The notes beneath the pieces are model-generated. The model did no database searches. It saw only the letters and a list, made by a program, of their open reading frames with translations, and had not been told where the DNA came from. From contig PASN01000012.1 in assembly GCA_002711995.1 (NCBI GenBank), positions 15,155 to 79,154 on the forward strand: DNA of 64,000 nt. The letters are read 5' to 3'. A program made the position numbers and the translations under genes. Origin of the DNA: Halobacteriovoraceae bacterium. GTDB lineage: Bacteria > Bdellovibrionota > Bacteriovoracia > Bacteriovoracales > Bacteriovoracaceae. Below are positions 1 through 64,000 of this stretch, one piece after another (the stretch's first letter is position 1; every line of letters starts with the position of its first letter).

Positions 1-1262
1 CCTCCTAAAATGGCGCTCCCCCATCCGAAGTGAACGTATTTCATTGTTTTAGCAGACCCAAATTTCTTCACAAGCCCAACCAGGAGCAAAAGAACAAGGC
101 CCGCTTCCAGTGCTTCTCTTACGACAATACCAAAGGAGATAAGCGCCGAACTCACAAAAGAAGTTTCAGAAGAAATCGCGCCGTCGGCTTTTTTCAAAAG
201 GGACAAAATTTCTTCTCTCTTTTGTTCCACCACTTCTTTTGATGAATCCTTAGTTAACAAGGCTCTATATCGAGCGAGCTCTTGCTCTAAGGAGAGCACA
301 AGATCTCGGTTGTTTACTGTTAAATACCCCTCTATTGGTTCAATTCCCTGCAAATAAGCTTCCAAAGACTTGTCTTTGGCTCCTTGGAAGTTTCCTGCGG
401 CAAATAGCTTAAAGCTTTCTCCAAGCTTGCTTCTCGCGGTCTCTAGGAATTCCGATCCTTTTTTCAGTGGAGTTCCCGATGGTGGAAAGGAGTCCCCTAT
501 ATCTCGTACGCTGGCGAGAAAAAGAGCTTCTTCTTCCTCTTCAATATTGTACTTGCTAAGGAGTTCTAGGTCAGTCTTTGAAGCTAAATCTTTCAGAGGC
601 ACTTCGTAACTGCCATTGGCACTGTTACCTTTATAACGAAACGCTGAGACGTAGAATGCGAGCGACCACCTGTCTTTTTCCGAAAGAAAGGAGTAACTGG
701 CCATGCCCGTGCCATTTACTCCAAGAGTAATGGTATTGTAGGCCTGAAAAGGAGAAATGTTTTGCATTCGCTCCAGGCCATGAAAGTTTGTAGGTTTAGG
801 CTCAAGGTTTTTCCCAAGGGGCCTATCTCCAGCCCCGGAAACTCCGTGGCATCCAACGCAGGACTGAGCGTATATTTGCTTTGCCTTCTGAAAATCGAGA
901 CCATTGGTAGGAAAAGTCGCGATATTAAAAGCTTTTATGACATCAAACTTAAGCTTGTTTGCGAAGAAAGAAACTTCTTGTACAGATTCTTTTTCAAGAA
1001 TCATTCTTTTCAGTTCTTCTACATCTGATTCCAATTTTTTATCAAAATTCGCCTGATTTGAAATTCGAGAGACCTCATTTATAAACTCTACTTGCTCATC
1101 ATATTCTCCCTGACTACTAATCTCGCCCTGAAAAACCGCCTCTCCATAATCTTGAGAAAGATAACTTAACAAATGAACGGCTAATTCGGCGCCATTTCCC
1201 TTCGCATTAATGAAAGAAAGAGGAGAAACAAACAATAAAGCGGCAAGAATATATCTAAACAT
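1..1262 (-). CDS. cytochrome c domain fused to FTR1/EfeU-type iron permease (N-terminal part; gene runs off the left edge)
   Basis: Minus-strand frame is open from the ATG (1262-1260) to the window edge. It is absent from the ORF track because no stop lies in the window. My translation gives signal peptide MFRYILAALLFVSPLSFINA, haem-c motif CVGCH (nt ~846-860), and VVREALEAG (RExxE motif of FTR1 permeases, nt ~100-125) followed by hydrophobic helices. Confidence 0.75.
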   Translation of the reverse strand, partial: MFRYILAALLFVSPLSFINAKGNGAELAVHLLSYLSQDYGEAVFQGEISSQGEYDEQVEFINEVSRISNQANFDKKLESDVEELKRMILEKESVQEVSFFANKLKFDVIKAFNIATFPTNGLDFQKAKQIYAQSCVGCHGVSGAGDRPLGKNLEPKPTNFHGLERMQNISPFQAYNTITLGVNGTGMASYSFLSEKDRWSLAFYVSAFRYKGNSANGSYEVPLKDLASKTDLELLSKYNIEEEEEALFLASVRDIGDSFPPSGTPLKKGSEFLETARSKLGESFKLFAAGNFQGAKDKSLEAYLQGIEPIEGYLTVNNRDLVLSLEQELARYRALLTKDSSKEVVEQKREEILSLLKKADGAISSETSFVSSALISFGIVVREALEAGLVLLLLVGLVKKFGSAKTMKYVHFGWGSAILG

Positions 1263-1785
1263 CAGAGGACTCCATTTTATGAATATTCTCACACAGACCA
1301 CAATTTATCTCTGGGTCGCATTGCAAGTAAAATCTTTGGAATTGCTTGAGAAAATCAAGAACGACCTTTCTATCAGAACGTAGGAACTGCACGAACTTTA
1401 GCAAGGCTTCCCCCGTATCGTCAGACAGTAGGTGTTCTACTTTGCAGCTATCAGTCTTGGCCGTAGCTTCGCTAACACCCAATACTTCCATAAAAAAAAC
1501 GATCATCGTTTGCCTTTTATTGGCAATGGTTTCAATCTTCGCCTTTCCTTGCTTAGTTAATTTAAGAAAGTTTTTGTTAACTAGGACTAGTTTCTTTTCA
1601 ATGAGCTTTTTTAGCTGCAACGAAACCGCATTTCTGCTGACATCTAACTCTTTGGCCAGGTCCACAGCTCTTAGTTCTCCCTTTTGTTTTGATAAGGAGT
1701 ATAAAGCCAAAAGATAATGGGTTTCCGAATGTGATAAATCGTTATTGTTGTATTCTTTCCAATGTTCTTCGTATTCAAAATTCAT
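1255..1785 (-). CDS. DtxR/MntR-family metal-dependent transcriptional repressor
   Basis: HTH segment VDLAKELDVSRNAVSLQLKKLIEKKLV is followed by a DtxR-like segment RQTMIVFFMEVLGVSEATAKTDSCKVEHLLSDD. The ATG at 1785 has a G-rich SD-like run upstream; the ORF-track start is a TTG at 1815. The stop (1255-1257) overlaps the ATG of the downstream permease gene. Confidence 0.7.
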   Translation of the reverse strand: MNFEYEEHWKEYNNNDLSHSETHYLLALYSLSKQKGELRAVDLAKELDVSRNAVSLQLKKLIEKKLVLVNKNFLKLTKQGKAKIETIANKRQTMIVFFMEVLGVSEATAKTDSCKVEHLLSDDTGEALLKFVQFLRSDRKVVLDFLKQFQRFYLQCDPEINCGLCENIHKMESSDV

Positions 1786-1869
1786 CAGCCCCCGCCTGTT
1801 AAGTACACCTAACAATACAAGGGCATCAGAAAGTTGTAAAGCCTACTTTACAAAACTAAGGGAAATAAT

Positions 1870-2205
1870 TTAAAGATTACCACCTTTATAGTTTTTCCAG
1901 TTCTGATTTGCCTTTTTGATGTTTTCCTCTAAATGATTCTTAAATTTCTTCATATTCTCTTTACTTGAAAAGTAATAAGCTTTCCCGCCATGCTCCAATT
2001 TATATTCTTCCTTACCATGAACATGCAGGTCTCCCTCAGAGAGACTCAGGGCACAGGTTTTATCAAACTGCTCCACCTGTGAGTGTACTTTACAATTTTT
2101 AGTACATTCGTCTTTCTTATGATGATGGTGGGCTGCTTTATCATGATGATGTGCACATCCCGTTAGGCCAATCAGTACAATAACAATAGATACAAATTTA
2201 TTCAT
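1870..2205 (-). CDS. His-rich lipoprotein with YHS/TRASH-like metal-binding C-terminal region
   Basis: Lipobox LIGLTGC, then AHHHDKAAHHHHKK. The C-terminal GKAYYFSSKENMKKF resembles the YHS motif. It overlaps the RND pump gene by 8 nt (2198-2205). Confidence 0.5.
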   Translation of the reverse strand: MNKFVSIVIVLIGLTGCAHHHDKAAHHHHKKDECTKNCKVHSQVEQFDKTCALSLSEGDLHVHGKEEYKLEHGGKAYYFSSKENMKKFKNHLEENIKKANQNWKNYKGGNL

Positions 2206-5200
2206 TATAAGCCTCCTTAAAGCTTGGTTGCATAAACTTAATGAAAAGACGATAGAGTGAAGGGATTACAATTAACGTTAAAAGAGTTGCGGAAATAATC
2301 CCTCCAACAACAACTGTAGCCAATGGCTTTTGCACCTCAGCACCAAGTCCGGTGGAAAACATCATAGGCAAAAATCCAAAGATATCGGTCAGGGCAGTCA
2401 TGAGCACGGGTCTCAGTCTTGTCATAGCTCCTTCTCTAACCACATCATTCGGGGATTTACCTTCTTGGAAAAGTCGGTTGAAATAAGTCACTAAAACAAC
2501 ACCGTTTAAAATACTAATTCCAGACAAAGCTATAAACCCCACTCCGGCAGAAATGCTGAAAGGCATTCCCATAAATGTAAGAGCGAGCACTCCTCCGATC
2601 AATGCCATTGGAGCACATGCAAATATAAGAGCAACTTGAGCGAAAGACTTAAAAGCTGCATAGAGCATTGCCAAGATAATTAGCATCGCCATTGGGACTA
2701 AGATACTTAGACGCTCCTTGGCACTTTGCAAATTTTTAAAACTTCCACCCCACTCTACATAGTAACCCTCGGGAAGCTTAACTTCCGCTTCAACCCTGGC
2801 CTTGGCCTTTTCAACAAAACTTTCTACGTCCCGGGTTTCTGGATTAATTAAAACGGCTACCCTCCTCTGAGAATTTTCACGGCTGACATTGCTAAAAGTC
2901 TCCACGTAGTCAATCTCAGCGACTTGATTAATTGGCACAGTATAGCCTTCAGAAATCCCTACAGGTAAGCTTCTTACAGTATGAATATCTTTTCGTTGAA
3001 CCTCACTTAACCTCGCAACAATTGGAAACTTACGGACACCCTCGTAAACATGCCCGATCTCTCGGCCACCAATAGCGGCGCTAATTGAGTCCAACACAGG
3101 CCTAGCAGTTACTCCCAATTGAGCCAGCTCCTCAATTCTTGGTGTGTATCGAAGCATTGGAGACTTGCCCTTTGACTCAGATTCCGATTCTCCAGAACCT
3201 GGAATCTCAGAAATGATTTGAGCTATTTCTTTCGAATAAGTTATAAGCTTATCTAAATCCTCACCAAAAACCTTTGCAGAAACATCAGCTCTAGTTCCCT
3301 CTAAGAGTTCATTAAATCTTAATTGAACAGGCTGAGACATAAGAAGTACTTGCCCAGGAATATACAGTTCAAGCTTCTTTTTTACAGCGGCGATCAGATC
3401 ACTTTTATTTTTTATATCTGTTTCTGGCCACTGGTCTTTTGGCCTAAGCATGACATAAGAGTCTGAAATATTAACTCCCATTGGATCTGTCGCCACCTCT
3501 GCGGCACCTGTTCTTGCAAACACCACTTTAACCTGTGGGAATCCTTCTATTACATCTTCAGATAATTGTTGAAGCTTCACAGAATTTTCAATACTGATAT
3601 TTGCAGGCCTAATAAATTGAACAGCAAAGTCCCCCTCATCCAATTGGGGAATAAACTCCGCTCCCATTTGAGAAAATAAGAAGATACCGGCAGTGATTGC
3701 GGCAACACCAATCCCCAAAACTACTTTTTTAAAGCGCAGAGCAATGTCCAAAGTTGGTCTAAAGGCTTTTTCCGCCCATCGCATAAGGAAAGGTTTATTA
3801 TCTTTGGTTTTACCAGAAAGAAATGTGGCTGCTAACGCAGGAACCAATGTAAAAGATAATATCAAAGCACTACCTAATGCCATAATAAACGTAGTTGCCA
3901 TAGGGCCAAACATTTTCCCCTCTACGCCAGTCAAAGCGAAAAGTGGAATGAAAACGACAATAACAATAAGTTCGCCAAAACCAGCGGCAGATCGGATTTC
4001 AACTGTAGCATCTTTTACAACTTTGCGGACCTCGCGTCTTGTAAGAGTACGACCCAGCTCCTTTCCTCTAATTTGTAAACGATGTACACAGTTCTCAATA
4101 ACAATAACCGCACCGTCCACAATGATTCCAAAATCCAAGGCTCCTAAGCTCATCAAATTTCCAGATACGTTTTGCCACCTCATCAATATAAATGTCGCCA
4201 ACAAAGCAATGGGAATCATTAATGCGGTTATAATAGCTGCCCTAATATTTCCTACAAGCATCAAAAGAAATAGACTTACAAGGGCCGCCCCCATAAGGAG
4301 ATTATGCTCTACAGTACTTAAGGTGGCGTTAACCATGTCCGAACGATTGTAAAGTGTTCTTAACTCAACCCAATCAGGTAAATCACCACTTATATTCTCT
4401 AATTTCTCAGCAACATCGATTGAAACGGATCTGCTATTTTCACCCAAAAGCATGAACACAGTTCCAACAATGGATTCTTCTCCCCCAACAGTTCCAGCAC
4501 CAGTACGAATTTGCTTGTCGAATTTAACTTGTGCAATGTCTTTAATCTTGATGACCTGATAATCAGAAAGCCTCTTAACAACGACATTGCCTATATCTTC
4601 GAAAGTTCTTAAAAGTCCTACACCTCTCACCAACAATTGTTGACCGGTTTGTTGAATATAGCCTCCACCTACATTTGCGTTGGTTTCTTCGATTGCTCTT
4701 TCTATGTCATCAAAGTGAAGTCCATAGCGTGCCATTTTCTCAACATCTGGCTGTACAAAGAATTGCTTATCAAAGCCTCCAATGGTGTTGATTTCAGTAA
4801 CTCCTGTTACTGTTAGAAGTCTTGGTTTAATAAACCAATCTTGAATTGACCTAAGTTCCATTAACTGGACAAGACGCTTTTCAGAATCCTGGGCTGGCTC
4901 TTTAGCTTCGATTGAATAATGAAATATTTCTCCAAGCCCTGTACTGATTGGACCCATCTCTGGAACAATTCCTTCAGGTAATTCTATATTTTGTAGTTTT
5001 TCCCCCACCAACTGCCGGGCACGATATATGTCTGCATCTTCCTCAAAAATCACAGTTACTTGACTAATGCCATACTTTGACACAGACCTGATTGTTTGAA
5101 CTCCCGGGATACCATTCATGGCATACTCGATAGGAAATGTTATCATTCTTTCTATTTCATCCGGAACATACCCTTTAACTTGGGTATTTATTTGAACTTG

Positions 5201-5332
5201 AGTGTTTGTGATATCTGGTACAGCATCAATGGAAAGCTCCTGAAAGGACTTCACTCCATATGCAACTAGGAGGATGCTTGTCAAAAAAACAAAAAGACGA
5301 TTATTTACCGAAAACTCGATTATTTTATTCAT
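2198..5332 (-). CDS. CusA/CzcA-family heavy-metal efflux RND permease
   Basis: 1044 aa. The N-terminus (FSVNNRLFVFLTSILLVAYGVKSFQELSIDAVPDITNTQVQINT) and the two large periplasmic loops with about 12 TM segments are typical of HME-RND pumps. Confidence 0.9.
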   Translation of the reverse strand: MNKIIEFSVNNRLFVFLTSILLVAYGVKSFQELSIDAVPDITNTQVQINTQVKGYVPDEIERMITFPIEYAMNGIPGVQTIRSVSKYGISQVTVIFEEDADIYRARQLVGEKLQNIELPEGIVPEMGPISTGLGEIFHYSIEAKEPAQDSEKRLVQLMELRSIQDWFIKPRLLTVTGVTEINTIGGFDKQFFVQPDVEKMARYGLHFDDIERAIEETNANVGGGYIQQTGQQLLVRGVGLLRTFEDIGNVVVKRLSDYQVIKIKDIAQVKFDKQIRTGAGTVGGEESIVGTVFMLLGENSRSVSIDVAEKLENISGDLPDWVELRTLYNRSDMVNATLSTVEHNLLMGAALVSLFLLMLVGNIRAAIITALMIPIALLATFILMRWQNVSGNLMSLGALDFGIIVDGAVIVIENCVHRLQIRGKELGRTLTRREVRKVVKDATVEIRSAAGFGELIVIVVFIPLFALTGVEGKMFGPMATTFIMALGSALILSFTLVPALAATFLSGKTKDNKPFLMRWAEKAFRPTLDIALRFKKVVLGIGVAAITAGIFLFSQMGAEFIPQLDEGDFAVQFIRPANISIENSVKLQQLSEDVIEGFPQVKVVFARTGAAEVATDPMGVNISDSYVMLRPKDQWPETDIKNKSDLIAAVKKKLELYIPGQVLLMSQPVQLRFNELLEGTRADVSAKVFGEDLDKLITYSKEIAQIISEIPGSGESESESKGKSPMLRYTPRIEELAQLGVTARPVLDSISAAIGGREIGHVYEGVRKFPIVARLSEVQRKDIHTVRSLPVGISEGYTVPINQVAEIDYVETFSNVSRENSQRRVAVLINPETRDVESFVEKAKARVEAEVKLPEGYYVEWGGSFKNLQSAKERLSILVPMAMLIILAMLYAAFKSFAQVALIFACAPMALIGGVLALTFMGMPFSISAGVGFIALSGISILNGVVLVTYFNRLFQEGKSPNDVVREGAMTRLRPVLMTALTDIFGFLPMMFSTGLGAEVQKPLATVVVGGIISATLLTLIVIPSLYRLFIKFMQPSFKEAYNE

Positions 5333-5347
5333 ATTTTTTATTCCAAC

Positions 5348-6049
5348 TTAGTGTGAATGTCCGTACTCTGATGTGTCGGTTGAGTAAATGTCAGTGACCC
5401 TTAATAGTCCAACCCCACCAATAGCAATTTGATCTCCATCTCGAAGGGCGTTTACTGACACAGTAAATGTCTTGTTAGACTCTTTTTCAATTTTTACTTT
5501 TACCATTTTAAAATAACCATCACGGTATCTATAAATCCCTTTTTCCTCCAAAGACACTACCAATGCATCCTTGGGAATATTCAGTGGACTATAAGAAAAC
5601 TTACGAAGCTTAACTCCAATTGTTTCCTTTGCTTCCTTGGACATTTTAAAACCTTTGCGTTCGTCTACTTCTTCAATTGCCTTGCCCTTTCCTATCGCCT
5701 TGCTACTACCATGGCCTTCATGATCATCGTGGCCGGCATGATCATCCCCCTTATGTTCCCCATGTCCTTTGTGAGATTTTTCTTCATCCTCGTGAGCATT
5801 TCCTTTGTGGGATTTCTCTTCATCCTCGTGAGCATGTCCTTTGTGGGATTTCTCTTCATCCTCGTGAGCATTTCCTTTGTGGGATTTCTCTTCATCCTCG
5901 TGAGCATGTCCTTTGTGGGATTTGTCTTCATCCGCGTGAGCATGCCCTTTATGGGATTCCTCATGGTCTACGTGGGGATGTCCATTACCAAGGCCATAAC
6001 AAATGTTTCCAAAAAACATCACAATTAAAACAATCTTAAACTTATTCAT
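5348..6049 (-). CDS. secreted His-rich repeat protein with a C-terminal RND-adaptor (MFP)-like beta domain (mini-adaptor)
   Basis: Signal peptide, then ~100 aa of (G[HN]AHEDEEKSHK)n. The last ~110 aa (FKMSKEAKETIGVKL...IPKDALVVSLEEKGIYRYRDGYFKMVKVKIEKESNKTFTVSVNALRDGDQIAIGGVGLL) look like the N- and C-terminal strands of a membrane fusion protein without the lipoyl/hairpin core. The ATG at 6049 is preferred over the GTG at 6067. Confidence 0.55.
   Translation of the reverse strand: MNKFKIVLIVMFFGNICYGLGNGHPHVDHEESHKGHAHADEDKSHKGHAHEDEEKSHKGNAHEDEEKSHKGHAHEDEEKSHKGNAHEDEEKSHKGHGEHKGDDHAGHDDHEGHGSSKAIGKGKAIEEVDERKGFKMSKEAKETIGVKLRKFSYSPLNIPKDALVVSLEEKGIYRYRDGYFKMVKVKIEKESNKTFTVSVNALRDGDQIAIGGVGLLRVTDIYSTDTSEYGHSH
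5761..5940. repeat. 36-bp coding tandem repeat, 5 good copies (plus degenerate flanks), alternating G/T variants giving a 72-bp super-unit
   Basis: Units start at 5761, 5797, 5833, 5869 and 5905. The unit is cat[g/t]tcctttgtgggatttctcttcatcctcgtgag. It encodes HEDEEKSHKG(H/N)A on the minus strand. Confidence 0.9.
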
Positions 6050-6515
6050 TAATAACCTCGAGTTCACTTAACTTTTCCTTACACGCCGAATTTTCCATCA
6101 AAGATTCAACCTCTAAGTCAGTTAATTCTAAACGTACGAGCTGAAGAATTTCTTGATAATATTTTGCCTCTTCCGCACAAAGAAAGAATCCACTCACCTC
6201 ACAAGAGTTCAAAATATTTTTCCATGATTTTATATCTAGAATATATTTCGAACACAGATCATCAGAGAAGTAAGCAAAATACTTCCGATGAAAGTTTCTG
6301 GAAAAGCGATTATCGTTTTGCAGTCGATGAGCTAGATTCTTAACATTTGAGAAATACTTCTTTATCGCCTCCTGTTTAACTGCATCAAGCCCAGTGTTTG
6401 CCTCATTTTCAAGATAAATTCGATCCAACTCGAGCGAATCAAGTTTATCCAATTCTTTTTGATACTTACATCCACTAGCAAAAAGTATGATAAAAAATAT
6501 AGTTAAGACTTTCAT
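6042..6515 (-). CDS. lipoprotein of unknown function inside the efflux operon
   Basis: 157 aa with lipobox LFASGC. Start and stop overlap the neighbouring genes (6512-6515 and 6042-6049). Confidence 0.5.
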   Translation of the reverse strand: MKVLTIFFIILFASGCKYQKELDKLDSLELDRIYLENEANTGLDAVKQEAIKKYFSNVKNLAHRLQNDNRFSRNFHRKYFAYFSDDLCSKYILDIKSWKNILNSCEVSGFFLCAEEAKYYQEILQLVRLELTDLEVESLMENSACKEKLSELEVINE

Positions 6516-7753
6516 TGTTGAACCCCAGACAATAGATTTTCAAGTTTAGTCTCTTTCTTGTTGTAATCGCCATTAAAAATCATTCTTTTTAACCTCTCCA
6601 TTGTGGTCACGACTTCGTAATTGTAGTTAACAAGGGATATTGATGCATCGAATTCGTTCTCAACACTTTTAAGCATCTCTAGAGGATCAATATCCATTCC
6701 CAATGCAAGATGACTTCTTAGAGTTTGATAATTTTCTCCTGCCAATCTTCTCCTAGTTGTCTGATTTTCAATATTTCCAATAAACGAATTGAAGTTATTA
6801 ATCAGGTTATACAAGGACTTTTTTAACACCTCCTCAGTAGAGGATTTATTTATATCCAGGATGTGAGATTCGGAATTGCTGATTCTGATTGAGCTAGCGG
6901 CACCAAAGCCTAACCCATCTTGTACGGGTATATTATTAAACACACCCTGAGAATTGGAGGATGCTCCAAGAAATGAAAATGTAACTTCCTTACGAGTATA
7001 GGCCAATGCTTGTTTAAGGTATTTGTATTGGGCCAGTTCAGGAGCTGAATCCAAAGCTCTAAAAACAAAAGTATCAAATTTTAAAGGTTCAAGCTTACCT
7101 ACCTTGGGAAAATTGATGTTTTCTAGAAGAAGTTCTTGTTCTTGATCAATACCCAATAAATAAGCAAGAGCCTTTTTTTCTTCAAACACAAGATTTTGAA
7201 GAACTCGGATATCTTCCTTCACCTCCAAGGATTTGATTTTCAAAAACCTGGTAGTTCTAGGCTCAACACTGCCAAATATCTGTCTTGTTTCAGCAATTCC
7301 GACCAGTTCCTCTATCTTCATCGATTGAGCTTTTAAAGTGTTTAAAAAGTCGATATCCCTCAAGGTGTTTATGTAAAGAAGTTTGGCGGTCATAACTTCA
7401 TTGGCCCACAATGCACGATACTGCTCTTGATAGGCAAAATAAAACTCCTTAGACTGACCAACCTTAAACCAATTACCAGGTACAAGAAAAGGAGCTATAT
7501 CTTGAACAATGTCCAATGCTCCCTTCCAGGAAAAGGGTGTTTTAAGGACATTCCAAAGGTTTAAACGAGGTAACAGATTCCTCTTATTAAAATTTATTGT
7601 TTCTTTTGCCTGATATACCCTCTGAGCATTTTTAAGTACTGTAAAGTTAGATTGCTTAACCTCTTCTGCCACCTGTTCCAAACTAATCGAGGTTTGTGCA
7701 TTTAAATTCAGACTAAGCACCATTATGGAAAGTAATATTATTATTTTTTTCAT
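6512..7753 (-). CDS. TolC-family outer-membrane efflux protein (second OMF of the operon)
   Basis: 413 aa with a signal peptide. The N-terminal ISLEQVAEEVKQSNFTVLKNAQRVYQAKETINFNKRNLLPRLN is typical of OMF proteins, and the architecture is a helical repeat. Confidence 0.6.
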   Translation of the reverse strand: MKKIIILLSIMVLSLNLNAQTSISLEQVAEEVKQSNFTVLKNAQRVYQAKETINFNKRNLLPRLNLWNVLKTPFSWKGALDIVQDIAPFLVPGNWFKVGQSKEFYFAYQEQYRALWANEVMTAKLLYINTLRDIDFLNTLKAQSMKIEELVGIAETRQIFGSVEPRTTRFLKIKSLEVKEDIRVLQNLVFEEKKALAYLLGIDQEQELLLENINFPKVGKLEPLKFDTFVFRALDSAPELAQYKYLKQALAYTRKEVTFSFLGASSNSQGVFNNIPVQDGLGFGAASSIRISNSESHILDINKSSTEEVLKKSLYNLINNFNSFIGNIENQTTRRRLAGENYQTLRSHLALGMDIDPLEMLKSVENEFDASISLVNYNYEVVTTMERLKRMIFNGDYNKKETKLENLLSGVQQ

Positions 7754-7755
7754 AC

Positions 7756-8397
7756 CTATCTCCTCAATTGAAATTTGAATTTCTGATTGCTTGTACTGGA
7801 TTCAAAAACACCCTGAACCTTTTCTACACGACTAACAGACCCAGAGGTAACTTGAGCGGCTAAAGATCTGGAGTCTTTTAGTCTCGCCTCATCAGAACGA
7901 ACGTCTAAAGTAGAGTCCGAAATGGACAGGTGAAAAGAGTTCTTACAAGACTCGGTGATAATATTTATCACCCCCTTATTCACATCCGGTCTATAACCTT
8001 CAACTACGCAGGTGACAGCACTGTTAGGAACTCTAGGGTTTTCAAGCTTAACGAAAAGATTAAGATTCAAGTTTTGTAATTCAAAATTGATCTCGTCCAA
8101 TGTTCTAACCCTACTTGGAAAGGCAATAGGAATACTGCTCACAAACCGAGCGTTAATATCAAAGGAGATATTTTGAACATCTACTTCACCAAAAAAATCT
8201 CCTTCAATAGCCTGTATAAACCTTTTTCTTTTATTAAGATCCTCTTCCATCTTCTCTGCCCACATTTTCTGGTTTTCATTTTGGGCCTGATATTGTTCAC
8301 GAGCTTGTATATCTGCCTGTTCTGCAAGACGGTCATCTCCCCCTTTACTACAACTCAGTAAAAGAACACACGGTAGAATAATAATTAGATTTTTCAC
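7756..8397 (-). CDS. lipoprotein of unknown function
   Basis: 213 aa with lipobox LLLSCS. I recognise no family. It lies 2 nt from the downstream gene. Confidence 0.5.
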   Translation of the reverse strand: MKNLIIILPCVLLLSCSKGGDDRLAEQADIQAREQYQAQNENQKMWAEKMEEDLNKRKRFIQAIEGDFFGEVDVQNISFDINARFVSSIPIAFPSRVRTLDEINFELQNLNLNLFVKLENPRVPNSAVTCVVEGYRPDVNKGVINIITESCKNSFHLSISDSTLDVRSDEARLKDSRSLAAQVTSGSVSRVEKVQGVFESSTSNQKFKFQLRR

Positions 8398-8405
8398 AAA
8401 AACTC

Positions 8406-9620
8406 CTAGTTAAATAATTTTTCGATAAGTTTTTTTTTGCCAGTAATAATATAGATTTCCATTAGAGCATTTAAGATGTCGTTTTCAGTTTCAAACCTGG
8501 AGTCCATATAATCGACATATTGACGATGGGACTCTATGATCATTGGAATGCTTACAACACCTCTTCTGAAAAGCTGTTCTGCTTCATTATGAAATTTTGC
8601 TATTTTAGATAGTGAAGGCATTGCTTGGTAGGTCTTTAGTGATTGATGATAAACCTTTAACTGATTATTAAGCTTCCTCTTTAAGAGAGATATATTATTT
8701 TTCGCAGTTTTTTGTTGGGCCAACAAATTCTTGGAAGCCTGAAGCTTTCCTCCATAATTAGTATTCAAAAATGGAGCATTGAAAGTTATTCCAATCCCTG
8801 CACTTACAAACTCATCTGCACCTTTTGTCTCATAGCCAACAATTGGTCCGACCATTAGGTCCGGGTAGGCTAAGGATTTCTCTTGCTTTAGCAACTTTCT
8901 AGCGACTTCAACTTTATTCTCCTCAATGGCCGCCATACCTTGTTTTTCGCTAAGTTCTAAAACACCGATATTTGGATACTTTATCGGGGTGTAGTTAAAC
9001 TTTAGCTTTTTACACTCCCCCATGAATGCAACTTCTCCAGCCAATACATCTTGCTCATTTTTAAAATCGTTCAGTCTGGCCGTATAATCATTTAATGCAA
9101 GCTTTAGAGTACTCAGTGAGACCTTTTCTTCGGGGTTCAGTCTTTTACGACTTTCAAGTTTTTTAATAATGGATCGAAAGGTTTCAATAGCTTCCTGCAT
9201 TGCTTTGACCAGGACTTCAAGCTGGGCACCTCGTTGGTATTTCAAGAGGTTTTCAAGCCCTTTCCGACTTCCGTACAAGTCATATTGGTTACTTTCCAAC
9301 TTTGCCCGTGCCAAGGCCTGTTCCATTCTTGCACTTCTTTTCCCCCCCATTTCTATGACGTGAAGAAGCTTTAAATCATAATTGTTGGTATCAAGTCCAA
9401 AATCATCCCCTCTTGTATACTCAAATTCTAAAGCAGGGTTTGGCCTCTGCTTGGCCTTATCCACAAAAGAGTTGGTTGCATCTTTTTGAAGCTTAACTTG
9501 GTCCAAAACAGGATTTGAAGAGAATAATTTCTTTTTATACTCGCGAATATCTTTATATACGCACGAATCTTCCGCATGAGCACCTAAGAGAGTTGCCCAG
9601 ATTAAAATGACAAGTTTCAT
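8406..9620 (-). CDS. TolC/CzcC-family outer-membrane efflux protein (first OMF of the operon)
   Basis: 404 aa with a signal peptide. SNPVLDQVKLQKDATNSFVDKAKQRPNPALEFEY is a CzcC-like N-terminal motif. Confidence 0.6.
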   Translation of the reverse strand: MKLVILIWATLLGAHAEDSCVYKDIREYKKKLFSSNPVLDQVKLQKDATNSFVDKAKQRPNPALEFEYTRGDDFGLDTNNYDLKLLHVIEMGGKRSARMEQALARAKLESNQYDLYGSRKGLENLLKYQRGAQLEVLVKAMQEAIETFRSIIKKLESRKRLNPEEKVSLSTLKLALNDYTARLNDFKNEQDVLAGEVAFMGECKKLKFNYTPIKYPNIGVLELSEKQGMAAIEENKVEVARKLLKQEKSLAYPDLMVGPIVGYETKGADEFVSAGIGITFNAPFLNTNYGGKLQASKNLLAQQKTAKNNISLLKRKLNNQLKVYHQSLKTYQAMPSLSKIAKFHNEAEQLFRRGVVSIPMIIESHRQYVDYMDSRFETENDILNALMEIYIITGKKKLIEKLFN

Positions 9621-9676
9621 TTCTTACCTTTAAGTAAAATTTAAAATAAAAGTGAAAATTTAAGAATTAATGAAGC

Positions 9677-10003
9677 TTAAGAAATGGGAGGGCGGTTGAC
9701 TTCTGAAAGTATATTTTTAGGTGGCTTAGAATTAAACAGAATAAAAGAATTATTCAGGGGTACGAACTTAATTTCTAACGAGCTCTTAACCTGGTCTAAA
9801 GTAACAAGGTGAGAGTGCCCATGATGACAATGACAGTCTCCATGGTTATGTTCTTCGTTACTTCCGTTCGTCTCACTTAGATCTTGAGAATGATCAATTT
9901 CTACTGACTGGCACTCTGCTATGGAGACAGCAAAACTCGTCTCATCTGTATGAGTGAAATCATTCACTATAAACATTAATAAAAACAAACAGATAAAACG
10001 CAT
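9677..10003 (-). CDS. small secreted His/Cys-rich protein (putative periplasmic metal binder), first gene of the efflux operon
   Basis: 108 aa with a signal peptide and a NEEHNHGDCHCHHGHSH cluster. Confidence 0.45.
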   Translation of the reverse strand: MRFICLFLLMFIVNDFTHTDETSFAVSIAECQSVEIDHSQDLSETNGSNEEHNHGDCHCHHGHSHLVTLDQVKSSLEIKFVPLNNSFILFNSKPPKNILSEVNRPPIS

Positions 10004-10192
10004 ACACCCATCATATATTAATGTTGGACTTTAAACAAACAATTTGAAAATAGTTCACAACACTTTTAAATGTAAGTCATATGTCAAAGAGGTTCAGAAG
10101 TCAAACAAGACTATGTCCTGATGTTTCTACTGACACTTTTGTCTAACTTAAACCACCCAACCTAAAACATTTTACATAAAGTACAGCCTGAT

Positions 10193-11221
10193 CTAAATAT
10201 TTTGGTGATATATGCTGCAATTTTCTGAATTAAGCTCAGTTTCGACAGTAGAATGCTTAAATTGGTAAGGGGCCAACACCTTTCGTATTTTATTCTTGGC
10301 CTTTATGTATTCTTTAAAGTTTTCCATATTTCTTAGAACCAAGTGTGTTGTAAAAACATGGTCCTCTCCATCAAGGGACCATATATGTAAATGGTGAACA
10401 CTCTCGACGAAGTCCAAATTTAAAAGCTCCCTTTCAATGGACTCAGCAGACATATCATCAGGTACTCCCTGCAAAAATATGGCAATGGTTTCCTTAAGTC
10501 TTTTTATCACATTCCACAGAATGTACGCCGTGATAAAAAGAGCTAAGGCCGGATCGAGATAATGAATATCTTTAAATTTAAGAATGATCCCGACTATTAA
10601 AACTGCCGTCCACCCGAGGACATCTTCCAACAGATGCCAACTGACAACCCTCTCGTTTAGTGATTTTCCACTACTCACTTTCCAGGACGCATAACCATTA
10701 ATCACAACTCCTACGATTGCAAATGCAATCATCCCCCCAGCGTCTGAGTGTTCTGGCCTAAGCATTCTTCCAACGGCTTCAGAAATAACGAATATTGACC
10801 CTGCTAATAGCACAAGACTGTTAATTAGAGCGCCTAATAATGAAAACCGAGTATACCCAAAAGAGAAGGTTTCATTGGCTCCTTGTTTTGATTTTTTTCC
10901 TAAGTACCAGGCAATTCCTAATGACAGGCTGTCCCCCAAGTCATGAAGGGCGTCGGAAATTATGGCGACACTATTAACAAAATATCCGCCGATAAATTCC
11001 AAAATGGTAAAGCCAACATTTAAAAAGAAAGCAAGCTTTAGATTCTTTTCTGTCATCTCTTGAGAGTGATTGTGTGCCAAAATAGCTCCTTGTTTCAAGA
11101 GTTTAGCAAGTGCTTCTCGGAGATGCCAAAGGCAAGGCCGCATTTTAGCTAGACTTAAATGTTGGACAAGATCATCCGTGGAAGCAATTAGGTTGCAAAG
11201 GTAAAGAGAGTCTTTACCCAA
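10193..11221 (-). CDS. czcD: cation diffusion facilitator (CzcD/ZitB-like) metal efflux transporter
   Basis: CDF signatures SVAIISDALHDLGDSLSL (TM2 HxxxD) and WHLLEDVLGW (TM5), plus a C-terminal cytoplasmic domain. The start is ambiguous: TTG 11221 (track), ATG 11143 or ATG 11056. Confidence 0.8.
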   Translation of the reverse strand: MGKDSLYLCNLIASTDDLVQHLSLAKMRPCLWHLREALAKLLKQGAILAHNHSQEMTEKNLKLAFFLNVGFTILEFIGGYFVNSVAIISDALHDLGDSLSLGIAWYLGKKSKQGANETFSFGYTRFSLLGALINSLVLLAGSIFVISEAVGRMLRPEHSDAGGMIAFAIVGVVINGYASWKVSSGKSLNERVVSWHLLEDVLGWTAVLIVGIILKFKDIHYLDPALALFITAYILWNVIKRLKETIAIFLQGVPDDMSAESIERELLNLDFVESVHHLHIWSLDGEDHVFTTHLVLRNMENFKEYIKAKNKIRKVLAPYQFKHSTVETELNSENCSIYHQNI

Positions 11222-11712
11222 GGTCTTTAACCTCGTTCCCTGAGCCCTTTATTTATATTGTCTTCCACAACGGTCCGTAATTACAATTCGACAGTAAAGG
11301 GTAAAAAAGCAAACTTAATTGTTTAAGACAAGTCTTAGGCAACCTAGCCCACCCGACAAATAGGAAAGCTGCAATAGGCCAAACCAATTTACCGTTAATA
11401 GCTCATGACACCATTTTACGCTAACCACACTTAACACTATTTTTGACGCCCAATGCATCCCCAAGAAGTTGATTTTGTAGAAAATTTTTAATCGATCCTC
11501 CAAGACGGTAACTAAAAAATCACTTAAGAAATTAACAAACACGAAGCTCAAATTCCGATAATTCACATTACATCTTATTTAAGAATCTAAGGTAAAACCC
11601 TTACCATTTATCTTTTACACATTGACGCACTTAAAAATTATCATCCTGATAACTCTATTATTTAAAGAATAAAAATTTGCAAATTTATCCAAGATTTGGT
11701 TTACCGGTTTCA

Positions 11713-13067
11713 ATGAATGAAAATGAAACATCTATTTTATTAGTCGAAGATGATCCGATAACTCTTCAGCTTCACAAGAGGCTGCTCTCTGCATATGGAA
11801 AGGTGTATAGTGCAAAATCTTTTGACGCAGGAAAAAAGCTTATGTCTGAAAAGGATTTTGACCTAGGTTTTTTTGATCTTAACTTAGATGGAGAGCTAAA
11901 GGGTATTGAACTACTGGCACTGGCTCAAAATCACAAAGTTTATCCAGTGGTTGTATCTGGGGAAAGCCAAGATGAAGTACTAGAGAAAGCATTTCTAGAA
12001 GGTGCAAAAGATTATCTCATAAAGCCATTTAGTAAAGAAAAGTTAAATCATGTAATGGGAGGTTTTTTAATAATAAAAGACATGTCGAGTTTGAAGGCCT
12101 GATAAACAACAGTTTTATTACAAAGTCCAAAGAACAAACCGATGAGATTTACAAGATCAAGAATCTTGCCATCTCGTCAAAGCCAATTTTCATAAACTGA
12201 GAAACGGGTACTGGAAAAAGAGTTGTCTCTCACCTGATAAAGGATATTTGCCAAGCAAGCCCTTTCATCGAGATTAATTGCTCCCAATACTCTGAGAATC
12301 TTTTAGCCAGTGAGCTTTTTGGCCACAAAAGAGGTTCCTTTACCGGTGCAAATAGTGAAAAGAAAGGTCTTCTGGAAATCGCTGATGGCGGGATTGTATT
12401 TTTGGATGAAATTCATGCCCTTTCACTGAACTCCCAAAAAACATTATTAAAGGCTTTGGAGGAAAAAGAGTTCTATCCTGTAGGCTCCAATAGGCCAGTA
12501 AAGTCGAACTTCAGAATTATCACCGCGACTTGTGAAGACATTCAAGAAATGATCAATAAAGGAGAATTCAGAGAAGACTTGTTTGGCAGAATCAGTACTT
12601 TCCAGATCAACCTTCTTCCTTTACGAGAAAGAAAAGAGGATATTTTATTGCTTCTTGAGTATTTCATCTCTAAGCACTTAGTCCAAATCCTCCTTACAAG
12701 CGAGGCTAAGAAAATTCTTAAGGAGTACTCCTGGCCTAGAAACACGAGAGAAATTCAAGACTTGGTAGAAAACTGGATTGTCGAGGGGCACAGACTAATC
12801 ACGCCCGAAGTGATCCCCTCCCACATTAAAAATAATACCTCCCTAAAAAATAAAATGAATCTGGACGCCTATTTGGATATGGTAGAGGCCCACGGCCTAG
12901 GCGACGTTCTAGTCCACTTAAAAAAAGAACTCGTATTAGGAATGATAAAGCGAAACAAAACCATGAAAAAGGCTGCTGAAAAAATGGGCGTTTCGTACCC
13001 AAGCCTTAGTAAGTTTATGAAAAACAATCGAGATAACAGAATTTCAACTAAAGGACAGGGATTATGA
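11713..13067 (+). pseudogene. sigma54-dependent NtrC-family response regulator, disrupted by a frameshift and an in-frame TGA
   Basis: The receiver domain (ILLVEDDP...FFDLNLDG...KPF) is in frame 1 and stops at 12100-12102. The AAA+ domain continues in another frame, which is open from 12036: FEGLINNSF...SSKPIFIN*ETGTGK, with TGA at 12198-12200 where the Walker A Gly is expected. Then GAFTGA-like GSFTGA, DEIHALS, and a C-terminal Fis-type HTH (MKKAAEKMGVSYPSLSKFMK). Confidence 0.7.
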
Positions 13068-13261
13068 AATACGCATACCAGGCCCAACATGACCTTAAGA
13101 GCGATATTCACAATGTCCTAACTCTTCTGAAATTCATCCGAGAAGATGAGGAACTCCAAGACCCTATTCTCATGACCATGCTCGAAAAATGTCTTGAGAG
13201 AGAAGGCCGGATAAATCAAAATCTCGAAACACTGAAAGAAACAATAAAGGATAATGAATGA
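13064..13261 (+). CDS. 65-aa helical protein with a histidine-kinase H-box-like motif (stand-alone DHp-like?)
   Basis: QAQHDLKSDIHNVLTLL resembles HisKA H-boxes (compare AHDIRSPLEAL in the kinase two genes downstream). ATGA start/stop overlaps occur on both sides (13064-13067 and 13258-13261). Confidence 0.45.
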   Translation: MKYAYQAQHDLKSDIHNVLTLLKFIREDEELQDPILMTMLEKCLEREGRINQNLETLKETIKDNE

Positions 13262-13752
13262 AACACTACGAAGAAGTTATTAAAAAGCTTGATTTAGTTC
13301 CTCTTCCAGAGGAAGGAGGATTCTTTAGAGAAACTTATCGCTCTAACAGAGTGGTCTCCAGTGAGGAGCTTGGCGAGAAATGTGAATCCACTGTCATATA
13401 TTACTTGATAACAGACGATAGCTTTTCGGCTCTTCACTTGGTGGATATGGATGAGGTTTTCCACTTCTACGCCGGCTCTCCGGTAGAGATGTTTCAAATC
13501 AACGAAAAGGGAGAAGGCTCTAAAATTACTATTGGCAATGACATCTTTAACGATGAAATACCGCAGGTCATAGTTCCACATGGCGTTTGGCAAGGAACCA
13601 AACTCAAAGATCCTAAAGAAGGAGATTGGGCCTTACTAGGCTGCACCGTCGCCCCAGGTTTTGAAATTGAAAATTTTCACATCAAAAACAGAAAAGAGCT
13701 GTGTATAGAGTTTCCTCATTTAGCAGAAGATATCGCAAGGTATACTAATTAG
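13258..13752 (+). CDS. DUF985-family cupin
   Basis: PEEGGFFRETYRS, YYLITDDSFSALHLVDMDEVFHFYAGSP and LLGCTVAPGFEIENF match my memory of the cupin_5/DUF985 pattern. Confidence 0.7.
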   Translation: MKHYEEVIKKLDLVPLPEEGGFFRETYRSNRVVSSEELGEKCESTVIYYLITDDSFSALHLVDMDEVFHFYAGSPVEMFQINEKGEGSKITIGNDIFNDEIPQVIVPHGVWQGTKLKDPKEGDWALLGCTVAPGFEIENFHIKNRKELCIEFPHLAEDIARYTN

Positions 13753-13755
13753 AAA

Positions 13756-16122
13756 ATGAGAAGTTATTTAAAGATCTACCTATTGTTCTTGATCCCCTCC
13801 TGCTTGGCCTTAAGCTTTGGCTTTTACTATAGCTACGAACAGGAAGTGGGAAAAACGGTAGGCAGCTTTAAGGAGAAGTACGATCGCCTCACCAAAGTAT
13901 ACGCAGATCAGATAATCGAGATCGAGAAATCCTACGAGCAGCTAATGCGAAACTCTCTTTTGGGAATCCAGCAAGAGATAAAATCTAAGGACATCTCAAA
14001 ACAGGGACTACAGAGGGTTGCCAACAAATATAGGGTTTCCCACTTGTTTCTCATAAACAGTAAAGGCGACTTCATCAAATCCACCAATGAGGACCCGACG
14101 AAGATCCCAAACCTTTTCACGTTCTCCCAGGATTACAAGGAACTTAAGAGCGAAAAAGGAGCTTATCTTACCACGCCGATCATTATTCCCTTTCCAGAGA
14201 AGACACCACATAAGTTTCTAACCATATGGACAGGAAAGTTCTTCATTGAGGTTGGCGTTCAAATAAATGACATTGCACAAAATCTTTCAAGCATCCTTCA
14301 AAGAGACGAGAATATTTTAAGAGCGGAGCTTCTGATTGGAAAAACGCCATTTTCGGTGAAGGTAAAGGATGAAAAAGCAAAAGACCCTTTAAGTTTCATA
14401 AAGAAAATCGAATTAAAGAACCCTTTATTTACCCAATCTCTGGGGGAAGCTTCTCATCGTCACTCTTTGCAATTTAAAGTCTCTAGAAGGGAATTAAATA
14501 AGGCCATTAGCGGTATTCAACACAGGTACATCACAAACTTCTTGCTCACACTGGGTTTAATTGTTCTGCTCCTGTATTTGGCCACGAGAATTCTTCGTCG
14601 AACTATCAAAAGAATCACTTCCAATATTTTTGAAATGGCTAACGAAGAGGATTACAACAACAACCTCCGGGCGTTAACAAAGAACCAGGACTTTGAAAAA
14701 CTCATTCAGGCCATCAATAAACTTCTTAAAGGATATAGACAGTCCTCGGAAGAAAACATCAAGTCAGAAAGAAATCAGGCATACCAAAGCATGGCCCGAC
14801 AAGTTGCCCACGACATTAGGTCTCCTTTGGAAGCTCTAAAGTCGTCAAAAGAGGAATTATCCTCCCTTCACGAGCAGGATCGCTTGAAGTTAACGGCCGC
14901 TATAAACCGCATTGAGGAAATTGCATATAACCTTCTCCAATATCGTGGGAAAGATCAGAAGCCGAAATACAAAGAACCCGTTAATATTTATACAACAGTC
15001 GAAAGCATTGCCATCGAAAAGAGGATGCAATACCGAGCTAGTTCGGACCTTCATATTAAGAACCTGTTGGGTTCACATATATTGGATGCCTTTGTAAGCA
15101 TTTCCCAAGAAACATTTAAGCGCATCCTATCTAATTTGATCACAAACAGCGCCGAAGCTCTTAAGCTGAATGGAAAAATCCAAATATCAGCCCATAAAGC
15201 CAGTAATAATATTGAGATTTTGATCAAGGACAACGGGCCAGGAATATCCGAGACCATTAGAAGCGAAATAACTAAAGAAGGTTTTACCACCAAAGAAGGG
15301 GGAAGCGGTTTGGGCTTGGCCCATGCTAAAATGGAAGTTGAAAAATTAGGTGGAAAATTAAAAATTCACTCCAGTCCAGGAGGAACAACTGTTACATTAG
15401 TCCTTCCGCTTTCTGAACCCCCATCCCACTTCTTGACAAGCCTAAATTTGGGACGAGTAAATAAGGTGATAGTTTTGGACGACGATTCTACAATTCACCT
15501 TATCTGGAAAGAGCGATTGAAAGACGCCTCTTTAGAACTTGAACACTTTTACAACGGGAAAGACCTGCTTGAGGCCTATCAAGAAATCCCGAAAGATGCT
15601 CTACTGTTAAGCGACTACGAGCTTTTAGGAGAAGATCTTAACGGACTGGACTGCATAAATCAGCTTGCTTCCCCTTCTCGATCAATACTGGTCACAGCAA
15701 GAGCTGAAGAGTCTGAAATCATTTCTGCAGCGAAAGAGGTCGGCATCAAACTTCTATCTAAGGCATTAGCCCAAATCATTTCTATTGAGAAACAAGAGGC
15801 ACAGAAAAAAGACATAGTACTAATTGACGATGACGAATTAGTTCACATGAATTGGAAAAGAACCTTAGCCAGGAAAGGTATTAAGGCTCATACATTCTTT
15901 TCTGTAGATGATTTTCTAAGAGAGTCCCCCTCCTACTCTTTTGAAACTCCTATCTATATTGATTCAAATCTTGGAGAAGGATTAAAAGGTGAGTTTTTAA
16001 GTGAAAGTATAGCAGATAAGGGCTTTATAGATCTTCATATTCAAACAGGCTGTGACTCTTCCATCTTCACAAAACCTGAATGGATTAAATCCATCAAAGG
16101 AAAATCTCCTTTACATTTATAA
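13756..16122 (+). CDS. hybrid sensor histidine kinase with periplasmic sensor region and two C-terminal receiver-like domains
   Basis: Two TM segments flank a ~230-aa extracytoplasmic region. H-box QVAHDIRSPLEAL; N/G boxes (NLITNSAEAL, DNGPGI, GGSGLGLAHAK). Then VIVLDDDSTIH...LLLSDYEL and IVLIDDDELVH...IYIDSNL receiver-like modules. Confidence 0.8.
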   Translation: MRSYLKIYLLFLIPSCLALSFGFYYSYEQEVGKTVGSFKEKYDRLTKVYADQIIEIEKSYEQLMRNSLLGIQQEIKSKDISKQGLQRVANKYRVSHLFLINSKGDFIKSTNEDPTKIPNLFTFSQDYKELKSEKGAYLTTPIIIPFPEKTPHKFLTIWTGKFFIEVGVQINDIAQNLSSILQRDENILRAELLIGKTPFSVKVKDEKAKDPLSFIKKIELKNPLFTQSLGEASHRHSLQFKVSRRELNKAISGIQHRYITNFLLTLGLIVLLLYLATRILRRTIKRITSNIFEMANEEDYNNNLRALTKNQDFEKLIQAINKLLKGYRQSSEENIKSERNQAYQSMARQVAHDIRSPLEALKSSKEELSSLHEQDRLKLTAAINRIEEIAYNLLQYRGKDQKPKYKEPVNIYTTVESIAIEKRMQYRASSDLHIKNLLGSHILDAFVSISQETFKRILSNLITNSAEALKLNGKIQISAHKASNNIEILIKDNGPGISETIRSEITKEGFTTKEGGSGLGLAHAKMEVEKLGGKLKIHSSPGGTTVTLVLPLSEPPSHFLTSLNLGRVNKVIVLDDDSTIHLIWKERLKDASLELEHFYNGKDLLEAYQEIPKDALLLSDYELLGEDLNGLDCINQLASPSRSILVTARAEESEIISAAKEVGIKLLSKALAQIISIEKQEAQKKDIVLIDDDELVHMNWKRTLARKGIKAHTFFSVDDFLRESPSYSFETPIYIDSNLGEGLKGEFLSESIADKGFIDLHIQTGCDSSIFTKPEWIKSIKGKSPLHL

Positions 16123-16142
16123 ACGTTTTGTATTTTCCCTAA

Positions 16143-17081
16143 TTACTCGCAGCTATGTAGGTATGATTTGACCTCTCTAACAAAGTTGTAAGCATCTAAA
16201 CGGGTCCATGACTGATGTCTTCCAAAAAGGTATTTAAGCTCATTCACTTCACCCCATTCTTTACAAGTATCTTCCATTAGTAGAGCCAAGCTCAAATACT
16301 CTAAACAATTTAAGGTCATTTCTTTGTATTTTTCTTCCTTAAAAATGTGATCGGGTACATTCCAGGATAAGCACTCAATTAAAAATGAGGGTGCACTAGT
16401 TTTTAACATTCCCTTGTTCGCCATTTCTTTTTTTAGATTTTTCAATATCTTTATGAATGGTTTGTGTCTTTGCCCTGTATTTGAATTTTTTTTAACATGA
16501 TTATCATAGTTTTGTTGTGGCCAATTATAGATCATCCCGCTCTTTGACGCCAACGCAACGCCTTCACAGAAACTTGTTCTAGAAGAATATCTCTTGTGGG
16601 TGGCAAGAGCGACTACATCTCCGTCGACCCTACAAGTATTTGAATGAACCTTTATAGCTTTACTCCCAACTGTCACGTTTTGCCGATCAAAGTAACTTAC
16701 CATGGCACTGGCGAGATCCAGCTTAAAATCACTTAAAGTGTATGTCGCATCCACTAGCCCGAAGTCATCATCACTAAGACCCTCAGAATATGAATTGTAA
16801 TATAATGAATTCAATCTTACGCCTACATCTACATCGCTATCGCTTGGAATATTTATCCGGTTAGCATAAGAGCCTTTAATAAATATGGTGATGTCTCTAT
16901 TTTTTAAAGCATCTGATGACTTAATGGCATCCCTCACCATTCTTTCAGTGCGACTTATTTTATCTTGCTCGGTTGTAGACGGTGGCTTCGCCCATTTTCT
17001 AAGCTTCGCCTCAATACCAGCATGAGCTTTTTCCAGTAGCTCATCTAAAATAATATTAGAATCGTCATCAAATAAACCCAA
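16143..17081 (-). CDS. CD-NTase/SMODS-like nucleotidyltransferase (candidate CBASS cyclase)
   Basis: 312 aa. GS motif and acidic dyad IKGSYANRINIPSDSDVDVGV, a third acidic strand CRVDGDVVAL ~70 aa later, then NWPQQNYDNHVKKNSNTGQRHKPFIKILKNLK. TTG start at 17081, preceded by a perfect AAGGAGG SD. Confidence 0.65.
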   Translation of the reverse strand: MGLFDDDSNIILDELLEKAHAGIEAKLRKWAKPPSTTEQDKISRTERMVRDAIKSSDALKNRDITIFIKGSYANRINIPSDSDVDVGVRLNSLYYNSYSEGLSDDDFGLVDATYTLSDFKLDLASAMVSYFDRQNVTVGSKAIKVHSNTCRVDGDVVALATHKRYSSRTSFCEGVALASKSGMIYNWPQQNYDNHVKKNSNTGQRHKPFIKILKNLKKEMANKGMLKTSAPSFLIECLSWNVPDHIFKEEKYKEMTLNCLEYLSLALLMEDTCKEWGEVNELKYLFGRHQSWTRLDAYNFVREVKSYLHSCE

Positions 17082-17108
17082 GTTACCTCCTTCTTTATTT
17101 AATAGTGC

Positions 17109-17732
17109 TCACTCAAATACTTCAATTCGTCCTTTTTTAAAAAAATCAAAGTGCATTTCACCCTTTGTATTCCTATCAGTCCAATACTTCCCTATTAATT
17201 TACTACTTCCTCCTTCAACAATATCAAGAGAGCAAGCTCCATCGTGGGCAGAGCTGCGATCGTGGACTGAGACTCTGGGCTTATTTGTATAAACATAATT
17301 CAAAGTTTTGATTTGATTTTCTGAATCAACATTAATGGCAGAACTACTACTCCAACTTTTGGACTCTCTTGTCATCTGCACACAACTTAACTTTAATAGG
17401 CTTTGCTTAATAACGATGTATGCGTCGATTGGATCTGGAACTTCTCCAGTATCAGGGTTTCGCCAATTAGTTTGCAAGCTCCCCTTCCAAGTTCCGTTGA
17501 GATCGGGCACAACAACTAACCAACCTTTAAAAATAGGAAAGCGCCACCCCCACTTAACAAAAAAAATGAATAGAGGAGAAAGCCAGCCTACAACACTTGG
17601 TACTTCTTTAATCGCTTCCCAGCTACTTGGAACATCTATTCCTTTTAAAAAAAGAATAACAACCCAAACTAGAATTGAAGTCCCAACAATTAATCCTGTT
17701 GCCCACTTGAAATTTAGGCTTTGATTCACCAT
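17109..17732 (-). CDS. two-TM protein with beta-rich C-terminal domain (candidate Cap15 / S-2TMbeta-type CBASS effector)
   Basis: 207 aa. TM1 WATGLIVGTSILVWVVILFL and TM2 VVGWLSPLFIFFVKWGW, then a ~130-aa soluble Ser/Thr/Lys-rich domain. It lies 27 nt upstream of the nucleotidyltransferase gene on the same strand. Confidence 0.5.
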   Translation of the reverse strand: MVNQSLNFKWATGLIVGTSILVWVVILFLKGIDVPSSWEAIKEVPSVVGWLSPLFIFFVKWGWRFPIFKGWLVVVPDLNGTWKGSLQTNWRNPDTGEVPDPIDAYIVIKQSLLKLSCVQMTRESKSWSSSSAINVDSENQIKTLNYVYTNKPRVSVHDRSSAHDGACSLDIVEGGSSKLIGKYWTDRNTKGEMHFDFFKKGRIEVFE

Positions 17733-17832
17733 AGTTCCTTTACCCTTAAGCCCACAGATTAAGGCAATTTACTTTCTCTAATGATTGAGGGTGTGCACTT
17801 TCTAGCTTAAAACTCAACCCTTCAACGCCCAG

Positions 17833-17841
17833 GAGTATACC
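17833..17841 (-). promoter_or_regulatory. possible extended -10 element (TGgTATACT) for the effector/cyclase operon
   Basis: The minus strand reads ...ctttaTGGTATACTcctggg about 100 nt upstream of the ATG at 17732. The -35 is poor. Confidence 0.3.
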
Positions 17842-17945
17842 ATAAAGAATAAGAAGACTCTGCCTTAAGTTTCTTTAACCCCCTTTCTAATACTAGAAAA
17901 AGAAGTGAACCTTTTATATGCTTCTGCAAAACATATTCAAGAAAA

Positions 17946-18281
17946 CTAAACAAATCCTTCAAGCATAGCATGAACAGCCTTAAGCTTTTTCTTTTCAAGG
18001 CTTTTGATCATCTCGCAGCACCGTTGCTCAAGGTCAAAAATGGTGGTTTTTCCATTCAAAAAATCAGTCCAGTCCTCGTCTGAATAGTTTAAGGCTTCAA
18101 GAAATCTTTGAAGGTACTCTTCCGAAATTTTCTCAATCCTCCCATTCTCATAATGATTAACCTTCGCCTCTTTAACACCCATCATCTTTGCCAATTTGCG
18201 AATGCTGACACCTCTGGCATTGCGCATGTTCTTCAAAGCGTAATTGGCAGGCCCCATGATTTTGTAACGACTTCTTTTCAT
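17946..18281 (-). CDS. XRE-family helix-turn-helix transcriptional regulator
   Basis: 111 aa. ARGVSIRKLAKMMGVKEAKVNHYENGR is a classic Cro/C1-type HTH. Confidence 0.7.
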   Translation of the reverse strand: MKRSRYKIMGPANYALKNMRNARGVSIRKLAKMMGVKEAKVNHYENGRIEKISEEYLQRFLEALNYSDEDWTDFLNGKTTIFDLEQRCCEMIKSLEKKKLKAVHAMLEGFV

Positions 18282-18555
18282 AATTCGACTCTCCTTTAAG
18301 TTTTTAAATTAAGAGCCCTTTTTCAATCCAAAGACCACGCAAGCGTATCCAATAATTTCAATTGGTACGCTAACATGTGGTCCAAAATGACTAAAAGAAA
18401 AATTGTTGTAGCCACAAGCCACAAGGTTGTAGCCAAAGTGTAGCCAAATAATAGCCATCTCAGGAAATTTCGGGAAATCTCCAGAAATGTCAGATGAGGG
18501 GCTAAACGCTCAAACCCTTTGTGAATCGCTGAATGCAAAGAATTGATATTAGTGA

Positions 18556-18595
18556 ATAAAAAAAGCGTCTTTGGTTATTTAGGCCAAAGACGCTT
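18556..18595 (-). terminator. rho-independent terminator downstream of tRNA-Cys
   Basis: Perfect 12-bp stem aagcgtctttgg / ccaaagacgctt (18563-18574 / 18584-18595) with a 9-nt loop, followed on the minus strand by a T-run (A-run 18558-18564 on plus). Confidence 0.65.
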
Positions 18596-18603
18596 TAAAA
18601 GTA

Positions 18604-18681
18604 TGGAGGAGACAGCCGGATTTGAACCGGCGGCTGTACGGTTTTGCAAACCGTTCCCTTGGACCACTCGGGCATGTCTCC
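18604..18681 (-). tRNA. tRNA-Cys (anticodon GCA), CCA encoded
   Basis: The reverse complement is GGAGACATGCCCGAGTGGTCCAAGGGAACGGTTTGCAAAACCGTACAGCCGCCGGTTCAAATCCGGCTGTCTCCTCCA. It folds with a 7-bp acceptor stem, anticodon stem ACGGT/ACCGT with loop TTGCAAA, and T-arm GCCGG-TTCAAAT-CCGGC. Confidence 0.85.
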
Positions 18682-18734
18682 ATTTCTGAAAAGTTTTAAG
18701 TATATTCAGCTATTTAATTGTAATTGTCAATTAC

Positions 18735-19151
18735 TCAGTTTCTCTTTCCAAGCTTTGAATCCACACTAAACACTCCCGCTCCTGTGAATGCTAAAAGAAT
18801 AGAGCTGAATAAAAACATAAATGCGAGCTCTTTCACATTCCAAGGATCACTTGAATGAAAGATTAATCCCGCCACGGCCATATTGATTGCAAGCACAATT
18901 GCGGCAGGGCTTGTTAAAAGGCCAACTGCGATTAAGATTCCTCCCCCAAGCTCGGCAAGTCCCGCTAGCCAAGCAAAGAGACTAGGTGCAGGAAAGCCCA
19001 TTCCGGAAACCATTCCCACAAACTGATCAGCGGGTGGAACTTTACCCATGCCGTGCATGAAGGCAATGTTGAGACCAATAAATAATCTGAAAATTAAAAG
19101 ACCAGTGTCTGTCGCCTTTGAATTAACCGGCGCGCTGAAAAGAAAACTCAT
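18735..19151 (-). CDS. DoxX-family membrane protein
   Basis: 138 aa with 4 TM. LLIFRLFIGLNIAFMHGMGKV and AELGGGILIAVGLLT are typical DoxX motifs. Confidence 0.75.
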   Translation of the reverse strand: MSFLFSAPVNSKATDTGLLIFRLFIGLNIAFMHGMGKVPPADQFVGMVSGMGFPAPSLFAWLAGLAELGGGILIAVGLLTSPAAIVLAINMAVAGLIFHSSDPWNVKELAFMFLFSSILLAFTGAGVFSVDSKLGKRN

Positions 19152-19235
19152 ATTAACTCCTTTTTAGACAATCATATCCAATAAGGCGTTTTGAGTAACA
19201 GGCCACAGCTTAGATATGGCCTGTATATGAAGAGA

Positions 19236-19652
19236 TTACTTTTTGCTGATCAGTCTATCCACGCTAAACGCTCCAGGTCCAGCAGTGAACAAAAGAACGC
19301 AGCAAGATAGATATAGAAGCGCTAGCTCTTTCTTAGCGAATGGATCAGCTCCATGAACCAAGAATGCGGCAATTACCATTGTTCCGCCCAAGGCCAATGC
19401 TGAAAATCTCGTGGCAAGTCCAATCGCAATCAGTAGTCCCCCGCCAAATTCAGCGATGGCGGCAAGCCATGCCATAAGTTCAGGCGCTGGAAGTCCAAGG
19501 GATCCGACAAATCCCATAAAAGCAGGCTTTGGCGGTATCTTTCCAAGTCCGTGAGCGAAGGCCATAGTGAACCCAACGTATAATCTAAATAACAACAATC
19601 CCAAATTGTGCATGTTCGAGTAGCTCTCAGCTCCCATCAAAAACTTTTTCAT
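19236..19652 (-). CDS. DoxX-family membrane protein (tandem paralog)
   Basis: 138 aa, colinear with and clearly similar to the 18735-19151 product. Confidence 0.75.
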   Translation of the reverse strand: MKKFLMGAESYSNMHNLGLLLFRLYVGFTMAFAHGLGKIPPKPAFMGFVGSLGLPAPELMAWLAAIAEFGGGLLIAIGLATRFSALALGGTMVIAAFLVHGADPFAKKELALLYLSCCVLLFTAGPGAFSVDRLISKK

Positions 19653-19691
19653 ATATCCTCCAAGTTATTGTTTTATTGTTACAAGTATAAA

Positions 19692-19719
19692 ATAAAAAGG
19701 GAAGCCTCTAAGGCCTCCC
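19692..19719 (-). terminator. rho-independent terminator after the HU/IHF gene
   Basis: Hairpin gggaagcc-tctaa-ggcctccc (19699-19719) is followed on the minus strand by TTTTT (plus-strand A-run 19694-19698). Confidence 0.6.
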
Positions 19720-19762
19720 TCGATATATATAAAGAAATTTATTTTAAAGACTAGAGCGAGAT

Positions 19763-20068
19763 TTAAGCTTCTCTGATTACATACTTCTCTTTTCCGGCGT
19801 CCACCATCTCTTTAAGCTCTTTGCCAACTTTAAAGAATGGAACCTTCTTAGGATCAACCTTCACAACTTTGCCAGTCTTTGGGTTTCTTCCTTCGTATGC
19901 TTTGTAGTTTCTATTTGCGAAAGATCCAAAGCCTCTAATCTCAATTCCCTCGTCGTCGTAAAGAGCTTGAATCATAGTATCAAAAGCGATGTTCACAATT
20001 TTCTCAGCTTGCTTTGGATTAAGGTTTGCCTGTTTTTCAATTACGGCAATCAAATCAGCTTTAGTCAT
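19763..20068 (-). CDS. HU/IHF-family DNA-binding protein (IHF-beta-like)
   Basis: 101 aa. IRGFGSFANRNYKAYEGRNPKTGKVVKVDPKKVPFFKVGKELK is the DNA-binding arm signature. Confidence 0.85.
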   Translation of the reverse strand: MTKADLIAVIEKQANLNPKQAEKIVNIAFDTMIQALYDDEGIEIRGFGSFANRNYKAYEGRNPKTGKVVKVDPKKVPFFKVGKELKEMVDAGKEKYVIREA

Positions 20069-20261
20069 AATCTCTCTCCTTGCTCGTGCAATATGTAATA
20101 TTTGATACTTATATCGGTCACTAAACTGAAAAACATTAGTTTAGTAATCAATAAATGCACAATTACTTGGCAACTTTGAGGGAAGCATATTCATAAAATA
20201 CACCTAACCTACTGTTATTACGATTATACGGCCTATTCATGATTTTATTAAGCTAAAATAT

Positions 20262-20288
20262 TAAATAACTGACGCTGGTAGTCGATAA
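20262..20288 (+). promoter_or_regulatory. sigma28 (FliA)-like promoter: TAAA-N15-GTCGATAA
   Basis: TAAA at 20262-20265, a 15-nt spacer, and GTCGATAA at 20281-20288, 15 nt upstream of the ATG at 20304. Confidence 0.45.
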
Positions 20289-20303
20289 GATACTAAGAAT
20301 ATT

Positions 20304-21830
20304 ATGAAAAAACTTGTATACGTCCTATTCATCTGTGTTTTTGCGGCCTCCTGTTTGGAGGACGAGTCAAGAATGCGCCCCACAATAAATCCTTATCAGG
20401 ATTTAATTACCGGTGGTGACGATGACGCAGACGACAAATCTGATGAATTTGAGCTGCCTACAAGGCCTGATGGTGCAGTGTATCTTCAATCTGGGTTTTG
20501 TGGATGTAGCGAGGGCGAAGCAATAACCTTGGGAGCAAACTGCGTAAGCTTTTGCGAAGGAAAAAATCATCCAGAAGAATTCCTATATGTAGATGTAAAG
20601 GTTGGAGAAGAAATAGAAACCTCATCTCTAGTTGATCTCGCAGGATGGTGTACAAAACCCCTATCTTACACAGACCCTGAAACAGGTGCAATTGAACAAA
20701 TTCAAGTTGACGCTTCCTGCCAGGCACAGTTTAAAGACGAAAACGGTTCGACGGGCGGAGTAACAGTTGACACGATCTCTTCTGGAGACACATCTGTAAA
20801 AATCAATATCGCACTACTTGATCCAGATAAAACTTACAGGCTTAAAATTGCCGAAACTCAAAGTGGAGCAAGCTCAAACACAATTCAAGTGAGAAAAGTA
20901 TCAGCTAGGGTTACTGACCCAGTTGGTGGACCTCTAGCTCTTATGCCGGTTAATCAATATACATGCTTAAATAGAACTGTCTCTTCGGAAGAAGGCACAG
21001 GACAAGCATTCTTTGATTCTGCTCAAAGAAGTCACTACTACTTCATTAATGAAGATAGGCCAGATCCTTTGCCAGACACTTACTCAAACATCTTCTGCCA
21101 CGACTTTTTAATCTATGGCACCACTCCTATAAATGACCCTCTTATTGAAGAGACTCCTGGACAGTTCACTGTATGGAGCAAGTGGGACCCAAGGTTTTTT
21201 GACCTAAGTGGCGCTGAAGATGGAACCACAACTGAGATACATAAAATTCTTCAACAAAAGATCGAGGATCAAGGCTACTCCGTGGACACACCTCCAAGTG
21301 TTTTCTTTCCACTTGAGTATTACAATGGGCCTCCAATAACTAACAATGATGGAGAAACAACTGAGCCTCAGCAAAAGCACCTTGGCTACTATATGCTTCC
21401 ATATGTGGATGACAGCACATTTAAGGCATACTGCCCTACCGCTGAACACTACAATTCTGAAAACCCGCTGTTCTCAGCAATGAAGGAAGTTGTGGGCGTT
21501 GACACTGAAGGACTTTACATAGCCAAGCAGGTTAATGTTTGTGACTACATACTTATTACTGAATCAGTTCTTAAAAAGATTTGGTTCTACAAAGAGAATG
21601 GCCAACACTTTGAGCCTACGGACAACACCGTTGCAGGCAAGAAAGTTCAGTTTTACTGGCCGGCAGATCCAGACTCACCTTTTATTAAAAAGTCTCACCA
21701 GAGGACATACACAATCAAAAAACCTGATGAGTTGTCTTGTGGGTCAACCAATGTCTCAGACAATGCAAACGAAGCAAACCAAAGCTTCCCGCCACACGAC
21801 AAACGTATTGGTTGCGTTCCAAAAATGTAA
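20304..21830 (+). CDS. lipoprotein of unknown function
   Basis: 508 aa with lipobox VFAASC, Cys-containing and Asp/Thr-rich. I recognise no family. Confidence 0.6.
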   Translation: MKKLVYVLFICVFAASCLEDESRMRPTINPYQDLITGGDDDADDKSDEFELPTRPDGAVYLQSGFCGCSEGEAITLGANCVSFCEGKNHPEEFLYVDVKVGEEIETSSLVDLAGWCTKPLSYTDPETGAIEQIQVDASCQAQFKDENGSTGGVTVDTISSGDTSVKINIALLDPDKTYRLKIAETQSGASSNTIQVRKVSARVTDPVGGPLALMPVNQYTCLNRTVSSEEGTGQAFFDSAQRSHYYFINEDRPDPLPDTYSNIFCHDFLIYGTTPINDPLIEETPGQFTVWSKWDPRFFDLSGAEDGTTTEIHKILQQKIEDQGYSVDTPPSVFFPLEYYNGPPITNNDGETTEPQQKHLGYYMLPYVDDSTFKAYCPTAEHYNSENPLFSAMKEVVGVDTEGLYIAKQVNVCDYILITESVLKKIWFYKENGQHFEPTDNTVAGKKVQFYWPADPDSPFIKKSHQRTYTIKKPDELSCGSTNVSDNANEANQSFPPHDKRIGCVPKM

Positions 21831-21832
21831 AT

Positions 21833-22513
21833 TTATAAGTGATAATACTTTAAGACTATGTCCAGCGTAGGTGTGAGCTCATCTTTAAAAATCACATAAA
21901 AGGAAATGATATTTGCGGAAAATGCCGCAATCCCAATACACATCTTTACAAGGATTCTTCTAAAGATGTTTCCTTTGCTGTTGAAAAGATTGAGAAAGAA
22001 AACAGAGACAAACACCCCTATTAGAATCATCCCGTACTTTTTAACTTTTTCAGGCTTATTTACCAAGCTTAAAAGAGATGGCAGCGCCCTTCTATCTCTC
22101 AAGATATCAATAAACATATCCAAAAATTTTGGCTTTTCTTTTAAGAAGTCTCCGAAAGGCTGCCCCTCAAGTCTTGAAAGCACAAGACTTTGAAGCTCAC
22201 TCTTACTCATATTGGAAAAGGGATTTTGCTTTAGAAAGCGGCCAATAAACTTCTTGGACGCATTATTCATGATCTTTGAAATGAAGGAGTCTTCAATTTT
22301 CACAGGGGCCACAGGTTCGATAATTTCAGGCCGTTCCTCTTCGTAATTGTCCTCTTCAATAACCCTATCTACCTCAGTGGTTTCCTGAGGCGCAGGTTTC
22401 TTCGAATATTCACGAAGAATTCTCTCTCTATAGGCCTCATCATCCTCCTGCGAATAAGCAGGAGGAGTAAAAATAAGACCTAAAAAGAGAGTAAGTAAAA
22501 GATTAAGCTTCAT
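21833..22513 (-). CDS. secreted/membrane-anchored protein of unknown function, translationally overlapping secF
   Basis: The ATG at 22513 gives MKLNLLLTLFLGLIFTPPAYSQ (signal peptide) and C-terminal TM segments. It overlaps the secF 3' end by 11 nt. The track start at 22588 lies inside secF. Confidence 0.5.
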   Translation of the reverse strand: MKLNLLLTLFLGLIFTPPAYSQEDDEAYRERILREYSKKPAPQETTEVDRVIEEDNYEEERPEIIEPVAPVKIEDSFISKIMNNASKKFIGRFLKQNPFSNMSKSELQSLVLSRLEGQPFGDFLKEKPKFLDMFIDILRDRRALPSLLSLVNKPEKVKKYGMILIGVFVSVFFLNLFNSKGNIFRRILVKMCIGIAAFSANIISFYVIFKDELTPTLDIVLKYYHL

Positions 22514-23405
22514 CACCCTTCTTTCCAGCGATTTTGTCGAAGAACAATACGGTTGGAGCGGCAACAAAGATTGAAGAATAAGTACCAACTAATACGCCGA
22601 TACAAATCGCGAAGAAAAAGTCTTGAATAATACCGCCACCCATAAAATACATTACTCCGGCCACAATCAAAGTTGTAATTGAAGTAAGAATTGTTCTGGA
22701 TAGAGTCTCATTTAATGCGCCGTTGATTTGCTCTTTAAGACTTCTTGAAGTGTATTTTTCCTCATGCTCACGAACACGGTCATAAACAACAACCGTATCG
22801 TTAACAGAGTAACCAATAACGGCAAGAAGGGCACCAACGATTTGAAGGCTGAATTCTTTGTCCATTAAAGAGAAAATACCGATAATGATAATTACATCGT
22901 GAAGAAGTGCCACAATCGCACCTGGCGAGTATTTGTAGTCAAATCTCAAGGCAATGTAGATCATGATCATCAAAAGTGCCCATGCCATAGCTTGGAATCC
23001 AGAAATTCTCAACTGCTCACCCGCCTTAGGCCCTACGATGTCTGTCTTTAGTATTTCAGAGCCCTTGTCGCTGAAATCTGCCTGAAGCATCTTTGTAATC
23101 TGATCAGTAACTTGGTTTAAGTTTGACTCGCTTGCAGCGACTTTAACAAGAAATTGACTCTCATCCTCATCCCCTATTCTTTGAACAGAAGAAGACTTAA
23201 AGTTATTGGAGTCCAAAGAGTCTCTCAACTCTTCTAGTTGCGTGTCTTTTTCAAACGCCACCTGGATCTCAGCTCCCCCTCTAAAGTCTACACCGTAGTT
23301 TAGACCCTTAGAGAAGAATAAAGATAGTGAACCTATAACCAGCACCGCGGACAAGACCACGGACACAGGAAATTTGGAAACAAAACTAATATTAAATTTG
23401 CTCAT
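22503..23405 (-). CDS. secF: protein translocase subunit SecF
   Basis: 300 aa. GLNYGVDFRGG, and a 6-TM SecF pattern directly downstream of secD. Confidence 0.9.
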   Translation of the reverse strand: MSKFNISFVSKFPVSVVLSAVLVIGSLSLFFSKGLNYGVDFRGGAEIQVAFEKDTQLEELRDSLDSNNFKSSSVQRIGDEDESQFLVKVAASESNLNQVTDQITKMLQADFSDKGSEILKTDIVGPKAGEQLRISGFQAMAWALLMIMIYIALRFDYKYSPGAIVALLHDVIIIIGIFSLMDKEFSLQIVGALLAVIGYSVNDTVVVYDRVREHEEKYTSRSLKEQINGALNETLSRTILTSITTLIVAGVMYFMGGGIIQDFFFAICIGVLVGTYSSIFVAAPTVLFFDKIAGKKGDEA

Positions 23406-23419
23406 ATTTTAAATCCTTT

Positions 23420-25138
23420 TTAAATGCTTACTTTCTTGCCACCAGTTCTGGCCATGTAAAACTCAAAGTACAATCTACTTACAAAGTAAGAAGTGTACAC
23501 TGTACAGGCGATACCAATTAGTAGAGTCACCGCGAATCCTCTAATTGGGCCAGTTCCAAAGTTTAATAGCATTAAACCTGCAACAGCAGTGGTTAAGTTG
23601 GCATCTAGAATTGTCCAGAAAGCTCTTGAGAAACCAGTTGCAACGGCCTCTCTTGCAGGAGTTCCAATTCTTAGCTCCTCTTTGATTCTTTCAAAGATAA
23701 TGATATTGCCGTCAATCGCCATACCTACCGTCAATACGATACCTGCGATACCTGGAAGAGTAAGAGTTGCCTCAAGTCCCACCAAGCAAGCAAGAACAAA
23801 GATCACGTTAAGCGCAAGCGCCTTGATCGCAAGAACGCCAGAAACTTTGTAGTAGATAACAATGAACAATAGAACAATGAAAGCTCCAATCAAACCAGCA
23901 GTCTCAGCTTTTTCAATTGAGTCAGCACCCAGTGATGGACCAACAATTCTTTGCTCTTGAAATTCTAGCTCAACTGGAAGTGCACCTGCTCTTAGAACCA
24001 AAGACAAGTCTCTAGCCTCTTTTAGAAGATCGTTATAGTTTCCTTGACCTAAAGTAATCTGAGCGTTTCCACCACCAATTCTTGATTGGATAACTGGATC
24101 TGAATAAACGTTGTTATCTAAAATAATTGCCAGTCTCTTTCCGATATTGTCGCCAGTCACCTGCTCAAAAAGCTTGGCGCCCTGACTCTTAAAAGTAATG
24201 CCAACGTATGGCAGATTGTCTTGTGGATCGATTCTAACAACTGCATCCTGAATCTCTTCCCCTGTAACACTTGGAGTAGACTCAACAACGTATGGAATCA
24301 ATTGCTCAACTTCATTGCTAACGGGATTTAGAATCTTCTTGAACACAAGCTCAAAGCCATTTGGAATTTCTTCTTTGAATTTTTGGTTCATTTGAAGAGC
24401 GTACTCTGAAAACCTCTGTCCTCTTTTATATACAAGGCCATCTTTTTCAGATGTTTCCATCCAGCTCTGAAGAGTGTCCGGATTTACTTCTTCATTAACA
24501 ATTCTAAAAGAAAGTTTCGCAGTCTTTCCAATTAGGTCTTTCGCTCTTTCGATGTCTTTAACACCTGGAAGCTGAACAACAATTCTGTCCTCACCTAAAG
24601 AAACAATCTCTGGCTCGGTAACACCAAATTCGTCAATTCTGTTTCTAATAACTTCAATTGATTTTTTAACAGCATTGTCTTCAATATCTTCCTTAAACTC
24701 TCTTCCAAGGGCATAAGTAAGAGTGGCACCTTCGTTGCCCACAAGTCTTAATGGAAAAGAGTAGAACTCTTCAATTTTATCTTGTGCTGCATCCATTTGA
24801 GCAGCACTTGAAAGAGTTAATGTGTGCTTTGGATCTTCAGGATCAGAGATATTTAACTCTCCAATCTGAGAGCCAATCCCCTCATCTTTCAAAGTGTTTT
24901 CCACTTTCTTGATGTAGTTTTTAACTTCGTCTCTATAGACCTTATTAAAGTCAATTCCCAAAACCATATAAAGGCCACCTTGAAGGTCAAGACCTAGATT
25001 GATTTTTGACTTAACGGGAAAATCGGACTTCTCCGGATCAAATCCAAAGAATGTCGGGATTACTGCCATTATCGCAACAATAGACAAGAACAGTAATAAA
25101 CTAAAACGATACCACCAACTGCGATTCATTAAATTCAC
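23420..25138 (-). CDS. secD: protein translocase subunit SecD
   Basis: 572 aa. LGLDLQGG, a large periplasmic domain, and C-terminal TM bundle GIAGIVLTVGMAIDGNIIIFERIKEE. Confidence 0.9.
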   Translation of the reverse strand: MNLMNRSWWYRFSLLLFLSIVAIMAVIPTFFGFDPEKSDFPVKSKINLGLDLQGGLYMVLGIDFNKVYRDEVKNYIKKVENTLKDEGIGSQIGELNISDPEDPKHTLTLSSAAQMDAAQDKIEEFYSFPLRLVGNEGATLTYALGREFKEDIEDNAVKKSIEVIRNRIDEFGVTEPEIVSLGEDRIVVQLPGVKDIERAKDLIGKTAKLSFRIVNEEVNPDTLQSWMETSEKDGLVYKRGQRFSEYALQMNQKFKEEIPNGFELVFKKILNPVSNEVEQLIPYVVESTPSVTGEEIQDAVVRIDPQDNLPYVGITFKSQGAKLFEQVTGDNIGKRLAIILDNNVYSDPVIQSRIGGGNAQITLGQGNYNDLLKEARDLSLVLRAGALPVELEFQEQRIVGPSLGADSIEKAETAGLIGAFIVLLFIVIYYKVSGVLAIKALALNVIFVLACLVGLEATLTLPGIAGIVLTVGMAIDGNIIIFERIKEELRIGTPAREAVATGFSRAFWTILDANLTTAVAGLMLLNFGTGPIRGFAVTLLIGIACTVYTSYFVSRLYFEFYMARTGGKKVSI

Positions 25139-25290
25139 CTTTTATATTTAGTTAGTAATTGTTCTGAAAACACACAATAAAAGTCCGCGCTTTAATTAAG
25201 AAGCGAGAACGTTTTGCCTAAACTTAAGCACTTATAAAATGTTAAACAATTTTAGTCATTTGAGCAAACAACTAAATGATAGAGCAAGTT

Positions 25291-25560
25291 TTATTTTTCC
25301 TTGCTCTCAGTGGATTCTTTTGAGCTTGGGGCAGGTGTTTCTTCCTTCCCGCCCTTTGCTGGGTTGACCATATCAGTGATCTGGTCTTTCGTTTCGTTAA
25401 CAGGATTTGTTACATGCTCCTGAAGACCACGTGCAGCATTTTGAAATTCACGCATTCCCTTACCTAGTCCCTTCGCAAGCTCTGGCAGTTTCTTAGGGCC
25501 TATAAAGATTAATGCAATGAATAAAATTATGACGATTTCGCCAACACCAAGTCCAAACAC
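25291..25560 (-). CDS. tatA: twin-arginine translocase subunit TatA/E
   Basis: 89 aa. MFGLGVGEIVIILFIALIFIGPKKLPELAKGLGKGMREF is the canonical TatA TM plus amphipathic helix. GTG start. Confidence 0.8.
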   Translation of the reverse strand: MFGLGVGEIVIILFIALIFIGPKKLPELAKGLGKGMREFQNAARGLQEHVTNPVNETKDQITDMVNPAKGGKEETPAPSSKESTESKEK

Positions 25561-25572
25561 GTTTACTACCTC

Positions 25573-25911
25573 TTACTTCTTGGCCTCTGGAGATTCGTTA
25601 AGAATCTTTGTGGAGCCGCCAATTTGGTTTCTTAAAAATTTAACTTTTTGACCACCCTCGATTTCAAGAGTCACAACTTTGTCTGTAAGGCCGTAAATAG
25701 TTCCGATCATTCCAGACTTAGTAAAGACTTCCTCGCCTTTTTGCATTTGGCTGATGAATCTTTGCTCTTCTTCCATCTTCTTCTTCTGAGGACGAATCAT
25801 TAGAAAGTATAATACCAGAAATACCAAAATGATGGGTACAAAAGACATAATTGGGTTTTGTTGAGGCGCTCCAGCTTGAGCGTGCGCGCTTGCAATAAAT
25901 AGATCTAGCAT
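25573..25911 (-). CDS. yajC: preprotein translocase subunit YajC
   Basis: 112 aa. LVLYFLMIRPQKKKMEEEQRFISQMQKGEEVFTKSGMIGTI matches the YajC signature. Confidence 0.85.
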   Translation of the reverse strand: MLDLFIASAHAQAGAPQQNPIMSFVPIILVFLVLYFLMIRPQKKKMEEEQRFISQMQKGEEVFTKSGMIGTIYGLTDKVVTLEIEGGQKVKFLRNQIGGSTKILNESPEAKK

Positions 25912-25933
25912 AGGATTTCCTTTTTATTTTCAG

Positions 25934-27046
25934 TTATTTCCAGCGTTCTGAAGTGTACTTTTTATAGAATTCTTTATAATAATCGTCAAATTTGTCTTCT
26001 AAAATTGCGGCCCTGGCCTCTTTGACCATCTTTAAATAAAAGTGAAGGTTGTGAAAGCTAATCATCTGCCCGCCAAGATATTCACCTACCGTAAACAGGT
26101 GGCGTACATAAGACCTTGAGTAGTTTGAGCAAACTTTACAGTCGCATTCAGGATCTGGTGGCAGCTCGTCAAATTGGAACTTTTGTTTTTTGATATTCAC
26201 AGGCCCATGACCTGTAAGAAACTGTCCGTTTCTTGCGTTTCTAGTAGGAAGAACACAGTCAAACATATCGATCCCAGCGCGAATGCCGTTTAAAATATCA
26301 AGGGGTTTCCCCCCCCCCATTAGATATCTTGGTTTGTGCTCGGGCATTTTTGGAGTGAAGCTATTTAAGAAATCCACCATCTCGTCATTTTTCTCGCCAA
26401 CACTTAAGCCACCAAGTGCCAGGCCTGGAAGATCAAGCTCTTCAAGACGCTCCATGCATTCCTGTCTAAGATCCTCGTGAAGTCCACCTTGAACGATCCC
26501 AAAAAGGTTTTGATGCTCCTGAAGTGGATAGTCTGCGCAACGCTTGGCCCACCTTAAGGTAAGTTCCATACTTTCTCTAAGTCTTTCTTTGGAGGCCGGA
26601 AGCGCTGGACACTCATCAAAGATCATAACGATGTCACTGCCAAGAGCTTTTTGAATCTCCATAGATTTTTCAGGAGAGAGCATGTGGTAAGAACCATCCA
26701 AGTGAGATTGAAACCTCACCCCTTCTTCAGTGACCTTGTTTAAATCTCCCAATGAGAAAACTTGGTATCCACCAGAGTCAGTAAGTATTGGGCGATCCCA
26801 GTTCATAAACTTGTGGAGTCCACCCATTTTTTCAACAAGCTCATGCCCTGGACGCAAAAACAGGTGGTAGGTGTTTCCAAGAATAATTTCAGCGCCCACT
26901 TCTTTAAGCTCATGATGCCAGATGGCCTTAACGGCACCTCTAGTTCCAACAGGCATAAAGATTGGAGTTTGAATGTCTCCATGGGCGGTTGAGACAACGC
27001 CAGCTCTGGCATTGCCACTTGTTCCTTCTAATTTATAAATGCTCAT
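25934..27046 (-). CDS. tgt: queuine tRNA-ribosyltransferase
   Basis: 370 aa. FMPVGTRGAVK, ILTDSGGYQVFSL, and the Zn motif CDCKVCSNYSRSYVRHL. Confidence 0.95.
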   Translation of the reverse strand: MSIYKLEGTSGNARAGVVSTAHGDIQTPIFMPVGTRGAVKAIWHHELKEVGAEIILGNTYHLFLRPGHELVEKMGGLHKFMNWDRPILTDSGGYQVFSLGDLNKVTEEGVRFQSHLDGSYHMLSPEKSMEIQKALGSDIVMIFDECPALPASKERLRESMELTLRWAKRCADYPLQEHQNLFGIVQGGLHEDLRQECMERLEELDLPGLALGGLSVGEKNDEMVDFLNSFTPKMPEHKPRYLMGGGKPLDILNGIRAGIDMFDCVLPTRNARNGQFLTGHGPVNIKKQKFQFDELPPDPECDCKVCSNYSRSYVRHLFTVGEYLGGQMISFHNLHFYLKMVKEARAAILEDKFDDYYKEFYKKYTSERWK

Positions 27047-28086
27047 TCATTCCTCATAATCATCATGGAGTCGCCGTAAGAGAAGAACCTGTATTTTTCT
27101 TCAACGGCGGTTTTGTAAAGGGAGAGAGTCTTCTCTCGTCCAACAATGCTTGAAACTAGCATTAAAAGGGTGGACTTTGGCAGGTGAAAATTAGTGATCA
27201 ATCCTTGGATGGATTTGACCTCTTTGCCAGGATATAAAAAGATATCGGTGCTCTTTTCTTCAGGAAGAGCGAATTTTCCGTCTTTATAACAACTCTCCAA
27301 CACTCTTAAAGTAGTGGTCCCAACAGCAAAAATGTTTTTAGCATTGTTAAGTTTTTCTAGATCTTCTTCAGAGATATCAAAGTGCTCACTGTGCATTTTG
27401 TGGTCTGTAATTTCATCTGCACTTACTGGCTTGAAAGTTCCAGCCCCAACATGAAGAGTAACTTTGGCGATATCAATGCCCTTCTCTTTAAGTGAGTCAA
27501 AGACTTGATTAGTAAAGTGAAGGCCAGCGGTAGGTGCGGCCACAGAGCCTGCGTGTTTTGCGTACACAGTCTGATAGTCGTTTACATCATTCTCATCCGC
27601 GACTCCCTCTCTTATATAAGGAGGTATTGGTATCTGAGCTTTATCTTCCAAGTAGTCTAAAAGATCGTCGCCTTCCAAATTAGTCTGCACATAGAAAGAG
27701 CCGTCTTCCAAGACTTTCTCAATTTTTAGTTTTAACTCTCCAAAAAGAAAAACGTCGCCGAGTTTTTTCTTTCCACTCGTTTTTAGCATGACGGGATAAA
27801 GTCCACCTTCATGCAAAAGAGAAAGAAATAAAACTTCGGCCTTTCCACCTGTGGGCTTTTTTCCCATAAGTCTACATGGAAACACTTTTGACTGGTTTAA
27901 AACCAGAAGTGTGTCCTTTGGCAGGAAGTCTGCGATGTGATGAAACTTTGAGTGCTCAACGCTGTCGCTTTTGTGTTTATAGACCATGAGCTTTGAGTGG
28001 TCCCGCTCCGGCGCTGGACGCTGGGCGATCAACTCTTCTGGAAGTTCATAGTCGTAACTTTCGGTTAAAAGGTCCTCTCTTTTCAT
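27043..28086 (-). CDS. queA: S-adenosylmethionine:tRNA ribosyltransferase-isomerase
   Basis: 347 aa. YDYELPEELIAQRP, TAGLHFT and NFHLPKSTLLMLVS. It overlaps tgt by 4 nt. Confidence 0.95.
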   Translation of the reverse strand: MKREDLLTESYDYELPEELIAQRPAPERDHSKLMVYKHKSDSVEHSKFHHIADFLPKDTLLVLNQSKVFPCRLMGKKPTGGKAEVLFLSLLHEGGLYPVMLKTSGKKKLGDVFLFGELKLKIEKVLEDGSFYVQTNLEGDDLLDYLEDKAQIPIPPYIREGVADENDVNDYQTVYAKHAGSVAAPTAGLHFTNQVFDSLKEKGIDIAKVTLHVGAGTFKPVSADEITDHKMHSEHFDISEEDLEKLNNAKNIFAVGTTTLRVLESCYKDGKFALPEEKSTDIFLYPGKEVKSIQGLITNFHLPKSTLLMLVSSIVGREKTLSLYKTAVEEKYRFFSYGDSMMIMRNE

Positions 28087-28115
28087 ATGCCAAGACTTAT
28101 CATAGAATTAACGCC

Positions 28116-28370
28116 ATGAGAATTTTAATGACCACTCTTTTACTGTCCTATGGAGTTTTTGCATCCATCGACTACTCCCGCTTAGATCAAGAAATGGAAT
28201 ATTTGCGAAAAAACGCCTTTAAAGGCAAAGAAGAGCTCTCCCAAAAAGAATTTCAAAGGGAAAGGGCCGGTCTAAAAAGGTCTCTGGAAGAGGATATAGT
28301 TGACTTGGATCAATTATATTTTTCGGATTCAATTTCCACCAAGTCCGCCGCGCCTAAAAAAGACAACTAG
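28116..28370 (+). CDS. small secreted protein, unknown function
   Basis: The ATG at 28116 gives MRILMTTLLLSYGVFAS (signal peptide). The longer track ORF (27993) runs antisense into queA. Confidence 0.4.
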   Translation: MRILMTTLLLSYGVFASIDYSRLDQEMEYLRKNAFKGKEELSQKEFQRERAGLKRSLEEDIVDLDQLYFSDSISTKSAAPKKDN

Positions 28371-28603
28371 GCGAAAGAAAAACTCTTAAACAATTTCACT
28401 CTGGCAACAACCATATCCATAAACTCCCTAACCGCTTTAAGCTTTGGATAGGAATCAACCATGGAAAGCAGAAGGTTGAACAGGTACTCAAAAAAGTCAA
28501 TTGCGGGCTGAAGATTAAGCTTTTTGATTATCAAATCAACAAGTCCGTGAGCTTGTTCCACATCTTTGCCTTTCACAACGTATAATGGATTTTTGTTTTT
28601 CAT
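28367..28603 (-). CDS. 78-aa protein downstream of the ParA-like ATPase (possible partner), unknown function
   Basis: It lies 11 nt downstream of the ParA-like gene on the same strand and is predicted helical. I recognise no motif. Confidence 0.4.
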   Translation of the reverse strand: MKNKNPLYVVKGKDVEQAHGLVDLIIKKLNLQPAIDFFEYLFNLLLSMVDSYPKLKAVREFMDMVVARVKLFKSFSFA

Positions 28604-28614
28604 ATTTTACTCGC

Positions 28615-29466
28615 TTAAAGTTGTTCTTCTATTTCGGTCGCCATCTTTAAAAATTGAGTCTGTAATTCTTTATAGTCTTTGGCCTGAAAGTCAAAAACTG
28701 ACTTTCCACAAGACATAGACTTTGCAAAATTGGCCTTATTCGCAAATGGCTGGAAGACATGAGCATCTGGAAAGGTGTTTTGTATGTTTTTAAAATCTTC
28801 GTTGGCCTGCTTTCTTCTTGTTTCAAAAAGATTTGGGATATAGCCAAGATTTTTCGGAGTCTGAACAATTCCCATATCTTCAATATCCAGAAGCACTTCC
28901 TGAATGTTTTTTAATCCTTGCTCGCTAAAAGAGTCCGGGATAAATGGAAACAAAACGCCATCAACGGCACAGAGAATATTCACCACAAGCAGTCCAAGCG
29001 TCGGTGGCCCATCGATCACAATATAGTCGTAATACTCTCTGAGTCTGTTTTTATCGATGAACTTTTTAAGAACGAGTTGTCTTGGAGAATTAATCCCAGC
29101 AACAGTCAGCTCAAAACCAGAAAGCTCTTGCCCGGAGGGAATAAGATCCACACCAGTGTCGGTTTTAATAATTGCTTCGGATAGTAAGATACCGGTGTGC
29201 AAGCTTTTGAGCTCTCGAATGCTATTGATCATTAAATGAAAAATATTGTGGGTATGGGTTTCAGAGTCATATCCAAAAAGGGAGCTAAAGTTAAACTGCG
29301 GATCCATGTCCAGGCACAGAACTTTATGCCCTTTCTCACTTAAGGCTCGAGCGGTGTTATAGGCCATGGTTGTTTTACCAACCCCGCCTTTTTGATTCAT
29401 AAAGGCTATGACTTTTCCCTCGCCCTGTTGAGTGGGTATTTTTTCGTTTTTTCGAAAATTGAACAT
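28615..29466 (-). CDS. ParA/MinD-family P-loop ATPase
   Basis: 283 aa. The deviant Walker A is KVIAFMNQKGGVGKTTMAYN, with DMDPQ and IVIDGPPTLG. Confidence 0.8.
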   Translation of the reverse strand: MFNFRKNEKIPTQQGEGKVIAFMNQKGGVGKTTMAYNTARALSEKGHKVLCLDMDPQFNFSSLFGYDSETHTHNIFHLMINSIRELKSLHTGILLSEAIIKTDTGVDLIPSGQELSGFELTVAGINSPRQLVLKKFIDKNRLREYYDYIVIDGPPTLGLLVVNILCAVDGVLFPFIPDSFSEQGLKNIQEVLLDIEDMGIVQTPKNLGYIPNLFETRRKQANEDFKNIQNTFPDAHVFQPFANKANFAKSMSCGKSVFDFQAKDYKELQTQFLKMATEIEEQL

Positions 29467-29616
29467 GGAAATCCTCCGTATAATTCAAAGTAGATAAATG
29501 ATTGAAAAGCGTCAATTTTTTTGGGCAAAAAGCTTAATTGCCCTAATTTGAATGACCTCTAAGGCATTGAAATCACCTACCAACATCCTTTTAGAAACAA
29601 ACTCGTGGGATCATAC

Positions 29617-29643
29617 TAATAAGTTCAACTAAATAACCGAAAA
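29617..29643 (+). promoter_or_regulatory. sigma28-like promoter: TAAT-N15-ACCGAAAA
   Basis: TAAT at 29617-29620 and ACCGAAAA at 29636-29643, 24 nt upstream of the TTG start at 29668 (AAAGGAA SD in between). Confidence 0.35.
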
Positions 29644-29667
29644 GATTACAGAACCAAAGGAATCTTT

Positions 29668-32600
29668 TTGAACAAAGCATTTTTGGTATGGACATTCATC
29701 TTCTTGCTTACGGCCTGTAATGTGGCCGAACAGACTCCTTTACCTAAAGAGGAGACCCAAGAGGCCAACTCAACTCCAAGTTTGGGAGAGGACAAAGCAT
29801 ACTTCTCTTTTGACAGGCCATTGTATTATGCTGGCCATTTTTGGAGTGAAAGCTCTTCATCAAATGCTTTAAGAATTACCAGAACTGGTGAAGATTTAAG
29901 TGAAAAGACTGTAAAGGTCCAACTGACTCAAAACAGCAATCAGGCAACAATAACAGATATCACCACAGTATCAGTTAACGGAGATACTCTAACTCTATAC
30001 TCAGGACTGCCGGTTGATTCTCACTATTATGTTTATGTTCCCTTTCCAATAAATGAAAGAACTGTTGATTTAGATATTGGAATGAATAACGACGCTGACT
30101 ATGAGTTGGATGAAGTTTTAACCTTTAGACTTCTATTAAATGAAGAGAGCCAATATTCAATTGGAAGCTATCAAAGTGCAACCAGAACAATTGTTGATGA
30201 TGAAAGCTCTCCAGATGTTTATCTTCAAACAACAGGCAGCACCGGTGCCAGTGCCACAGTTCTAGAGGGAGCAACGGCCAGCATTGATCTCGTTCTCACT
30301 GCACCGGCACTATTTCCAGTTAAAGTATTTTTGGAGCTATCAGGAACTAGTGAGTCTGCAGACCACAATTTCTATACTCAAAGCATAACTATACCTGCAG
30401 GTCAAGCCACTCATCAAGTCGACATTGTGACAAATAGCGACTCCTACAGCGAGCCGACCGAGAGAGCGACTATTACAATTGTATCCAGCGACGGTGCAAA
30501 TCTAAATGCTGGAAGGGATTTAGTTTATGACCTAGACATTACAGACACAAGTTCAGGTAGCAATGAAGTTTCAATCTCAGGTCCTCTCATAATTGATGAA
30601 GCTGGCCCTACAAAGTACATAGATCTAAGCGTCACCCTTAATGGAGTTGTTGATCAAAACATAAATGTTCCTCTCACGTTAGGAGGCTCTGCCATAGAAG
30701 GCATCGACTACACGATTACAACAAAGCAAGTATTTTTTCCAAAAGATGGAAGCTCCCCCGCTGTGGCAACTGTCAGAGTTTCGGCAATTGATGACAACGT
30801 CTTTGAAGGTGCGGAGACAATTGATGTAACAGTGGGATCAACCTTGGAAACAATACCAGGTGCGGCAAACACCATTAGCATAACCCTAAACGACGATGAG
30901 CTCTCCCCTGTCGCCCAATTTGAAGGCACAAGTTATATTACCCAAGAGAATGAAACTTTTTATCTGCCGCTATCTCTAAATAACGCCATTTTGGAACCAA
31001 TCACCCTGGATTTTAATGTGGATGTAGGGGTAACAAACCCAGCAACACCAGGAAGCGATTCTCAACTTCCAGCAAGTGGCACTTTCACAATACCAGCTGG
31101 CCAAACTAGAATACTTGTTCCAATTTTAATTCATCAAGACGCAGTTTTTGACAATAATGAAACACTAAGAGTTGTCTTGTCTAATCCAACTTGTCCAACC
31201 TTGGCCGCGTGTGCGGCGACAGGACTTGGGGCAAACGACGCAATAGATATTCTAATTAAAGAAGAAGGCGAACAGCTTCCAAAGCTCTCCTTCACCAGCA
31301 CTGGGCAAACAGGTAATGAAGGCTCCACTTTAACCATCACAGCAGAAGTTGATAAAATTAGCCAATTAGATCAGCCTTTTACAGTGGCGGTATACCACGC
31401 AAGCGCCAACTCTTCAGACTACTCAGGCCTGGTCACCACTCAACAAATAAATGCTGGAGACACTTCAACATCATTTACAGTAGATTTAACTGACGACACA
31501 CTTCATGAATTCACAGAGCAGTTTGAAATCAAACTTCTTCAACCAAATACTATGATCTTAGGTGACATTTCAAAGCATACTGTCACCATTATTGATCAGG
31601 ATGCTGCTCCAATTATAGACGTGGCAGCATTGGTAGATCCTGTCTTAGAGGGATTTTCAGGTACGATTCAATTTTCTTTGGCCCCAGGCATCTCTCCCGT
31701 TAAGAACCTAAATATTGCCTACACGGTTACTGGGACTTCTTCATCTGGCCTAGACCATAACTTAAGCTCGGGAACAGTAACCCTTCCTCTTGGTCAAACA
31801 ACGGTAAATGTTCCATTTGATGTTTTTGATGACTCTCTACATGAGGGAGCTGTAAGTGAAACAATCATTGTTACGACAACAAGCTCAAATGACTTTGCAA
31901 TTGGAACTCCAAGTGCATCAATTGACATTACCGATGCTCAGGCAGCGGCAACTGTGGCCTTCACCTCTAATGATGTTGCCTTCACTGCAGATGAAGACGA
32001 CTATATTGACGTGAATGAAAATGATTTAGTCTCTATCTCATTTACTCTGTCTCACGCTCTCACTTCAGATATCGATTTGACTTTCACAGTCGATGACACA
32101 TATGACTCAGGCAATTGTGACACTCTAAATTTAGGAAACATTTCCTGTGCTCAAGTTGTGGATTATGGTTCAGTTCCAAGCGTAAACTATTCAAGTTGCT
32201 CGTTTACAACTGGAGGCAGCTCTTCTGTGACATGCCAAGCTCCGATGGGTGAATCATACACGAGAATTACATTCTCAGATGTACCAGACTCAGGCTCGCT
32301 AGACTTAGTTTTAGCAGGGGGAACTTACTCCATAAGCGACACGGATATCACGGGTGCCACCGCCGAAGATGTGGCACAAAATCTTGCAGACCACATCAAT
32401 GATGAATCAAATATTGAGCCTTCACAGGAGCATTACGCCCACCACCCTCCAGGCACAGCTTATGTGGATATTTACTCATATGATCTCAACTATGATACCG
32501 ATCTCACAAGTATTTTAACTGGCACTTCCCCTTCCCGTGAATTGGTGGTTAGTATCCCTGCAGGAAAGACTTCTGGAAAAATTGAATTTAAGACCTTAAA

Positions 32601-32739
32601 AGACGACTTTTACGAGACCACTGAATACGAAGCTTTCAGCGTAACTTTAAGTTCCTCAAGCGATCCCACTTTGGTGAGCATTGATCCAAACAAAGACTCT
32701 GTGGAAGTAAGGATAAGAGACCTTGATACTGGGCCTTAG
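29668..32739 (+). CDS. large lipoprotein with multiple Calx-beta-like domains
   Basis: 1023 aa with lipobox LLTAC. Calx-beta-type motifs recur every ~100-120 aa (IDDNVFEGAETIDVTV, QDAVFDNNETLRVVLS, TDDTLHEFTEQFEIKLL, FDDSLHEGAVSETIIVT, KDDFYETTEYEAFSVTL). Confidence 0.7.
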   Translation: MNKAFLVWTFIFLLTACNVAEQTPLPKEETQEANSTPSLGEDKAYFSFDRPLYYAGHFWSESSSSNALRITRTGEDLSEKTVKVQLTQNSNQATITDITTVSVNGDTLTLYSGLPVDSHYYVYVPFPINERTVDLDIGMNNDADYELDEVLTFRLLLNEESQYSIGSYQSATRTIVDDESSPDVYLQTTGSTGASATVLEGATASIDLVLTAPALFPVKVFLELSGTSESADHNFYTQSITIPAGQATHQVDIVTNSDSYSEPTERATITIVSSDGANLNAGRDLVYDLDITDTSSGSNEVSISGPLIIDEAGPTKYIDLSVTLNGVVDQNINVPLTLGGSAIEGIDYTITTKQVFFPKDGSSPAVATVRVSAIDDNVFEGAETIDVTVGSTLETIPGAANTISITLNDDELSPVAQFEGTSYITQENETFYLPLSLNNAILEPITLDFNVDVGVTNPATPGSDSQLPASGTFTIPAGQTRILVPILIHQDAVFDNNETLRVVLSNPTCPTLAACAATGLGANDAIDILIKEEGEQLPKLSFTSTGQTGNEGSTLTITAEVDKISQLDQPFTVAVYHASANSSDYSGLVTTQQINAGDTSTSFTVDLTDDTLHEFTEQFEIKLLQPNTMILGDISKHTVTIIDQDAAPIIDVAALVDPVLEGFSGTIQFSLAPGISPVKNLNIAYTVTGTSSSGLDHNLSSGTVTLPLGQTTVNVPFDVFDDSLHEGAVSETIIVTTTSSNDFAIGTPSASIDITDAQAAATVAFTSNDVAFTADEDDYIDVNENDLVSISFTLSHALTSDIDLTFTVDDTYDSGNCDTLNLGNISCAQVVDYGSVPSVNYSSCSFTTGGSSSVTCQAPMGESYTRITFSDVPDSGSLDLVLAGGTYSISDTDITGATAEDVAQNLADHINDESNIEPSQEHYAHHPPGTAYVDIYSYDLNYDTDLTSILTGTSPSRELVVSIPAGKTSGKIEFKTLKDDFYETTEYEAFSVTLSSSSDPTLVSIDPNKDSVEVRIRDLDTGP

Positions 32740-32763
32740 AAATTAAAAATGGCCTAATAATTT

Positions 32764-32791
32764 TAAAGTTCTGAGTAATTTTATCCGATAA
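32764..32791 (+). promoter_or_regulatory. sigma28-like promoter: TAAAGTT-N-TCCGATAA, only 6 nt from the ATG
   Basis: TAAAGTT at 32764-32770 and TCCGATAA at 32784-32791; ATG at 32798. Confidence 0.45.
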
Positions 32792-32797
32792 AGGATT

Positions 32798-34087
32798 ATG
32801 AAAAGTAAACTCCTGAACTCATTCGCCTTTGGACTTATAACCTGTATGGCCATCGCATGTGGCGCTTCTGGAAAAAACTCACAAAAGAGCATTACTTCCG
32901 TAGTGGTTCCAAATGAATTTGTATCCACATGGCGAGTTGGTGACGCATCTTTTGGCGATGGAGACCTAACTGTTACCCTCCCCTTAAGAAGTGGCTTTAA
33001 TTATAACTTCACAGTTGATTGGGGAGATGGCACCACATCAGAGGTTACAACTCATGACGATGTGGATATTGATCATGATTATGACTCTGCAGGAGATTAC
33101 CAAATAAAGATTACTGGCCTAGTGGAGGCTTGGTACTTCAACAGCACTGGTGACAAGGACAAGATAATTTCCGTACAAGAATTAGGATCTGTAGGATGGA
33201 AAAATTTCGACAGTGCCTTCTCAGGATGTTCAAAACTAACAACCTTCTCTGGCGGTGACACTTCCAATGTTACAAGTATGGCAAGAATGTTCCTTTTTGC
33301 CTCTCAAGTTACACCAGACACAGCCAACTGGGATACATCCAATGTAACAGATATGGATGCAATGTTTGCTTATGCAACCGCTGCACAACCAAACACCAGT
33401 ACCTGGAATACATCAAAGGTAACTAGTATGCTTGGCATGTTTAATTCCGCCAGTGTTGCAAACCCAGACACCTCTGGTTGGAACACCTCTAGCGTTACAA
33501 ACATGAAATCCATGTTCTTCGATGCACTTGTTGCAACCCCTGACACAAGCGGTTGGGACACTTCAAATGTAACTGACATGAGTGGCATGTTTTGGGGTGC
33601 ATATGTCGCAACCCCCGACACAAGCGGTTGGAATACCTCAAATGTCACTGATATGAGCGGAATATTTCGAAATGCAGATGCTGCAACCCCCGACACAAGT
33701 GGCTGGGACACCTCAAATGTCACCGATATGAGCTGGATGTTTCGTGGAGCCGACAACGCCGCCCCTGATACTTCTGGCTGGAATACATCAAATGTGACTT
33801 TAATGGATGAAATGTTTCAGTTTGCAGGAGTTGCAGACCCAGACATGTCAGGTTGGGACTTCTCAAGTGTGACATCCATGGACTATTTTTTTGCTAGTAC
33901 AAGCAACTTATCCACCGCGAACTACGATAACCTCTTAATTCGCTTAAACGCTACTGCAGGTGATGGTTTGTCCTTAAGGGTAGGTTTTAACACCTACTAT
34001 ACTCAGGGTGGAGCTGCGGAAGCAGCAAGAACCAATCTTGACACCACCAAAAATTGGACAATTCTCGACGGTGGAGGAGTACCATAA
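32798..34087 (+). CDS. DUF285/BspA-type surface lipoprotein (26-residue repeat family), paralog 1
   Basis: 429 aa with lipobox MAIACG. Conserved module STWRVGDASFGDGDLTVTLPLRSGFNYNFTVDWGDG, then ~9 repeats of DTSGWNTSNVTDMSGMF..A..A.P. It ends NWTILDGGGVP. Confidence 0.8.
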   Translation: MKSKLLNSFAFGLITCMAIACGASGKNSQKSITSVVVPNEFVSTWRVGDASFGDGDLTVTLPLRSGFNYNFTVDWGDGTTSEVTTHDDVDIDHDYDSAGDYQIKITGLVEAWYFNSTGDKDKIISVQELGSVGWKNFDSAFSGCSKLTTFSGGDTSNVTSMARMFLFASQVTPDTANWDTSNVTDMDAMFAYATAAQPNTSTWNTSKVTSMLGMFNSASVANPDTSGWNTSSVTNMKSMFFDALVATPDTSGWDTSNVTDMSGMFWGAYVATPDTSGWNTSNVTDMSGIFRNADAATPDTSGWDTSNVTDMSWMFRGADNAAPDTSGWNTSNVTLMDEMFQFAGVADPDMSGWDFSSVTSMDYFFASTSNLSTANYDNLLIRLNATAGDGLSLRVGFNTYYTQGGAAEAARTNLDTTKNWTILDGGGVP

Positions 34088-34089
34088 CA

Positions 34090-35640
34090 GTGTTAGGTTC
34101 TAATTCTAAGCTATTCATACTCACCTTTTTACTCATACTAATCTCAAGTTGCGGTGGAACGGGTGGCAAGACTCCTAAACGAACAGGGAGTGCTGAGGTT
34201 GGCACGAATATCGGAAGTGCTCCATTCTCTATTATTCAAAGCTACGAAGAAACTCTAACTCTTCCCTATTCAGGGACCTTTACTGCTGACTCTTGTGAGA
34301 TTAGCTCTAATTCAGGAGTTAATATTACTACTCAATGCTCGTGCAGCTCAGGAGTATGTACAGTTGGAGTTACCGCCTCATCCACAGGGGCAGCGAGTTT
34401 TAATTATTCATTAAGCGATGGAACTGAAACAGAAAACGGTCAGACAGTCATCACCGTTTCAGCAGTGGTACCATTTACATCAACTTGGCGTGTGGGTGAT
34501 GGCTCCTATGGCGATGGAGACCTAACGGTTACCCTTCCCTTAAGAAGCGGTTTTAATTATAACTTCACAGTTGATTGGGGGGACACAAATACCTCAGTTG
34601 TCACATCACATGATGATCCAGATACCAACCACACATATGCATCCACGGGAACCTACACGGTCACGATCACAGGACTAGTCGAGGCCTGGTATTTTAATGG
34701 CTCAGGGGATAGAAATAAGCTCTTAACAGTTCCTGAGCTTGGAAATGTTGGATGGAAGTCTTTAAAGAGTGCTTTTAATGGTAGCGAGAATCTCACAACT
34801 TTAGCAGGTGGAAACACCTCCAGTGTCACGAATATGAGCATTATGTTTATGAACGCAACAAATGCAGATCCAGATACATCAGGCTGGAATACTTCCAATG
34901 TAACACATATGGGCGGGATGTTTGCATACACAAATGCGGCCAACCCGGACACCTCAAATTGGGACACCTCAAAAGTTACTGACCTTTATGGGATCTTTCA
35001 ATCAGCTATCAGTGCCAATCCAGACACAACGAATTGGGATATCTCAAACGTAACTGATTTATCCTACGCATTTAGAGACACTCAAAGTGCCAACCCAAAC
35101 GTGGGCAACTGGGATACCAGTGCCGTAAAGTACCTGGTTGGAGTTTTCCAAGGGGCAGATGTCGCAAATCCAAATGTTTCGACATGGGACACTTCCAATG
35201 TTGTTAGAATGAACCACCTATTTGCCGACGCACCTCTCGCTGATCCGGATGTTAGCAACTGGGACACATCCAATGTGGTAGATATGTCATACATGTTTGC
35301 CAGTGCGACAAGTGCTGATCCAGACACTGCAAATTGGAATACACCCAAAGTAAACAACATGTCTAACATGTTTAACGGTGCATCTTTGGCAAATCCAGTG
35401 ATGTCCAACTGGGATTTTTCCAACATGACTAGCATGGGGTTAGGGTTCTTTGCTACTGGTACTTCGTTGTCCACCACGAACTATGATAATATGCTAATAC
35501 AGCTAGATGCGACAAGAGGACCTTCACCAGTAGCTCTTCATGTGGGAACGACAAAATATACTTCGGGTAGTGCCGCCGAAACGGCACGTAATAATTTGAC
35601 CACCGCAAGTTGGATGATTAATGATGGCGGATCAATATAA
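34090..35640 (+). CDS. DUF285/BspA-type surface lipoprotein, paralog 2 (extra N-terminal Cys-rich Ig-like module)
   Basis: The GTG at 34090 is preceded by GGAGGAG (34073-34079) and gives (M)LGSNSKLFILTFLLILISSCGG. The track ATG (34054) lies inside paralog 1. Extra domain CEISSNSGVNITTQCSCSSGVCTVGVTASSTG. Confidence 0.75.
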   Translation: MLGSNSKLFILTFLLILISSCGGTGGKTPKRTGSAEVGTNIGSAPFSIIQSYEETLTLPYSGTFTADSCEISSNSGVNITTQCSCSSGVCTVGVTASSTGAASFNYSLSDGTETENGQTVITVSAVVPFTSTWRVGDGSYGDGDLTVTLPLRSGFNYNFTVDWGDTNTSVVTSHDDPDTNHTYASTGTYTVTITGLVEAWYFNGSGDRNKLLTVPELGNVGWKSLKSAFNGSENLTTLAGGNTSSVTNMSIMFMNATNADPDTSGWNTSNVTHMGGMFAYTNAANPDTSNWDTSKVTDLYGIFQSAISANPDTTNWDISNVTDLSYAFRDTQSANPNVGNWDTSAVKYLVGVFQGADVANPNVSTWDTSNVVRMNHLFADAPLADPDVSNWDTSNVVDMSYMFASATSADPDTANWNTPKVNNMSNMFNGASLANPVMSNWDFSNMTSMGLGFFATGTSLSTTNYDNMLIQLDATRGPSPVALHVGTTKYTSGSAAETARNNLTTASWMINDGGSI

Positions 35641-35661
35641 TAATTTGCCTTGGAAATTAAA

Positions 35662-37218
35662 ATGAATAACACTAAAGCTCAGACATCTCTTAAAATAAAA
35701 ATTCTTTTTGCGTCTGTGTTACTTTCACTTATGAGTTGTGGTGGATCAAAAAGTTCAGTTTCCAACTCGAGAGAAGACAATCGTACCGGAGAAGATATTG
35801 GAAGCTCCTCATTTTCTGTTATTCAAAATTATGAAGAGATAATAACACTTCCTTACTCAGAAACATTTACTGCAGATTCATGTGAGATTAGCTCGCCTTC
35901 TGGAATCAATGTAACTACACCATGCTCATGTTCTTCAGGCACATGCACGGTTGGTGTCACAGCGTCCTCTACAGGCAGTGCGGGTTTTAATTACACAATT
36001 ACTGATGGAACTGAAATCGAAAGTGGACAATCCAACTTAACAGTTTCGGCAGTAGTTCCATTCACCTCAACATGGGTTGTTGGAGATGGCTCATACGGTG
36101 ACGGAGACAAGACAGTCACACTTCCTCTAAGAAGTGGCTTTAATTATAACTTCACTGTTAGTTGGGGAGATTTGAGTTCATCGGAAGTTACTTCCTTCGA
36201 TGATCCTGATATTAACCACACCTACTCTTCCGCTGGCACCTATACTATTACCATTACCGGACTTGTAGAGGCATGGTACTTTAACAACTCAGGAGATAAA
36301 AATAAAATAACAACCGTTACAGAGTTAGGAACAGTGGGTTGGAAAAGTTTTCGAGCGGCCTTTAGAAACTGCGACAACCTCACTACTGTTGCTGGTGGGG
36401 ATACTTCCAGTGTCACCGACATGGGATCAATGTTTGAAGATGCCGCAAACGCTGTTCCAGATACTAGCGGATGGGACACCTCCAAGGGGACTAAAATGGA
36501 TTACATGTTTGGTTACACAGACCTTGCCACCCCCGACACTTCCAATTGGAACACCTCAAACGTTACTGACATGTTCGGTATGTTTGACTGGGCGAACAGT
36601 GCAACACCAAATACAACGAATTGGGATACTTCGAGCGTTACGGATATGAGTTATATGTTTAGACAGGCTCCTAACGCCAACCCCAATGTGAGTGGTTGGG
36701 ATACATCAAGCGTTACGACCATGTATTTCATGTTTTCCAATGCGAACTCGGCAACTCCAGACACTTCCAGCTGGGATACTTCTAGCGTAACCAATATGGC
36801 CTACATGTTCGAGCGTGCCGATCTGGCCAATCCTGTGACAACAAATTGGGACACATCAAGCGTAACTGATATGAGTGCAATGTTTTGGAGCTCTCCACTA
36901 GCAAACCCAGATGTTAGCAGGTGGGACACCTCTAAAGTAACAACCATGCTTAATATTTTTAGAATGGCCTCCTCGGCAGACCCGGACATGTCTAGTTGGA
37001 ACTTTTCTAGCATTTCAAACATGACCGGATTTGCAGACTTCTCAGGTCTTTCAACGACAAATTATGACAACCTTCTTGCGCAGCTAGATACCACAGCTGT
37101 AAACGTCATCACTTTGGATGTAGGAAGCACAAACTACACCACCGCAGGGCCCGGGGGAACAGCAAGATCAAATCTTGTTGGTAAAGGTTGGACAATTAAT
37201 GATGGTGGTGGGATTTAG
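35662..37218 (+). CDS. DUF285/BspA-type surface lipoprotein, paralog 3
   Basis: The ATG at 35662 gives MNNTKAQTSLKIKILFASVLLSLMSCGG. Architecture is the same as paralog 2. Confidence 0.8.
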   Translation: MNNTKAQTSLKIKILFASVLLSLMSCGGSKSSVSNSREDNRTGEDIGSSSFSVIQNYEEIITLPYSETFTADSCEISSPSGINVTTPCSCSSGTCTVGVTASSTGSAGFNYTITDGTEIESGQSNLTVSAVVPFTSTWVVGDGSYGDGDKTVTLPLRSGFNYNFTVSWGDLSSSEVTSFDDPDINHTYSSAGTYTITITGLVEAWYFNNSGDKNKITTVTELGTVGWKSFRAAFRNCDNLTTVAGGDTSSVTDMGSMFEDAANAVPDTSGWDTSKGTKMDYMFGYTDLATPDTSNWNTSNVTDMFGMFDWANSATPNTTNWDTSSVTDMSYMFRQAPNANPNVSGWDTSSVTTMYFMFSNANSATPDTSSWDTSSVTNMAYMFERADLANPVTTNWDTSSVTDMSAMFWSSPLANPDVSRWDTSKVTTMLNIFRMASSADPDMSSWNFSSISNMTGFADFSGLSTTNYDNLLAQLDTTAVNVITLDVGSTNYTTAGPGGTARSNLVGKGWTINDGGGI

Positions 37219-37257
37219 AGTTGAAATTTGAATAAAGATTAAGATTTCGAATTAGGT

Positions 37258-37284
37258 TAAGAAAATACGATTAATGACCGATAA
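37258..37284 (+). promoter_or_regulatory. sigma28-like promoter: TAAG-N15-ACCGATAA
   Basis: TAAG at 37258-37261 and ACCGATAA at 37277-37284, 45 nt upstream of the ATG at 37330. Confidence 0.4.
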
Positions 37285-37329
37285 CTATAGGAACGATTTT
37301 AAATAAGACTGTAACAAAATCGGAGAATC

Positions 37330-38766
37330 ATGAGACACGGATTATTTTACCTATTCCTATCCTTACTATTGGGCTGTGGTAGATCTGTAAACGTCAAAAC
37401 TTCTCAAAAGAAAGAACAAAGTCTCGCCAAGACAAGTGTGTCGATCATTGAGAATCATGAGCAGTTCATAGAGCTTCCTTATTCAGAATCATATTCTGCA
37501 AATTCATGCGAGATTTCAAATATAGCAGGAGTAAACGTTACAACAAGTTGCTCCTGCTCCTCCGGTGTTTGCACTGTTGGCATAACACCAATTGGTACCG
37601 GTCTCGCTGACTTTGAGTACTCTGTAACTGATGGCACCAATACCGAAACAAGATCAATAGACATTACTGTGAAGGCCATAATTCCCTTTGTCTCGACTTG
37701 GTCGCTGCCTGGAGGTTTCGGTGCAGATGAAACAGTAACGCTACCTCTTAGAAGTGGATTTAATTATGACTTCACAGTTGATTGGGGTGATGGAACTACT
37801 ACTGAAGTTACTTCTTGGGATGATGTGGATAAAACACACACATACGCCTCGACCGGCACTTATACTATTACCATTACAGGTCTTCTAGAGACACTATACT
37901 TTAACAACACAAGCAGTGATAAGGATGACATAATTTCAATTTCAGAACTTGGAACAGTTGGATGGAAAAGCTTTGAAAATGCTTTCTATGGGTGTACCAA
38001 CCTGGGCTCTGTTGCAGGTGGAGACACTTCCGAGGTCACTGATATGAAGTGGATGTTCTATACGGCCAGCAACGTCTCACCAGACACAAGTGGTTGGGAC
38101 ACATCCAATGTGAAGGATATGTCCAATATGTTTAACAGCGCCTCAGTGGCCACTCCAGATACTACAAACTGGAATACCTCACAAGTTACACTTATGGAAG
38201 GCATGTTTAGGGGTGCGAATACTGCAGACCCAGTTACAACAAATTGGGATACCTCACAAGTTACAAGTATGAGAAACATGTTTTGGGACGCGAGTACTGC
38301 AAACCCAGTTACAACAAATTGGGATACCTCACAAGTTACAGATATGAGTAATATGTTTAGAAATGCTACTAATGCAAATCCAGATACAGAAAATTGGGAT
38401 ACATCGAACGTAACAGATATGAGGGTTATGTTCTACGACGCAGATAGTGCCAATCCAAATACAGAGAATTGGGACACTTCAAAAGTTACAAGCATGAGAA
38501 ATATGTTTGCAGAAACTTCATTAGCAGATCCAGACATGTCGGGATGGGATTTTTCAAGCCTCACCGATATCGAGTTAATCTTTTCAAACGCTTCACTTTC
38601 AACATCAAATTATGACAGCATGCTTATCCAATTGGACGCGACAGCACCTGCTGGTCTTATACTCGATGTGGGGACAACTAAGTTCACCTCCTCTAGCTTA
38701 GCAGAAGCCGCACGTAACAATCTTACTGTAAGTGGGTGGACCATCAATGATGGTGGTTGGATCTAA
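37330..38766 (+). CDS. DUF285/BspA-type surface lipoprotein, paralog 4
   Basis: 478 aa with lipobox LLLGCG. Same Cys-rich module, conserved LPLRSGFNYDFTVDWGDG, and 26-aa NWDTSQVT.M..MF repeats. Confidence 0.8.
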   Translation: MRHGLFYLFLSLLLGCGRSVNVKTSQKKEQSLAKTSVSIIENHEQFIELPYSESYSANSCEISNIAGVNVTTSCSCSSGVCTVGITPIGTGLADFEYSVTDGTNTETRSIDITVKAIIPFVSTWSLPGGFGADETVTLPLRSGFNYDFTVDWGDGTTTEVTSWDDVDKTHTYASTGTYTITITGLLETLYFNNTSSDKDDIISISELGTVGWKSFENAFYGCTNLGSVAGGDTSEVTDMKWMFYTASNVSPDTSGWDTSNVKDMSNMFNSASVATPDTTNWNTSQVTLMEGMFRGANTADPVTTNWDTSQVTSMRNMFWDASTANPVTTNWDTSQVTDMSNMFRNATNANPDTENWDTSNVTDMRVMFYDADSANPNTENWDTSKVTSMRNMFAETSLADPDMSGWDFSSLTDIELIFSNASLSTSNYDSMLIQLDATAPAGLILDVGTTKFTSSSLAEAARNNLTVSGWTINDGGWI

Positions 38767-38973
38767 TTCTTGAGCACATTAATCCAGCGAAGAGCGAAAT
38801 AAACCATATTTGGCCCTAAAGGGTGCCTTTAAATATGGGCATCTACAAGTCTCGCCCATTTCAGGGGCCATGCCTAAAAAGGTTTAAATAGTTAAAAACA
38901 CTTAGCTCTTTTTAAAATTTAGTAATTCCAAACCAAAACACCGGCAAAATTGTAAATAGATTCGATCTAGCTT

Positions 38974-39000
38974 TAAAGATCAATTCTAAAGTACCGAAAA
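38974..39000 (+). promoter_or_regulatory. sigma28-like promoter: TAAA-N15-ACCGAAAA
   Basis: TAAA at 38974-38977 and ACCGAAAA at 38993-39000, 26 nt upstream of the ATG at 39027. Confidence 0.45.
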
Positions 39001-39026
39001 GTATATAGAAGTACTTAATAGTTGGG

Positions 39027-42000
39027 ATGAAAATGAAAAAAGTCTTGAACACATTTAAAACGGAATTGTCTTTAATTTTCTTTTTAGGACTATTCAGCGC
39101 GTGTTTGCCAATGGAGAAAAAAACTCAATGTGGCGACAACGAAGCGTTTAACGCCACTCAAAGAAAGTGTGTTCCTGTTGTTGGGGCGGCATCTGGAAAT
39201 ACAGTGTTCATCAACGGTAAATCTCCAACGAACTCATACACCACTAGTTTAGGACAAGCTCCTATCACCCACACTATTTCCGTGAGTGATGTGTATGGCT
39301 ACGGCTATTCGGTTGTTTGGAAAGAAGACTTTGTTTCAACTGTTGATAGTTCACAAAACTACAACAACCATACTGTATCAACCAATAACTTAACGTACGC
39401 ATTCAACCCCCCAAGCACTTTGAGACCTGATCTTCAGGGAAGCTACTTAATTGAAGCTCAAATTTTTGATAGCGACGGTGTCACAATGCTTGATTCAGTC
39501 AACTGGACTGTAACAGTTGCAGATCAAACTGTGCCCCAAATTACAAACTTAAATCCTAATACAAATGTGCTTACATACGCATCCAGTCTCACTACCGCAA
39601 CCGTAAGTGCAGACATTACAAATGGCGATGCAAGGTCTGTACGCTACACATGGTACATGAACTCTTCTATTCAGAGCGGTCCATTTACTTCAACTTCAAC
39701 TTCAATTTCAACTTCCTTGCCTTTTAATCCAAGCACAGACTTGGGCACCGGCATTCATACAATTGAACTTCTAGTGGAAGACTCTGTTAGTGGTTCACAG
39801 TTTGACAGCCACTCTTACATGATAAATGTCGTTGATCCGGACAGGCCAGTTATTGCCAGTGGGGATCCAGCTTTCACTGAAACAATCATTGCAATAGATG
39901 GTGAGAGTTATGCAACTGGCGGCTATTTCTATTCAAGTGATTACCTTGCTCTAAATGCGACAGGGGCCGGCAACGCTGATCCAGGACTTTGTATTACAGT
40001 GGATAATTGGGACAAAGACGGTGATGGAAATCCTGACTTGGATGTAAAGTTTGATATTAATGGCCAAATACAAGGGGCCGTTGCAAACATCTCATCAAAC
40101 ACCTACTGTCTGACAACGTTGAACGCAATAAACCTTGCTTCCCCACAAATTGGTGTAAGTAAAACAATTACCGCTTCTACCTATTTAAGTGGTACCTCAA
40201 CCCTAATAGAACAAAAGCAGTGGGCATTAAATATAGTGCCTAGAACCCAAGCACCAACGATTGCAATTAACACTACAGCTTACGCAAATATGAGCGACTG
40301 CTCTGCAAACACTCTAGCTGCCACAGGCTGTACGGCAACACAAAGTATAGATGATGATGGCGATGGCCTATATGATGGAAGCAACGACTCCGCAGTGGCA
40401 GGGTATACAATTTCAGACACAGACAATGTAGTGCAAGTTGCTTTAAATGTAAGAGATGTGGAATCATTTCTTGCAGGGGTACCCGCAGCATACAACGAAG
40501 ATCAGATCGAAGTATTTTATCAAATAAAGAAATCTACTGACACCAGCTATCAAGACTTGGACTCAACAGCAAGTTACAGTAAGTCAGATTGTACAATTGC
40601 GGCCGGAGTGCCAAAAACAGATATCGGTCCAACAGCAGGTTGGGATTCCTCATACGCATGTCTTCTTCGTTTTGACGGTTATGACTCATCAGGTTTGCCT
40701 ATAGCTGAGGGAGTTTACAATGTTAAGGCCTTCATAAGGGATCCCGGCAGTCAGTGGGCCACTATGAGTCCTCAAGAGTCAAATCATATTGAATGGACTA
40801 TTACGGTTGGAGAAACAAACTCTCAACCCATAATTGAAGCTCAAGACCCCACAGACTATACAATTCCTGGCAACTTGGTTGGAGGAACATACAGGTCATG
40901 GGTTGAGATTGCAGACTCCTCTTGTGTGGGCCAAGGGACCTTGAAGGCCGGAGATATTTCTAGCCCAAGCACTGCTCCACCCGCACTAAATCAGGCCGAT
41001 GAGAATGACTTTATTATAATTCATACGCTAGTTAAAGATGTTGAAAGAGACTCTTTAAACGCTGAAGTAAAACTAAAAACTGGGCCAAGCACTGGATACA
41101 TTCTAAGTCCCACTTCAACTGTGACTAACACTTACAATTCAGAGGGCTATGTAGATGTCCAAAGATGTGTTCAGATTCCTGAATTTGCTGTTTCAACTGG
41201 AGCTTCAACAGTCGATTTTGAGATCACTATTACAGAAAGCACTGATAGCAATGGTTCTAACTCTACAACAAATAACTTTGGAGTTTATGTTAACAATCAA
41301 AACCCAGAGCCCTACTTTGCAGATTACTCAGATGAAGATCTTCTAGATCGCGACAATGTTACGGCCGGAGACCAAAAGACATATGCCTATGCAGGTTACC
41401 CTTTCACAATCACACCTCCTGCACACTTTGACGACAGTGTATACGATGGCAAAAACGTTGAATGGCAATGGCAGGTCTGCGTGGGCCTTGCAACAGACGG
41501 TCAAAACGCAGCGACAGAGAACTGTGACACGACAGCAACAGGCGGCGGATGGGCAGATATTACAAATGCTGATCACTTAAATATGGCAAGCACTGAATTA
41601 GAATGGACTCCAAGCCTTGATTTAGTTGGCAACAGAGTTGCTCTAAGACTCTGCCTAGGCGACGATGGTGTGGGCAACCCTGCAGACTGTACAAACACAG
41701 CTGTCTCTAGAAAGAGTTATACTAACATCACAGTTATTAACCCTAAGTTCAATATGGCACAGACTGCAACTGACTCTTCGTCGGGAACAGAGCTTGCCAT
41801 CTGGCATGATGACACAAACGAGCGTCTCTACACTGCTTATGCCAGCGGAACAAAGATCGTGGTTGAGAAGCAAATCAAAGAAACTGACACTACAAGCTCA
41901 AACTATGGAAGCTGGGTAAGTGACTACGCGATAAGTTTTGAAACGGAAGATACAAATATTGGTAAAACTCCGGTAACAGTAACTGATCTTTCAATGGAAG

Positions 42001-43529
42001 GATTGCTGGCACCAGGAAACCAAGACTCCCTTTATATCGCCTATAGAGTGGTTGAATCTTCAAGCTCAATTCCTCAAATAAGAGTCAGAAGAATAGACAT
42101 TACAGATGGAAGATTTTCTTTCTGGCATGGGGGACTCTTCGTGGATAATACTGATTCTGACGACATGGTTTTAACAGATGAAGCCGATTTAAACGCAACC
42201 TACTCTTCTCAAAATCAGAACTCCACAATGGTTATAACATTCAACGGAGCCACTAGCACTGCAAGTGATACATTTTCAATTAGAACCGCAACAGATCCAA
42301 CAAACGCTGCTGCAACCATTGACTTAGTAGACTTTTGCACCACCTCGCCAAACTGTGCGGATGAAAATACTTCTGCTTCAGCATTCTATGCCACTGCTGT
42401 TGCAGACGCTGCATTTACAAAAGAATTTACCATTCAAGCTCCAAGTACGAATGGACTGGCAAATAACCAAGTTAGAATTATTGGACCACCAGCTCTTGAC
42501 TATGAAGACTACTCTTCTGTTGTGGGCTCCGTGGGCAATATCTCAATTGACAGAGACCCTTCCACATACAAGTGGTATGTGCCATACACCAATGCATCCA
42601 ACAGCAATACGCTCTCGCTTTTAGTGGGTGACAATGCTGAGTTAAACATGAGCTTCTCCGCACCTTTATTTTATAATTTAGCATCTTCAAGCAGCAACAA
42701 TACGATGGTGGCAAGTGCTGTAAACTCTAACGGTGACATTATAATTGGCGCCAGAAATTCAAGCGGCAATCTTGATCTGTACTCTGTAGGCTCAAACCTT
42801 ACTGCAGGTGCAAACATCATAAATATTTTTGATATGACTGGTTTTTTACAAGTTGAAGACTTTAACCTATCCATTGGAATGAATGACCATATATTTGTCG
42901 GCGCAAAATCTAAGGCCTTCAGGGACAGCGTTAACAAGTACTATCCAAGTGTGGCCGTGGTGAGAAACAATCTGTCAGAGGTAAGCTCAACCACACAATT
43001 CTTAACGACTACTAACTATCTTATGCAGCCAGGTACAGATCAAATAAAAGTTATGGCCCACCCTAGTGAAGACGGTGCAGCTTTCTTGGCCATCACAACT
43101 AATAGCAATCACTATGAAGATGACGCCAATGGCACAGCTGCAGGCTCTGGTATTCCAAATCAGGCCCATTTGGCAAAAATCTATCAAAACACCTCCAATT
43201 TTGGTCAACAAATAAGCTTCTTTGACTACCAGTTGGATCCTAGTGCATCGCCAGCAAATTTGGCGTCCCCTGCTCTTAACAGCTCAAACAACACTCTAAA
43301 TGGTGGGGCAATAGCTGTGACACCGGTCTTTTCAGGAGTTACCAGAGGGCACTCAGACCCAAGTACAAATATCGCAGAGGATAACTCCAAAGATGCCGTA
43401 TTCTTTGTTTGGCACGACGGCTCCGGAACAAATGAGATTGAGGGTGGGATGTTCAATGTTGAGCTTGAGCAAATGGACACTAATTCAACCAGTGTAAGCG
43501 GCGCCTTCCCGGCCATTTTGTCCAACTAA
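39027..43529 (+). CDS. 1500-aa surface lipoprotein, unknown function (Thr/Ser/Asn/Asp-rich, probably multi-Ig/beta-propeller)
   Basis: Long uninterrupted ORF with lipobox LGLFSAC. I recognise no catalytic motif. Confidence 0.7.
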   Translation: MKMKKVLNTFKTELSLIFFLGLFSACLPMEKKTQCGDNEAFNATQRKCVPVVGAASGNTVFINGKSPTNSYTTSLGQAPITHTISVSDVYGYGYSVVWKEDFVSTVDSSQNYNNHTVSTNNLTYAFNPPSTLRPDLQGSYLIEAQIFDSDGVTMLDSVNWTVTVADQTVPQITNLNPNTNVLTYASSLTTATVSADITNGDARSVRYTWYMNSSIQSGPFTSTSTSISTSLPFNPSTDLGTGIHTIELLVEDSVSGSQFDSHSYMINVVDPDRPVIASGDPAFTETIIAIDGESYATGGYFYSSDYLALNATGAGNADPGLCITVDNWDKDGDGNPDLDVKFDINGQIQGAVANISSNTYCLTTLNAINLASPQIGVSKTITASTYLSGTSTLIEQKQWALNIVPRTQAPTIAINTTAYANMSDCSANTLAATGCTATQSIDDDGDGLYDGSNDSAVAGYTISDTDNVVQVALNVRDVESFLAGVPAAYNEDQIEVFYQIKKSTDTSYQDLDSTASYSKSDCTIAAGVPKTDIGPTAGWDSSYACLLRFDGYDSSGLPIAEGVYNVKAFIRDPGSQWATMSPQESNHIEWTITVGETNSQPIIEAQDPTDYTIPGNLVGGTYRSWVEIADSSCVGQGTLKAGDISSPSTAPPALNQADENDFIIIHTLVKDVERDSLNAEVKLKTGPSTGYILSPTSTVTNTYNSEGYVDVQRCVQIPEFAVSTGASTVDFEITITESTDSNGSNSTTNNFGVYVNNQNPEPYFADYSDEDLLDRDNVTAGDQKTYAYAGYPFTITPPAHFDDSVYDGKNVEWQWQVCVGLATDGQNAATENCDTTATGGGWADITNADHLNMASTELEWTPSLDLVGNRVALRLCLGDDGVGNPADCTNTAVSRKSYTNITVINPKFNMAQTATDSSSGTELAIWHDDTNERLYTAYASGTKIVVEKQIKETDTTSSNYGSWVSDYAISFETEDTNIGKTPVTVTDLSMEGLLAPGNQDSLYIAYRVVESSSSIPQIRVRRIDITDGRFSFWHGGLFVDNTDSDDMVLTDEADLNATYSSQNQNSTMVITFNGATSTASDTFSIRTATDPTNAAATIDLVDFCTTSPNCADENTSASAFYATAVADAAFTKEFTIQAPSTNGLANNQVRIIGPPALDYEDYSSVVGSVGNISIDRDPSTYKWYVPYTNASNSNTLSLLVGDNAELNMSFSAPLFYNLASSSSNNTMVASAVNSNGDIIIGARNSSGNLDLYSVGSNLTAGANIINIFDMTGFLQVEDFNLSIGMNDHIFVGAKSKAFRDSVNKYYPSVAVVRNNLSEVSSTTQFLTTTNYLMQPGTDQIKVMAHPSEDGAAFLAITTNSNHYEDDANGTAAGSGIPNQAHLAKIYQNTSNFGQQISFFDYQLDPSASPANLASPALNSSNNTLNGGAIAVTPVFSGVTRGHSDPSTNIAEDNSKDAVFFVWHDGSGTNEIEGGMFNVELEQMDTNSTSVSGAFPAILSN

Positions 43530-43563
43530 TTGCTGATTTTTAAATTAAGGTTAAAATAAGAGC

Positions 43564-44442
43564 ATGCGTGTATGCTTTTACCTTTTAATCTGCCTTTGTT
43601 CCCTTGCCCACTCTTATGAGTTGGTGATCATCAATGGTATCTCCCAAACTGGCTACACCTTTGTAACTCGCAATGGAAAAAAGGATGGGATACATGAAGG
43701 CAAAAAAGCAACATTCACTTCAAACAATGTAAGTCTTATAGCCAAGGCCATTTCGGTAACTCGAAACTTCACTCAGTGGGAAATTCAAAACGACGACACT
43801 CCAGTCCCCTTCCGAAAGGGCGAAGTTGTTACAATGTATGATGCCACAGAGCACCTTTGGGCATTAACCCCTGAAACAATTAAGAGACAATACATAAGAA
43901 GCGAAGTGTTTAGGCCTAGAGTTTCCATAGGCGGACACTTTTCTTTCTTTCGCGGTTTAAGCGCAAGTGTTTCCGAAGCTGCGGACACTCCAGATCAAAG
44001 GGGTGGATTCGCGTTTGAGGGAATGCTGGAAAAGGAATTAAACTACAACTTCTCAATGGCCGGAGGCTTTAGATACACAAGAGAGATAATTAATGTTGCT
44101 CAGGCCTCTTTAAGCACCACTCAAGCATTGGCCATCGCAGAGCTGCGCTACTATTTTGATAAAATGCCTGACTTCTACAACGCAAGATTTGGACTCGGCC
44201 TTGGAATGGGCTATGGACAGTCTCAAACTACAGCTGATGGGCAGACAAGTTCAGGCAGGGCACTGCTTCTTCCTATAACCAAGGCAAGCCTTAACTTCCC
44301 TACCAGCGACCTGGGAGTTTTTGTTTTGGAAGGCTCTTTTGAAAGCGCAAGAACAGAAGAAGAGTTTGAAGACGGGCGCGATCAATCAAGCAATGTGGAT
44401 AATTTTAGATACGGTGTGGGATTCAAAAGATATTTTGAATAG
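43564..44442 (+). CDS. putative outer-membrane beta-barrel protein with ~110-aa N-terminal domain
   Basis: 292 aa with a signal peptide. The C-terminal half has alternating amphipathic strands (GGHFSFFRG, GGFAFEGM, FSMAGGFRYT, AIAELRYYF, RFGLGLGMGYG, VFVLEGSFE, FRYGVGFKRYF). Confidence 0.5.
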   Translation: MRVCFYLLICLCSLAHSYELVIINGISQTGYTFVTRNGKKDGIHEGKKATFTSNNVSLIAKAISVTRNFTQWEIQNDDTPVPFRKGEVVTMYDATEHLWALTPETIKRQYIRSEVFRPRVSIGGHFSFFRGLSASVSEAADTPDQRGGFAFEGMLEKELNYNFSMAGGFRYTREIINVAQASLSTTQALAIAELRYYFDKMPDFYNARFGLGLGMGYGQSQTTADGQTSSGRALLLPITKASLNFPTSDLGVFVLEGSFESARTEEEFEDGRDQSSNVDNFRYGVGFKRYFE

Positions 44443-44470
44443 CGCCGAAGAACTTCTCCGGCGCATTTTT
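44442..44470 (+). terminator. rho-independent terminator
   Basis: Hairpin gcgccgaagaa-c-ttctccggcgc (44442-44464), followed by attttt. Confidence 0.6.
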
Positions 44471-44473
44471 GGA

Positions 44474-44917
44474 TTATTTTAAAACAGTTCCAGAAACTCT
44501 AAAAGGTGAACGAGAGCTCACACATCTTCTAACTTTGCTCAATTCTCCAAAAGTGAAAGACTCCATCACGTTTGTGAAAATCTCTCTATTAAGGTGGCAA
44601 GATCTAAAAGATCTAATTTTAAAGTCTTCGTAAACGCCAGCGTCCTCAGAAGTTTGAACAGTAAAAGTTGTTTTTACATAAGCATCTCTGTGGTAGCGAC
44701 CGATTGGATCAATTCCGCCAGTACATTTTACTTCAACATCAGTTGCTCCCAACTCTTCCAACATGTCATATGCTGCGTTCTCAACTGAGTCGCAATTATA
44801 AAAAACTCTCGCGCCAAAGTCTGTTCTAGAGTTGATTCTAAACTTCTCTTCGACGGTTTTTTCAGTTACTGCGTAAAGGCTTGTAAAGCTCAAAAGCGCT
44901 GCTAGTAGTAGTTTCAT
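44474..44917 (-). CDS. secreted protein of unknown function
   Basis: 147 aa with signal peptide MKLLLAALLSFTSLYA and four Cys. Confidence 0.5.
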   Translation of the reverse strand: MKLLLAALLSFTSLYAVTEKTVEEKFRINSRTDFGARVFYNCDSVENAAYDMLEELGATDVEVKCTGGIDPIGRYHRDAYVKTTFTVQTSEDAGVYEDFKIRSFRSCHLNREIFTNVMESFTFGELSKVRRCVSSRSPFRVSGTVLK

Positions 44918-45029
44918 AAAGACCTCCTTATATGATTAGGTGTTTTTATGAAACCAATTGGCCTAAGCTTAGTCAAGTAGACATGCGTTGCAAAAAAATG
45001 GCCTTCCAATTGGAAGGCCATATTTAGTT

Positions 45030-45980
45030 TTATTTAAGTCCAATCTCAACCAGACGTTTCATCAGTGCGTCATGAGCGCTAATTGGTTCATACTTCGCTC
45101 CTTCACCAACACAAGACTGAATGCACTCAAGCATGGCCTCTGGATGTGGGTGAACAAAGAATGGCATTGAGTATCTCTCTGAGCCACTATCATCTGGATT
45201 GATTACGCGGTGGATCGTAGCAGGAATAACATCATTTGTGATTCTTGAAAGCATGTCGCCTGAATCAACAACAAGCTGTCCTTCTTTAGTGTTCACATCA
45301 AGCCACTGTCCATCTCTATCCAGTAGCTGAAGTCCACTTGCGGTTGCTCCCATAAGAATAGTGATTAGGTTGATGTCACCGTGAGCGGCAGCTCTAATAG
45401 ATCCTGCTGGAGGAGCATCCCCTACTGGTGGGTAATGAATCGCTCTAAGCACAGAGTTTCCTTCTGTGATCATTTTTGAGAAGTAGTCCTTAGGAACATC
45501 CAAGGCCCTTCCCAGTGCTTCCAGTAGAACATGAGATGTCTTATCCAAGGCATTGTACAGATTCAAAAGGTGTTCTTTAAATTCAGGAACCTCTTTTTCA
45601 GGCCATACGTTTTCTGGATAATACTCGTGAAACTTGTGTCCAGACGGAACTTCTCTTCCAACATGCCAGAATTCTTTAAGGTCTTTATACGGGTTATCTT
45701 TTGCGTGCTCAGTGCCAAATGGAGTGTAACCTCTCTGGCCGCCGCCTTTTTCACAGATGTAATTTCTTTTAGTTTCTTCATCCAATTCGAAGAACTTCTT
45801 AACGGCAGCGTAGCCCTCTTGACGAGTCACTTCCTGAATTGGGTGATCCTTTAAGATAATAAAGCCGTAGTCTTTAAGCCCTGAGTAAAGCTGGTCAACA
45901 AATTTCTGCTGATCCGCCTCGCTTCCCTCGACATAGCTCATTAAGCTTAACTCTGGAACTTGTCTTTTCTCACTCATCAC
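45030..45980 (-). CDS. 2-oxoglutarate/Fe(II)-dependent oxygenase (isopenicillin N synthase-like family)
   Basis: 316 aa. Facial-triad context AAHGDINLITIL...ATIHRV, and RYSMPFFVHP. Confidence 0.8.
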   Translation of the reverse strand: MMSEKRQVPELSLMSYVEGSEADQQKFVDQLYSGLKDYGFIILKDHPIQEVTRQEGYAAVKKFFELDEETKRNYICEKGGGQRGYTPFGTEHAKDNPYKDLKEFWHVGREVPSGHKFHEYYPENVWPEKEVPEFKEHLLNLYNALDKTSHVLLEALGRALDVPKDYFSKMITEGNSVLRAIHYPPVGDAPPAGSIRAAAHGDINLITILMGATASGLQLLDRDGQWLDVNTKEGQLVVDSGDMLSRITNDVIPATIHRVINPDDSGSERYSMPFFVHPHPEAMLECIQSCVGEGAKYEPISAHDALMKRLVEIGLK

Positions 45981-46051
45981 ACACTCCTAAAACTTTTAAT
46001 TGGTATATTCTAACAAACTTTTAGCTTCAAATTTAATAATTCTTTCCGGCA

Positions 46052-46723
46052 TCAATCTCGCTTTCCAAAGATCGCCGAGCCCACTCTTACCCAACTGCTG
46101 CCCTCTTCCAGCGCAATCTCAAAATCCTGACTCATTCCCATGGACAACTCCAGGGAGTCTCCATTTAGCTCTTTTGCAAGTTCTCTTAACTTTGAAAAAC
46201 ACTCTTTTGCACTTTTTTCAAAGTCTGAACTTCTAATCGAGCCCATAGTCATAAGCCCCTGCAAGTAAAATCCTTCTGAGTCTTCGATAAGCTTTTTGGA
46301 CTCAAGAAGCTCTTCAAAACTCTCAAGACCGCTCTTCTCCTTCTCTCCAGAAGTGTTGTACTGCAAGAACAGCCCAATCTTTTTATCAACTTTTTTGTTC
46401 AAAAGCTTATTCAATAATTTGATGCTATCTATGGAATGAATAGATACAAGATTTGGCACCCTTAGGAGGTGGTTGATCTTGTTTGTTTGAAGCTTTCCTA
46501 TAAAGTGCCAATTTATATCTGGGCACCTGGTTTCAAGAGTTTGGGCCTTTTCCAAAAGGTCTTGAACCTTATTTTCCCCGAAGTTTCCTTGCCCCTGCTC
46601 ATAGGCCAACTCAACATCACTAGCGGGATAGGTTTTGCTTACGGCAACAAGTCCCGCTCGGCCATTCAGCCGAGCGCGGATATTATCTAAGTTTTCTTTG
46701 ATTGTTTTTTGACGGGAATCCAT
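46052..46723 (-). CDS. yggS: YggS-family pyridoxal-phosphate homeostasis protein
   Basis: 223 aa. LVAVSKTYP (PLP lysine), FGENKVQDL, WHFIGKLQTNK and LSMGMSQDFEIALEEGSSWVRVGSAIFG. Confidence 0.85.
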   Translation of the reverse strand: MDSRQKTIKENLDNIRARLNGRAGLVAVSKTYPASDVELAYEQGQGNFGENKVQDLLEKAQTLETRCPDINWHFIGKLQTNKINHLLRVPNLVSIHSIDSIKLLNKLLNKKVDKKIGLFLQYNTSGEKEKSGLESFEELLESKKLIEDSEGFYLQGLMTMGSIRSSDFEKSAKECFSKLRELAKELNGDSLELSMGMSQDFEIALEEGSSWVRVGSAIFGKRD

Positions 46724-46726
46724 CTT

Positions 46727-47074
46727 CTAGTTTTCGTCTTCGATCTCAACCTTCGCCCTTTTTTTGGCGCCTGGCTTTTTCTTAAACTTGATATTGGCCT
46801 TAATCTCCATATCATAGTCTTCAAGTACACGGTCAATTTCTTTCGATAGATCAACTTTGTCCAAATAGGTTTTTAATTCTTTTTTAACTGAAAGAATAAA
46901 TTCCGTCTTTGTGGCCTTCGCGTTTGCAAGAAGGCCTTGAATGACATCTTTTGGAAGAGGAAGATCTTGGACAAGGTTTCGAATGCCCTCCTCGGTCATA
47001 AAGGCCGCGGAGATTCCAGTTGAGAATATCTTCTTTACCATGTCTCCAAGTTTTTTTTCTTCTTTCTCTTCCAT
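46727..47074 (-). CDS. small charged helical protein, unknown function
   Basis: 115 aa with a Lys/Glu-rich tail; tightly packed between the yggS and SRPBCC genes. Confidence 0.45.
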   Translation of the reverse strand: MEEKEEKKLGDMVKKIFSTGISAAFMTEEGIRNLVQDLPLPKDVIQGLLANAKATKTEFILSVKKELKTYLDKVDLSKEIDRVLEDYDMEIKANIKFKKKPGAKKRAKVEIEDEN

Positions 47075-47078
47075 ATTT

Positions 47079-47504
47079 TTACGCCTTTTTGGCCTTTTTC
47101 TGCACGGCCTTCATCATAGATGGCAGATTGCTTGAAACCAGCTTTTTGCTGATCATGCCAGGGACTTTAACTTTAAAGTCAACATTGATGCTGTAAGTAA
47201 CTTCAGTCTTGCCGTTTCCAGCATCTTTAAGCTCCCATGAGCCGTCACTTTTACTTAAAAGATCCCCTGAATCAAGGGTCCATGAAATTCTATCAGGACT
47301 TTCTAACTTGTGATCAAGCGTGTAAGAGAACTTTTTGATCATATTCAGATCATATCTTGCTTTAACATTGTCTCCGCTTCTCTCAACAACTTCCACCTTC
47401 TCAACTCCTGTCATGAAGTCTGGGTAGGATTCAAGGTCGCTTAAAACCTTAAAGATACTCTCTTTGTCCACATCAAAAATTTCAGTTCTACTTGCTTCGG
47501 CCAT
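47079..47504 (-). CDS. SRPBCC (polyketide cyclase/dehydrase, COQ10/RatA-like) family protein
   Basis: 141 aa. VFKVLSDLESYPDFMTGVEKVEVV is typical of the SRPBCC fold. Confidence 0.6.
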   Translation of the reverse strand: MAEASRTEIFDVDKESIFKVLSDLESYPDFMTGVEKVEVVERSGDNVKARYDLNMIKKFSYTLDHKLESPDRISWTLDSGDLLSKSDGSWELKDAGNGKTEVTYSINVDFKVKVPGMISKKLVSSNLPSMMKAVQKKAKKA

Positions 47505-47528
47505 TTAAAATTCCTTTTTTAAAATGAT

Positions 47529-48488
47529 CTAATATCTTGGTTTCTTATCAAAGTGATGTTCAGCTGTAATGTGTCTAATCGTCCCAGACTCGCTTCTCAT
47601 AACTAGAGAGTGAGTCGTTGCGCCCCAAGGCTTAAAGTTAACGCCTTTTAAAAGACTTCCCGTTGTAACTCCCGTTGCTACAAACATGACATTGCCTTTC
47701 GCTAGGTCGTTCATATGGAAAACTTTATTGATATCTTCAATTCCCATTCCCTTGGCGCGCTCAATTTCCTCTTCACTTCTAGGTTGGAATACACCTTGGA
47801 AGTCTCCTCCCAAACATCTCAAAGCTGCAGCGGAAATAACGCCTTCTGGAGCCGCTCCAATTCCAAGAAGGATGTCAATCCCAGAGTCTGGAAGAGCGCA
47901 TGCGATTGCCGCGGAAACATCTCCGTCACCAATAAGATTGATTCTACAACCTGTTTCTCTGATCTCGGCTATAAGATCTTTATGCCTAGGCCTGTCTAAA
48001 ACCACGGCCGTTAGATCTTGAGGTCTGCATTTTTTAACATCCGCAAGTCTTCTAATATTCTCTGTAGCACTTTGAGTAATATCGATGCACCCTTTGGCCT
48101 CAGGGCCTACAGCAATTTTATTCATGTAGCTGTCCGGGGCGTGAAGAAGTCCGCCTTTTTCACCAATGGCCATAACTGAAATTGAGTTTGGACCACCAGT
48201 GGCGCAGATAGTTGTTCCCTCTAAAGGATCAACCGCGATCTCAAGCTCTGGGCAGTTGTCTGAACCACCGCCAACTTTTTCGCCGATATAAAGCATAGGA
48301 GCTTCATCTCTTTCTCCCTCGCCAATAACGATAGTCGCTTTACAGTCCACGCTGTCGAGCATACTTCTCATAGCGTCAACGGCCGCCTGGTCAGAGGCCT
48401 TCTCGTCCCCTTTTCCCATCCATCTTGCGGAAGCGATTGCCGCCATTTCAGTAACTCTTACAAATTCCAAGGCCAAATTTCTGTTCAC
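47529..48488 (-). CDS. glpX: class II fructose-1,6-bisphosphatase
   Basis: 319 aa. LALEFVRVTEMAAIASARWMGKGDEKASDQAAVDAM, VDPLEGT and GDGDVS are GlpX signatures. Confidence 0.9.
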   Translation of the reverse strand: MNRNLALEFVRVTEMAAIASARWMGKGDEKASDQAAVDAMRSMLDSVDCKATIVIGEGERDEAPMLYIGEKVGGGSDNCPELEIAVDPLEGTTICATGGPNSISVMAIGEKGGLLHAPDSYMNKIAVGPEAKGCIDITQSATENIRRLADVKKCRPQDLTAVVLDRPRHKDLIAEIRETGCRINLIGDGDVSAAIACALPDSGIDILLGIGAAPEGVISAAALRCLGGDFQGVFQPRSEEEIERAKGMGIEDINKVFHMNDLAKGNVMFVATGVTTGSLLKGVNFKPWGATTHSLVMRSESGTIRHITAEHHFDKKPRY

Positions 48489-48557
48489 TTATATTTCCTT
48501 TGCTGTTTAAAATAAAAACCAACGCTTTTTTAGCGCTCTGGATCTAATGCATCAACC

Positions 48558-49277
48558 CTAACTAAGCTTCATTAACATGAAATCTAACGCTTCCTGGGAC
48601 AGTTTATCGACATCAACGTTATTAAGAAGCTTTTTGGCCATCTCAATTTTGTCGTCGTCTATCCCCTCATCTAGTTTGAAGACAAACTCATCCTCGCTGA
48701 TTAGAGGTGTGTCGATATCTCTTTTGGAGATCACTCTTCCAGTTTGAAGGCCCTTTGTGTCCTTCCACTCAATGAAGTTTTCCATGATAAGAACCTGAAA
48801 CTTGGAAAGCTCTCCATCATTGTGCCTCCATATGAATATTTCAGCTGGGCCGTCGGATCTAAGCCAATACTTAAGCTTTGGAGGCAATTCAAGTCCTAAC
48901 TCCTCTCTATGAAGCGGTTTTAAGGAACTTGCGAAATTTTCAATTTTCAGAAAGCCGTCAACGGCCTCTCTTTGAGTTTGCTGTCCGCTAAACTCCACTC
49001 CAAGTCTATTCTCTTTGGCCCACTTCACACTCCCTTGAACTTTAAGGGACTTTCCAAGCCAATGAATCTCACCTTTTAAATTTTCGCCTTGTCTTTCTTC
49101 AGAGTTGCCTGATTTTAGGGCAAGCTGCATTCCACTGTGGGATATATCTTTAACCTCAAACACTCTTTCATTTGAGTTTTCGCTTTTAAATATCAGGTAG
49201 CAGAAAGGGAATCTTGGAAGAACCCTTTTTTCCAACTTCTCAAAGTCACTCTGTACCAAATTCAGATGCCTGGCCAT
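48558..49277 (-). CDS. PilZ domain protein (c-di-GMP receptor candidate)
   Basis: 239 aa. RVLPR (RxxxR) followed by DISHSG (DxSxxG). Confidence 0.6.
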   Translation of the reverse strand: MARHLNLVQSDFEKLEKRVLPRFPFCYLIFKSENSNERVFEVKDISHSGMQLALKSGNSEERQGENLKGEIHWLGKSLKVQGSVKWAKENRLGVEFSGQQTQREAVDGFLKIENFASSLKPLHREELGLELPPKLKYWLRSDGPAEIFIWRHNDGELSKFQVLIMENFIEWKDTKGLQTGRVISKRDIDTPLISEDEFVFKLDEGIDDDKIEMAKKLLNNVDVDKLSQEALDFMLMKLS

Positions 49278-49448
49278 CTTCTCTCCTTATTAAATTTAAA
49301 TGCTTAGTATAGTTTAACACAAAGAAAAACGTGAGTAGGAAAAATCTAATGACACATTCTGACATGTTTTAAGGCTTAAAATAAACTCTAGTTTCTGATA
49401 ATCTATTCCACAAGCTCCCTCTGCTTGGGAGAATAAATCGAGGAATCA

Positions 49449-50087
49449 ATGCCCGAAAAAAACTTAAGCTCTGACTTAGAAATCGATAACCTCCCCAACC
49501 GGCTCACTATATTAAGACTTGCAATGGTTCCTGTTGTTTTGGCCTGCCTTTACGGCGCTGCAGCAAACATAAGTCCATCTTGGACTTCAGGCCTTGGTTG
49601 GACCGCTGCTTGGATCTTTGCCGCGGCTTCCATCACAGACTTCTTTGATGGCTACATTGCAAGAAAAAGAGGAATTGTTACTGTTTTTGGTTCATTCATT
49701 GATCCTATCGCAGACAAGTTTTTGACCGTATCCTCACTAATAATGCTTCAAGCGCTGGATAGGGTTCCGGCCTTTATCGTAATTATTTTGGTTCTAAGAG
49801 AAATGTATATGACAAGTCTTAGACTTCTTGCCACGAATGAAGGGATAAGCGTTCCAGTTAGCAGCCTTGGCAAGTGGAAAACCGCGATACAGATGGTGGG
49901 GATTCCAATGCTTATGGCAAACGAGCCTTGGTGGATCTTTCCATTTCCAATATTGGGGACAATATTAATTTATGCGGCCTCAATTCTTTCCCTCTGGTCC
50001 GCAATCTCTTATTCGATTAACATGATTGCCAAGCTTAAACAGTCCAGAGCTGTCAAGAAAAGCGCTTCAAAGGAAAATAATGAATAA
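49449..50087 (+). CDS. pgsA: CDP-diacylglycerol--glycerol-3-phosphate 3-phosphatidyltransferase
   Basis: 212 aa. CDP-alcohol phosphatidyltransferase motif DFFDGYIARKRGIVTVFGSFIDPIADK. Confidence 0.85.
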   Translation: MPEKNLSSDLEIDNLPNRLTILRLAMVPVVLACLYGAAANISPSWTSGLGWTAAWIFAAASITDFFDGYIARKRGIVTVFGSFIDPIADKFLTVSSLIMLQALDRVPAFIVIILVLREMYMTSLRLLATNEGISVPVSSLGKWKTAIQMVGIPMLMANEPWWIFPFPILGTILIYAASILSLWSAISYSINMIAKLKQSRAVKKSASKENNE

Positions 50088-51270
50088 AGAACTCGTTCTT
50101 GTAACTATTAGCGGTCCCGACCATCCGGGGATTACAGCAGCTCTTATGAATTGTATCTGCAAATCAAAGGCAAGAATAGAAGACATGGGGCAATCAATTA
50201 CTCACGGGCTTCTTTCCCTATCTATCCTTTTAAATATGACCAAGGCCGAAGGAGAGCAAGACAACTCCCCTCTTATTAAAGATCTGCTTTTTACAGCGAA
50301 GAAAATGGGCGTTGAGTTGGACTTTGAAATCATTGAAGACAAAGAAATGATCAAAGCCCCTGGAGACAAATACATTTTAAGCTGTGTCTCTCTTGGAGGC
50401 ATTACTTCAGACTTTATATACGACATCTCTAAAACACTGGCCGACAACAACATCAATATCCAAAGAATTGAAAACGTGACGGAGAACGAGTTCAAGTCAT
50501 TAGAGATTGGAACTCGCGCGGAGTCTCAAGACGTTCAGTGGGAACAAGTTAAAGAGCAGCTTATTAATCTGAGCAACAAGCACGAGACAGATCTCGCTCT
50601 TTTAAAAGACGATGTTTGGAGAAGAAACAAAAGACTTATTGTTTTTGATATGGACTCCACTCTTATTCAGTCGGAAGTAATTGTAGAGATGGCCAAAGCT
50701 CATGGTGTTGGCGACAAGGTTCATGAAATCACTGAAAGAGCTATGGAAGGACACCTAAACTTTGATGAGTCTTTGGTTGAAAGAGTTAGACTTCTAAAGG
50801 GACTCAGAGAAGACCTTCTCCAGGAGATTGTAGAAGAAATAAAGCTCACTGAAGGTGTGGAAGACTTTGTTAAAACCGTAAAGGCACTTGGATATAAAGT
50901 TGCCATAATCTCAGGTGGATTCACCTACTTTGCAAATTACTTTAAAGAAAGACTTGGAATCGATTACGCCTTTGCAAATGATCTTCATATTGAAAACGGC
51001 GTCCTCACCGGGGATATAAAAGGCTCCATTGTAAACGCCGAGAAAAAGGCAATGCTCGTTGATCTTCTTGCTCAACAAGAAGGTATAAGACTTGAGCAGG
51101 TAGTTGCCATTGGAGATGGCGCCAACGATCTTCACATGCTTGCCAAAGCAGGCCTTGGGATCGCTTTTCACGCCAAAGAAATTGTTAAACAAAGCGCCAA
51201 ACAACATATGAGTCATGGACCTATGACTTCTATATTATACTTTTTAGGAATCCCTGGCGCACAGGACTAA
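50080..51270 (+). CDS. serB: phosphoserine phosphatase with N-terminal ACT-like domains
   Basis: The ATG at 50080 (AAGGAAAA SD) gives MNKELVLVTISGPDHPGITAAL. HAD motifs FDMDSTLI and GDGANDL. It overlaps the pgsA stop. Confidence 0.85.
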   Translation: MNKELVLVTISGPDHPGITAALMNCICKSKARIEDMGQSITHGLLSLSILLNMTKAEGEQDNSPLIKDLLFTAKKMGVELDFEIIEDKEMIKAPGDKYILSCVSLGGITSDFIYDISKTLADNNINIQRIENVTENEFKSLEIGTRAESQDVQWEQVKEQLINLSNKHETDLALLKDDVWRRNKRLIVFDMDSTLIQSEVIVEMAKAHGVGDKVHEITERAMEGHLNFDESLVERVRLLKGLREDLLQEIVEEIKLTEGVEDFVKTVKALGYKVAIISGGFTYFANYFKERLGIDYAFANDLHIENGVLTGDIKGSIVNAEKKAMLVDLLAQQEGIRLEQVVAIGDGANDLHMLAKAGLGIAFHAKEIVKQSAKQHMSHGPMTSILYFLGIPGAQD

Positions 51271-51272
51271 GT

Positions 51273-51896
51273 ATGGCAATTTTTAAGTCTTTGAAGAAGG
51301 CGCTGGAAGCACCTCAAGAAGCTACAGTTTTAAAGATTAAAACCAAAGGAGCAACTCTTCCTAATGAGTTGTTTACGCTTACAAATCTCACCCAGCTCTA
51401 CATTCAGTCTAGTGAGCTCAAAACTGTTCAAGAAGATATTGCCGCTCTTTCAAAGCTTGAAACTGTAAATATCCAATCAAAGGAATTAAAAGAGGTTCCA
51501 AAGGAGTTGTTACTCCTTCCAAAGCTTAAAAGCTTAAATCTATCAGCTTGTTCGATTAAGTCACTCCCACCAATTGTAGGGGCAAACTCCCCTGTTCAGA
51601 TACTTAACTTGTCATCAAACAAGCTAAAGTCGCTCCCGCAAAACTTGGAGTCACTTTCAAGACTAAAAGAACTGAATCTTTCCAATAATGATATAGAGAG
51701 CTTTACAGATTCTATTTATTTTCTTGAAGAAATTGTGAGGCTAAATCTTAACAGCAACAAGCTTAAGAGCCTCAATTTAAAAACTGACAAGCTACCGAAC
51801 TTAAAATTTTTATCTATAGATCACAATCCATTTCCAGAAGAGGAAAAGCAAAGAATTCAAAAAGATCTTGGACTTTGGTTTGAACAATTCACATAA
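51273..51896 (+). CDS. leucine-rich repeat protein (no signal peptide)
   Basis: 207 aa with about seven 22-23-aa LRRs (LTQLYIQSSELKTV, LKSLNLSACSIKSLP, LNLSSNKLKSLP, LNLSNNDIESF, LNLNSNKLKSL, LSIDHNPF). Confidence 0.75.
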   Translation: MAIFKSLKKALEAPQEATVLKIKTKGATLPNELFTLTNLTQLYIQSSELKTVQEDIAALSKLETVNIQSKELKEVPKELLLLPKLKSLNLSACSIKSLPPIVGANSPVQILNLSSNKLKSLPQNLESLSRLKELNLSNNDIESFTDSIYFLEEIVRLNLNSNKLKSLNLKTDKLPNLKFLSIDHNPFPEEEKQRIQKDLGLWFEQFT

Positions 51897-51898
51897 AA

Positions 51899-51919
51899 AA
51901 GGCCCAAAGAATGGGCCTT
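51899..51919. terminator. bidirectional hairpin terminator between convergent genes
   Basis: aaggccc-aaagaat-gggcctt, preceded by an A-run (a T-run on the other strand). Confidence 0.55.
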
Positions 51920-51932
51920 ACGACTTTAGTAT

Positions 51933-52361
51933 CTACTCAATATCGCATGATAGGTCTTCAACGGGAATGAGGTCTTTTTCTTCAATAAGAAAATTAAAAC
52001 CTGTTCCCTCTGTATCCTCGTTGACTCGAAAATAGCTAGTACGTACATAATCATCGGCAGCAAAAGTAAGAAAATTAAAATTTGCCCTGCCATGCCCTAA
52101 GAAGCGGCAAAGGTTAGTGGCATCCCTTGAGGTTATATTAAAATCAACCTCATCACTACTTGTAAATCTCACATTCTTGTAAACAACCGTGTTTAGACCA
52201 GGATATACCTTTTTAACGTCGGCCATAAAATTAATATTAACCTCTTCAGTGGGAATTTCACCTATTCCAACTTTATCCACAGAAATTGAAGAGCTGAAGT
52301 GTGTGTCAGAGAAAACTGAAGCTGATGCCAAAATAAGACCTAGGGCTAATGTTTTAAACAT
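51933..52361 (-). CDS. secreted protein of unknown function
   Basis: The ATG at 52361 is preceded by AAGGAGA and gives MFKTLALGLILASASVFS. The track start at 52418 adds a non-signal extension. Confidence 0.45.
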   Translation of the reverse strand: MFKTLALGLILASASVFSDTHFSSSISVDKVGIGEIPTEEVNINFMADVKKVYPGLNTVVYKNVRFTSSDEVDFNITSRDATNLCRFLGHGRANFNFLTFAADDYVRTSYFRVNEDTEGTGFNFLIEEKDLIPVEDLSCDIE

Positions 52362-52900
52362 GGGTATCTCCTTTAAAACTAGTTGATGTTTTGAAGCTGC
52401 CCCAAAATAACGCACCACAACATCCCATTCAATCCACTGTGAATTCTTTATATAATCTAGGAAGTACGTTCCTTATATTTCATACACTTAAGTACCAACA
52501 AGACACAATCCACTTGTATGACCCTATTAGATCCTATATGATTTTAGAACATGATCAGGTGGTGGGGTGTTGTCGCACCCCACCTAAATCATCGTTTGGT
52601 TAAATCTAGAATTGAATTAATGATATCCAAAAATAGTTTAATCAAAGTCAAAACCATGATTATGTCTTCCATAACAAACACCTTTTGTTACAAGGCTCCT
52701 CTTCATTGAGGAGTCATGGAAGCTGCACGCTTTGTACAGCAGTGCAGTTCACGAGTCATTTTCAATAGCTGTGTATTAGGAATTTGTTTTGTTTTTGAAA
52801 GAGAGTAATAAAAGTCTCTAATAAGCTGATGTGGTATTTCACTGAAGATACAAGAACTATATATGTAACCCCTCTAAATCACTGCACCGGAGAAATTTAC

Positions 52901-52928
52901 TAAATATCTCAGGGAATACAACCGAAGG
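52901..52928 (+). promoter_or_regulatory. sigma28-like promoter: TAAA-N16-ACCGAAGG
   Basis: TAAA at 52901-52904 and ACCGAAGG at 52921-52928, 37 nt upstream of the ATG at 52966 (AAGG SD in between). Confidence 0.35.
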
Positions 52929-52965
52929 TATAGTTTGGATACGAAAAGCAAGACAAGGTAGATAA

Positions 52966-55900
52966 ATGCAGTTAAAAATTTTGGTGTTAGCTTTTACAGC
53001 TTTGGCCATTTCTTGTGGAAGGAACAGTGCAAGCGTGAGTCAAAGTACAAAAACAACTGCGGCCCCCTCTGAAGCGCCCTTTGTTTTAGATTCAAAGTAC
53101 TTGAAGCCACTGGGCTTCCCCACTCCATACAGCAGTGTTGGTAATTTAGCGACTCCTGTCCTAGAAGTTGAGGTTCCCGAGACATTGGGCGTATTACAAC
53201 TCTTTTCAGATAGTTCATGTTCAAATGCGAATATTGTTGGCCAGAAATACGTAGATGGAAGCTTAAGCTCCACAAGGGTTCGCCTTGGAAATCTTTCTGA
53301 TGGGGTCACAAATATTTATGGCAAATTTACAGATAAAAATGGAGATGAGATCTCCTGTAAAGAAATGGATCAATACGACCTTTCAAATAAAAACTATGAT
53401 ATTCAAACTATATTCTCAAATAACAATGCTTTTGCAGCAATCAGATCTGATGGATCTGTTATTACTTGGGGCGTCCCTTCATATGGTGGAAACAGCAGCA
53501 GTGTTAGTGAACAGCTCGATGGTAGCATTGCAGTAACTAGCATTGCAGCTACTGAACGAGCATTCGCTGCAGTCAGATCTGACGGGTCTGTCATAACGTG
53601 GGGAGACTCCACATATGGTGGAGACAGCAGTGGTGTAAGTCCCGACCTCAATGGCAATATAAGCGTGACTAATATTATAGCAAGCGAGAGAGCATTTGCT
53701 GCATTAAGATTAGATGGATCTGTAATAACATGGGGAGACAACTCATACGGTGGAGATAGCAGCGATGTAAGCACCGAGCTTAATGGAACCACAGCCGTAA
53801 CGAGCATTACATCCTCATTCCGCTCCTTTGCAGCAATAAGGTCAGATGGATCCGTTGTCTCATGGGGTAGCACTAATAATGGTGGCGACAGCAGCAGTGT
53901 GAGCTCTGAGCTCAATGGAAGCATAGCTGTTACGAGCATAGCATCTACGTACGCGGCCTTCGCTGCTTTGAGAACTGATGGATCTGTCGTGACATGGGGA
54001 AACAACGTATTCGGTGGAGATAGTGACAGTGTAAGTTCTGATATAAATGGAACTATTAGTGTCATTAGTATTACTGCCACAGAGGAGGCCTTTGCAGCAC
54101 TCAGATCTGATGGCTCAGTAATTACCTGGGGGAACTCCTCTAACGGTGGTGATAGTAGTGGTGTAAGTACTGAACTCAATGGAAGCACCCCCGTTACGAG
54201 TATTTATTCGACGGAATCAGCCTTCGCTGCAGTTAGGTCGGATGGATCAGTCATTGCTTGGGGTCATGGTGGATATGGTGGAAGCACCAGCGGTGTCAGC
54301 TCCGATCTTAATGGAACCATCAATGTTACAAGTATTGAAGCTTCAAGAGGTGCCTTTGCAGCAATTAGATCAAATGGTTCTGTCATAACTTGGGGATATG
54401 GTTCACATGGAGCAAATAGCAGTAGCGTGAGCTCTGACATCGATGGAAGTGTGGAAGTAATTAGTATTGCATCAACAAAACAGGCATTTGCCGCACTCAG
54501 AAGTGACGGTTCAGTTATAACTTGGGGCAGCAGTAATTACGGTGGAGACAGTAGCGATGTAAGTGCTGATCTTGATGGAACAGTCAGCGTCACAAGCATT
54601 GCGGCAACAGATCAAGCATTTGCGGCAATAAGAGCCGACGGGTCCATTGTCACGTGGGGTCATTCTGGATACGGAGGAGATAGCTCGAATAAAAGCTCTG
54701 GTTCTAAAAACCTAATTGATATAGCGAGCATCCATTCAGCAATCTCTTACTCATACTCTTCCTTTGCCGCTCTAAAGACTGATGGCTCTGTTATTGCATG
54801 GGGAGACGCCTATTCAGGAGGAGATACTAGCAGCGTAAGCACTGACATCGACGGAAGCATTGGTGTAACCAGTATCATTGCAAATAATTATTCATTTGCC
54901 GCACTAAGATCTGATGGCTCCGTTATAGCCTGGGGTATTAGTAGTTTAGGTGGAGACACTAGCAGTGTGAGCACTGATCTTGATGGGAGCACACCTGTTA
55001 CAAATGTAGTAGCATCAGAGGGCGCTTTTGCTGCACTAAGATCAGATGGGTCAGTCATAACTTGGGGAAGTACCACCTACGGTGGAGACAGCACCAGTGT
55101 TGCAGCAGATATAAATGGAACAATTAACGTAGTCAGCATCTCCGCGACTGATGGTGCCTTTGCTGCGATTAGATCAGACGGATCCGTAATCACTTGGGGA
55201 GATCCATTGCAAGGTGGCAATAGCAGCACAGTTAGCTCCTCAATTAACGGAACGATTAACGTAACGAGCATAGTCGCAACTGCCGAAGCTTTTGCCGCAA
55301 TCAGAAGTGATGGCTCTGTAGTTACCTGGGGAGACTCTGGACATGGTGGTGACAGCGCCAGTGTAAGCACAGCTATTAATGGCACCACACCTGTAATAAG
55401 TATAAATGCATCTAGTGGCAACACTGGTTCTGCATTTGCAGCACTTAGAGATGACGGCTCAGTCATTGCATGGGGATACTCCAGCGCCGGCGGAAATACA
55501 AGCAGTGTTAGCTCTCAAATAGACGGAACCATAGATGTAATAAGCATTGTTCCTAACGGAAAGGCATTCGCTGCGATCAGATCTGACGGTTCAGTAGTTA
55601 CTTGGGGCTACCTTCATGGAGGTGGCGACAGTAGCAGTGTGAGTTCGGAACTTGATGGCAGCATTGATGTAATTAGTATTGCCGGCACAGCGGGAATTAG
55701 TAATTTTGCAGCCTTCGCAGCAATCAGATCTGATGGATCTGTGATTACATGGGGAAAGCCTGATTATGGTGGAGACAGCAGTAGTGTGAGCGCCGAGCTT
55801 GATGGAACCATCGATGTAGTAAGCATAGCTGGGACAGATAGAGCGTTTGCGGCTATTAGATCCGACGGCTCTATTGTAACATGGGGAGAAAGTGATAATG

Positions 55901-56058
55901 GTGGGGCCATAAGTGAAGAATATAACGGTTTCTCAGATGGCTCCTTTTTATTTGCTTCAGAAGAAAATTTCTGCTCTAAAGACTTAGTTGGAAATATCTT
56001 CTGCTGGGGCAATCCTAATTATTCGTTTGATCCTCAATTTACTGGCAGGCAGTTCTGA
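52966..56058 (+). CDS. lipoprotein with 19 copies of a 38-aa RCC1-like 'AFAAIRSDGSVITWG..GGDSS.VS..L.G...V.SI' repeat (paralog A)
   Basis: 1030 aa with lipobox ALAISCG. It has a ~130-aa conserved N-domain shared with the two paralogs, 19 WG-containing repeats, and a conserved C-terminal cap ending FCWGNPNYSFDPQFTGRQF. Confidence 0.8.
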   Translation: MQLKILVLAFTALAISCGRNSASVSQSTKTTAAPSEAPFVLDSKYLKPLGFPTPYSSVGNLATPVLEVEVPETLGVLQLFSDSSCSNANIVGQKYVDGSLSSTRVRLGNLSDGVTNIYGKFTDKNGDEISCKEMDQYDLSNKNYDIQTIFSNNNAFAAIRSDGSVITWGVPSYGGNSSSVSEQLDGSIAVTSIAATERAFAAVRSDGSVITWGDSTYGGDSSGVSPDLNGNISVTNIIASERAFAALRLDGSVITWGDNSYGGDSSDVSTELNGTTAVTSITSSFRSFAAIRSDGSVVSWGSTNNGGDSSSVSSELNGSIAVTSIASTYAAFAALRTDGSVVTWGNNVFGGDSDSVSSDINGTISVISITATEEAFAALRSDGSVITWGNSSNGGDSSGVSTELNGSTPVTSIYSTESAFAAVRSDGSVIAWGHGGYGGSTSGVSSDLNGTINVTSIEASRGAFAAIRSNGSVITWGYGSHGANSSSVSSDIDGSVEVISIASTKQAFAALRSDGSVITWGSSNYGGDSSDVSADLDGTVSVTSIAATDQAFAAIRADGSIVTWGHSGYGGDSSNKSSGSKNLIDIASIHSAISYSYSSFAALKTDGSVIAWGDAYSGGDTSSVSTDIDGSIGVTSIIANNYSFAALRSDGSVIAWGISSLGGDTSSVSTDLDGSTPVTNVVASEGAFAALRSDGSVITWGSTTYGGDSTSVAADINGTINVVSISATDGAFAAIRSDGSVITWGDPLQGGNSSTVSSSINGTINVTSIVATAEAFAAIRSDGSVVTWGDSGHGGDSASVSTAINGTTPVISINASSGNTGSAFAALRDDGSVIAWGYSSAGGNTSSVSSQIDGTIDVISIVPNGKAFAAIRSDGSVVTWGYLHGGGDSSSVSSELDGSIDVISIAGTAGISNFAAFAAIRSDGSVITWGKPDYGGDSSSVSAELDGTIDVVSIAGTDRAFAAIRSDGSIVTWGESDNGGAISEEYNGFSDGSFLFASEENFCSKDLVGNIFCWGNPNYSFDPQFTGRQF
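53428..55920 (+). repeat. 114-bp coding tandem repeat array (~19 units)
   Basis: Periodic gc.tt.gc.gc..t.ag.tc.ga.gg.tc.gt..t.ac.tgggg units are seen throughout. The period was derived from the 38-aa protein repeat. Confidence 0.85.
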
Positions 56059-56076
56059 AAGCTATTTAATGAAAAA

Positions 56077-56095
56077 GAGGCCAAAAACTGGCCTC
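56077..56095. terminator. bidirectional hairpin terminator between convergent genes
   Basis: gaggcca-aaaac-tggcctc, flanked by A/T-rich sequence. Confidence 0.55.
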
Positions 56096-56101
56096 AACTT
56101 A

Positions 56102-58468
56102 TTAAACTTGAATTAGGTTGATTTGATCATCTTTGACCGTAACACTTACTGCTCCAGTCCCCTCTTCACCTTTTAATATAAATTTAGAAAGAGGCCTAAT
56201 CACAAGTCTATTGAATACAGATTGAAGTGGCCTTGCTCCAAACTTTTCATCATACCCAAGCTCGGCAAGTTTACTTTTAGCATCCTCGCTGAACTCAATC
56301 TCCATCTTCTTGGATTTGAGTCTGCTTTGAAGAAGCTTAATCTGCTTCTCAACAAGATTGGCCATAACGTTTTTACCAAGGGGTTTATACTCTAGTCTGG
56401 CATCAAGTCTACCTAGAACTTCTGGTTTAAAGTCTCTTTCAGGATCCTTTGAGTTGGTTGTAAGAATAATAATGGTGTTCTTAAAGTTAATTGTTCTTCC
56501 CTTATTATCTGTAAGCCTTCCATCATCAAGGATTTGCAGAAGAATATCCGAGAAGTCAGGGTGTGCCTTCTCTATCTCATCGAAGAGGACAACTGAGTAT
56601 GGGTGGCGTCTTACTGCCTCAGTAAGCACGCCTCCCTCGTCATAGCCAACATACCCAGCAGGGGCTCCAATAAGCTTGGCCACACTGTGCTTTTCGCTGA
56701 ATTCACTCATATCCAGACGAATCATGTTCTTTTCATCGTCAAACAAATACGACGCCAAACTCTTGGCCGTCTCAGTTTTACCAACACCCGTAGGGCCCAT
56801 TAGCAGGAACGACCCCATCGGACGAGTCTCATCGGTCAGGCCTGCGTAACTCGATAGAAGGGTCTCGCTTATTTCTGTTAACGCCTCCTCTTGACCAAAG
56901 ACTCTTTGGTTGAGTATATCTTCAAGCTTTAAAAGCTCTTCCTGTTTAGACTTCAAGATCTTTTCAACAGGGATTCCAGTGTGACGTGCAATAATATTGG
57001 CTATGTTTTCCTCTCTTAAAATCCAATCATGACTCATACTTTGAAGCTCTTTCTCGGCCTCAGGTAGTAAGTGATACTTGATCTTTGAAGCTTCTTCATA
57101 GTTGGACTCTCTTTCAGCAACCTCAAGATCGAATTTGAGTTTTTCAACTCTGTTTCTAATCTCACTAACCTTTTTCAGGGATCCAACTTGGGCCTCCCAC
57201 TTAACATAACCTTCATCGAACTTCTTTTGAAGTTTATCTATCTCCTGATGAATTTCTTTATTGTCTTTATCAACCTGAGCAAGGATCTTTTTATTTCTAA
57301 TTTCAGACTTTAAAAGTTCAAGCTCAGTAGGCATAGCCTCTGCAGATAGCTTAAGGGCCGAAGCCGACTCATCAATCAAGTCAATTGCTTTATCTGGCAA
57401 GTTCTTGTCCGTAATGTACTGATCAGAAAGCATGACTGAGCTATAAATAGCTTCGTCTGAAATCTTGATACCATGATGCCCCTCAAATTTTTCTTTAAGC
57501 CCCATAAGTATTTCAATAGAGTCCTCTCTAGAGGGCTCGTGAACAGGGACCTGTCTAAACCTTCTCTCAAGTGCTGGATCTTTTAGAATATGCTTTTGAA
57601 ACTCATCCTCTGTGGTGGCCCCAATACAGTGAAGATCTCCTCTTGCAAGAGCTGGTTTTAATAGGTTTGCCGCATCCATTGCTCCCTCAGTTTTTCCAGC
57701 TCCAATTAGTTGGTGAATTTCATCAATGAAAATGATGTATTCACCAGCACCTTCCTTCGCAAATTTTAAAAGATTTTGAACCCTCTCCTCAAACTCACCT
57801 CTAAACTTTGTTCCAGCGAGAAGAGAACCAAGCTCCATGCTATAAACGGTCTTGCCTTTTAATACATCAGGAACCTGCTCTTTTACGATTGCGTCTGCAA
57901 GACCCTCAACGATGGCAGTCTTACCAACCCCCGCAGGCCCAACAAGAACAGGATTGTTTTTTCCTCGCCTGCCAAGAATTTCCATAACAGCTCTAATCTC
58001 TTTGGTTCTTCCAATTACAGGATCTAGCTTACCTTCCTTTGCAAGATCATTGAGGTTCACCAAAAACGAAGGTACTTCAGTCTCTTCCTGCTCACTTCCT
58101 TTTAACTTGGAATAATCAAGATCAAGAGTCGGAAATGTTTGTGGAAGAAACTTCAAAAGGTCTCTCTCCCCCATCTCTTGTCTTACCGATTTTGCAGCAT
58201 TTGCACTTGCCTGGGTAAGCCATCCCGAAAGAGCTCCAGAAGGTCGGATATTTTCAGGATTTAAATCACTTGTAGTGGTTGGAATATGTTGAAGTAGGGC
58301 CTCCACTTTTGGAAGGTCGTCTTTGTAAGTCTTTGCGCTAAAGCTTGATGGATTGGAAATGAGTCCATATAAAAGATGGGCCGGCGCCAACTCAGTATTT
58401 TTACTTTCTATTGCTTTAGATTGCGCGATGTCCAAAGCACCCGCAACAATTTGGTCAAACTTGTTCAT
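56102..58468 (-). CDS. clpB: ClpB-type AAA+ disaggregase (short form)
   Basis: 788 aa. Clp N-domain; NBD1 Walker [19 protein letters not shown]; coiled-coil middle domain; NBD2 [18 protein letters not shown]; sensor GARPL. Confidence 0.9.
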
Positions 58469-58629
58469 ATGCTTGCTCCTTGTATGTCACATCTTAAAAT
58501 GGGTGCAAAATGGCGACCGTCAAGGTTGAACCACTCAAATTTTAAGTAATTTTGGAATTTTCACACTGCTTCTCGACAAAGATTTCCGCCACTTATAAAC
58601 TTTACTCAAGTTTAACCACAAAGGAATTT

Positions 58630-60321
58630 ATGAAGACTCTACTATGTGTTCTGATGAGCTGCTTTCTAACCCAGGCAGCTGTTGATCTTAGCTCCCCAAG
58701 AGCAACTTTTAAAACATTTTTAAAAGCAATGGTGAATGTTAAAAACAAGCAAAACATAACTGAAGCATACGCCCAGGCCCGAGCAACTCTCGACTTATCT
58801 GGAATTGACCCTGCCGCTCAAAAAGAGGCAGCAATCAAGATCAGCGAATCACTAATTTTTATTTTCGATCGCATGGAGCGAATTGATTACAATAAGATTC
58901 CCACAAATCCTAAAGCGGACACTTGGGTATATAACAAGAAACAACTTGAGCAAAAAAGCATAGAAATAAGTCTCAATAAAGTAGACTCAAAGTGGCTCTT
59001 CTCAAGAGACACAATAAAGTCCATCCCAACATACAGGGAACTTTTAAGAGAAAAGTCCATAGTTGAAGGCGTTGTAAAGTTAAATACTTGGCGAGAGAAG
59101 TTAAGAAACACTCTTCCTCTTTGGAGTCAAAAAGAGATTCTCTTTATCGAAGTTTGGCAGTGGTTTGGGCTACTCTTCCTAGTAATTGTCGCCTACCTAA
59201 TTGAAAAGATTATTTCTTTTATTGGAACAGCAATCATCAATAAAAATGTGCATATCTTTCAAGAGAAACAAACAGAGGTTATAAGAAAGGCAATGGTGCC
59301 GTTTGGTAAAATAATTCTTCTCTACCTAGTATTCATAAACCTTTCATGGCTTGACTTTGAACCAGGAGAACTTGCATTCATTAAAAGAACTATTTACGTC
59401 CTAAGCGCGCTGGCCGCTGTCTGGCTTGGACATAGAGTTGTGGAAATCTTCTCTTTCTACTTCCACGAAAAAGCGTCTTTAACTGAAAGCAAGTTTGACG
59501 ACATCATCATTCCCCTTGCAACCAAGACGACGTTTGTTCTTGTTTATATCTTTGGAATTTTATTGATTGCGGCATCTCTTACAATTGATGTTACGGGCAT
59601 TCTAGCTGGTCTAGGTATTGGTGGTCTGGCATTCGCATTTGCCGCAAAGGACACCCTTGCAAACTTCTTTGGATCAATTATGTTGGTACTTGATCGTCCT
59701 TTCGATATTGGAGATGTTATTACAACAGGAGATATTGAAGGAGTCGTTGTTGAAGTGGGCTTCAGATCCACAAGAATAAGAACTTTTTACGACTCTATAA
59801 TTACTGTCTCCAATGGCGAACTCATGAACAGAGCAATTGATAATAAAGGAAAAAGACGCTACAGAAGACTCAACACCACCTTAGGCCTTGAGGACGACAC
59901 TCCACCTGAAAAAGTGGAGGCGTTCTGTGAAGGTATAAGACAGCTTATCCTATCCAATAAATGGACCAGGAAAGACAACTTCAATGTCTACTTCACAAAC
60001 TTTGGTCCAAGCTCCCTTGATATACAACTTATGGTCTTTTGGGAGACTTCTGAATACTCAAGAGAACAAGCAGAGAAGCATAGACTAATGATTGATGTTC
60101 TAAGACTTGCTAAAGAACTGGAAGTGGGTTTTGCCTTCCCTACTCAAACTGTTCACCTGTTCAATGAAACAGCTAAGCCTGAACATAAAGTGCCTGAGAA
60201 ATATTTCGACGAGGCAATTGGAAGGGCCAAAGGATTACTTGGTAAACCTCTATCCCTCAAGAATCCAAGAAGCAATGCCAACGACGAAGAGCAGTTTGGA
60301 AAGAATGATATTGGAAACTAA
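58630..60321 (+). CDS. mechanosensitive ion channel (MscS) family protein with N-terminal periplasmic extension
   Basis: The ATG at 58630 (AAGGAA SD) gives a signal-like MKTLLCVLMSCFLTQAAV. MscS core: GIGGLAFAFAAKDTLANFFGSIMLVLDRPFDIGDVI...EGVVVEVGFRSTRIRT. Confidence 0.8.
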   Translation: MKTLLCVLMSCFLTQAAVDLSSPRATFKTFLKAMVNVKNKQNITEAYAQARATLDLSGIDPAAQKEAAIKISESLIFIFDRMERIDYNKIPTNPKADTWVYNKKQLEQKSIEISLNKVDSKWLFSRDTIKSIPTYRELLREKSIVEGVVKLNTWREKLRNTLPLWSQKEILFIEVWQWFGLLFLVIVAYLIEKIISFIGTAIINKNVHIFQEKQTEVIRKAMVPFGKIILLYLVFINLSWLDFEPGELAFIKRTIYVLSALAAVWLGHRVVEIFSFYFHEKASLTESKFDDIIIPLATKTTFVLVYIFGILLIAASLTIDVTGILAGLGIGGLAFAFAAKDTLANFFGSIMLVLDRPFDIGDVITTGDIEGVVVEVGFRSTRIRTFYDSIITVSNGELMNRAIDNKGKRRYRRLNTTLGLEDDTPPEKVEAFCEGIRQLILSNKWTRKDNFNVYFTNFGPSSLDIQLMVFWETSEYSREQAEKHRLMIDVLRLAKELEVGFAFPTQTVHLFNETAKPEHKVPEKYFDEAIGRAKGLLGKPLSLKNPRSNANDEEQFGKNDIGN

Positions 60322-60523
60322 AGAACAGTTTCAATAGTTCCAACTTATATCCCCAGAAGACAGGAACCAATCAATACTTCTATTCTTTGGTCCTGTTTTC
60401 TAATAAAGATTTTCTCTTCTCTAGATCTAAATTAAGTGGTGCTTTGGTAGTGTATTAAGAGAAAGGATCAACTTGTCCTAACGAGCTAAGTAGCTTTAAT
60501 CATGTGGTTTATTAAGTTTTTAT

Positions 60524-60550
60524 TAGCATTTATGTCGATTTAGCCGATAT
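60524..60550 (+). promoter_or_regulatory. sigma28-like -10 element GCCGATAT, 7 nt from the ATG (weak -35)
   Basis: GCCGATAT at 60543-60550; ATG at 60558. The -35 region reads TAGC at N15. Confidence 0.35.
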
Positions 60551-60557
60551 ATACAAT

Positions 60558-62435
60558 ATGAATCATACGCCAAAACTGTCTACATTTAGAGTCGTCATCC
60601 TTATCTTCTTCACGGCCCTATTAGGCTCTTGTGGTAAATCAGGCGGAAACCTCAACCTAAACAACTCAGACTCCTCAGGCTCTAGCGATAAGTTTTTAAA
60701 ATCTTTGGGTTTTGAAGCTCCCTACTCTAGTGTTGGAAACGCGGCCACACCAGTCCTAAAAGTTGAAGTCCCAAACAAACTAGGAATTTTACAGCTATTC
60801 TCCGACAGCTCATGTTCAAACTCAAATGTTGTTGGGTATAAATATGTAGATGGAATTGACGACTCTGTAAGTGTCCGTCTTGGAAACCTTCCGGAAGGCA
60901 GTATATCTATATATGCCAAATTTACAGACAAGGATTTGAATGAAAGCTCTTGTAAAAAAGTTCAGGAATATGACCTTTCAAATAAGAGCTACCAAATTCA
61001 AAATATTGTTGCAACATCTGGAGCTTTTGCAGCCATTAGATCGGATGGCTCCGTTGTAACCTGGGGAAACACCTCAGGCGGTGGAGATAGCAACAGCGTA
61101 AGTTCTGAGCTTGATGGCACCACTGCAGTAACCAGCATTTACTCAAACAATAGCGCATTTGCGGCAATTAGAACGGATGGTTCGGTAGTTACTTGGGGAA
61201 GTTCATCCTACGGTAGTGACAGCAGCAGTGTAAGTTCAGATCTCAATGGAACTATTGATGTAGTAAATATTGTTGCAACAGATCGCGCATTTGCAGCAAC
61301 CAGATCAGATGGGTCAGTAGTAACTTGGGGACATTCATCCTACGGTGGAGATAGCGCCAGTGTGAGTTCTGATCTTAACGGAACTAGCGATGTCGTTGAC
61401 ATCGCTACAACACGTCGAGCCTTTGCAGCGATCAGATCAGACGGGTCTGTAATTACATGGGGAGACTCCTCCTATGGTGGAAATAGCAGCACTGTTAGTT
61501 CTGATCTTAACGGAGCAGTTGATGTGACGAGTATTGGATCAACAGCTCGCGCGTTTGCAGCAATCAGATCAGATGGATCTGTAGTAACTTGGGGAGATTC
61601 AAATTATGGAGGAAATAGCACCAGTGTGAGCTCTGAACTTAACGGAACTACAGAGGTGACAGATATTGTTGCAACAGATCGTGCTTTCGCAGCGATCAGA
61701 TCAGATGGGTCTGTAGTAACTTGGGGAGACTCCTCCTACGGAGGAAATAGCACCAGTGTGAGCACCGAACTTAACGGAACTACAGAGGTAACTAATATTG
61801 TGGCAACCTTTTCTGCTTTCGCAGCAATTAGATCCGATGGGTCTGTTGTTACATGGGGAGACGCCTCCCACGGCGGAGACAGCAGCGGAGAAAGTTCTGA
61901 ACTTAATGGGACTATCGGTGTAACGAGTATTTCGGCGATATCTTCTTTTCTTGGCTCCTCTTTCGCAGCAATTAGATCAGATGGATCCGTAGTAACTTGG
62001 GGAAGCTCCTCTAGTGGCGGAGACAGCAGCAGTGTTAGCGCTGAACTTAATGGAACAGTTGCTGTGACAGATATTGTTGCTACAAATGGAGCTTTTGCAG
62101 CAATCAGGTCAGATGGATCAGTAGTCACTTGGGGAGACTCTAATTACGGTGGAGACAGCAACAGTGTGAGTTCTGATTTAGATGGAAGTGTTGCAGTAAC
62201 AAGTATTGCTGCAACCAAAGGTGCTTACGCTGCGGTCAGATCTGATGGAACTGTAGTTACCTGGGGACATGCTATATACGGTGGAGATATCGGCAAGTAT
62301 AAGGCCTACTCAGAAGGCTCTTTCATACATGCGGGAGAATCAAACTTCTGTTCAAAAGATTTTCTTGGAAGACTTTTCTGCTGGGGAGATCCAACTCTCT
62401 CTTTTGATCCACAAATTGTTGGAAGACAGTTTTAG
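60558..62435 (+). CDS. 38-aa-repeat lipoprotein, paralog B (10 repeats)
   Basis: 625 aa with lipobox LLGSCG. Same N-domain (LKSLGFEAPYSSVGNAATPVLKVEVPNKLGILQLFSDSSCSNSNVVGYKYVDG...) and same C-terminal cap (...FCWGDPTLSFDPQIVGRQF). Confidence 0.8.
   Translation: MNHTPKLSTFRVVILIFFTALLGSCGKSGGNLNLNNSDSSGSSDKFLKSLGFEAPYSSVGNAATPVLKVEVPNKLGILQLFSDSSCSNSNVVGYKYVDGIDDSVSVRLGNLPEGSISIYAKFTDKDLNESSCKKVQEYDLSNKSYQIQNIVATSGAFAAIRSDGSVVTWGNTSGGGDSNSVSSELDGTTAVTSIYSNNSAFAAIRTDGSVVTWGSSSYGSDSSSVSSDLNGTIDVVNIVATDRAFAATRSDGSVVTWGHSSYGGDSASVSSDLNGTSDVVDIATTRRAFAAIRSDGSVITWGDSSYGGNSSTVSSDLNGAVDVTSIGSTARAFAAIRSDGSVVTWGDSNYGGNSTSVSSELNGTTEVTDIVATDRAFAAIRSDGSVVTWGDSSYGGNSTSVSTELNGTTEVTNIVATFSAFAAIRSDGSVVTWGDASHGGDSSGESSELNGTIGVTSISAISSFLGSSFAAIRSDGSVVTWGSSSSGGDSSSVSAELNGTVAVTDIVATNGAFAAIRSDGSVVTWGDSNYGGDSNSVSSDLDGSVAVTSIAATKGAYAAVRSDGTVVTWGHAIYGGDIGKYKAYSEGSFIHAGESNFCSKDFLGRLFCWGDPTLSFDPQIVGRQF
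61023..62300 (+). repeat. 114-bp coding tandem repeat array (~10 units; adjacent units near 61.55-61.80 kb nearly identical)
   Basis: Direct comparison of units starting ~61549 and ~61663 shows only scattered substitutions. Confidence 0.85.
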
Positions 62436-62737
62436 AAAGATCGAGGCTATTACGCCTTACCTATGAAAGCCTCATCTCTCAATTGAACATTCCAATAGCT
62501 ATGCCAAAGACAAAGAACAGTCTAAAAAAATAAGAAAACTGAATACTACTTTATAGTGATCCCTCAACAGTCCTTTTAATGTGCCAACTAGTTATATAAT
62601 GTCTGTGTTTAGCATAGAAACAAGCCCGAACCACGAAAATATGCCCAATTTTTTTGCCTTTTTTCATTTCTATTGGAAATAATGGCATTACCTTTAAAAC
62701 CATAAACCCCTGAAATCTATACAGATTAAGTATTTAT

Positions 62738-62766
62738 TTAATGCCAAATAGTATTATAGCCGACAA
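62738..62766 (+). promoter_or_regulatory. sigma28-like -10 element GCCGACAA, 7 nt from the ATG (weak -35)
   Basis: GCCGACAA at 62759-62766; ATG at 62774. The spacing to the ATG is the same as in paralog B. Confidence 0.35.
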
Positions 62767-62773
62767 TATTGCT

Positions 62774-64000
62774 ATGAAGAAAAAGCGTTGTTGTTGTGTA
62801 TGGCCTAAATTTTTACTTTTAACCTTTTTAGCGATTGCTATCTCCTGTGGAAAAAGAGGCGTTAACGTTGAGGTTATTGAGATTGCACCAAATTCATCTG
62901 GAGATCTTGGTTCTAACCTTCTAAGGTCTCTTGGCTTTGCAGGCCCCTACTCCAGTGTTGGAAGTGCGGCTACACCAGTTATTGAAATTGAAGTCCCTAA
63001 TAAACTAGGCATATTGCAACTATTTTCAGACAGCAATTGCTCAAGATCAAACCTTATCGGCTACAAGTACGTGGATGGAAGTGTGGACTCGGTAAGAGTG
63101 CGTCTAGGCAATCTTTCTGAAGGCAGCATTTCTATATACGCTAAATTTACAGACAAAGATTTGAATGAAACCTCATGCAAGAAAATGGATCAGTACGATC
63201 TCTCAAACAAAAATTACCAAATTCAAAGTATTGCTGCAAGCTATGATGCATTTGCAGCAATCAGAGCAGATGGCTCCGTAGTGACTTGGGGAAATTCAGC
63301 AAGCGGCGGAGACAGCAGTGCAGTGAGCTCAGACCTTGATGGCACTACTGCCGTAACCAGCATTTCTGCAACCTTTGGTGCTTTTGCGGCAATTAGAGCG
63401 GATGGTTCCGTAATAACTTGGGGAGATCCTTCAATGGGTGGGGACAGCAGCAGCGTGAGTTCAGAGCTTGACGGCACTATTGCGGTAACCAGTATCTACA
63501 AAACCAATCGTGCTTTTGCGGCAGTTAGGACAGATGGTTCAGTAGTAACTTGGGGATACTCCTCAGAAGGTGGAGATAGCAGCGCAGTGAGTTCTGAGCT
63601 TGACGGCACTACTGCCGTCACCAGCATATATGCGACCAGCGAAGCTTTTGCGGCAATTAGAGCGGATGGATCTGTAGTAACATGGGGAGATTCTTCATAC
63701 GGTGGAGATAGCAGCAGCGTGAGTTCAGAGCTTGATGGCACCACTGCTGTTACCAGTATTGCTGCAAAAGATTATGCTTTTGCAGCAATTAGGACAGATG
63801 GTTCTGTTGTAACCTGGGGAGACCCTTTATATGGCGGGGACAGCAGCAGCGTAAGTTCTGACCTTGATGGCACCACTGCCGTAACCACCATTACTGCAAA
63901 CAAATATGCTTTTGCGGCGATTAGGACAGATGGATCTGTAGTAACCTGGGGAAATTCGTTTGGACATAACGGCACCGTAACCAGTATTTATGCAACCAGC
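62774..64000 (+). CDS. 38-aa-repeat lipoprotein, paralog C (5' part; runs off the right edge)
   Basis: It is not in the ORF track because there is no stop in the window. My translation gives MKKKRCCCVWPKFLLLTFLAIAISCGK..., the same N-domain, then at least 6 AFAAIR(A/T)DGSVVTWG repeats. Confidence 0.8.
   Translation, partial: MKKKRCCCVWPKFLLLTFLAIAISCGKRGVNVEVIEIAPNSSGDLGSNLLRSLGFAGPYSSVGSAATPVIEIEVPNKLGILQLFSDSNCSRSNLIGYKYVDGSVDSVRVRLGNLSEGSISIYAKFTDKDLNETSCKKMDQYDLSNKNYQIQSIAASYDAFAAIRADGSVVTWGNSASGGDSSAVSSDLDGTTAVTSISATFGAFAAIRADGSVITWGDPSMGGDSSSVSSELDGTIAVTSIYKTNRAFAAVRTDGSVVTWGYSSEGGDSSAVSSELDGTTAVTSIYATSEAFAAIRADGSVVTWGDSSYGGDSSSVSSELDGTTAVTSIAAKDYAFAAIRTDGSVVTWGDPLYGGDSSSVSSDLDGTTAVTTITANKYAFAAIRTDGSVVTWGNSFGHNGTVTSIYATS
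63248..64000 (+). repeat. 114-bp coding tandem repeat array (continues beyond the window)
   Basis: Same repeat unit as at 53428-55920 and 61023-62300. Confidence 0.85.

Follow-up and report, generated by a model that had tools for sequence, protein, structure and literature searches.

A short islet beside a tRNA-Cys gene of a predatory bacterium was recognised from its sequence as a genuine type I (two-gene) CBASS locus, comprising a CdnE-type cyclase and a Cap15 effector, for which nucleotide synthesis and defence are predicted. We consider it probable that the locus is an abortive-infection module housed in a decayed islet, and that its effector-first gene order arose from gene losses in tandem operons. 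The islet lies within a 64-kb stretch of DNA, hereafter the window, which has a 100% match in a Bacteriovoracaceae MAG; as had been guessed in the initial annotation, the host is a predatory BALO, an uncultured marine Bacteriovoracaceae bacterium.

The features of the islet are collected in Table 1. The open reading frames, the 27-nt gap between the two co-directional genes, the TTG start behind its Shine-Dalgarno sequence, the upstream HTH gene and the tRNA-Cys, all reported in the initial annotation, were each confirmed in the sequence. The Cap15 gene stands upstream of the cyclase gene, whose stop codon is 20 nt from the end of the kinase gene (16122) that forms the left edge of the islet, and the neighbours are the HTH gene, tRNA-Cys, DoxX and the histidine kinase. 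No Cap2/Cap3, HORMA or TRIP13-like neighbours were found among the ORFs, in the Pfam annotation of identical contigs or by PADLOC on the neighbours, and the identity of both partners rests on profiles, solved structures and fold comparison, in support of the type I call made at the outset. Further PADLOC matches near the islet were absent, as were a second cyclase or a second Cap15 in the 64-kb window. The family matches are far above chance (E-values 1e-21 to 1e-104), and the more than 1,300 homologues of the cyclase, several of them from Bdellovibrionota, indicate that the system is common. The two-gene module is otherwise ordinary for CBASS, and the effector-first order is its sole oddity.

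Table 1 Features of the islet and its flanks (window coordinates).
Feature	Position	Strand	Remarks
Hybrid histidine kinase, 788 aa	13756..16122	+	Convergent, core flank; Pfam HATPase_c/Response_reg
CdnE-clade CD-NTase (cycB), 312 aa	16143..17081	-	TTG start at 17081
Shine-Dalgarno AAGGAGG	17086..17092	-	4 nt upstream of the cyclase TTG; direct sequence reading
Cap15-family effector (Cap15a), 207 aa	17109..17732	-	ATG start
Spacer between HTH and Cap15 genes, 213 nt	17733..17945	-	Invariant in 6 population contigs
XRE-type HTH gene, 111 aa	17946..18281	-	HTH_31/HTH_3 matches
Array of five TGGCT(A/T) direct repeats	18408..18457	-	Spaced 11, 11, 14 and 7 nt
Intrinsic terminator hairpin after tRNA-Cys	18562..18596	-	Perfect 13-bp stem (inverted repeat I13), then T-run
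tRNA-Cys(GCA)	18604..18681	-	ARAGORN; Rfam 61.3 bits; 3' side faces the islet

The cyclase (cycB) matches the PADLOC Cyclase model PDLC00801 over its full length (2.7e-104) and aligns, again over its full length, with LpCdnE (PDB 7x4f; 6.5e-65), one of five solved CdnE enzymes that it matches (with 7x4a, 7x4c, 6e0k and 6e0m; 6.5e-65 to 6.7e-32). The ordered GS motif, acidic dyad and third acidic residue described in the initial annotation fall at catalytic positions in the LpCdnE alignment: G70-S71, D83, D85 and D155, the aspartates corresponding to LpCdnE D65/D67/D139, are invariant across 30 cyclase homologues. The proposed SMODS/CD-NTase identity was likewise borne out by the PADLOC and LpCdnE matches, though Pfam SMODS itself remained below threshold in the local Pfam copy (0.006; NTP_transf_2, 0.13); CD_NTase_C (PF26305) was found in all of the cyclase homologues. 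Scoring 180.4 bits against NCBIfam NF053871 ('DS2_2_antiphage'), which has a curated cut-off of 350 bits, the protein is by this measure a relative of that family and not an equivalog.

A lid-1 Asn over the acceptor pocket together with a lid-3 (R/Q)xW over the donor pocket defines the CdnE subgroup that makes cyclic di-pyrimidines (PMC10442399); the products expected of this subgroup are cUU, cUC or cCC. The cyclase carries both: N186 in lid 1 and N191 in lid 2 align with LpCdnE N173 and N178, and the lid-3 motif Q290-S-W292 aligns with Q274-M-W276, a combination from which a cyclic di-pyrimidine product, e.g. cUU or cUC, is predicted. A TTG codon with a strong Shine-Dalgarno sequence was found in four of the five orthologue start regions read (the window, Halobacteriovorax BALOs_7, L007 and L088), while the fifth (L092) has ATG and no clear Shine-Dalgarno sequence; in a sixth lineage (L187) a TTG lies one codon 3' of the called start, without a Shine-Dalgarno sequence. 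Since it is kept among orthologues, the TTG start is not an ORF-calling artefact, and the conservation of so weak a start across the clade suggests that low amounts of the enzyme have been favoured by selection.

The effector (Cap15a) is, by profile and modelled fold, a member of the Cap15/S-2TMbeta family. It matches Pfam PF18153 (Cap15_CD_rec) at 8.9e-21 (74.9 bits; cut-off 31.2) and the PADLOC 2TM effector model PDLC00702 at 1.6e-71, and it keeps all of the family-invariant Cap15 residues. The AlphaFold2 model (pLDDT 91.5) has helices at residues 8–30 and 44–60 and an 8-stranded beta-barrel, the cyclic-dinucleotide receptor domain, at residues 80–199. When this model was compared with solved structures, as had been suggested in the initial annotation, the top Foldseek matches were to Yersinia aleksiciae Cap15 (7n34/7n35; TM(target) 0.77–0.83), with 7n34 giving a TM(target) of 0.83, an rmsd of 2.9 and a probability of 1.0. 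Pfam, PADLOC and AlphaFold/Foldseek thus agree on the architecture originally proposed, two N-terminal TM helices followed by a beta-rich soluble domain. The accompanying suggestion that the C-domain might represent a new family did not hold, as this domain is Pfam Cap15_CD_rec, well over the gathering threshold. The PADLOC '2TM' models align from residue 5; Kyte-Doolittle hydropathy exceeds 1.6 for the first helix only, and therefore the second TM helix is less certain.

Type I CBASS operons that pair CdnE with Cap15 are known from Legionella pneumophila (LpCdnE), Cecembia (ClCdnE) and Enterococcus (EfCdnE), and further CdnE/Cap15 systems include the Cap15 proteins of Yersinia aleksiciae and Escherichia albertii and Ssc-CdnE03/Cap15 of Staphylococcus schleiferi. 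The window shares their two-gene make-up, and its cyclase aligns over its whole length with LpCdnE, ClCdnE and EfCdnE (E 6.5e-65 to 6.5e-53) and has the same three catalytic Asp residues, Asn in lid 1 and (R/Q)xW motif in lid 3. Its effector has the architecture and fold of known Cap15 proteins, but sequence identity to the characterised ones is only about 20%. Almost universally the cyclase comes first and Cap15 overlaps or abuts it, whereas in the window the effector precedes the cyclase across a gap; the window also differs in having genes that appear to derive from different operons, an upstream HTH gene from a separate family, and a predatory Bacteriovoracaceae host. Panoptes (mCpol OptS with S-2TMbeta OptE) has an effector of the same S-2TMbeta/Cap15 superfamily (PMC12657218, PMC12657230). 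By contrast with that system, the synthase of the window is a CD-NTase and not an mCpol, and there is no sign of inverse (inhibitory) signalling.

The initial annotation had remarked on the effector-first order as unusual, and a survey of related loci bears this out. In 76 of 79 loci from genomes Cap15 is the next gene after the cyclase, in 79 of 85 metagenomic loci the cyclase precedes Cap15, and all 7 viral loci have cyclase then Cap15. The order is cyclase-first in about 160 related loci, with the window population and BALOs_7 as the only exceptions in the survey, and the effector-first order was seen in 0 of ~170 other loci outside the window lineage and BALOs_7. The window effector therefore departs from a typical, though not strictly defining, trait of Cap15, that is, a position directly downstream of its cognate CD-NTase.

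In BALOs_7 (BALOs_0738/0739; CP027772.1, about 750.5–753 kb) the gene order is cycA-Cap15a-cycB, with Cap15a overlapping the upstream cycA by 4 nt and an FRG/PDC-S15 gene following. The two loci have exactly the Cap15-to-cyclase block in common, at 73.7% nucleotide identity with a conserved 27/28-nt junction and unrelated flanks; the Cap15 proteins are 76% and the cyclases 77% identical, and the cyclase TTG start is the same. Unlike the window, from which cycA is absent, BALOs_7 keeps the cognate cycA (29% identical to cycB and without the lid-3 Trp), and there an FRG-domain gene overlaps the stop codon of cycB. Its locus belongs to an integrase-bearing island with an AbiP2-type reverse transcriptase, and no HTH gene of the window family lies directly upstream.

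The closest relatives of Cap15a, in L176 (70% identity), L178 (60%) and L179 (54%), each lie behind a cycA-type cyclase (70%, 38% and 54% identical to BALOs_7 cycA, respectively), and the cycA-type cyclases near Cap15a relatives lack the lid-3 Trp, with QFN, QPN, RLS or AIF in its place. The cycB orthologues in L007, L088, L092 and L187 have a different effector downstream, Cap15b; these proteins are 76–80% identical to one another and only 30% to Cap15a. The pairing of the cyclase with Cap15a is phylogenetically incongruent, and these associations identify the window pair, as far as sequence comparison goes, as an effector and a cyclase re-paired from different operons and not as an ancestral cognate pair. 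We propose that an ancestor carried two tandem operons, cycA followed by Cap15a and cycB followed by Cap15b, and that Cap15b would have been lost before the window lineage split from BALOs_7. Later loss of the upstream cyclase from cycA-Cap15-cycB in the window lineage would have left Cap15a followed by a non-cognate cycB of the same family. The effector-first order would then be a historical accident, present because two tandem operons each lost one gene.

Replacing the lid-3 Trp by Ala is enough, on its own, to turn EfCdnE from making cUU to making U-purine dinucleotides (PMC10442399). Because the cycA-type cyclases of its nearest relatives lack this Trp, the native ligand of Cap15a may differ from the product of cycB. 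The native partners of more distant Cap15a relatives (38–46%) and of the one in L188 (57%) are (Q/R/K)xW cyclases, which makes a pairing of Cap15a with cycB chemically plausible.

Codon comparisons indicate that both genes are under purifying selection (ω≈0.1). The dN/dS of Cap15a is 0.095, and cycB has a dN of 0.15 with dS saturated; branch-specific codon changes are synonymous versus non-synonymous in 22 versus 10 cases for Cap15a and 37 versus 8 for cycB. The full-length population copies, on 6 contigs in the case of Cap15a and 7 in that of the cyclase, are intact and have 0 non-synonymous differences, while polymorphism within the population amounts to 1 synonymous site, too low to gauge present-day selection. 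Unique residue changes are more numerous on the window than on the BALOs_7 branch in the two CBASS genes (21 versus 9 and 30 versus 11), and this faster evolution of both genes could reflect relaxed constraint or a genome-wide difference in rate. The cycB gene is intact in the window and BALOs_7 lineages, both of which lack Cap15b.

The setting of the pair is, judging from comparison with relatives, a small, decayed islet at a tRNA-Cys integration/recombination hot spot. Synteny is shared with a relative (kinase 83% identical) over window positions 12000-16026 (89% at the nucleotide level) and breaks at the kinase 3' end; two relatives hold different cargo at the tRNA-Cys/kinase site, and identity to population contigs falls from ~99% to ~80% just past tRNA-Cys. 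A 15-nt copy of the tRNA-Cys 3' end adjoins the HTH gene in L173/L174, without an intact tRNA there, and L175 carries an integrase at the corresponding site. The window itself, in agreement with the initial description of an islet wedged between the convergent kinase and the 3' side of tRNA-Cys, contains neither an integrase or integrase remnant nor a second copy of the tRNA-Cys 3' end (att repeat).

The HTH protein matches Pfam HTH_31 (3.1e-11) and HTH_3 (1.4e-10) and is covered over nearly its full length, below cut-off, by NCBIfam phage_RstR; the C-terminal helical half is conserved, in an RstR-like architecture, and the family is ~110 aa long. Full-length homologues (38–44% identity) are found at this chromosomal position in L173/L174 and likewise in L175, where the gene adjoins an integrase. 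Members also precede the cyclase operon in L092 and L007, and they occur at the same chromosomal site without CBASS, beside an integrase or other cargo. This distribution places the family with the variable tRNA-Cys/kinase hot spot and with this cyclase clade, and the 111-aa protein is probably the regulator of the islet. Of the 19 matches to TTGGCTACA (1 mismatch or fewer) that the window contains, three cluster within a 41-nt span of the repeat array upstream of the HTH gene, a candidate operator or iteron. The homologous HTH genes of L092 (4 x TGGCTAG) and L175 (3 x) are preceded by comparable arrays, in surrounding DNA that is otherwise unalignable, and the TGGCTA motif was not found upstream of Cap15. 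In the spacer between the HTH and Cap15 genes, a terminator/promoter scan found nothing and no structured RNA was detected (RNA fold z-score 0.08; no Rfam match), while a sigma70-like TTGAAT-16-TATAAA can be read by eye at 17940-17913. We infer that the HTH protein is of the RstR-like repressor type and probably autoregulates via the repeat array. Because no terminator intervenes, transcription of its gene may give low-level read-through expression of both CBASS genes.

Several other readings of the locus were weighed against these data. The two genes might be orphan halves that no longer work together, a silent relic heading for decay, as would be consistent with the incongruent pairing, the faster substitution on the window branch in both genes, a gene order seen in none of the ~170 loci beyond this lineage and BALOs_7, and cycA-type partners whose missing lid-3 Trp probably denotes another signal (PMC10442399). 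Yet neither ORF is disrupted in the window or in any full-length copy from the population, there is no non-synonymous difference, and dN/dS is about 0.1 over a divergence with saturated synonymous sites. The catalytic, lid and family-invariant Cap15 residues are also all kept, cycB has been retained without Cap15b in two lineages since before their split, and elsewhere there are QxW cyclases that have Cap15a-type effectors as partners, all of which makes such a relic unlikely. Signalling in trans, whereby the cyclase would serve an effector elsewhere, or Cap15a a cyclase elsewhere, and adjacency would be incidental, seems very improbable. It would fit the non-canonical order, the 27-nt gap in place of the usual overlap or close coupling, and the habit of defence islands of stacking independent systems (e.g. 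the AbiP2, two-cyclase CBASS and PDC-S15 of BALOs_7), but the 64-kb window has no other cyclase or Cap15, other PADLOC matches near the islet are lacking, and the Cap15a-cycB junction, its spacing and its Shine-Dalgarno sequence are conserved between two species.

The initial annotation had described the HTH gene as CapH-like but without a CapP partner. Its position directly upstream and the lack of a CapP-like metallopeptidase, in the islet as in related loci, were confirmed; the likeness to CapH was not. On this reading a CapH-type repressor would hold the CBASS operon off until DNA damage, and the window does resemble CapH/CapP control in having a small XRE-type HTH gene beside a CBASS operon, as well as a weak PADLOC capH match (3.3e-4) and same-family HTH genes before the orthologous cyclase operon in L007 and L092. 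However, the capH match extends no further than the generic HTH part and scores under the RmrA matches, the gene is co-directional, the family is found at the same site without CBASS, and the repeats that precede the HTH gene are missing upstream of Cap15, so that we regard control of this type as quite unlikely. Hardly conceivable, finally, is an unrelated minimal nucleotidyltransferase beside a housekeeping membrane protein, for which only the sub-threshold SMODS and NTP_transf_2 scores would speak. Alignments to five solved CdnE enzymes and to the PADLOC cyclase models cover the whole of the cyclase, its homologues all carry CD_NTase_C, and the 207-aa protein is Cap15 by profile and fold, accompanied by a cyclase in nearly all loci; the same evidence refutes an MNT toxin-antitoxin or aminoglycoside nucleotidyltransferase.

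Known Cap15 proteins act by ligand-induced multimerisation and disruption of the inner membrane (summarised in PMC12657230, PMC12657218 and PMC10686824). For the favoured reading, a working type I module, phage infection would trigger the clade-E CD-NTase to make a cyclic dinucleotide, which would bind the beta-barrel of Cap15; Cap15 would then oligomerise via its two N-terminal membrane helices and break the inner membrane, so that the infected cell would die before phage release. Somewhat more tentatively, with chances that we would put a little short of even, the locus may record a natural cyclase swap, in which a Cap15 that evolved alongside Trp-less cycA-type cyclases would now act with a heterologous (Q)xW di-pyrimidine cyclase. 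The swap would have passed through an intermediate with two cyclases and one effector, of the kind that BALOs_7 still has, and the unit is perhaps driven from an RstR-like autoregulated promoter and not controlled by CapH/CapP.

CBASS systems of CdnE and Cap15 are already well characterised, and another copy as such therefore adds little. The literature searched held no discussion of CBASS in BALO predators. Predatory bacteria, which are being considered as living antibiotics, face phages themselves, and the islet illustrates the turnover of defence cargo at a tRNA-Cys hot spot of such bacteria. The series formed by L176 (cycA-Cap15a), L007 (HTH-cycB-Cap15b), BALOs_7 (cycA-Cap15a-cycB) and the window (HTH, then Cap15a-cycB) makes a modular exchange traceable, and provides a natural test set for the ligand specificity of Cap15 and the role of the lid-3 Trp. 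If the cyclase swap is true, two sensor cyclases can supply one and the same effector, and Cap15 barrels would be either promiscuous or quick to adapt, and hence re-wirable between signals.

ORF calls returned the three co-directional minus-strand genes of the initial annotation exactly as it had described them, and the sequence bore out the TTG start of the cyclase gene behind an AAGGAGG (4-nt spacer). The islet that they form between tRNA-Cys and a histidine-kinase gene differs only slightly in GC content from its flanks (0.37–0.40 versus 0.40–0.43), and the remainder of the window holds ordinary chromosomal genes (AcrB, SecDF, a ClpB-like ATPase, MscS). Three further small ORFs (17822–17998, 18309–18458 and 18323–18538) were treated as spurious, none being conserved in related loci; the first and last of these had no PADLOC match.

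Features of the islet and its borders (window positions)
Feature	Position	Strand	Details
CD-NTase cyclase ORF	16143–17081	-	312 aa, TTG start
Cap15 effector ORF	17109–17732	-	207 aa, ATG start
HTH ORF	17946–18281	-	111 aa
tRNA-Cys(GCA)	18604–18681	-	same strand as the three ORFs
Terminator hairpin after tRNA-Cys	18562–18596		perfect 13-bp stem
Hybrid histidine kinase	end at 16122		788 aa; convergent to the cyclase, 20 nt from its stop

The original reading of the 312-aa protein as a CD-NTase was upheld by full-length matches to PADLOC CBASS cyclase models (PDLC00801, 2.7e-104) and by matches to five solved clade-E CD-NTases in the PDB: LpCdnE (7x4f, 6.5e-65), ClCdnE (7x4a, 2.1e-54), EfCdnE (7x4c, 6.5e-53), RmCdnE (6e0k) and EmCdnE (6e0m). 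The Pfam SMODS profile proposed as a check stayed below threshold in the local copy (E 0.006), while precomputed annotations place the newer Pfam family CD_NTase_C (PF26305) in all cyclase homologues. NCBIfam NF053871 ('DS2_2_antiphage anti-phage nucleotidyltransferase') also aligns to the full length of the protein, with a score of 180 bits where the cut-off is 350. Residue numbers transferred from the LpCdnE alignment locate the active site at G70-S71, catalytic D83, D85 and D155, and the lids at N186 (lid-1), N191 (lid-2) and Q290-S-W292 (lid-3). The lid-1 Asn recognises the acceptor uracil and the (R/Q)xW motif limits the donor pocket to pyrimidines, such that W-to-A or R-to-A changes in EfCdnE shift its product from cUU to cUA or cUG (Yang et al., PMC10442399). 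By analogy with these roles, the window cyclase is predicted to be a cyclic di-pyrimidine (cUU-type) synthase.

The 207-aa protein scored above threshold against Pfam Cap15_CD_rec (8.9e-21, residues 75–195) and matched the PADLOC '2TM' effector models (1.6e-71). Since a sequence search against the PDB found nothing relevant, the protein was compared by fold. Its AlphaFold2 model, for which 23 homologues were used (pLDDT 91.5, pTM 0.83), has helices at 8–30 and 44–60 and an eight-stranded beta domain at 80–199, and the three best fold hits in the PDB all fall on the Cap15 cyclic-dinucleotide receptor of Yersinia aleksiciae (7n34/7n35; TM(target) 0.77–0.83, probability 1.0). These data support the Cap15/S-2TMbeta architecture initially assigned, and at the same time the Pfam match and the Cap15 fold place the C-domain in a known family rather than the new one that had been considered.

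No Cap2, Cap3, HORMA or TRIP13-like genes were found near the cyclase/effector pair, and the locus is therefore a type I CBASS, the two-gene system originally proposed. At the level of sequence and fold it shows every trait used to assign type I CBASS, clade-E (R/Q)xW CD-NTases and Cap15, typical gene order being the only trait that it lacks. It differs from Panoptes and from CapH/CapP systems in the corresponding membership tests.

To survey gene order, ORFs were called in all fetched loci and searched with HMMs built for the purpose. Cap15 lay immediately downstream of the cyclase in 76/79 genome loci (found through the cyclase), a cyclase lay immediately upstream of Cap15 in 79/85 metagenome loci (80 of the 85 found through Cap15), and viral loci had the canonical cyclase–Cap15 order throughout (7/7), so that the effector-first order was rightly noted as unusual. 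Among the surveyed loci, Cap15 precedes a cyclase of the window type (cycB) only in the window population and in Halobacteriovorax sp. BALOs_7. In BALOs_7 the series runs cycA (a different cyclase, 320 aa), Cap15a (the window-type effector, overlapping the cycA stop by 4 nt), cycB (the window-cyclase orthologue) and an FRG gene. DNA homology between window and BALOs_7 spans exactly Cap15a through cycB (window 17716–16159, 73.7% identity), with a conserved 27/28-nt junction, and ends on both sides; no cycA, FRG or integrase remnants were found in the window.

Elsewhere, the closest relatives of Cap15a (70%, 60% and 54% identity in L176, L178 and L179) each have a cycA-type cyclase upstream, which is 70%, 38% and 54% identical, respectively, to BALOs_7 cycA and 28–33% identical to cycB-clade cyclases. 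The other cycB orthologues (62–68% identity; L007/L009, L088–L091, L092 and L187) are each followed by a different effector, Cap15b, of 191–193 aa, whose copies in L007, L088 and L092 are 76–80% identical to one another and 30% identical to Cap15a; the partners of the cyclases nearest cycB are likewise the nearest relatives of Cap15b. These partner surveys point to cycA–Cap15a and cycB–Cap15b as the ancestral cognate pairs. The Cap15a–cycB junction common to the window and BALOs_7 would imply a tandem intermediate, in which cycA–Cap15a stood beside cycB–Cap15b; Cap15b would have been lost before the window and BALOs_7 lineages split, and cycA later, in the window lineage.

The FRG protein of BALOs_7 was considered as a possible effector of cycB. 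Its match is to PDC-S15, which PADLOC lists as a stand-alone candidate, and no homologue of it follows cycB in L088 or L092; it was thus read as a separate system. The BALOs_7 locus (CP027772.1 744113–761051) is an integrase-bearing defence island with an AbiP2-type reverse transcriptase (5e-182) and the cyclase–Cap15–cyclase trio, the only arrangement of two cyclases and one effector among ~170 loci; its FRG-domain gene (PDC-S15, 5.6e-28) overlaps the stop codon of the second cyclase. Two Cap15-family genes (L142 2093–2740, L161 3762–4409) have no cyclase upstream, though the contig has room, and may be orphan effectors. On a viral contig (IMG/VR UViG_3300014531_000055), two ORFs for cyclases and three that are Cap15-like lie in opposite orientations.

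On balance we think it reasonably probable, from the sequence comparisons, that the re-paired Cap15a and cycB work together as a CBASS. Between window and BALOs_7, Cap15a has dN 0.144, dS 1.52 and ω 0.095, and the cyclase dN 0.153 with saturated dS. We count these values in favour of function, together with the excess of synonymous over non-synonymous codon changes on the window branch (22:10 in Cap15a, 37:8 in the cyclase), the retention in the window proteins of all invariant residues of both families, and the survival of an intact cycB in two lineages, both lacking Cap15b. Further support comes from Cap15a-type effectors at 38–46% identity, where the partner cyclase carries (Q/R/K)xW in 78/78 cases with a readable lid-3, and from a 57% relative of Cap15a (L188) that follows a cyclase with HQPW in its C-terminus. 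Against function stands the lid-3 of the cycA-type partners, which reads QFN, QPN, RLS or AIF; as it contains no Trp, the native ligand of Cap15a may contain a purine. Unique substitutions are also more numerous on the window branch than on that of BALOs_7 (21 versus 9 in Cap15a, χ² 4.8; 30 versus 11 in the cyclase, χ² 8.8), although in this relative-rate test, run without control genes, relaxed constraint and a lineage-wide rate difference look alike. The cyclase of L188 (1–320) is a fragment with in-frame stops before its well-conserved C-terminus, which reflect a pseudogene or else an assembly error at low coverage.

Within the population of metagenome contigs near-identical to the window, Cap15–cyclase has one synonymous variable site against a background of ~99% identity with patchy divergence. 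Exceptional invariance of this block was rejected, since the SNP map shows most of the left flank to be equally clean, and no sweep was concluded. Identity to these contigs is ~99% from 10.1 kb to 18743 and falls to ~80% immediately beyond tRNA-Cys (18744–23500, against L001, L002, L004, L008 and L093), so that the tRNA marks a sharp recombination or mosaic breakpoint; gene order beyond it is unchanged (DoxX, HU, a 508-aa protein, SecDF). Two tandem DoxX genes (18735–19151 and 19236–19652) are present in the window and L001 and one in L002, L004, L008 and L093, which makes this a copy-number polymorphism adjoining the tRNA. The kinase gene (13756–16122) contains a patch of ~2.8% divergence (14500–15500) that is common to six population contigs on a near-identical background, and its product has 788 aa in the window, as in L001, and 768 aa in other contigs.

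Synteny with a related MAG (L173), at 89% nucleotide identity up to window 16026, ends at the kinase 3' end. Upstream of the HTH gene of L173, 15 nt of the tRNA-Cys 3' end recur without mismatch and a similar terminator comes after them, with no intact tRNA at that place; integration into a tRNA leaves remnants of this kind. The synteny break and the copy together argue that the slot between tRNA-Cys and kinase is an integration hot spot whose cargo can be exchanged. Such exchange would account for the islet having, as first noted, neither integrase (or remnant of one) nor att repeat, the window containing only short repeats at chance level. In L173/L174 the same slot holds a 450-aa protein (9452–10804) that combines a long coiled coil with membrane segments at its C-terminus, and whose weak matches to JetC, LmuB and ZorA models are probably compositional; it may be an uncharacterised defence cargo.

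The 111-aa HTH protein consists of a standard XRE domain and a conserved C-terminal half. Its initial description as CapH-like was not supported, as the PADLOC similarity to capH is weak and limited to the HTH part, and the CapH/CapP tests were negative; NCBIfam phage_RstR aligns over near-full length, below cut-off. An exhaustive search recovered 314 representative clusters of the family, many of them proteins of ~110 aa aligned end to end. Full-length homologues lie upstream of the cycB operons of L007 (27%) and L092 (38%), and others occupy the same chromosomal position without CBASS: in the L173/L174 MAG (44%; kinase 83% identical), adjoining the coiled-coil membrane protein, and in L175 (38%; kinase 59% identical), beside a tyrosine integrase. 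Five TGGCT(A/T) repeats, mostly spaced by one helical turn, precede the HTH gene (18408–18457), similar arrays precede the homologues in L092 and L175, and none was found upstream of Cap15; the repeats are a candidate operator for HTH autoregulation. Between the HTH gene and Cap15, the 213-nt spacer has neither a terminator nor unusual or structured RNA (terminator scan, RNA fold), and read-through from the HTH promoter into Cap15 is therefore possible. Rfam gave no match besides the tRNA. A TTGAAT-N16-TATAAA element was seen by eye at 17940–17913. A direct repeat of 24 nt, imperfect at 79% identity (AAACTTAAGG.AGAGTC on the coding strand), has one copy in the spacer upstream of Cap15 (17849–17872) and one across the HTH ribosome-binding site (18280–18303), and may be due to chance. 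At L007 4602–4979 (UBA3083), the HTH–cyclase–Cap15b operon lies ~2.6 kb from a tmRNA gene, in an island with HEPN_Swt1, DUF5343, an ISL3 transposase and an Eco57I-type restriction-modification system, a further defence island associated with a small-RNA gene.

Several marine metagenome contigs that share the layout of the window encode a protein identical to the cyclase, as does a MAG (L008) whose label reads uncultured Bacteriovoracaceae bacterium, in agreement with the Bdellovibrio-like predatory (BALO) host that had been guessed. The closest isolate is BALOs_7 (cyclase 77%, Cap15 76% identity). Four large window proteins, namely a 1500-aa ORF without Pfam or PADLOC match (39027–43529), two RCC1-repeat proteins (52966–56058 and 60558–62435) and a DUF285 protein (37330–38766), are probably secreted or surface-located and may be predation-related; they are unconnected with the CBASS finding. 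Homologues of the cyclase number more than 1,300 across many phyla, several Bdellovibrionota MAGs included, and seven are carried by viral contigs. Literature searches combining CBASS with BALO genus names gave no paper connecting the two among the matches listed. Taken together, the unusual arrangement in an otherwise known system has a clear evolutionary explanation, and CBASS in a predator is mildly new yet expected, because the family is widespread.

Follow-up and report, generated by a model that had tools for sequence, protein, structure and literature searches.

Sigma-28-type promoter boxes ahead of surface-protein genes in a Bacteriovoracaceae genome and their predicted leaderless subset

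The DNA analyzed here (the window) is a stretch of 64,000 nucleotides from contig PASN01000012.1 of a Halobacteriovoraceae bacterium, in which eight lipoprotein or adhesin-type genes are preceded by nCCGA(T/A)AA boxes. This raises the question of whether the boxes are promoters that FliA (sigma-28), the sigma factor of flagellar genes, recognizes, and whether three of them, located close to their start codons, produce leaderless mRNAs. Both ideas come from an initial annotation, whose nine motif strings were all found in place, with every distance to a start codon correct. We consider it probable (roughly 0.8) that the boxes are sigma-28 promoters of a wide Bdellovibrio-like regulon, which includes a leaderless subset.

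A bipartite motif and its putative sigma factor

The 3.7-Mb Bacteriovoracaceae genome (GC ~41%, marine-type lineage) was scanned using gene starts from our own crude ORF caller. The scan revealed a strand-specific and upstream-specific bipartite motif, T(A/T/C)AAG-N15/16-nCCGA(T/A)AA(G). As anticipated by the initial annotation, the motif is enriched over shuffled sequence, with 155 sense-upstream matches of at least 14 bits to our own position weight matrix (PWM) against 7.0 in shuffles, and at the same threshold co-directional gaps contain 83 sense versus 2 antisense matches. Simple k-mer counts in co-directional upstream gaps gave 33 sense versus 8 antisense occurrences for CCGATAA and 15 versus 0 for CCGATAAG. 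That our PWM was trained on the very genome it scans is a concern eased by the shuffles, the antisense controls and an independent PWM, built on 79 FliA promoters mapped experimentally in B. bacteriovorus. The latter recovered the same sites and at 12 bits or more showed 99 matches versus 6 in shuffles (51 versus 1 antisense).

Judged by sequence, the genome encodes a bona fide FliA, which scores 275 bits with TIGR02479 and 266 bits with NF005413, above their curated cut-offs of 189.6 and 201, respectively. WhiG and E. coli FliA are its closest relatives of solved structure, and its gene adjoins a MinD-family ATPase gene, which we read as flhG-like. Flagellin genes served as a positive control, and four out of five have a motif match of at least 15 bits, while a match was found for only 2 of the 7 chemoreceptor (MCP) genes.

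The proposed link to secreted proteins and lipoproteins is borne out genome-wide: a signal peptide or lipobox is present in 70% of the leaderless targets (p 1e-9) and 43% of the leadered targets (p 6e-6), against a background of 24%. The statement that nearly every large surface-protein gene carries the motif holds for the window and fails for the genome, where 20 secreted proteins reach 800 aa or more and only 10 of these have a match. Motif conservation extends beyond the genus. All seven examined orthologues of the 1500-aa lipoprotein encoded at 39027, including those from six other genera at a protein identity of 26-41%, carry a box that scores 13.3-19.7 bits and lies 23-43 nt ahead of their own start (chance of a box in at least six of seven, P ~6e-14), and an RCC1-lipoprotein homologue from another genus has a 17.8-bit box. 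The encoded FliA, the match to the Bdellovibrio motif, the flagellins, the secreted targets and the orthologue boxes all agree with the original designation of these boxes as FliA/sigma-28-type.

A short AT-rich consensus can also occur in AT-rich intergenic DNA as non-functional chance matches. At 10-11 bits our PWM finds no more sense-upstream matches than in shuffles, placing 60544 (10.6) and 11555 (7.9) at the noise level by score alone and 52922 (11.5) slightly above it, and the coding regions of the window contain five matches of at least 14 bits, so a single match is no proof of function. However, five strong sites were observed in the upstream DNA of the window, where ~0.1 matches are expected, and the strand asymmetry, the agreement of the independent PWM, the conservation in orthologues across genera and the position of three boxes exactly 13-14 nt from a start codon, on a genome-wide peak, make chance hardly credible. 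Alternatively, a real motif might be read by another sigma factor, which would put this island in a different regulon. The candidate is a FliA-like paralogue (G000:C14:104112-104720), the second-best TIGR02479 match (157 bits, below the cut-off), which could read a similar motif, and the assignment of the motif to a protein is inferential. Yet this paralogue is 32% identical to FliA, has a divergent region 4.2 helix and scores under every curated FliA cut-off, whereas the motif is found at flagellin genes, the classic sigma-28 targets, making this explanation improbable. FliA itself appears to be the sigma factor reading the motif.

Promoter sites and target genes in the window

Sites are named by the first C of CCGA, d is the distance from this C to the start codon, and scores (bits) are given as own PWM / Bdellovibrio PWM. 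When only the sequence score is considered, five of the eight boxes initially proposed as promoters reach individual significance, namely the strong sites 20282, 29637, 32785, 37278 and 38994 (14.7-19.7 bits, own PWM). A sixth, 62760, is borderline-good and a likely site, and 60544 and 52922 are weak. The sites P1 to P8 and their target genes are on the plus strand. In the same-genus genome G010 promoter boxes lie within conserved islands; the region of P6 falls in a contig gap there.

P1 (20262..20289; -35 TAAAT, spacer 15, -10 GTCGATAAG; sigma-28-type) precedes the gene of a 508-aa lipoprotein (MKKLVYVLFICVFAASC; 20304..21830) of no known family. Its site 20282 (16.2 / 8.9) is a TCGA variant; such -10 variants (TCGA/ACGA) also occur in the genome's flagellin promoters. 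The predicted transcription start site (TSS) at 20295/20296 would leave an 8-9 nt leader free of a Shine-Dalgarno (SD) sequence ahead of ATG 20304; in G010 this box is part of a conserved island with diverged DNA on its flanks. P2 (29617..29644; -35 TAATA, spacer 15, -10 ACCGAAAAG; sigma-28-type; site 29637, 15.1 / 15.6) lies ahead of a 1023-aa Calx-beta/LapA-domain lipoprotein gene (29668..32739). Transcription from 29650/29651 is predicted to give a 17-18 nt leader with the SD AAAGGA before TTG 29668, and G010 has perfectly conserved sequence from the -35 through the start, with diverged DNA upstream.

P3 (32764..32792; -35 TAAAG, spacer 16, -10 TCCGATAAA; sigma-28-type; site 32785, 19.4 / 16.3) precedes three closely spaced DUF285/PARCEL-repeat lipoprotein genes at 32798..37218 (32798-34087, 34090-35640 and 35650-37218). 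Since the second and third genes have no box of their own, the three probably form one operon transcribed from P3. A fourth DUF285/PARCEL lipoprotein gene (37330..38766) is the target of P4 (37257..37285; -35 TTAAG, spacer 16, -10 ACCGATAAC; sigma-28-type; site 37278, 14.7 / 16.0), for which a TSS at 37291/37292 and a 38-39 nt leader with the SD GGAG before ATG 37330 are predicted. P5 (38974..39001; -35 TAAAG, spacer 15, -10 ACCGAAAAG; sigma-28-type; site 38994, 19.7 / 16.9) has a predicted TSS at 39007/39008 and a 19-20 nt leader ahead of ATG 39027. It probably drives one operon (39027..44442), in which the gene of the 1500-aa orphan lipoprotein is followed, after a 34 nt gap, by a 292-aa gene.

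The last three boxes lie ahead of paralogous RCC1-repeat lipoprotein genes. P6 (52901..52929; -35 TAAAT, spacer 16, -10 ACCGAAGGT), in front of the 1030-aa paralogue 1 (52966..56058), is a weak candidate on both PWMs (site 52922, 11.5 / 7.8), with the first C 44 nt ahead of ATG 52966 and pyrimidines (T/T) as the predicted +1 bases. The candidate P7 (60523..60551; site 60544, 10.6 / 11.1), in front of the 625-aa paralogue 2 (60558..62435), combines a -10 element GCCGATATA with a poor -35 TTAGC at a spacer of 16; TTTAG-type -35 elements are present among the mapped Bdellovibrio promoters. P8 (62739..62767; -35 TAATG, spacer 16, -10 GCCGACAAT; sigma-28-type; site 62760, 13.7 / 8.0) precedes paralogue 3 (62774..64000), a gene that extends past the end of the window and whose full genomic copy encodes ~820 aa.

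A further sigma-28-type box (20110..20138, minus strand; CCGA at 20117; 13.3 bits) lies 49 nt ahead of the ATG of the minus-strand HU gene (19763-20068; PF00216), in a region conserved in G010. This box had been described as having no properly spaced -35, but a -35 CTAAT is present at a spacer of 16 from the -10 ACCGATATA. A weaker box reported at 11554, upstream of an NtrC-like gene, is not supported (first C 11555; 7.9 / 10.4 bits; spacer 18, no usable -35).

Boxes at leaderless spacing

Across the genome, the distance between box and start codon shows a sharp peak at 13-15 nt, with the histogram maximum at 13-14 nt. An annotation-free count of ATG or GTG codons opening an ORF of at least 80 aa gave 15, 29 and 12 cases at d = 13, 14 and 15, respectively, compared to ~5 (1-13) at other offsets. 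Approximately 40-55 genes have exactly this spacing. The start codons of this class are 31 ATG, 8 GTG and effectively no TTG, as expected for a +1 base that is a purine. Over 41 genomes from this family, the pattern with leaderless spacing has 871 matches and that with a shifted spacing 397, the former being ahead in 39 of the genomes. The -10 hexamers of sigma-70 type in this genome also cluster exactly 12 nt ahead of start codons.

The boxes at 32785, 60544 and 62760 have the 13-14 nt spacing that separates CCGA from the TSS mapped in Bdellovibrio, and transcription is predicted to start on the A of the ATG at 32798 (P3, d = 13), 60558 (P7, d = 14) and 62774 (P8, d = 14). The leaderless mRNAs initially proposed for these three genes are thus supported by computation, which places the exact 5' ends by analogy. 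Such an mRNA opens with its start codon, and its translation would have to proceed without an SD. The case for P7 comes from position, since strong -10 boxes with a weak -35 also cluster at d = 13-15 (6 observed versus ~1.6 expected), and G010 has kept d = 14, with the sequence GCCGATAA.

The sequence AAGGA lies 4 nt ahead of ATG 32798 and could act as an SD if transcription began further upstream. These three genes might indeed be transcribed with a leader, from upstream promoters or by read-through, leaving the boxes that abut the ATGs inactive or minor; this AAGGA, weak sigma-70-like matches at 32723-32750 and 62654-62683, the poor -35 at 60544 and an in-frame ATG at 62741 are compatible with that arrangement. 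However, G010 lacks the AAGGA and retains the P3 box and its 13-nt spacing, and a sigma-70 consensus scan showed no enrichment over shuffles. A start at the upstream ATG 62741 would lengthen the protein by an acidic stretch of 11 residues, whereas ATG 62774 starts a textbook lipoprotein signal peptide (MKKKRCCCVWPKFLLLTFLAIAISC). Together with the many genes sharing this exact spacing and their lack of TTG starts, and with 21 mapped B. bacteriovorus FliA-promoter TSSs that fall on start codons, in most cases those of large surface proteins, these observations leave leadered transcription a small chance, and leaderless transcription from P3, P7 and P8 is preferred.

Relation to known FliA regulons

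Of 140 attack-phase promoters of B. bacteriovorus, 92 contain the published consensus TTAAG-N16-CCGATA (Karunker et al. 2013, PMC3627812), and FliA-dependent activation was demonstrated in E. coli (Avidan et al. 2017, PMC5430801). According to Table S2 for B. bacteriovorus, the TSS follows the first C of CCGA by 14 nt in 63 of 81 cases and by 13 nt in 13 of 81, and coincides with the annotated start in 21 of 93 FliA promoters. Strain HD100 has the same bipartite motif and geometry as the present genome, a regulon likewise extending far beyond flagella (cell-surface anchors, proteases and numerous proteins whose function is unknown) and a leaderless subset, visible in Table S2, in which giant surface proteins predominate. 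Neither of these papers describes the leaderless property; the text of PMC3627812 does not contain the word 'leaderless' or mention start-codon TSSs, and our literature search found no report of leaderless mRNAs in Bdellovibrionota. Unlike in B. bacteriovorus, the -35 here is more often TAAAG, 15-nt and 16-nt spacers are each frequent, and the targets are DUF285/PARCEL, RCC1-repeat and Calx-beta lipoproteins and the orphan 1500-aa lipoprotein. The B. bacteriovorus promoters are TSS-mapped, whereas those of the present genome are predicted from sequence.

Class 3 flagellar promoters of E. coli and Salmonella have the consensus TAAAGTTT-N11-GCCGATAA. They agree with the present sites in sigma family, in -35/-10 consensus and in spacing, and flagellin genes are targets in both. 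The enterobacterial regulon is flagellar and chemotactic and small, with roughly 1% of genes (PMC12622784), whereas ~8% of transcription units bear the motif here, and most are non-flagellar. Leaderless mRNAs of Actinobacteria, Deinococcus and archaea likewise have a -10 element at a fixed short distance from ATG or GTG and no SD. The present ones differ in their phylum, Bdellovibrionota, and in the large share that would rely on an alternative sigma factor and code for secreted proteins.

In the proposed mechanism, the FliA holoenzyme of this predatory bacterium would, as in B. bacteriovorus, recognize T(A/T/C)AAG at -35 and nCCGA(T/A)AA(G) at -10, 15-16 nt apart, and start transcription 13-14 nt 3' of the first C of CCGA. 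This would yield leaders with an SD from 29637, 37278, 38994 and, weakly, 52922, an SD-less leader, very short at 8-9 nt, from 20282 and leaderless mRNAs from 32785, 60544 and 62760. By analogy, these genes may be FliA-dependent and expressed in the attack phase. The regulon would comprise ~150-190 promoters reaching far beyond flagella, many of them ahead of genes for secreted proteins or lipoproteins and for giant surface proteins. The FliA regulon of this genome is a further case of a known regulon type, and its leaderless promoters represent an under-described subclass.

A sigma-28-type motif across the genome

Genes were called with an ORF picker based on dicodon scores, which gave 3536 genes covering 90% of the 3.7-Mb genome (23 contigs, with the window at C12:15155-79154), and 2169 upstream gaps were gathered. 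An unbiased k-mer test of the gaps between co-directional genes found CCGATAA in 33 sense and 8 antisense occurrences and CCGATAAG in 15 sense and 0 antisense occurrences; these are the top strand-asymmetric words apart from Shine-Dalgarno (SD)-like ones. A −35 block emerged when sequences were aligned on CCGATA, with the consensus T(A/T/C)AAG-N15/16-nCCGA(T/A)AA(G). As the initial annotation had anticipated, the motif is enriched genome-wide: a position weight matrix (PWM) trained on this genome produced 155 sense-upstream matches of ≥14 bits versus 7.0 in shuffled sequence, and 83 sense versus 2 antisense matches in co-directional gaps. Because this matrix was trained on the genome itself, another was built solely from 79 experimentally mapped FliA-type promoters of B. 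bacteriovorus HD100 (Karunker et al. 2013, Table S2, PMC3627812). At ≥12 bits, the Bdellovibrio matrix returned 99 sense-upstream matches versus 6 in shuffled sequence, and 51 sense versus 1 antisense. The mapped B. bacteriovorus attack-phase promoters, 92 of 140 of which contain TTAAG-N16-CCGATA (PMC3627812), and this genome share the same motif, and the matrix built from the former recovers sites in the latter. Four of the five flagellin genes, which are canonical sigma-28 targets, have motif matches (15.2-17.1 bits). They served as the positive control because the chemoreceptor (MCP) genes, with a match at only two of seven, provided a weak check.

Based on the enrichment, the independent matrix and the flagellin control, the genome holds roughly 150-190 sigma-28-type promoters, or about 8% of its transcription units. 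This number is far beyond the needs of a flagellar regulon and is in line with B. bacteriovorus. The regulon reaches non-flagellar secreted and surface proteins, and the expected enrichment for secreted proteins and lipoproteins was borne out: 70% of leaderless targets (transcription start site, TSS, on the start codon) and 43% of leadered targets (TSS further upstream) have a predicted signal peptide or lipobox, compared with 24% among the remaining genes (Fisher p = 1e-9 and 6e-6, respectively). The motif is also present at 10 of the 20 secreted proteins of ≥800 aa.

The genome encodes a matching sigma-28 factor, a FliA of 261 aa (L001:1465-2250, minus strand), which scores above the curated FliA cut-offs (TIGR02479, 275 bits with a cut-off of 189.6; NF005413, 266 bits with a cut-off of 201) and has WhiG and E. 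coli FliA as its best solved relatives. Its gene adjoins that of a MinD-family ATPase, which we read as flhG-like. A second FliA-like sigma factor of 243 aa (contig C14:104112-104720 of the same genome, G000; L002:1462-2193; minus strand) shares 32% identity with FliA and falls under every curated cut-off (TIGR02479, 157 bits). FliA is 98-99% identical to proteins from metagenome-assembled genomes titled Bacteriovoracaceae, and we infer that the organism is a Bdellovibrio-and-like predator, the lifestyle itself being deduced from taxonomy.

Sites in the window and their conservation

The initial annotation had described nine boxes, eight of them upstream of lipoprotein or adhesin-type genes. 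All nine motif strings are present where it placed them, at the distances to the start codons that it gave, and the downstream genes are of the types it described. The products are lipoproteins or secreted proteins with lipoboxes, including a Calx-beta/LapA protein (29668), four DUF285/PARCEL-repeat lipoproteins (32798-38766), an orphan 1500-aa lipoprotein (39027) and three RCC1-repeat lipoproteins (52966, 60558 and 62774). Naming each site by the first C of CCGA, with scores from the own and the Bdellovibrio matrix in this order, the analysis supports five sites as strong: 20282 (16.2 and 8.9 bits; a TCGATAAG variant found also in a flagellin promoter), 29637 (15.1 and 15.6 bits), 32785 (19.4 and 16.3 bits), 37278 (14.7 and 16.0 bits) and 38994 (19.7 and 16.9 bits). 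Site 62760 (13.7 and 8.0 bits) is graded as likely. These six have −35 and −10 boxes 15-16 nt apart, an arrangement that is marginal at the two sites graded as weak, 52922 (11.5 and 7.8 bits; −10 box ACCGAAGG, predicted +1 a T) and 60544 (10.6 and 11.1 bits; good −10 and poor −35 box). The ninth box, proposed at 11554 as a weaker example, did not hold up as a sigma-28 promoter: with its first C at 11555 it scores 7.9 and 10.4 bits, has a spacer of 18 nt and no −35 box at an allowed spacing, and lies 122 nt from the NtrC-like gene.

The upstream DNA of the window contains five matches of ≥14 bits, with about 0.1 expected by chance. Between 20 and 64 kb, a match of ≥13 bits is found in 5 of 19 upstream gaps (6 with the corrected start at 62774), compared with a genome rate of 8.7% (p about 0.02). 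Genes 34090, 35650 and 43564 are probably co-transcribed with the preceding gene, since they have no box of their own and are separated from it by only 2, 9 and 34 nt. Sigma-70 promoters were considered as rivals for driving the island. Their consensus finds two 9/12 matches in the relevant gaps, and the scan of the island as a whole did not rise above shuffled sequence. The sigma-28 (FliA) reading made in the initial annotation is supported by the FliA gene, the motif enrichment, the Bdellovibrio matrix, the flagellin matches and the conserved boxes described below.

One further box had been noted upstream of the HU-family DNA-binding protein gene (19763-20068, PF00216) and was thought to have no properly spaced −35; this was mistaken, as the box (20110-20138, minus strand) has a proper −35, scores 13.3 bits and is located 49 nt before the ATG. 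It is kept in the same-genus genome G010, and a sigma-28-type box at this gene would fit nucleoid compaction in the attack phase. Another sigma-28-type box (12.7 bits; 28630-28665, minus strand) is situated within the 3' end of a ParA/MinD-like gene (28615-29466). It precedes, by 34 nt, an ORF of 78 aa (28367-28603) that belongs to no known family.

G010 is syntenic with the window at 86% DNA identity, and in this genome the boxes 20282, 29637 and 32785 stand in perfectly conserved islands amid diverged intergenic DNA. A possible SD sequence, AAGGA, 3' of the 32785 box is not conserved in G010, and the 13-nt spacing is kept. The 60544 box is retained at its 14-nt spacing, with one base changed from T to A, closer to the consensus (GCCGATAA). 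Of the other sites, 52922 falls in a contig gap of G010, and the gene behind 62760, the third RCC1 paralogue, is absent from the syntenic site. The two genomes also differ in gene copy number (window 35058-38734 and 62436-64000): most of DUF285 paralogues 3-4 is missing from G010, its second RCC1 gene is a single 995-aa ORF and the third is not separate at the syntenic site. A stretch of some 215 bp (52537-52751) that precedes the first RCC1 lipoprotein gene matches four different G010 contigs at 84-91% identity, and the G010 assembly breaks at the matching region; the sequence suggests a dispersed repeat or the end of a mobile element.

Across the 41 family genomes sampled, the 1500-aa lipoprotein gene occurs in eight: its own genome, G010 (99% protein identity) and six genomes of other genera (26-41% identity). 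All seven orthologues have a sigma-28-type box 23-43 nt before the start codon (19.7, 15.6, 18.7, 15.1, 16.3, 16.3 and 13.3 bits), with the chance probability of a ≥15-bit match being about 0.005 per 300 nt. The RCC1-lipoprotein family is nearly restricted to the genus; a homologue from another genus (genome G033) has a leadered box of 17.8 bits, and no box was found at the distant RCC1 paralogues of genome G037.

Promoters abutting the start codon

Counted from the first C of CCGA, the start codons behind own-matrix matches of ≥13 bits peak sharply at 13-14 nt and form a second, broad group at 22-60 nt, with 40 genes at 12-16 nt. In an annotation-free check of 609 genome-wide matches, ATG or GTG codons that begin an ORF of ≥80 aa were found at 13, 14 and 15 nt in 15, 29 and 12 cases, respectively, and at other offsets in roughly 5 (1-13) cases each. 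When the −10 box alone, followed by ATG, was counted over the whole genome in an annotation-free way, no peak appeared, and the same held for sigma-70 −10 patterns: the signal drowns in thousands of in-frame occurrences within coding sequence. The peak is visible only with the bipartite motif or in upstream regions. The start codons of this class are 31 ATG, 8 GTG and one TTGATG, and the absence of a true TTG fits a purine at +1. In 70% of the proteins, a signal peptide or lipobox begins directly at that codon. Where the −10 is strong and the −35 weak, boxes are likewise overrepresented at 13-15 nt (6 observed versus about 1.6 expected), which lends moderate support to site 60544.

The same architecture is found across the family, where THAA-N16-17-CCGAHA-N7-9-ATG occurs 871 times in 41 genomes of 40 genera, compared with 397 occurrences at the shifted spacing N13-15 and about 200 for a reversed control. 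The leaderless spacing is commoner than the shifted one in 39 of the 41 genomes. It is not confined to sigma-28 promoters: at genes without a sigma-28 match, sigma-70-type −10 hexamers are concentrated at exactly 12 nt upstream of the start (TAnnAT, 84 versus about 18; TAnAAT, 49 versus about 8; TGnTAnnnT, 33 versus about 4). Counting both types, at least 5% of the transcription units appear to be leaderless, an unusual feature in a Gram-negative lineage.

Published data contain the same signature. In Table S2 of the B. bacteriovorus study (PMC3627812), the TSS lies 14 nt downstream of the first C of CCGA in 63 of 81 promoters and 13 nt in 13 of 81, and it coincides with the annotated start codon in 21 of 93 FliA-type versus 4 of 47 non-FliA promoters. 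The leaderless FliA-type genes in this table are mostly 'cell wall surface anchor', YapH-like or RTX-type giants. Besides the 25 HD100 TSSs exactly at an annotated start, 28 of 140 are inside an annotated ORF (21 FliA-type and 7 others), implying many mis-annotated starts in the reference genome. The word 'leaderless' is absent from the text of Karunker et al. 2013 (PMC3627812), and a literature search on leaderless mRNAs with Bdellovibrio or FliA found no description. As a sequence pattern, this leaderless subclass is real; it extends over the family, lies latent in the Bdellovibrio data already published and is apparently undescribed so far.

In the window, the genes 32798, 60558 and 62774 start 13, 14 and 14 nt after the first C, all with ATG, no functional SD sequence and only 6-7 nt between box and start, and the predicted +1 is therefore the A of the ATG. 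The leaderless transcripts proposed for them in the initial annotation agree with both the spacing mapped in Bdellovibrio and the genome-wide peak at 13-15 nt. The third gene is better started at ATG 62774, which follows the −10 box by 14 nt and begins a canonical lipoprotein signal peptide (MKKKRCCC...AISC), than at the in-frame ATG 62741; the latter, the start of the longest ORF, is probably wrong. Leaderless starts of this kind are likely to be miscalled by gene finders.

Predicted attack-phase expression and its meaning

Most likely, FliA holoenzyme would bind the −35 and −10 boxes and transcription would begin 13-14 nt after the first C of CCGA; we infer the identity of the sigma factor, the time of expression, where the transcripts begin and how they are translated. 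The eight predicted transcripts comprise four with leaders, one with an SD-less leader of 8-9 nt and three without. With B. bacteriovorus as the model, expression of the island would fall in the free-swimming attack phase and supply surface proteins for prey contact. The evidence supports an island of the FliA attack-phase regulon type of Bdellovibrio-like predators, here in Bacteriovoracaceae.

In Bdellovibrio, FliA is seen as the master regulator of the attack phase, and the present results carry this concept over to the distantly related Bacteriovoracaceae. They argue that predatory Bdellovibrio-like bacteria have long had, and conserved, an expanded sigma-28 regulon. They also mark the DUF285/PARCEL and RCC1-repeat lipoproteins, the Calx-beta adhesin and the conserved 1500-aa orphan lipoprotein as likely attack-phase factors. 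About a fifth of the sigma-28-type promoters abut the start codon, and this class bears on gene-start annotation, on the design of reporters and expression vectors in these predators, where an added ribosome-binding site alters promoter biology, and on how non-growing attack-phase cells translate. A tentative and rather doubtful extension is that, throughout the Bdellovibrionota, sigma-28 promoters fused to start codons form a dedicated attack-phase channel for surface proteins, with leaderless mRNAs perhaps translated preferentially by intact 70S ribosomes. If true, a sigma-factor switch would be coupled to SD-independent translation in attack-phase cells that are not growing, and leaderless translation would be abundant throughout the phylum, a so far unrecognised trait for a Gram-negative lineage and one already latent in the Bdellovibrio TSS data.

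What the first reader, a model, noticed from the sequence alone, without database searches (positions are those of the whole stretch)
52966..64000. Three-member family of lipoproteins built from a 38-aa RCC1-like 'AFAAIRSDGSVVTWG-x4-GGDSS' repeat
Three genes (52966-56058, 60558-62435, 62774->edge) share four parts:
- a lipoprotein signal;
- a ~130-aa conserved N-domain (…LGF..PYSSVG.AATPV.EVEVP..LG.LQLFSDS.CS..N..G.KYVDG…IY.KFTDK…C…YDLSN);
- 19, 10 and at least 6 copies of a strict 38-aa repeat;
- a conserved ~42-aa cap.

The repeat resembles an RCC1/ATS1 blade (V.SI..g...fAAlrsDGSV.tWG....GG) but is much shorter than canonical RCC1 repeats (about 50-60 aa). It replaces the G..H and GQLG motifs with A.A and GGDSS. 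A 38-aa period fits one beta-propeller blade per unit.

I cannot assign it to a named family. A multi-copy, copy-number-variable, cell-surface propeller family under attack-phase-like promoters is a plausible prey/ligand recognition system. The paralogs are interleaved with clpB and an MscS gene, i.e. they are not a simple tandem duplication.
Basis: partly seen in the sequence, partly recalled or inferred. Interest (0 to 1): 0.65.

Follow-up and report, generated by a model that had tools for sequence, protein, structure and literature searches.

The report
Lipoproteins with short RCC1/BLIP-II propeller repeats
Three neighbouring genes of a marine predatory bacterium (Bacteriovoracaceae) encode envelope-anchored lipoproteins made of an Ig-like stalk plus long arrays of a 44-residue beta-propeller blade that belongs to the already defined RCC1/BLIP-II repeat family, so the genes are real but ordinary in kind.

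Summary
The three genes exist as described: A 52966-56058, B 60558-62435, C 62774 to the window edge. They share a lipobox signal, a conserved N-domain, 19/10/at least 6 repeat units and a conserved C-terminal cap.

Two points in the finding are wrong.
- The period is 44 aa (132 nt), not 38 aa.
- The repeat can be assigned to a named family. It hits Pfam RCC1_2 (E 2e-70, 1e-39, 3e-28). A and B also exceed the threshold of the RCC1-like domain PF25390; the truncated C is below it.

More than 2,700 homologues carry the same unit. A unit profile matches BLIP-II best among solved structures (E 2e-8), and the array profile matches HERC2, RCC1 and UVR8. AlphaFold models the array at pLDDT about 98, with three strands plus a short helix per unit, which is the BLIP-II blade type.

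The N-domain is a divergent Big_13 Ig-like module. The cap is a degenerate terminal unit with a Cys pair.

Copy-number variation is real: B orthologues have 7, 10 and 18 units. The wider family strongly prefers 10 units, not the canonical 7.

Prey recognition and attack-phase expression remain untested. Only a sigma28-like -10 element is present before B and C.

Verdict: a new member of a known kind, of low to moderate interest.

The parts
52966..56058 (+). Gene A, a 1030-aa lipoprotein. It consists of a signal peptide with lipobox, an Ig-like N-domain, 19 RCC1_2 units (10 units, a divergent linker, then 9 units) and a cap.
   Evidence: ORF. Pfam RCC1_2 E 2e-70 in 17 stretches, WD40_RLD E 3e-80. 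Unit anchors. A syntenic orthologue with 19 units is present in the MAG L004 and in L005.
52966..53016 (+). Signal peptide and lipobox of A (…LAIS-C17).
   Evidence: The PROSITE-type lipobox rule is met, K is present in the n-region, and the +2 residue is Gly.
53113..53370 (+). N-domain of A (about residues 50-135), a divergent Big_13-type Ig-like module with a conserved Cys85/Cys131 pair.
   Evidence: Exhaustive HMMER search gives 151 hits, with the unit recurring up to 28 times in giant proteins. Those stretches are Pfam Big_13. The region is all-beta in the AF2 models at pLDDT about 75-90.
53401..54690 (+). Units 1-10 of A (about residues 146-575).
   Evidence: 44-aa spacing. AF2 pLDDT about 98, with three strands and a short helix per unit.
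54691..55920 (+). Divergent linker (about residues 576-598, 'NKSSGSKNLIDIASIHSAISYSYS') followed by units 11-19 of A.
   Evidence: Anchor spacing of 48 at this junction. These units are not modelled confidently because the alignment rows cover only 10 units.
55921..56055 (+). C-terminal cap of A, a degenerate terminal unit with a Cys pair (FCSKDLVGNIFCWG).
   Evidence: The cap is in register with FAAIRSDGSVVTWG. A cap HMM aligns to ordinary units in homologues. The weak RCC1_2 hit (E 0.06) is for B's cap. Cys positions.
60543..60549 (+). GCCGATA, a sigma28/FliA -10-like element lying 8 nt before the ATG of B.
   Evidence: Sequence. Conserved as GCCGATAA in the MAG. Consensus TTAAG-N16-CCGATA from PMC3627812. 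There is no -35 element at N16.
60558..62435 (+). Gene B, a 625-aa lipoprotein. Lipobox Cys25, N-domain at about residues 51-137, 10 units at about residues 147-575, cap at residues 576-625.
   Evidence: ORF. Pfam RCC1_2 E 1e-39, WD40_RLD E 3e-49. AF2 mean pLDDT 85.5, pTM 0.77. Fold hits to UVR8, HERC2 and RCC1.
62759..62765 (+). GCCGACA, a sigma28 -10-like element lying 8 nt before the ATG of C.
   Evidence: Sequence. The spacing to the ATG is the same as for B.
62774..64000 (+). Gene C, truncated by the window edge. Lipobox Cys25, N-domain, and at least 6 units.
   Evidence: Translation. Pfam RCC1_2 E 3e-28. Lipobox rule met.

Best explanation
A, B and C are paralogous cell-envelope lipoproteins of a marine Bacteriovoracaceae predator.

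Proposed mechanism, step by step:
1. Each protein is exported by Sec and lipidated on the lipobox Cys. This is inferred from the lipobox rule.
2. Each is tethered to a membrane, most likely the outer membrane, since the +2 residue is Gly and not Asp. This is inferred from the E. coli Lol sorting rule.
3. A disulfide-stabilised Big_13-type Ig-like module acts as a stalk. The homology is shown; the stalk role is inferred.
4. The stalk carries one array (B) or two arrays (A) of short 44-residue RCC1/BLIP-II-type blades. Each blade has three strands and a short helix. The family membership and the blade structure are shown, the latter by prediction.
5. A degenerate Cys-pair unit closes the array. 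The homology is shown; the closing role is inferred.

Like other RCC1/BLIP-II propellers (BLIP-II, UVR8, the HERC2 RCC1-like domains, the ACR4 ectodomain), the array most likely acts as a rigid, non-enzymatic binding platform for a protein or glycan ligand. The variable positions of the unit lie next to the conserved FAA…WG core: the four residues after WG and the residues flanking the V.SI strand. The ligand is unknown. Unit number changes quickly between close relatives, as is usual for exposed repeat proteins.
For: - Pfam: RCC1_2 is above its gathering score in all three proteins, and WD40_RLD is above its score in A and B.
- More than 2,793 homologues share the same 44/42/41-aa unit and carry adhesin-type partner domains: RTX, Big_13, cadherin, DUF4347.
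- Profile matches to solved structures: HERC2 RLD 9e-18, RCC1 4e-10, UVR8 1e-7. The unit profile matches BLIP-II 1jtd_B at 2e-8.
- AF2 model of B: the array has pLDDT about 98, with three strands and a helix per unit.
- Foldseek hits at probability 1.0 to UVR8, HERC1/2, RCC1 and ACR4.
- BLIP-II is described as a propeller with three-stranded blades (PMC6121496).
- The lipobox rule is met in all three proteins. Two Cys pairs and no other Cys in the mature proteins fit an oxidising, extracytoplasmic location. The pI is about 4.1-4.3.
- The N-domain is linked to Big_13 through an exhaustive search and has a weak hit to an RTX adhesin (6xi3).
- The cap aligns as a degenerate unit.
- Purifying selection acts on the units.
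- Synteny and unit counts in orthologues.
Against: - No experimental or expression data exist for these genes.
- Membrane sorting and surface exposure of lipoproteins in BALOs cannot be predicted from the +2 rule with confidence.
- The N-domain itself does not reach the Pfam Big_13 threshold.
- The global geometry of the array is unknown. TM-score to 7-bladed propellers is only about 0.45, and I could not inspect model coordinates.
- The cap is modelled at pLDDT below 50.
- Two wild orthologues carry stop codons, so the genes may be dispensable.
Confidence: 0.72

Rival explanations
1. The proteins are attack-phase, surface-exposed receptors that recognise or attach to prey, and unit-number variation tunes prey range.
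For: - The organism is a BALO.
- B and C have a CCGATA/CCGACA element like the -10 of the FliA-type attack-phase promoter. It is conserved in the MAG.
- In B. bacteriovorus the FliA regulon includes cell-surface proteins (PMC3627812).
- Unit number is 7, 10 or 18 among B orthologues.
- The wider family has adhesin-type domain partners.
Against: - There is no TTAAG at the N16 spacing, and A matches poorly.
- GCCGAYA is not enriched in the window: 10 matches against 5.7 expected.
- The same repeat family is abundant in non-predators such as cyanobacteria, methanotrophs and dinoflagellates, so it is not a predation-specific module.
- Two wild orthologues look inactivated.
- No expression, localisation or binding data exist.
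Confidence: 0.15
2. The proteins are periplasm-facing, BLIP-II-like binders. They are tethered to the inner leaflet of the outer membrane and bind and inhibit an enzyme, for example a cell-wall hydrolase, a penicillin-binding protein or a beta-lactamase-fold protein. This could serve as self-protection during predation.
For: - The unit profile's closest solved relative is BLIP-II, a picomolar protein inhibitor with three-stranded blades.
- A lipoprotein with Gly at +2 is, by default, periplasm-facing in the outer membrane.
Against: - BLIP-II has 7 blades and no Ig-like stalk, whereas these proteins have 10-19 units.
- BLIP-II is not among the top 50 fold matches to the full model.
- No partner enzyme gene is adjacent; the neighbours are clpB, MscS and an LRR protein.
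- Large variation in unit number is unusual for a specific inhibitor.
Confidence: 0.08
3. The repeat is a new 38-aa family that only resembles RCC1 and belongs to no named family.
For: NCBIfam has no model for these proteins. A single-sequence phmmer search against the PDB found no propeller.
Against: - The period is 44 aa.
- Pfam RCC1_2 is far above threshold in all three proteins and WD40_RLD is above threshold in A and B. A two-unit fragment alone gives RCC1_2 E 2.5e-12.
- Profile homology to HERC2, RCC1, UVR8 and BLIP-II.
- Source databases already name homologues 'RCC1 domain-containing protein' or 'alpha-tubulin suppressor-like RCC1 family protein'.
Confidence: 0.02
4. The genes are decaying or dispensable repeat genes with no current function.
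For: - The A orthologue in TARA contig L001 has a nonsense codon at position 142.
- The B orthologue in L006 has lost its lipobox Cys and has two stop codons.
Against: - All three window genes are intact across 1030, 625 and at least 408 codons.
- Third codon positions are nearly saturated while positions 1 and 2 are conserved.
- The MAG orthologues are intact.
- The defects occur in metagenome assemblies and may be errors.
Confidence: 0.03

Closest known systems
BLIP-II (beta-lactamase inhibitor protein II, Streptomyces exfoliatus; PDB 1JTD, 3QHY)
   Same: It is the best solved-structure match of the single-unit profile (E 2e-8). It has a short repeat of about 40 aa and blades of only three antiparallel strands (PMC6121496), as in the AF2 model here. 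It is a secreted bacterial protein that works purely by binding.
   Different: BLIP-II is a single closed 7-bladed propeller of about 270 aa, with no lipid anchor and no Ig-like domain. These proteins have 10-19 units plus a cap. BLIP-II is not among the top 50 fold matches of the whole model.
Canonical RCC1-like domains (RCC1, HERC1/HERC2 RCC1-like domains, UVR8; Pfam PF00415 and PF25390)
   Same: Significant profile homology (HERC2 9e-18, RCC1 4e-10, UVR8 1e-7). They are the top Foldseek hits at probability 1.0. They share the core motif, a hydrophobic strand followed by (D/N)G-x-V-x-x-WG.
   Different: Canonical repeats are longer; HMMER has to open gaps in the query. Their blades have four strands, with seven per propeller. 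Here the units are 44 aa with three strands and a helix, the family mode is 10 units, GGDSS replaces GQLG, and TM-score to these targets is only about 0.45. These are also extracytoplasmic lipoproteins, not cytosolic or nuclear regulators.
Bacterial 10-unit RCC1_2 arrays in large secreted or adhesin-type proteins (annotated DUF4347, RTX, cadherin, Big_13 or 'RCC1 domain-containing' proteins of cyanobacteria, Methylococcaceae, Bdellovibrio sp. HCB337 and others)
   Same: They have the same unit consensus, AFAAL..DGSVVTWG....GGDSS.V...L.G...V..I.ST.., at 45-63% identity over the array. 73 of 120 have exactly 10 units, like B. Some combine Big_13 modules with the array. A few have two arrays, like A (P0003 with 9+9).
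   Different: Most are not lipoproteins. Their other domains differ, commonly RTX Ca-binding repeats or DUF4347. This particular N-domain plus Cys-pair cap combination was found only in a small marine Bacteriovoracaceae clade.
Highly repetitive RCC1/BLIP-II propellers catalogued by Pereira & Lupas 2022 (PMC9218822)
   Same: They are bacterial RCC1/BLIP-II proteins with near-identical blades, and blade number varies between close paralogues and orthologues.
   Different: That survey stresses recent amplification. Here the units are only about 64% identical at DNA level and third codon positions are saturated, so the arrays are old and kept similar by selection.
CRINKLY4 (ACR4/PpCR4) extracellular WD40-like domain
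   Same: It is an extracellular RCC1/BLIP-II-type propeller with short repeats, and it appears among the fold hits (7a0k, 7a0j). Its closest structural homologue is BLIP-II.
   Different: It is a plant receptor-kinase ectodomain with 7 blades, disulfides within the blades and a pore-filling N-terminal strand. None of these features was shown here.

Membership tests
Pfam RCC1_2 (PF13540) repeat | Whole-protein score above the gathering threshold (22 bits), with multiple repeat matches. | tested here: met
   231, 133 and 97 bits with 17, 10 and 6 stretches. A two-unit fragment scores 46.7 bits.
Pfam RCC1-like domain (WD40_RLD, PF25390) | Score above the gathering threshold (150 bits). | tested here: met
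   A scores 270.9 bits and B 168.8 bits. The truncated C scores 92.6 bits, below threshold because it is cut by the window edge.
RCC1/BLIP-II superfamily | Sequence homology to members with solved structures. | tested here: met
   Array profile: HERC2 9e-18, RCC1 4e-10, UVR8 1e-7. Unit profile: BLIP-II 2e-8.
RCC1/BLIP-II superfamily | Beta-propeller blade fold. | tested here: met
   AF2 array pLDDT about 98, three strands per unit. Foldseek probability 1.0 to UVR8, HERC, RCC1 and ACR4. This is a prediction, not an experiment.
RCC1/BLIP-II superfamily | Seven blades closing into one ring. | tested here: inconclusive
   Unit counts are 10, 19 and at least 6 here, and the mode across 120 homologues is 10. 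TM-score to 7-bladed targets is about 0.45 with rmsd about 7.5 Å, so a canonical 7-blade ring is not present in the model.
Canonical RCC1 repeat (PF00415) | Longer repeat forming a four-stranded blade, with the GQLG-type motif. | tested here: not met
   The period is 44 aa. PF00415 scores only E 0.026, below threshold. There are three strands and a helix per unit, and GGDSS stands in place of GQLG.
RCC1 as Ran guanine-nucleotide exchange factor, or Legionella RCC1-repeat effectors | Binding or activation of Ran GTPase; delivery by a type IV secretion system. | not testable with these tools
   The proteins carry a Sec/lipoprotein signal, which argues against effector translocation.
BLIP-II | Tight binding and inhibition of class A beta-lactamases. 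| not testable with these tools
   Only sequence and blade-type similarity were shown.
Bacterial lipoprotein (signal peptidase II substrate) | Lipobox: uncharged h-region, then [LIVMFWSTAG]2-[LIVMFYSTAGCQ]-[AGS]-C, with K/R in the n-region and the Cys at positions 15-35. | tested here: met
   All three proteins match, with Cys17, Cys25 and Cys25. The lipobox is conserved in the MAG orthologues.
Bacterial lipoprotein (signal peptidase II substrate) | Actual lipidation and outer-membrane or surface location. | not testable with these tools
   Inferred only from Gly at +2 and from the Cys pairs.
Pfam Big_13 (PF19077) bacterial Ig-like domain, for the N-domain | Direct score above the gathering threshold (27 bits). 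| tested here: not met
   No Big_13 hit for the three N-domains even at E up to 10.
Pfam Big_13 (PF19077) bacterial Ig-like domain, for the N-domain | Homology to bona fide Big_13 modules (transitive). | tested here: met
   The N-domain profile hits 151 proteins, with up to 28 tandem stretches per protein. The same stretches score 25-29 bits for Big_13 individually, and the whole proteins reach E 1e-54.
FliA (sigma28)-type attack-phase promoter of Bdellovibrio (TTAAG-N16-CCGATA) | Both the -35 and -10 elements at the published spacing upstream of the gene. | tested here: inconclusive
   The -10 element is present for B (GCCGATA) and C (GCCGACA). The -35 element matches only 3 of 5 at N16, and TTAAG lies 27 or 29 nt upstream. 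A matches weakly, as CTAAA-N17-CCGAAG. The motif is not enriched in the window.

The most novel reading that the evidence does not exclude
The 10-unit array, which is the strongly preferred size across this large bacterial and dinoflagellate family, may close into a single 10-bladed propeller of three-stranded blades. No solved RCC1/BLIP-II structure has that ring size. In this marine predator the lipoprotein paralogues, with rapidly changing unit number (7, 10, 18, 19) and sigma28-driven, possibly leaderless, transcripts, may be attack-phase surface receptors that set prey specificity.
Probability: 0.1. Interest if true: 0.55.

Novelty: new member of a known kind. Interest (0 to 1): 0.25.

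Why it matters
The result adds a small, clade-restricted lipoprotein subfamily of marine Bacteriovoracaceae to the very large and functionally uncharacterised group of bacterial RCC1/BLIP-II repeat proteins.

Two side results may have wider use.
- Across the family the array size is overwhelmingly 10 units rather than the textbook 7. That geometry has no solved representative.
- Orthologues at about 90-99% DNA identity differ by up to 11 units, and some carry disabling mutations. This is the pattern expected of exposed proteins under fluctuating selection.

If these proteins proved to be prey-contact proteins they would be useful markers of prey range. Nothing here shows that.

Tried and rejected
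- NCBIfam scan: only noise.
- Single-sequence phmmer of B against the PDB: one spurious hit to an ileal lipid-binding protein. The profile searches were needed instead.
- Word-indexed search with the N-domain: three fragments only. The exhaustive HMMER search was needed to link it to Big_13.
- Pfam on the N-domain and cap alone: nothing significant.
- The N-domain HMM gave no match (E up to 10) to the N-terminal regions of P0003 or Bdellovibrio P0041, although these look similar in layout. I therefore do not claim they share the domain.
- Sigma70 promoter and terminator scan: fewer sites than in shuffled sequence, so uninformative.
- GCCGAYA enrichment: not significant.
- AF2 of A: units 11-19 and the cap came out at pLDDT below 50 because the alignment rows cover only 10 units. 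This is an artefact of alignment coverage and not evidence about structure. It therefore could not test the 10+9 domain split.
- Rfam on the whole window: one tRNA only.
- Literature searches for RCC1 proteins in BALOs and for DUF4347: nothing specific. One paper notes that Bdellovibrio 'RTX toxins' are really RCC1-repeat proteins.
- Recent tandem amplification or gene conversion as the cause of the repeat's regularity: rejected. Median identity between units is 64% at DNA level and third codon positions are 42% identical.

Full report
**Observation**

The region holds three + strand ORFs at the coordinates given: A 52966-56058 (1030 aa), B 60558-62435 (625 aa) and C 62774 to the window edge (at least 408 aa). 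They are separated by clpB on the - strand (56102-58468) and an MscS-type channel gene (58552-60321).

Tandem Repeats Finder reports a 132-nt period in all three genes. The spacing of the FAA(I/L)R.DGS anchor is 44 residues, with a few 48/49-residue units. The period is therefore 44 aa, not the 38 aa stated. The unit counts of 19, 10 and at least 6 are correct, and no other copies occur anywhere in the 64-kb window.

The consensus of 28 exact-length units is AFAAiRsDGSViTWGxssyGGdSssVSsdldGtxxVtsIxatxx.

Units are only about 64% identical at the DNA level. Codon positions 1/2/3 are 70/77/42% identical. The regularity therefore reflects purifying selection on old units, not a recent amplification.

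**What the repeat is**

The repeat maps cleanly to defined families.
- Pfam RCC1_2 (PF13540) scores E 2e-70, 1e-39 and 3e-28.
- The RCC1-like domain model WD40_RLD (PF25390) scores E 3e-80 and 3e-49 for A and B, above its gathering score. The truncated C scores 92.6 bits, below it.
- Two units alone give RCC1_2 E 2.5e-12.

A search with B returned at least 2,793 significant homologues, all carrying PF13540 and PF25390. Several are already named 'RCC1 domain-containing protein' or 'alpha-tubulin suppressor-like RCC1 family protein'.

A profile of the array matches the RCC1-like domains of HERC2 (9e-18), RCC1 (4e-10) and UVR8 (1e-7). A profile of the single unit matches BLIP-II best (1jtd_B, 2e-8).

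AlphaFold2 models B with mean pLDDT 85.5 and pTM 0.77. The array is at about 98, and each unit forms three strands plus a short helix. BLIP-II is described as a propeller whose blades have only three antiparallel strands (PMC6121496). The unit is therefore the short, BLIP-II-type blade of the RCC1/BLIP-II superfamily.

Foldseek places UVR8, HERC1/2, RCC1 and the ACR4 ectodomain on top with probability 1.0. However, the TM-score is only about 0.45 and the rmsd about 7.5 Å. The blades match, but the model does not contain a canonical 7-blade ring.

**The other shared parts**

All three proteins satisfy the PROSITE-type lipobox rule, with Cys17, Cys25 and Cys25 and Gly at +2. The mature proteins are acidic (pI about 4.1-4.3). 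Their only other cysteines form two conserved pairs, one in the N-domain and one in the cap.

The N-domain has no direct Pfam hit, and the word-indexed search found only three fragment hits. An exhaustive HMMER search found 151 proteins in which an approximately 85-residue core recurs up to 28 times in tandem. Those stretches are Pfam Big_13 bacterial Ig-like modules. There is also a weak hit to an RTX-type adhesion protein (6xi3, E 0.04). The N-domain is thus a divergent Big_13-type Ig-like module. Big_13 plus RCC1 combinations exist elsewhere (P0126, P0145).

The cap (…NFCSKD..G..FCWG…) is in exact register with FAAIRSDGSVVTWG. B's cap gives a weak RCC1_2 hit. A cap HMM aligns to ordinary units of homologues and resembles the Cys-pair RCC1_2 variant CAILDDGSLKCWG. 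The cap is a degenerate terminal unit.

**Organism and relatives**

The only genome among 185,579 species representatives that carries this N-domain is an uncultured Bacteriovoracaceae MAG. Other copies come from TARA Oceans and other metagenome contigs.

The locus is syntenic in the MAG, with A, clpB, MscS and B in the same order. The A orthologue has 19 units. The B orthologue has 18 units in the MAG, 10 here and 7 in TARA contig L006. Unit number is genuinely variable between close relatives.

Two metagenomic orthologues look inactivated.
- The A orthologue in L001 has AAA to TAA at codon 142.
- The B orthologue in L006 has the lipobox Cys changed to Phe and two in-frame stops.

These could be assembly errors.

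**Family-wide pattern**

Counting units with an HMM in the 120 best homologues gives exactly 10 units in 73 of them. The longest array is exactly 10 in 72, and arrays longer than 11 are almost absent. A few proteins have two arrays, for example P0003 with 9+9.

Ranking by a 10-unit query under-samples shorter arrays. It does not explain the absence of longer ones.

B fits the 10-unit mode. A has 10 units, then a divergent linker (residues 576-598), then 9 units plus the cap. AF2 models units 1-10 of A at pLDDT about 98. The remainder is not informative, because the alignment rows cover only 10 units.

Whether 10 units close into one ring could not be read from the tool output. In 2013 sortilin was described as the only known 10-bladed propeller (PMC3797127). 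Highly repetitive bacterial RCC1/BLIP-II propellers with variable blade number are a recognised class (PMC9218822).

**Promoters**

The published attack-phase consensus in B. bacteriovorus is TTAAG-N16-CCGATA (PMC3627812).
- B has GCCGATA and C has GCCGACA, each exactly 8 nt before the ATG. The element is conserved in the MAG.
- The -35 element at N16 matches only 3 of 5 positions.
- A has only CTAAA-N17-CCGAAG.
- GCCGAYA is not enriched in the window.

The promoter claim is therefore only partly supported. The fixed 8-nt spacing and the lack of a Shine-Dalgarno sequence before B and C hint at leaderless transcripts. That is an inference only.

**Mechanism**

Shown:
- Membership of the RCC1/BLIP-II family.
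- The three-stranded blade type, by prediction.
- The lipobox.
- The Ig-like N-domain, by transitive homology.
- The degenerate terminal unit.
- Purifying selection on the units.
- Unit-number variation between orthologues.

Inferred:
- Sec export and lipidation.
- Outer-membrane tethering.
- Disulfide formation.
- A role as a rigid, non-enzymatic binding platform held on an Ig-like stalk.

This reading is by analogy with BLIP-II, UVR8, HERC2 and ACR4, and with the adhesin-type partner domains of the homologues. The ligand is unknown. Prey recognition is possible but unsupported, because the same array is abundant in cyanobacteria, methanotrophs and dinoflagellates.

**Verdict**

The genes and their four-part architecture are real. 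The repeat is a member of an already defined and very large family, and the stated period is wrong. This is a new member of a known kind, of low to moderate interest. The main residual curiosities are the 10-unit array size that dominates the family and the rapid change in unit number in this BALO clade.

Noticed in passing
L006:3858-5400 (TARA contig CEUL01148960.1); compare window 60558-62435: A B orthologue downstream of MscS has only 7 units plus the cap. Its lipobox Cys codon is changed (TGT to TTT) and it has two in-frame stops (TAC to TAA after 'DLSNKS', and 'FAVIR*DGS'). It is either a pseudogene or a poor assembly.
   Followed up: partly
L001:10001-13093 (TARA scaffold_984; also L002 and L003); compare window 52966-56058: The A orthologue is 99% identical in DNA but has AAA to TAA at codon 142 ('DLSN*'). 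This lies within three codons of the position of the stop seen in the L006 B orthologue, at the boundary between the N-domain and the array. Gene callers split the gene into three ORFs.
   Followed up: partly
window 60543-60560 and 62759-62776: GCCGATA and GCCGACA each lie exactly 8 nt before the ATG of B and C, with no Shine-Dalgarno sequence. This may indicate leaderless sigma28-type transcripts. A instead has an AAGGTAG Shine-Dalgarno-like element.
   Followed up: partly
window 52561-52584, within the 547-bp intergenic region 52419-52965: A perfect 10-bp GC-rich hairpin (GGTGGGGTGT…GCACCCCACC). Folding z-score is -4.1. No T-run follows on either strand, and there is no Rfam match.
   Followed up: partly
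window 51273-51896 (+): A 207-aa leucine-rich-repeat protein (LRR_8 E 1e-18) lies just upstream of the family. This is a eukaryote-like repeat protein with no evident signal peptide.
   Followed up: no
P0001-P0120 (homologues of B): 73 of 120 homologues have exactly 10 RCC1_2-type units of 41, 42 or 44 aa. Several hits come from dinoflagellates (Symbiodinium, Polarella), fused to unrelated eukaryotic domains.
   Followed up: partly
window 61267-62170 and 63227-63957: Tandem Repeats Finder also reports higher-order periods of 396 nt (3 units) in B and 264 nt (2 units) in C. This suggests that some past duplications involved blocks of several units.
   Followed up: no
window 62774-62800: Gene C's signal peptide begins MKKKRCCCVW…, with three consecutive Cys in the n-region. 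This is unusual for a lipoprotein signal peptide. An alternative downstream start was not examined.
   Followed up: no
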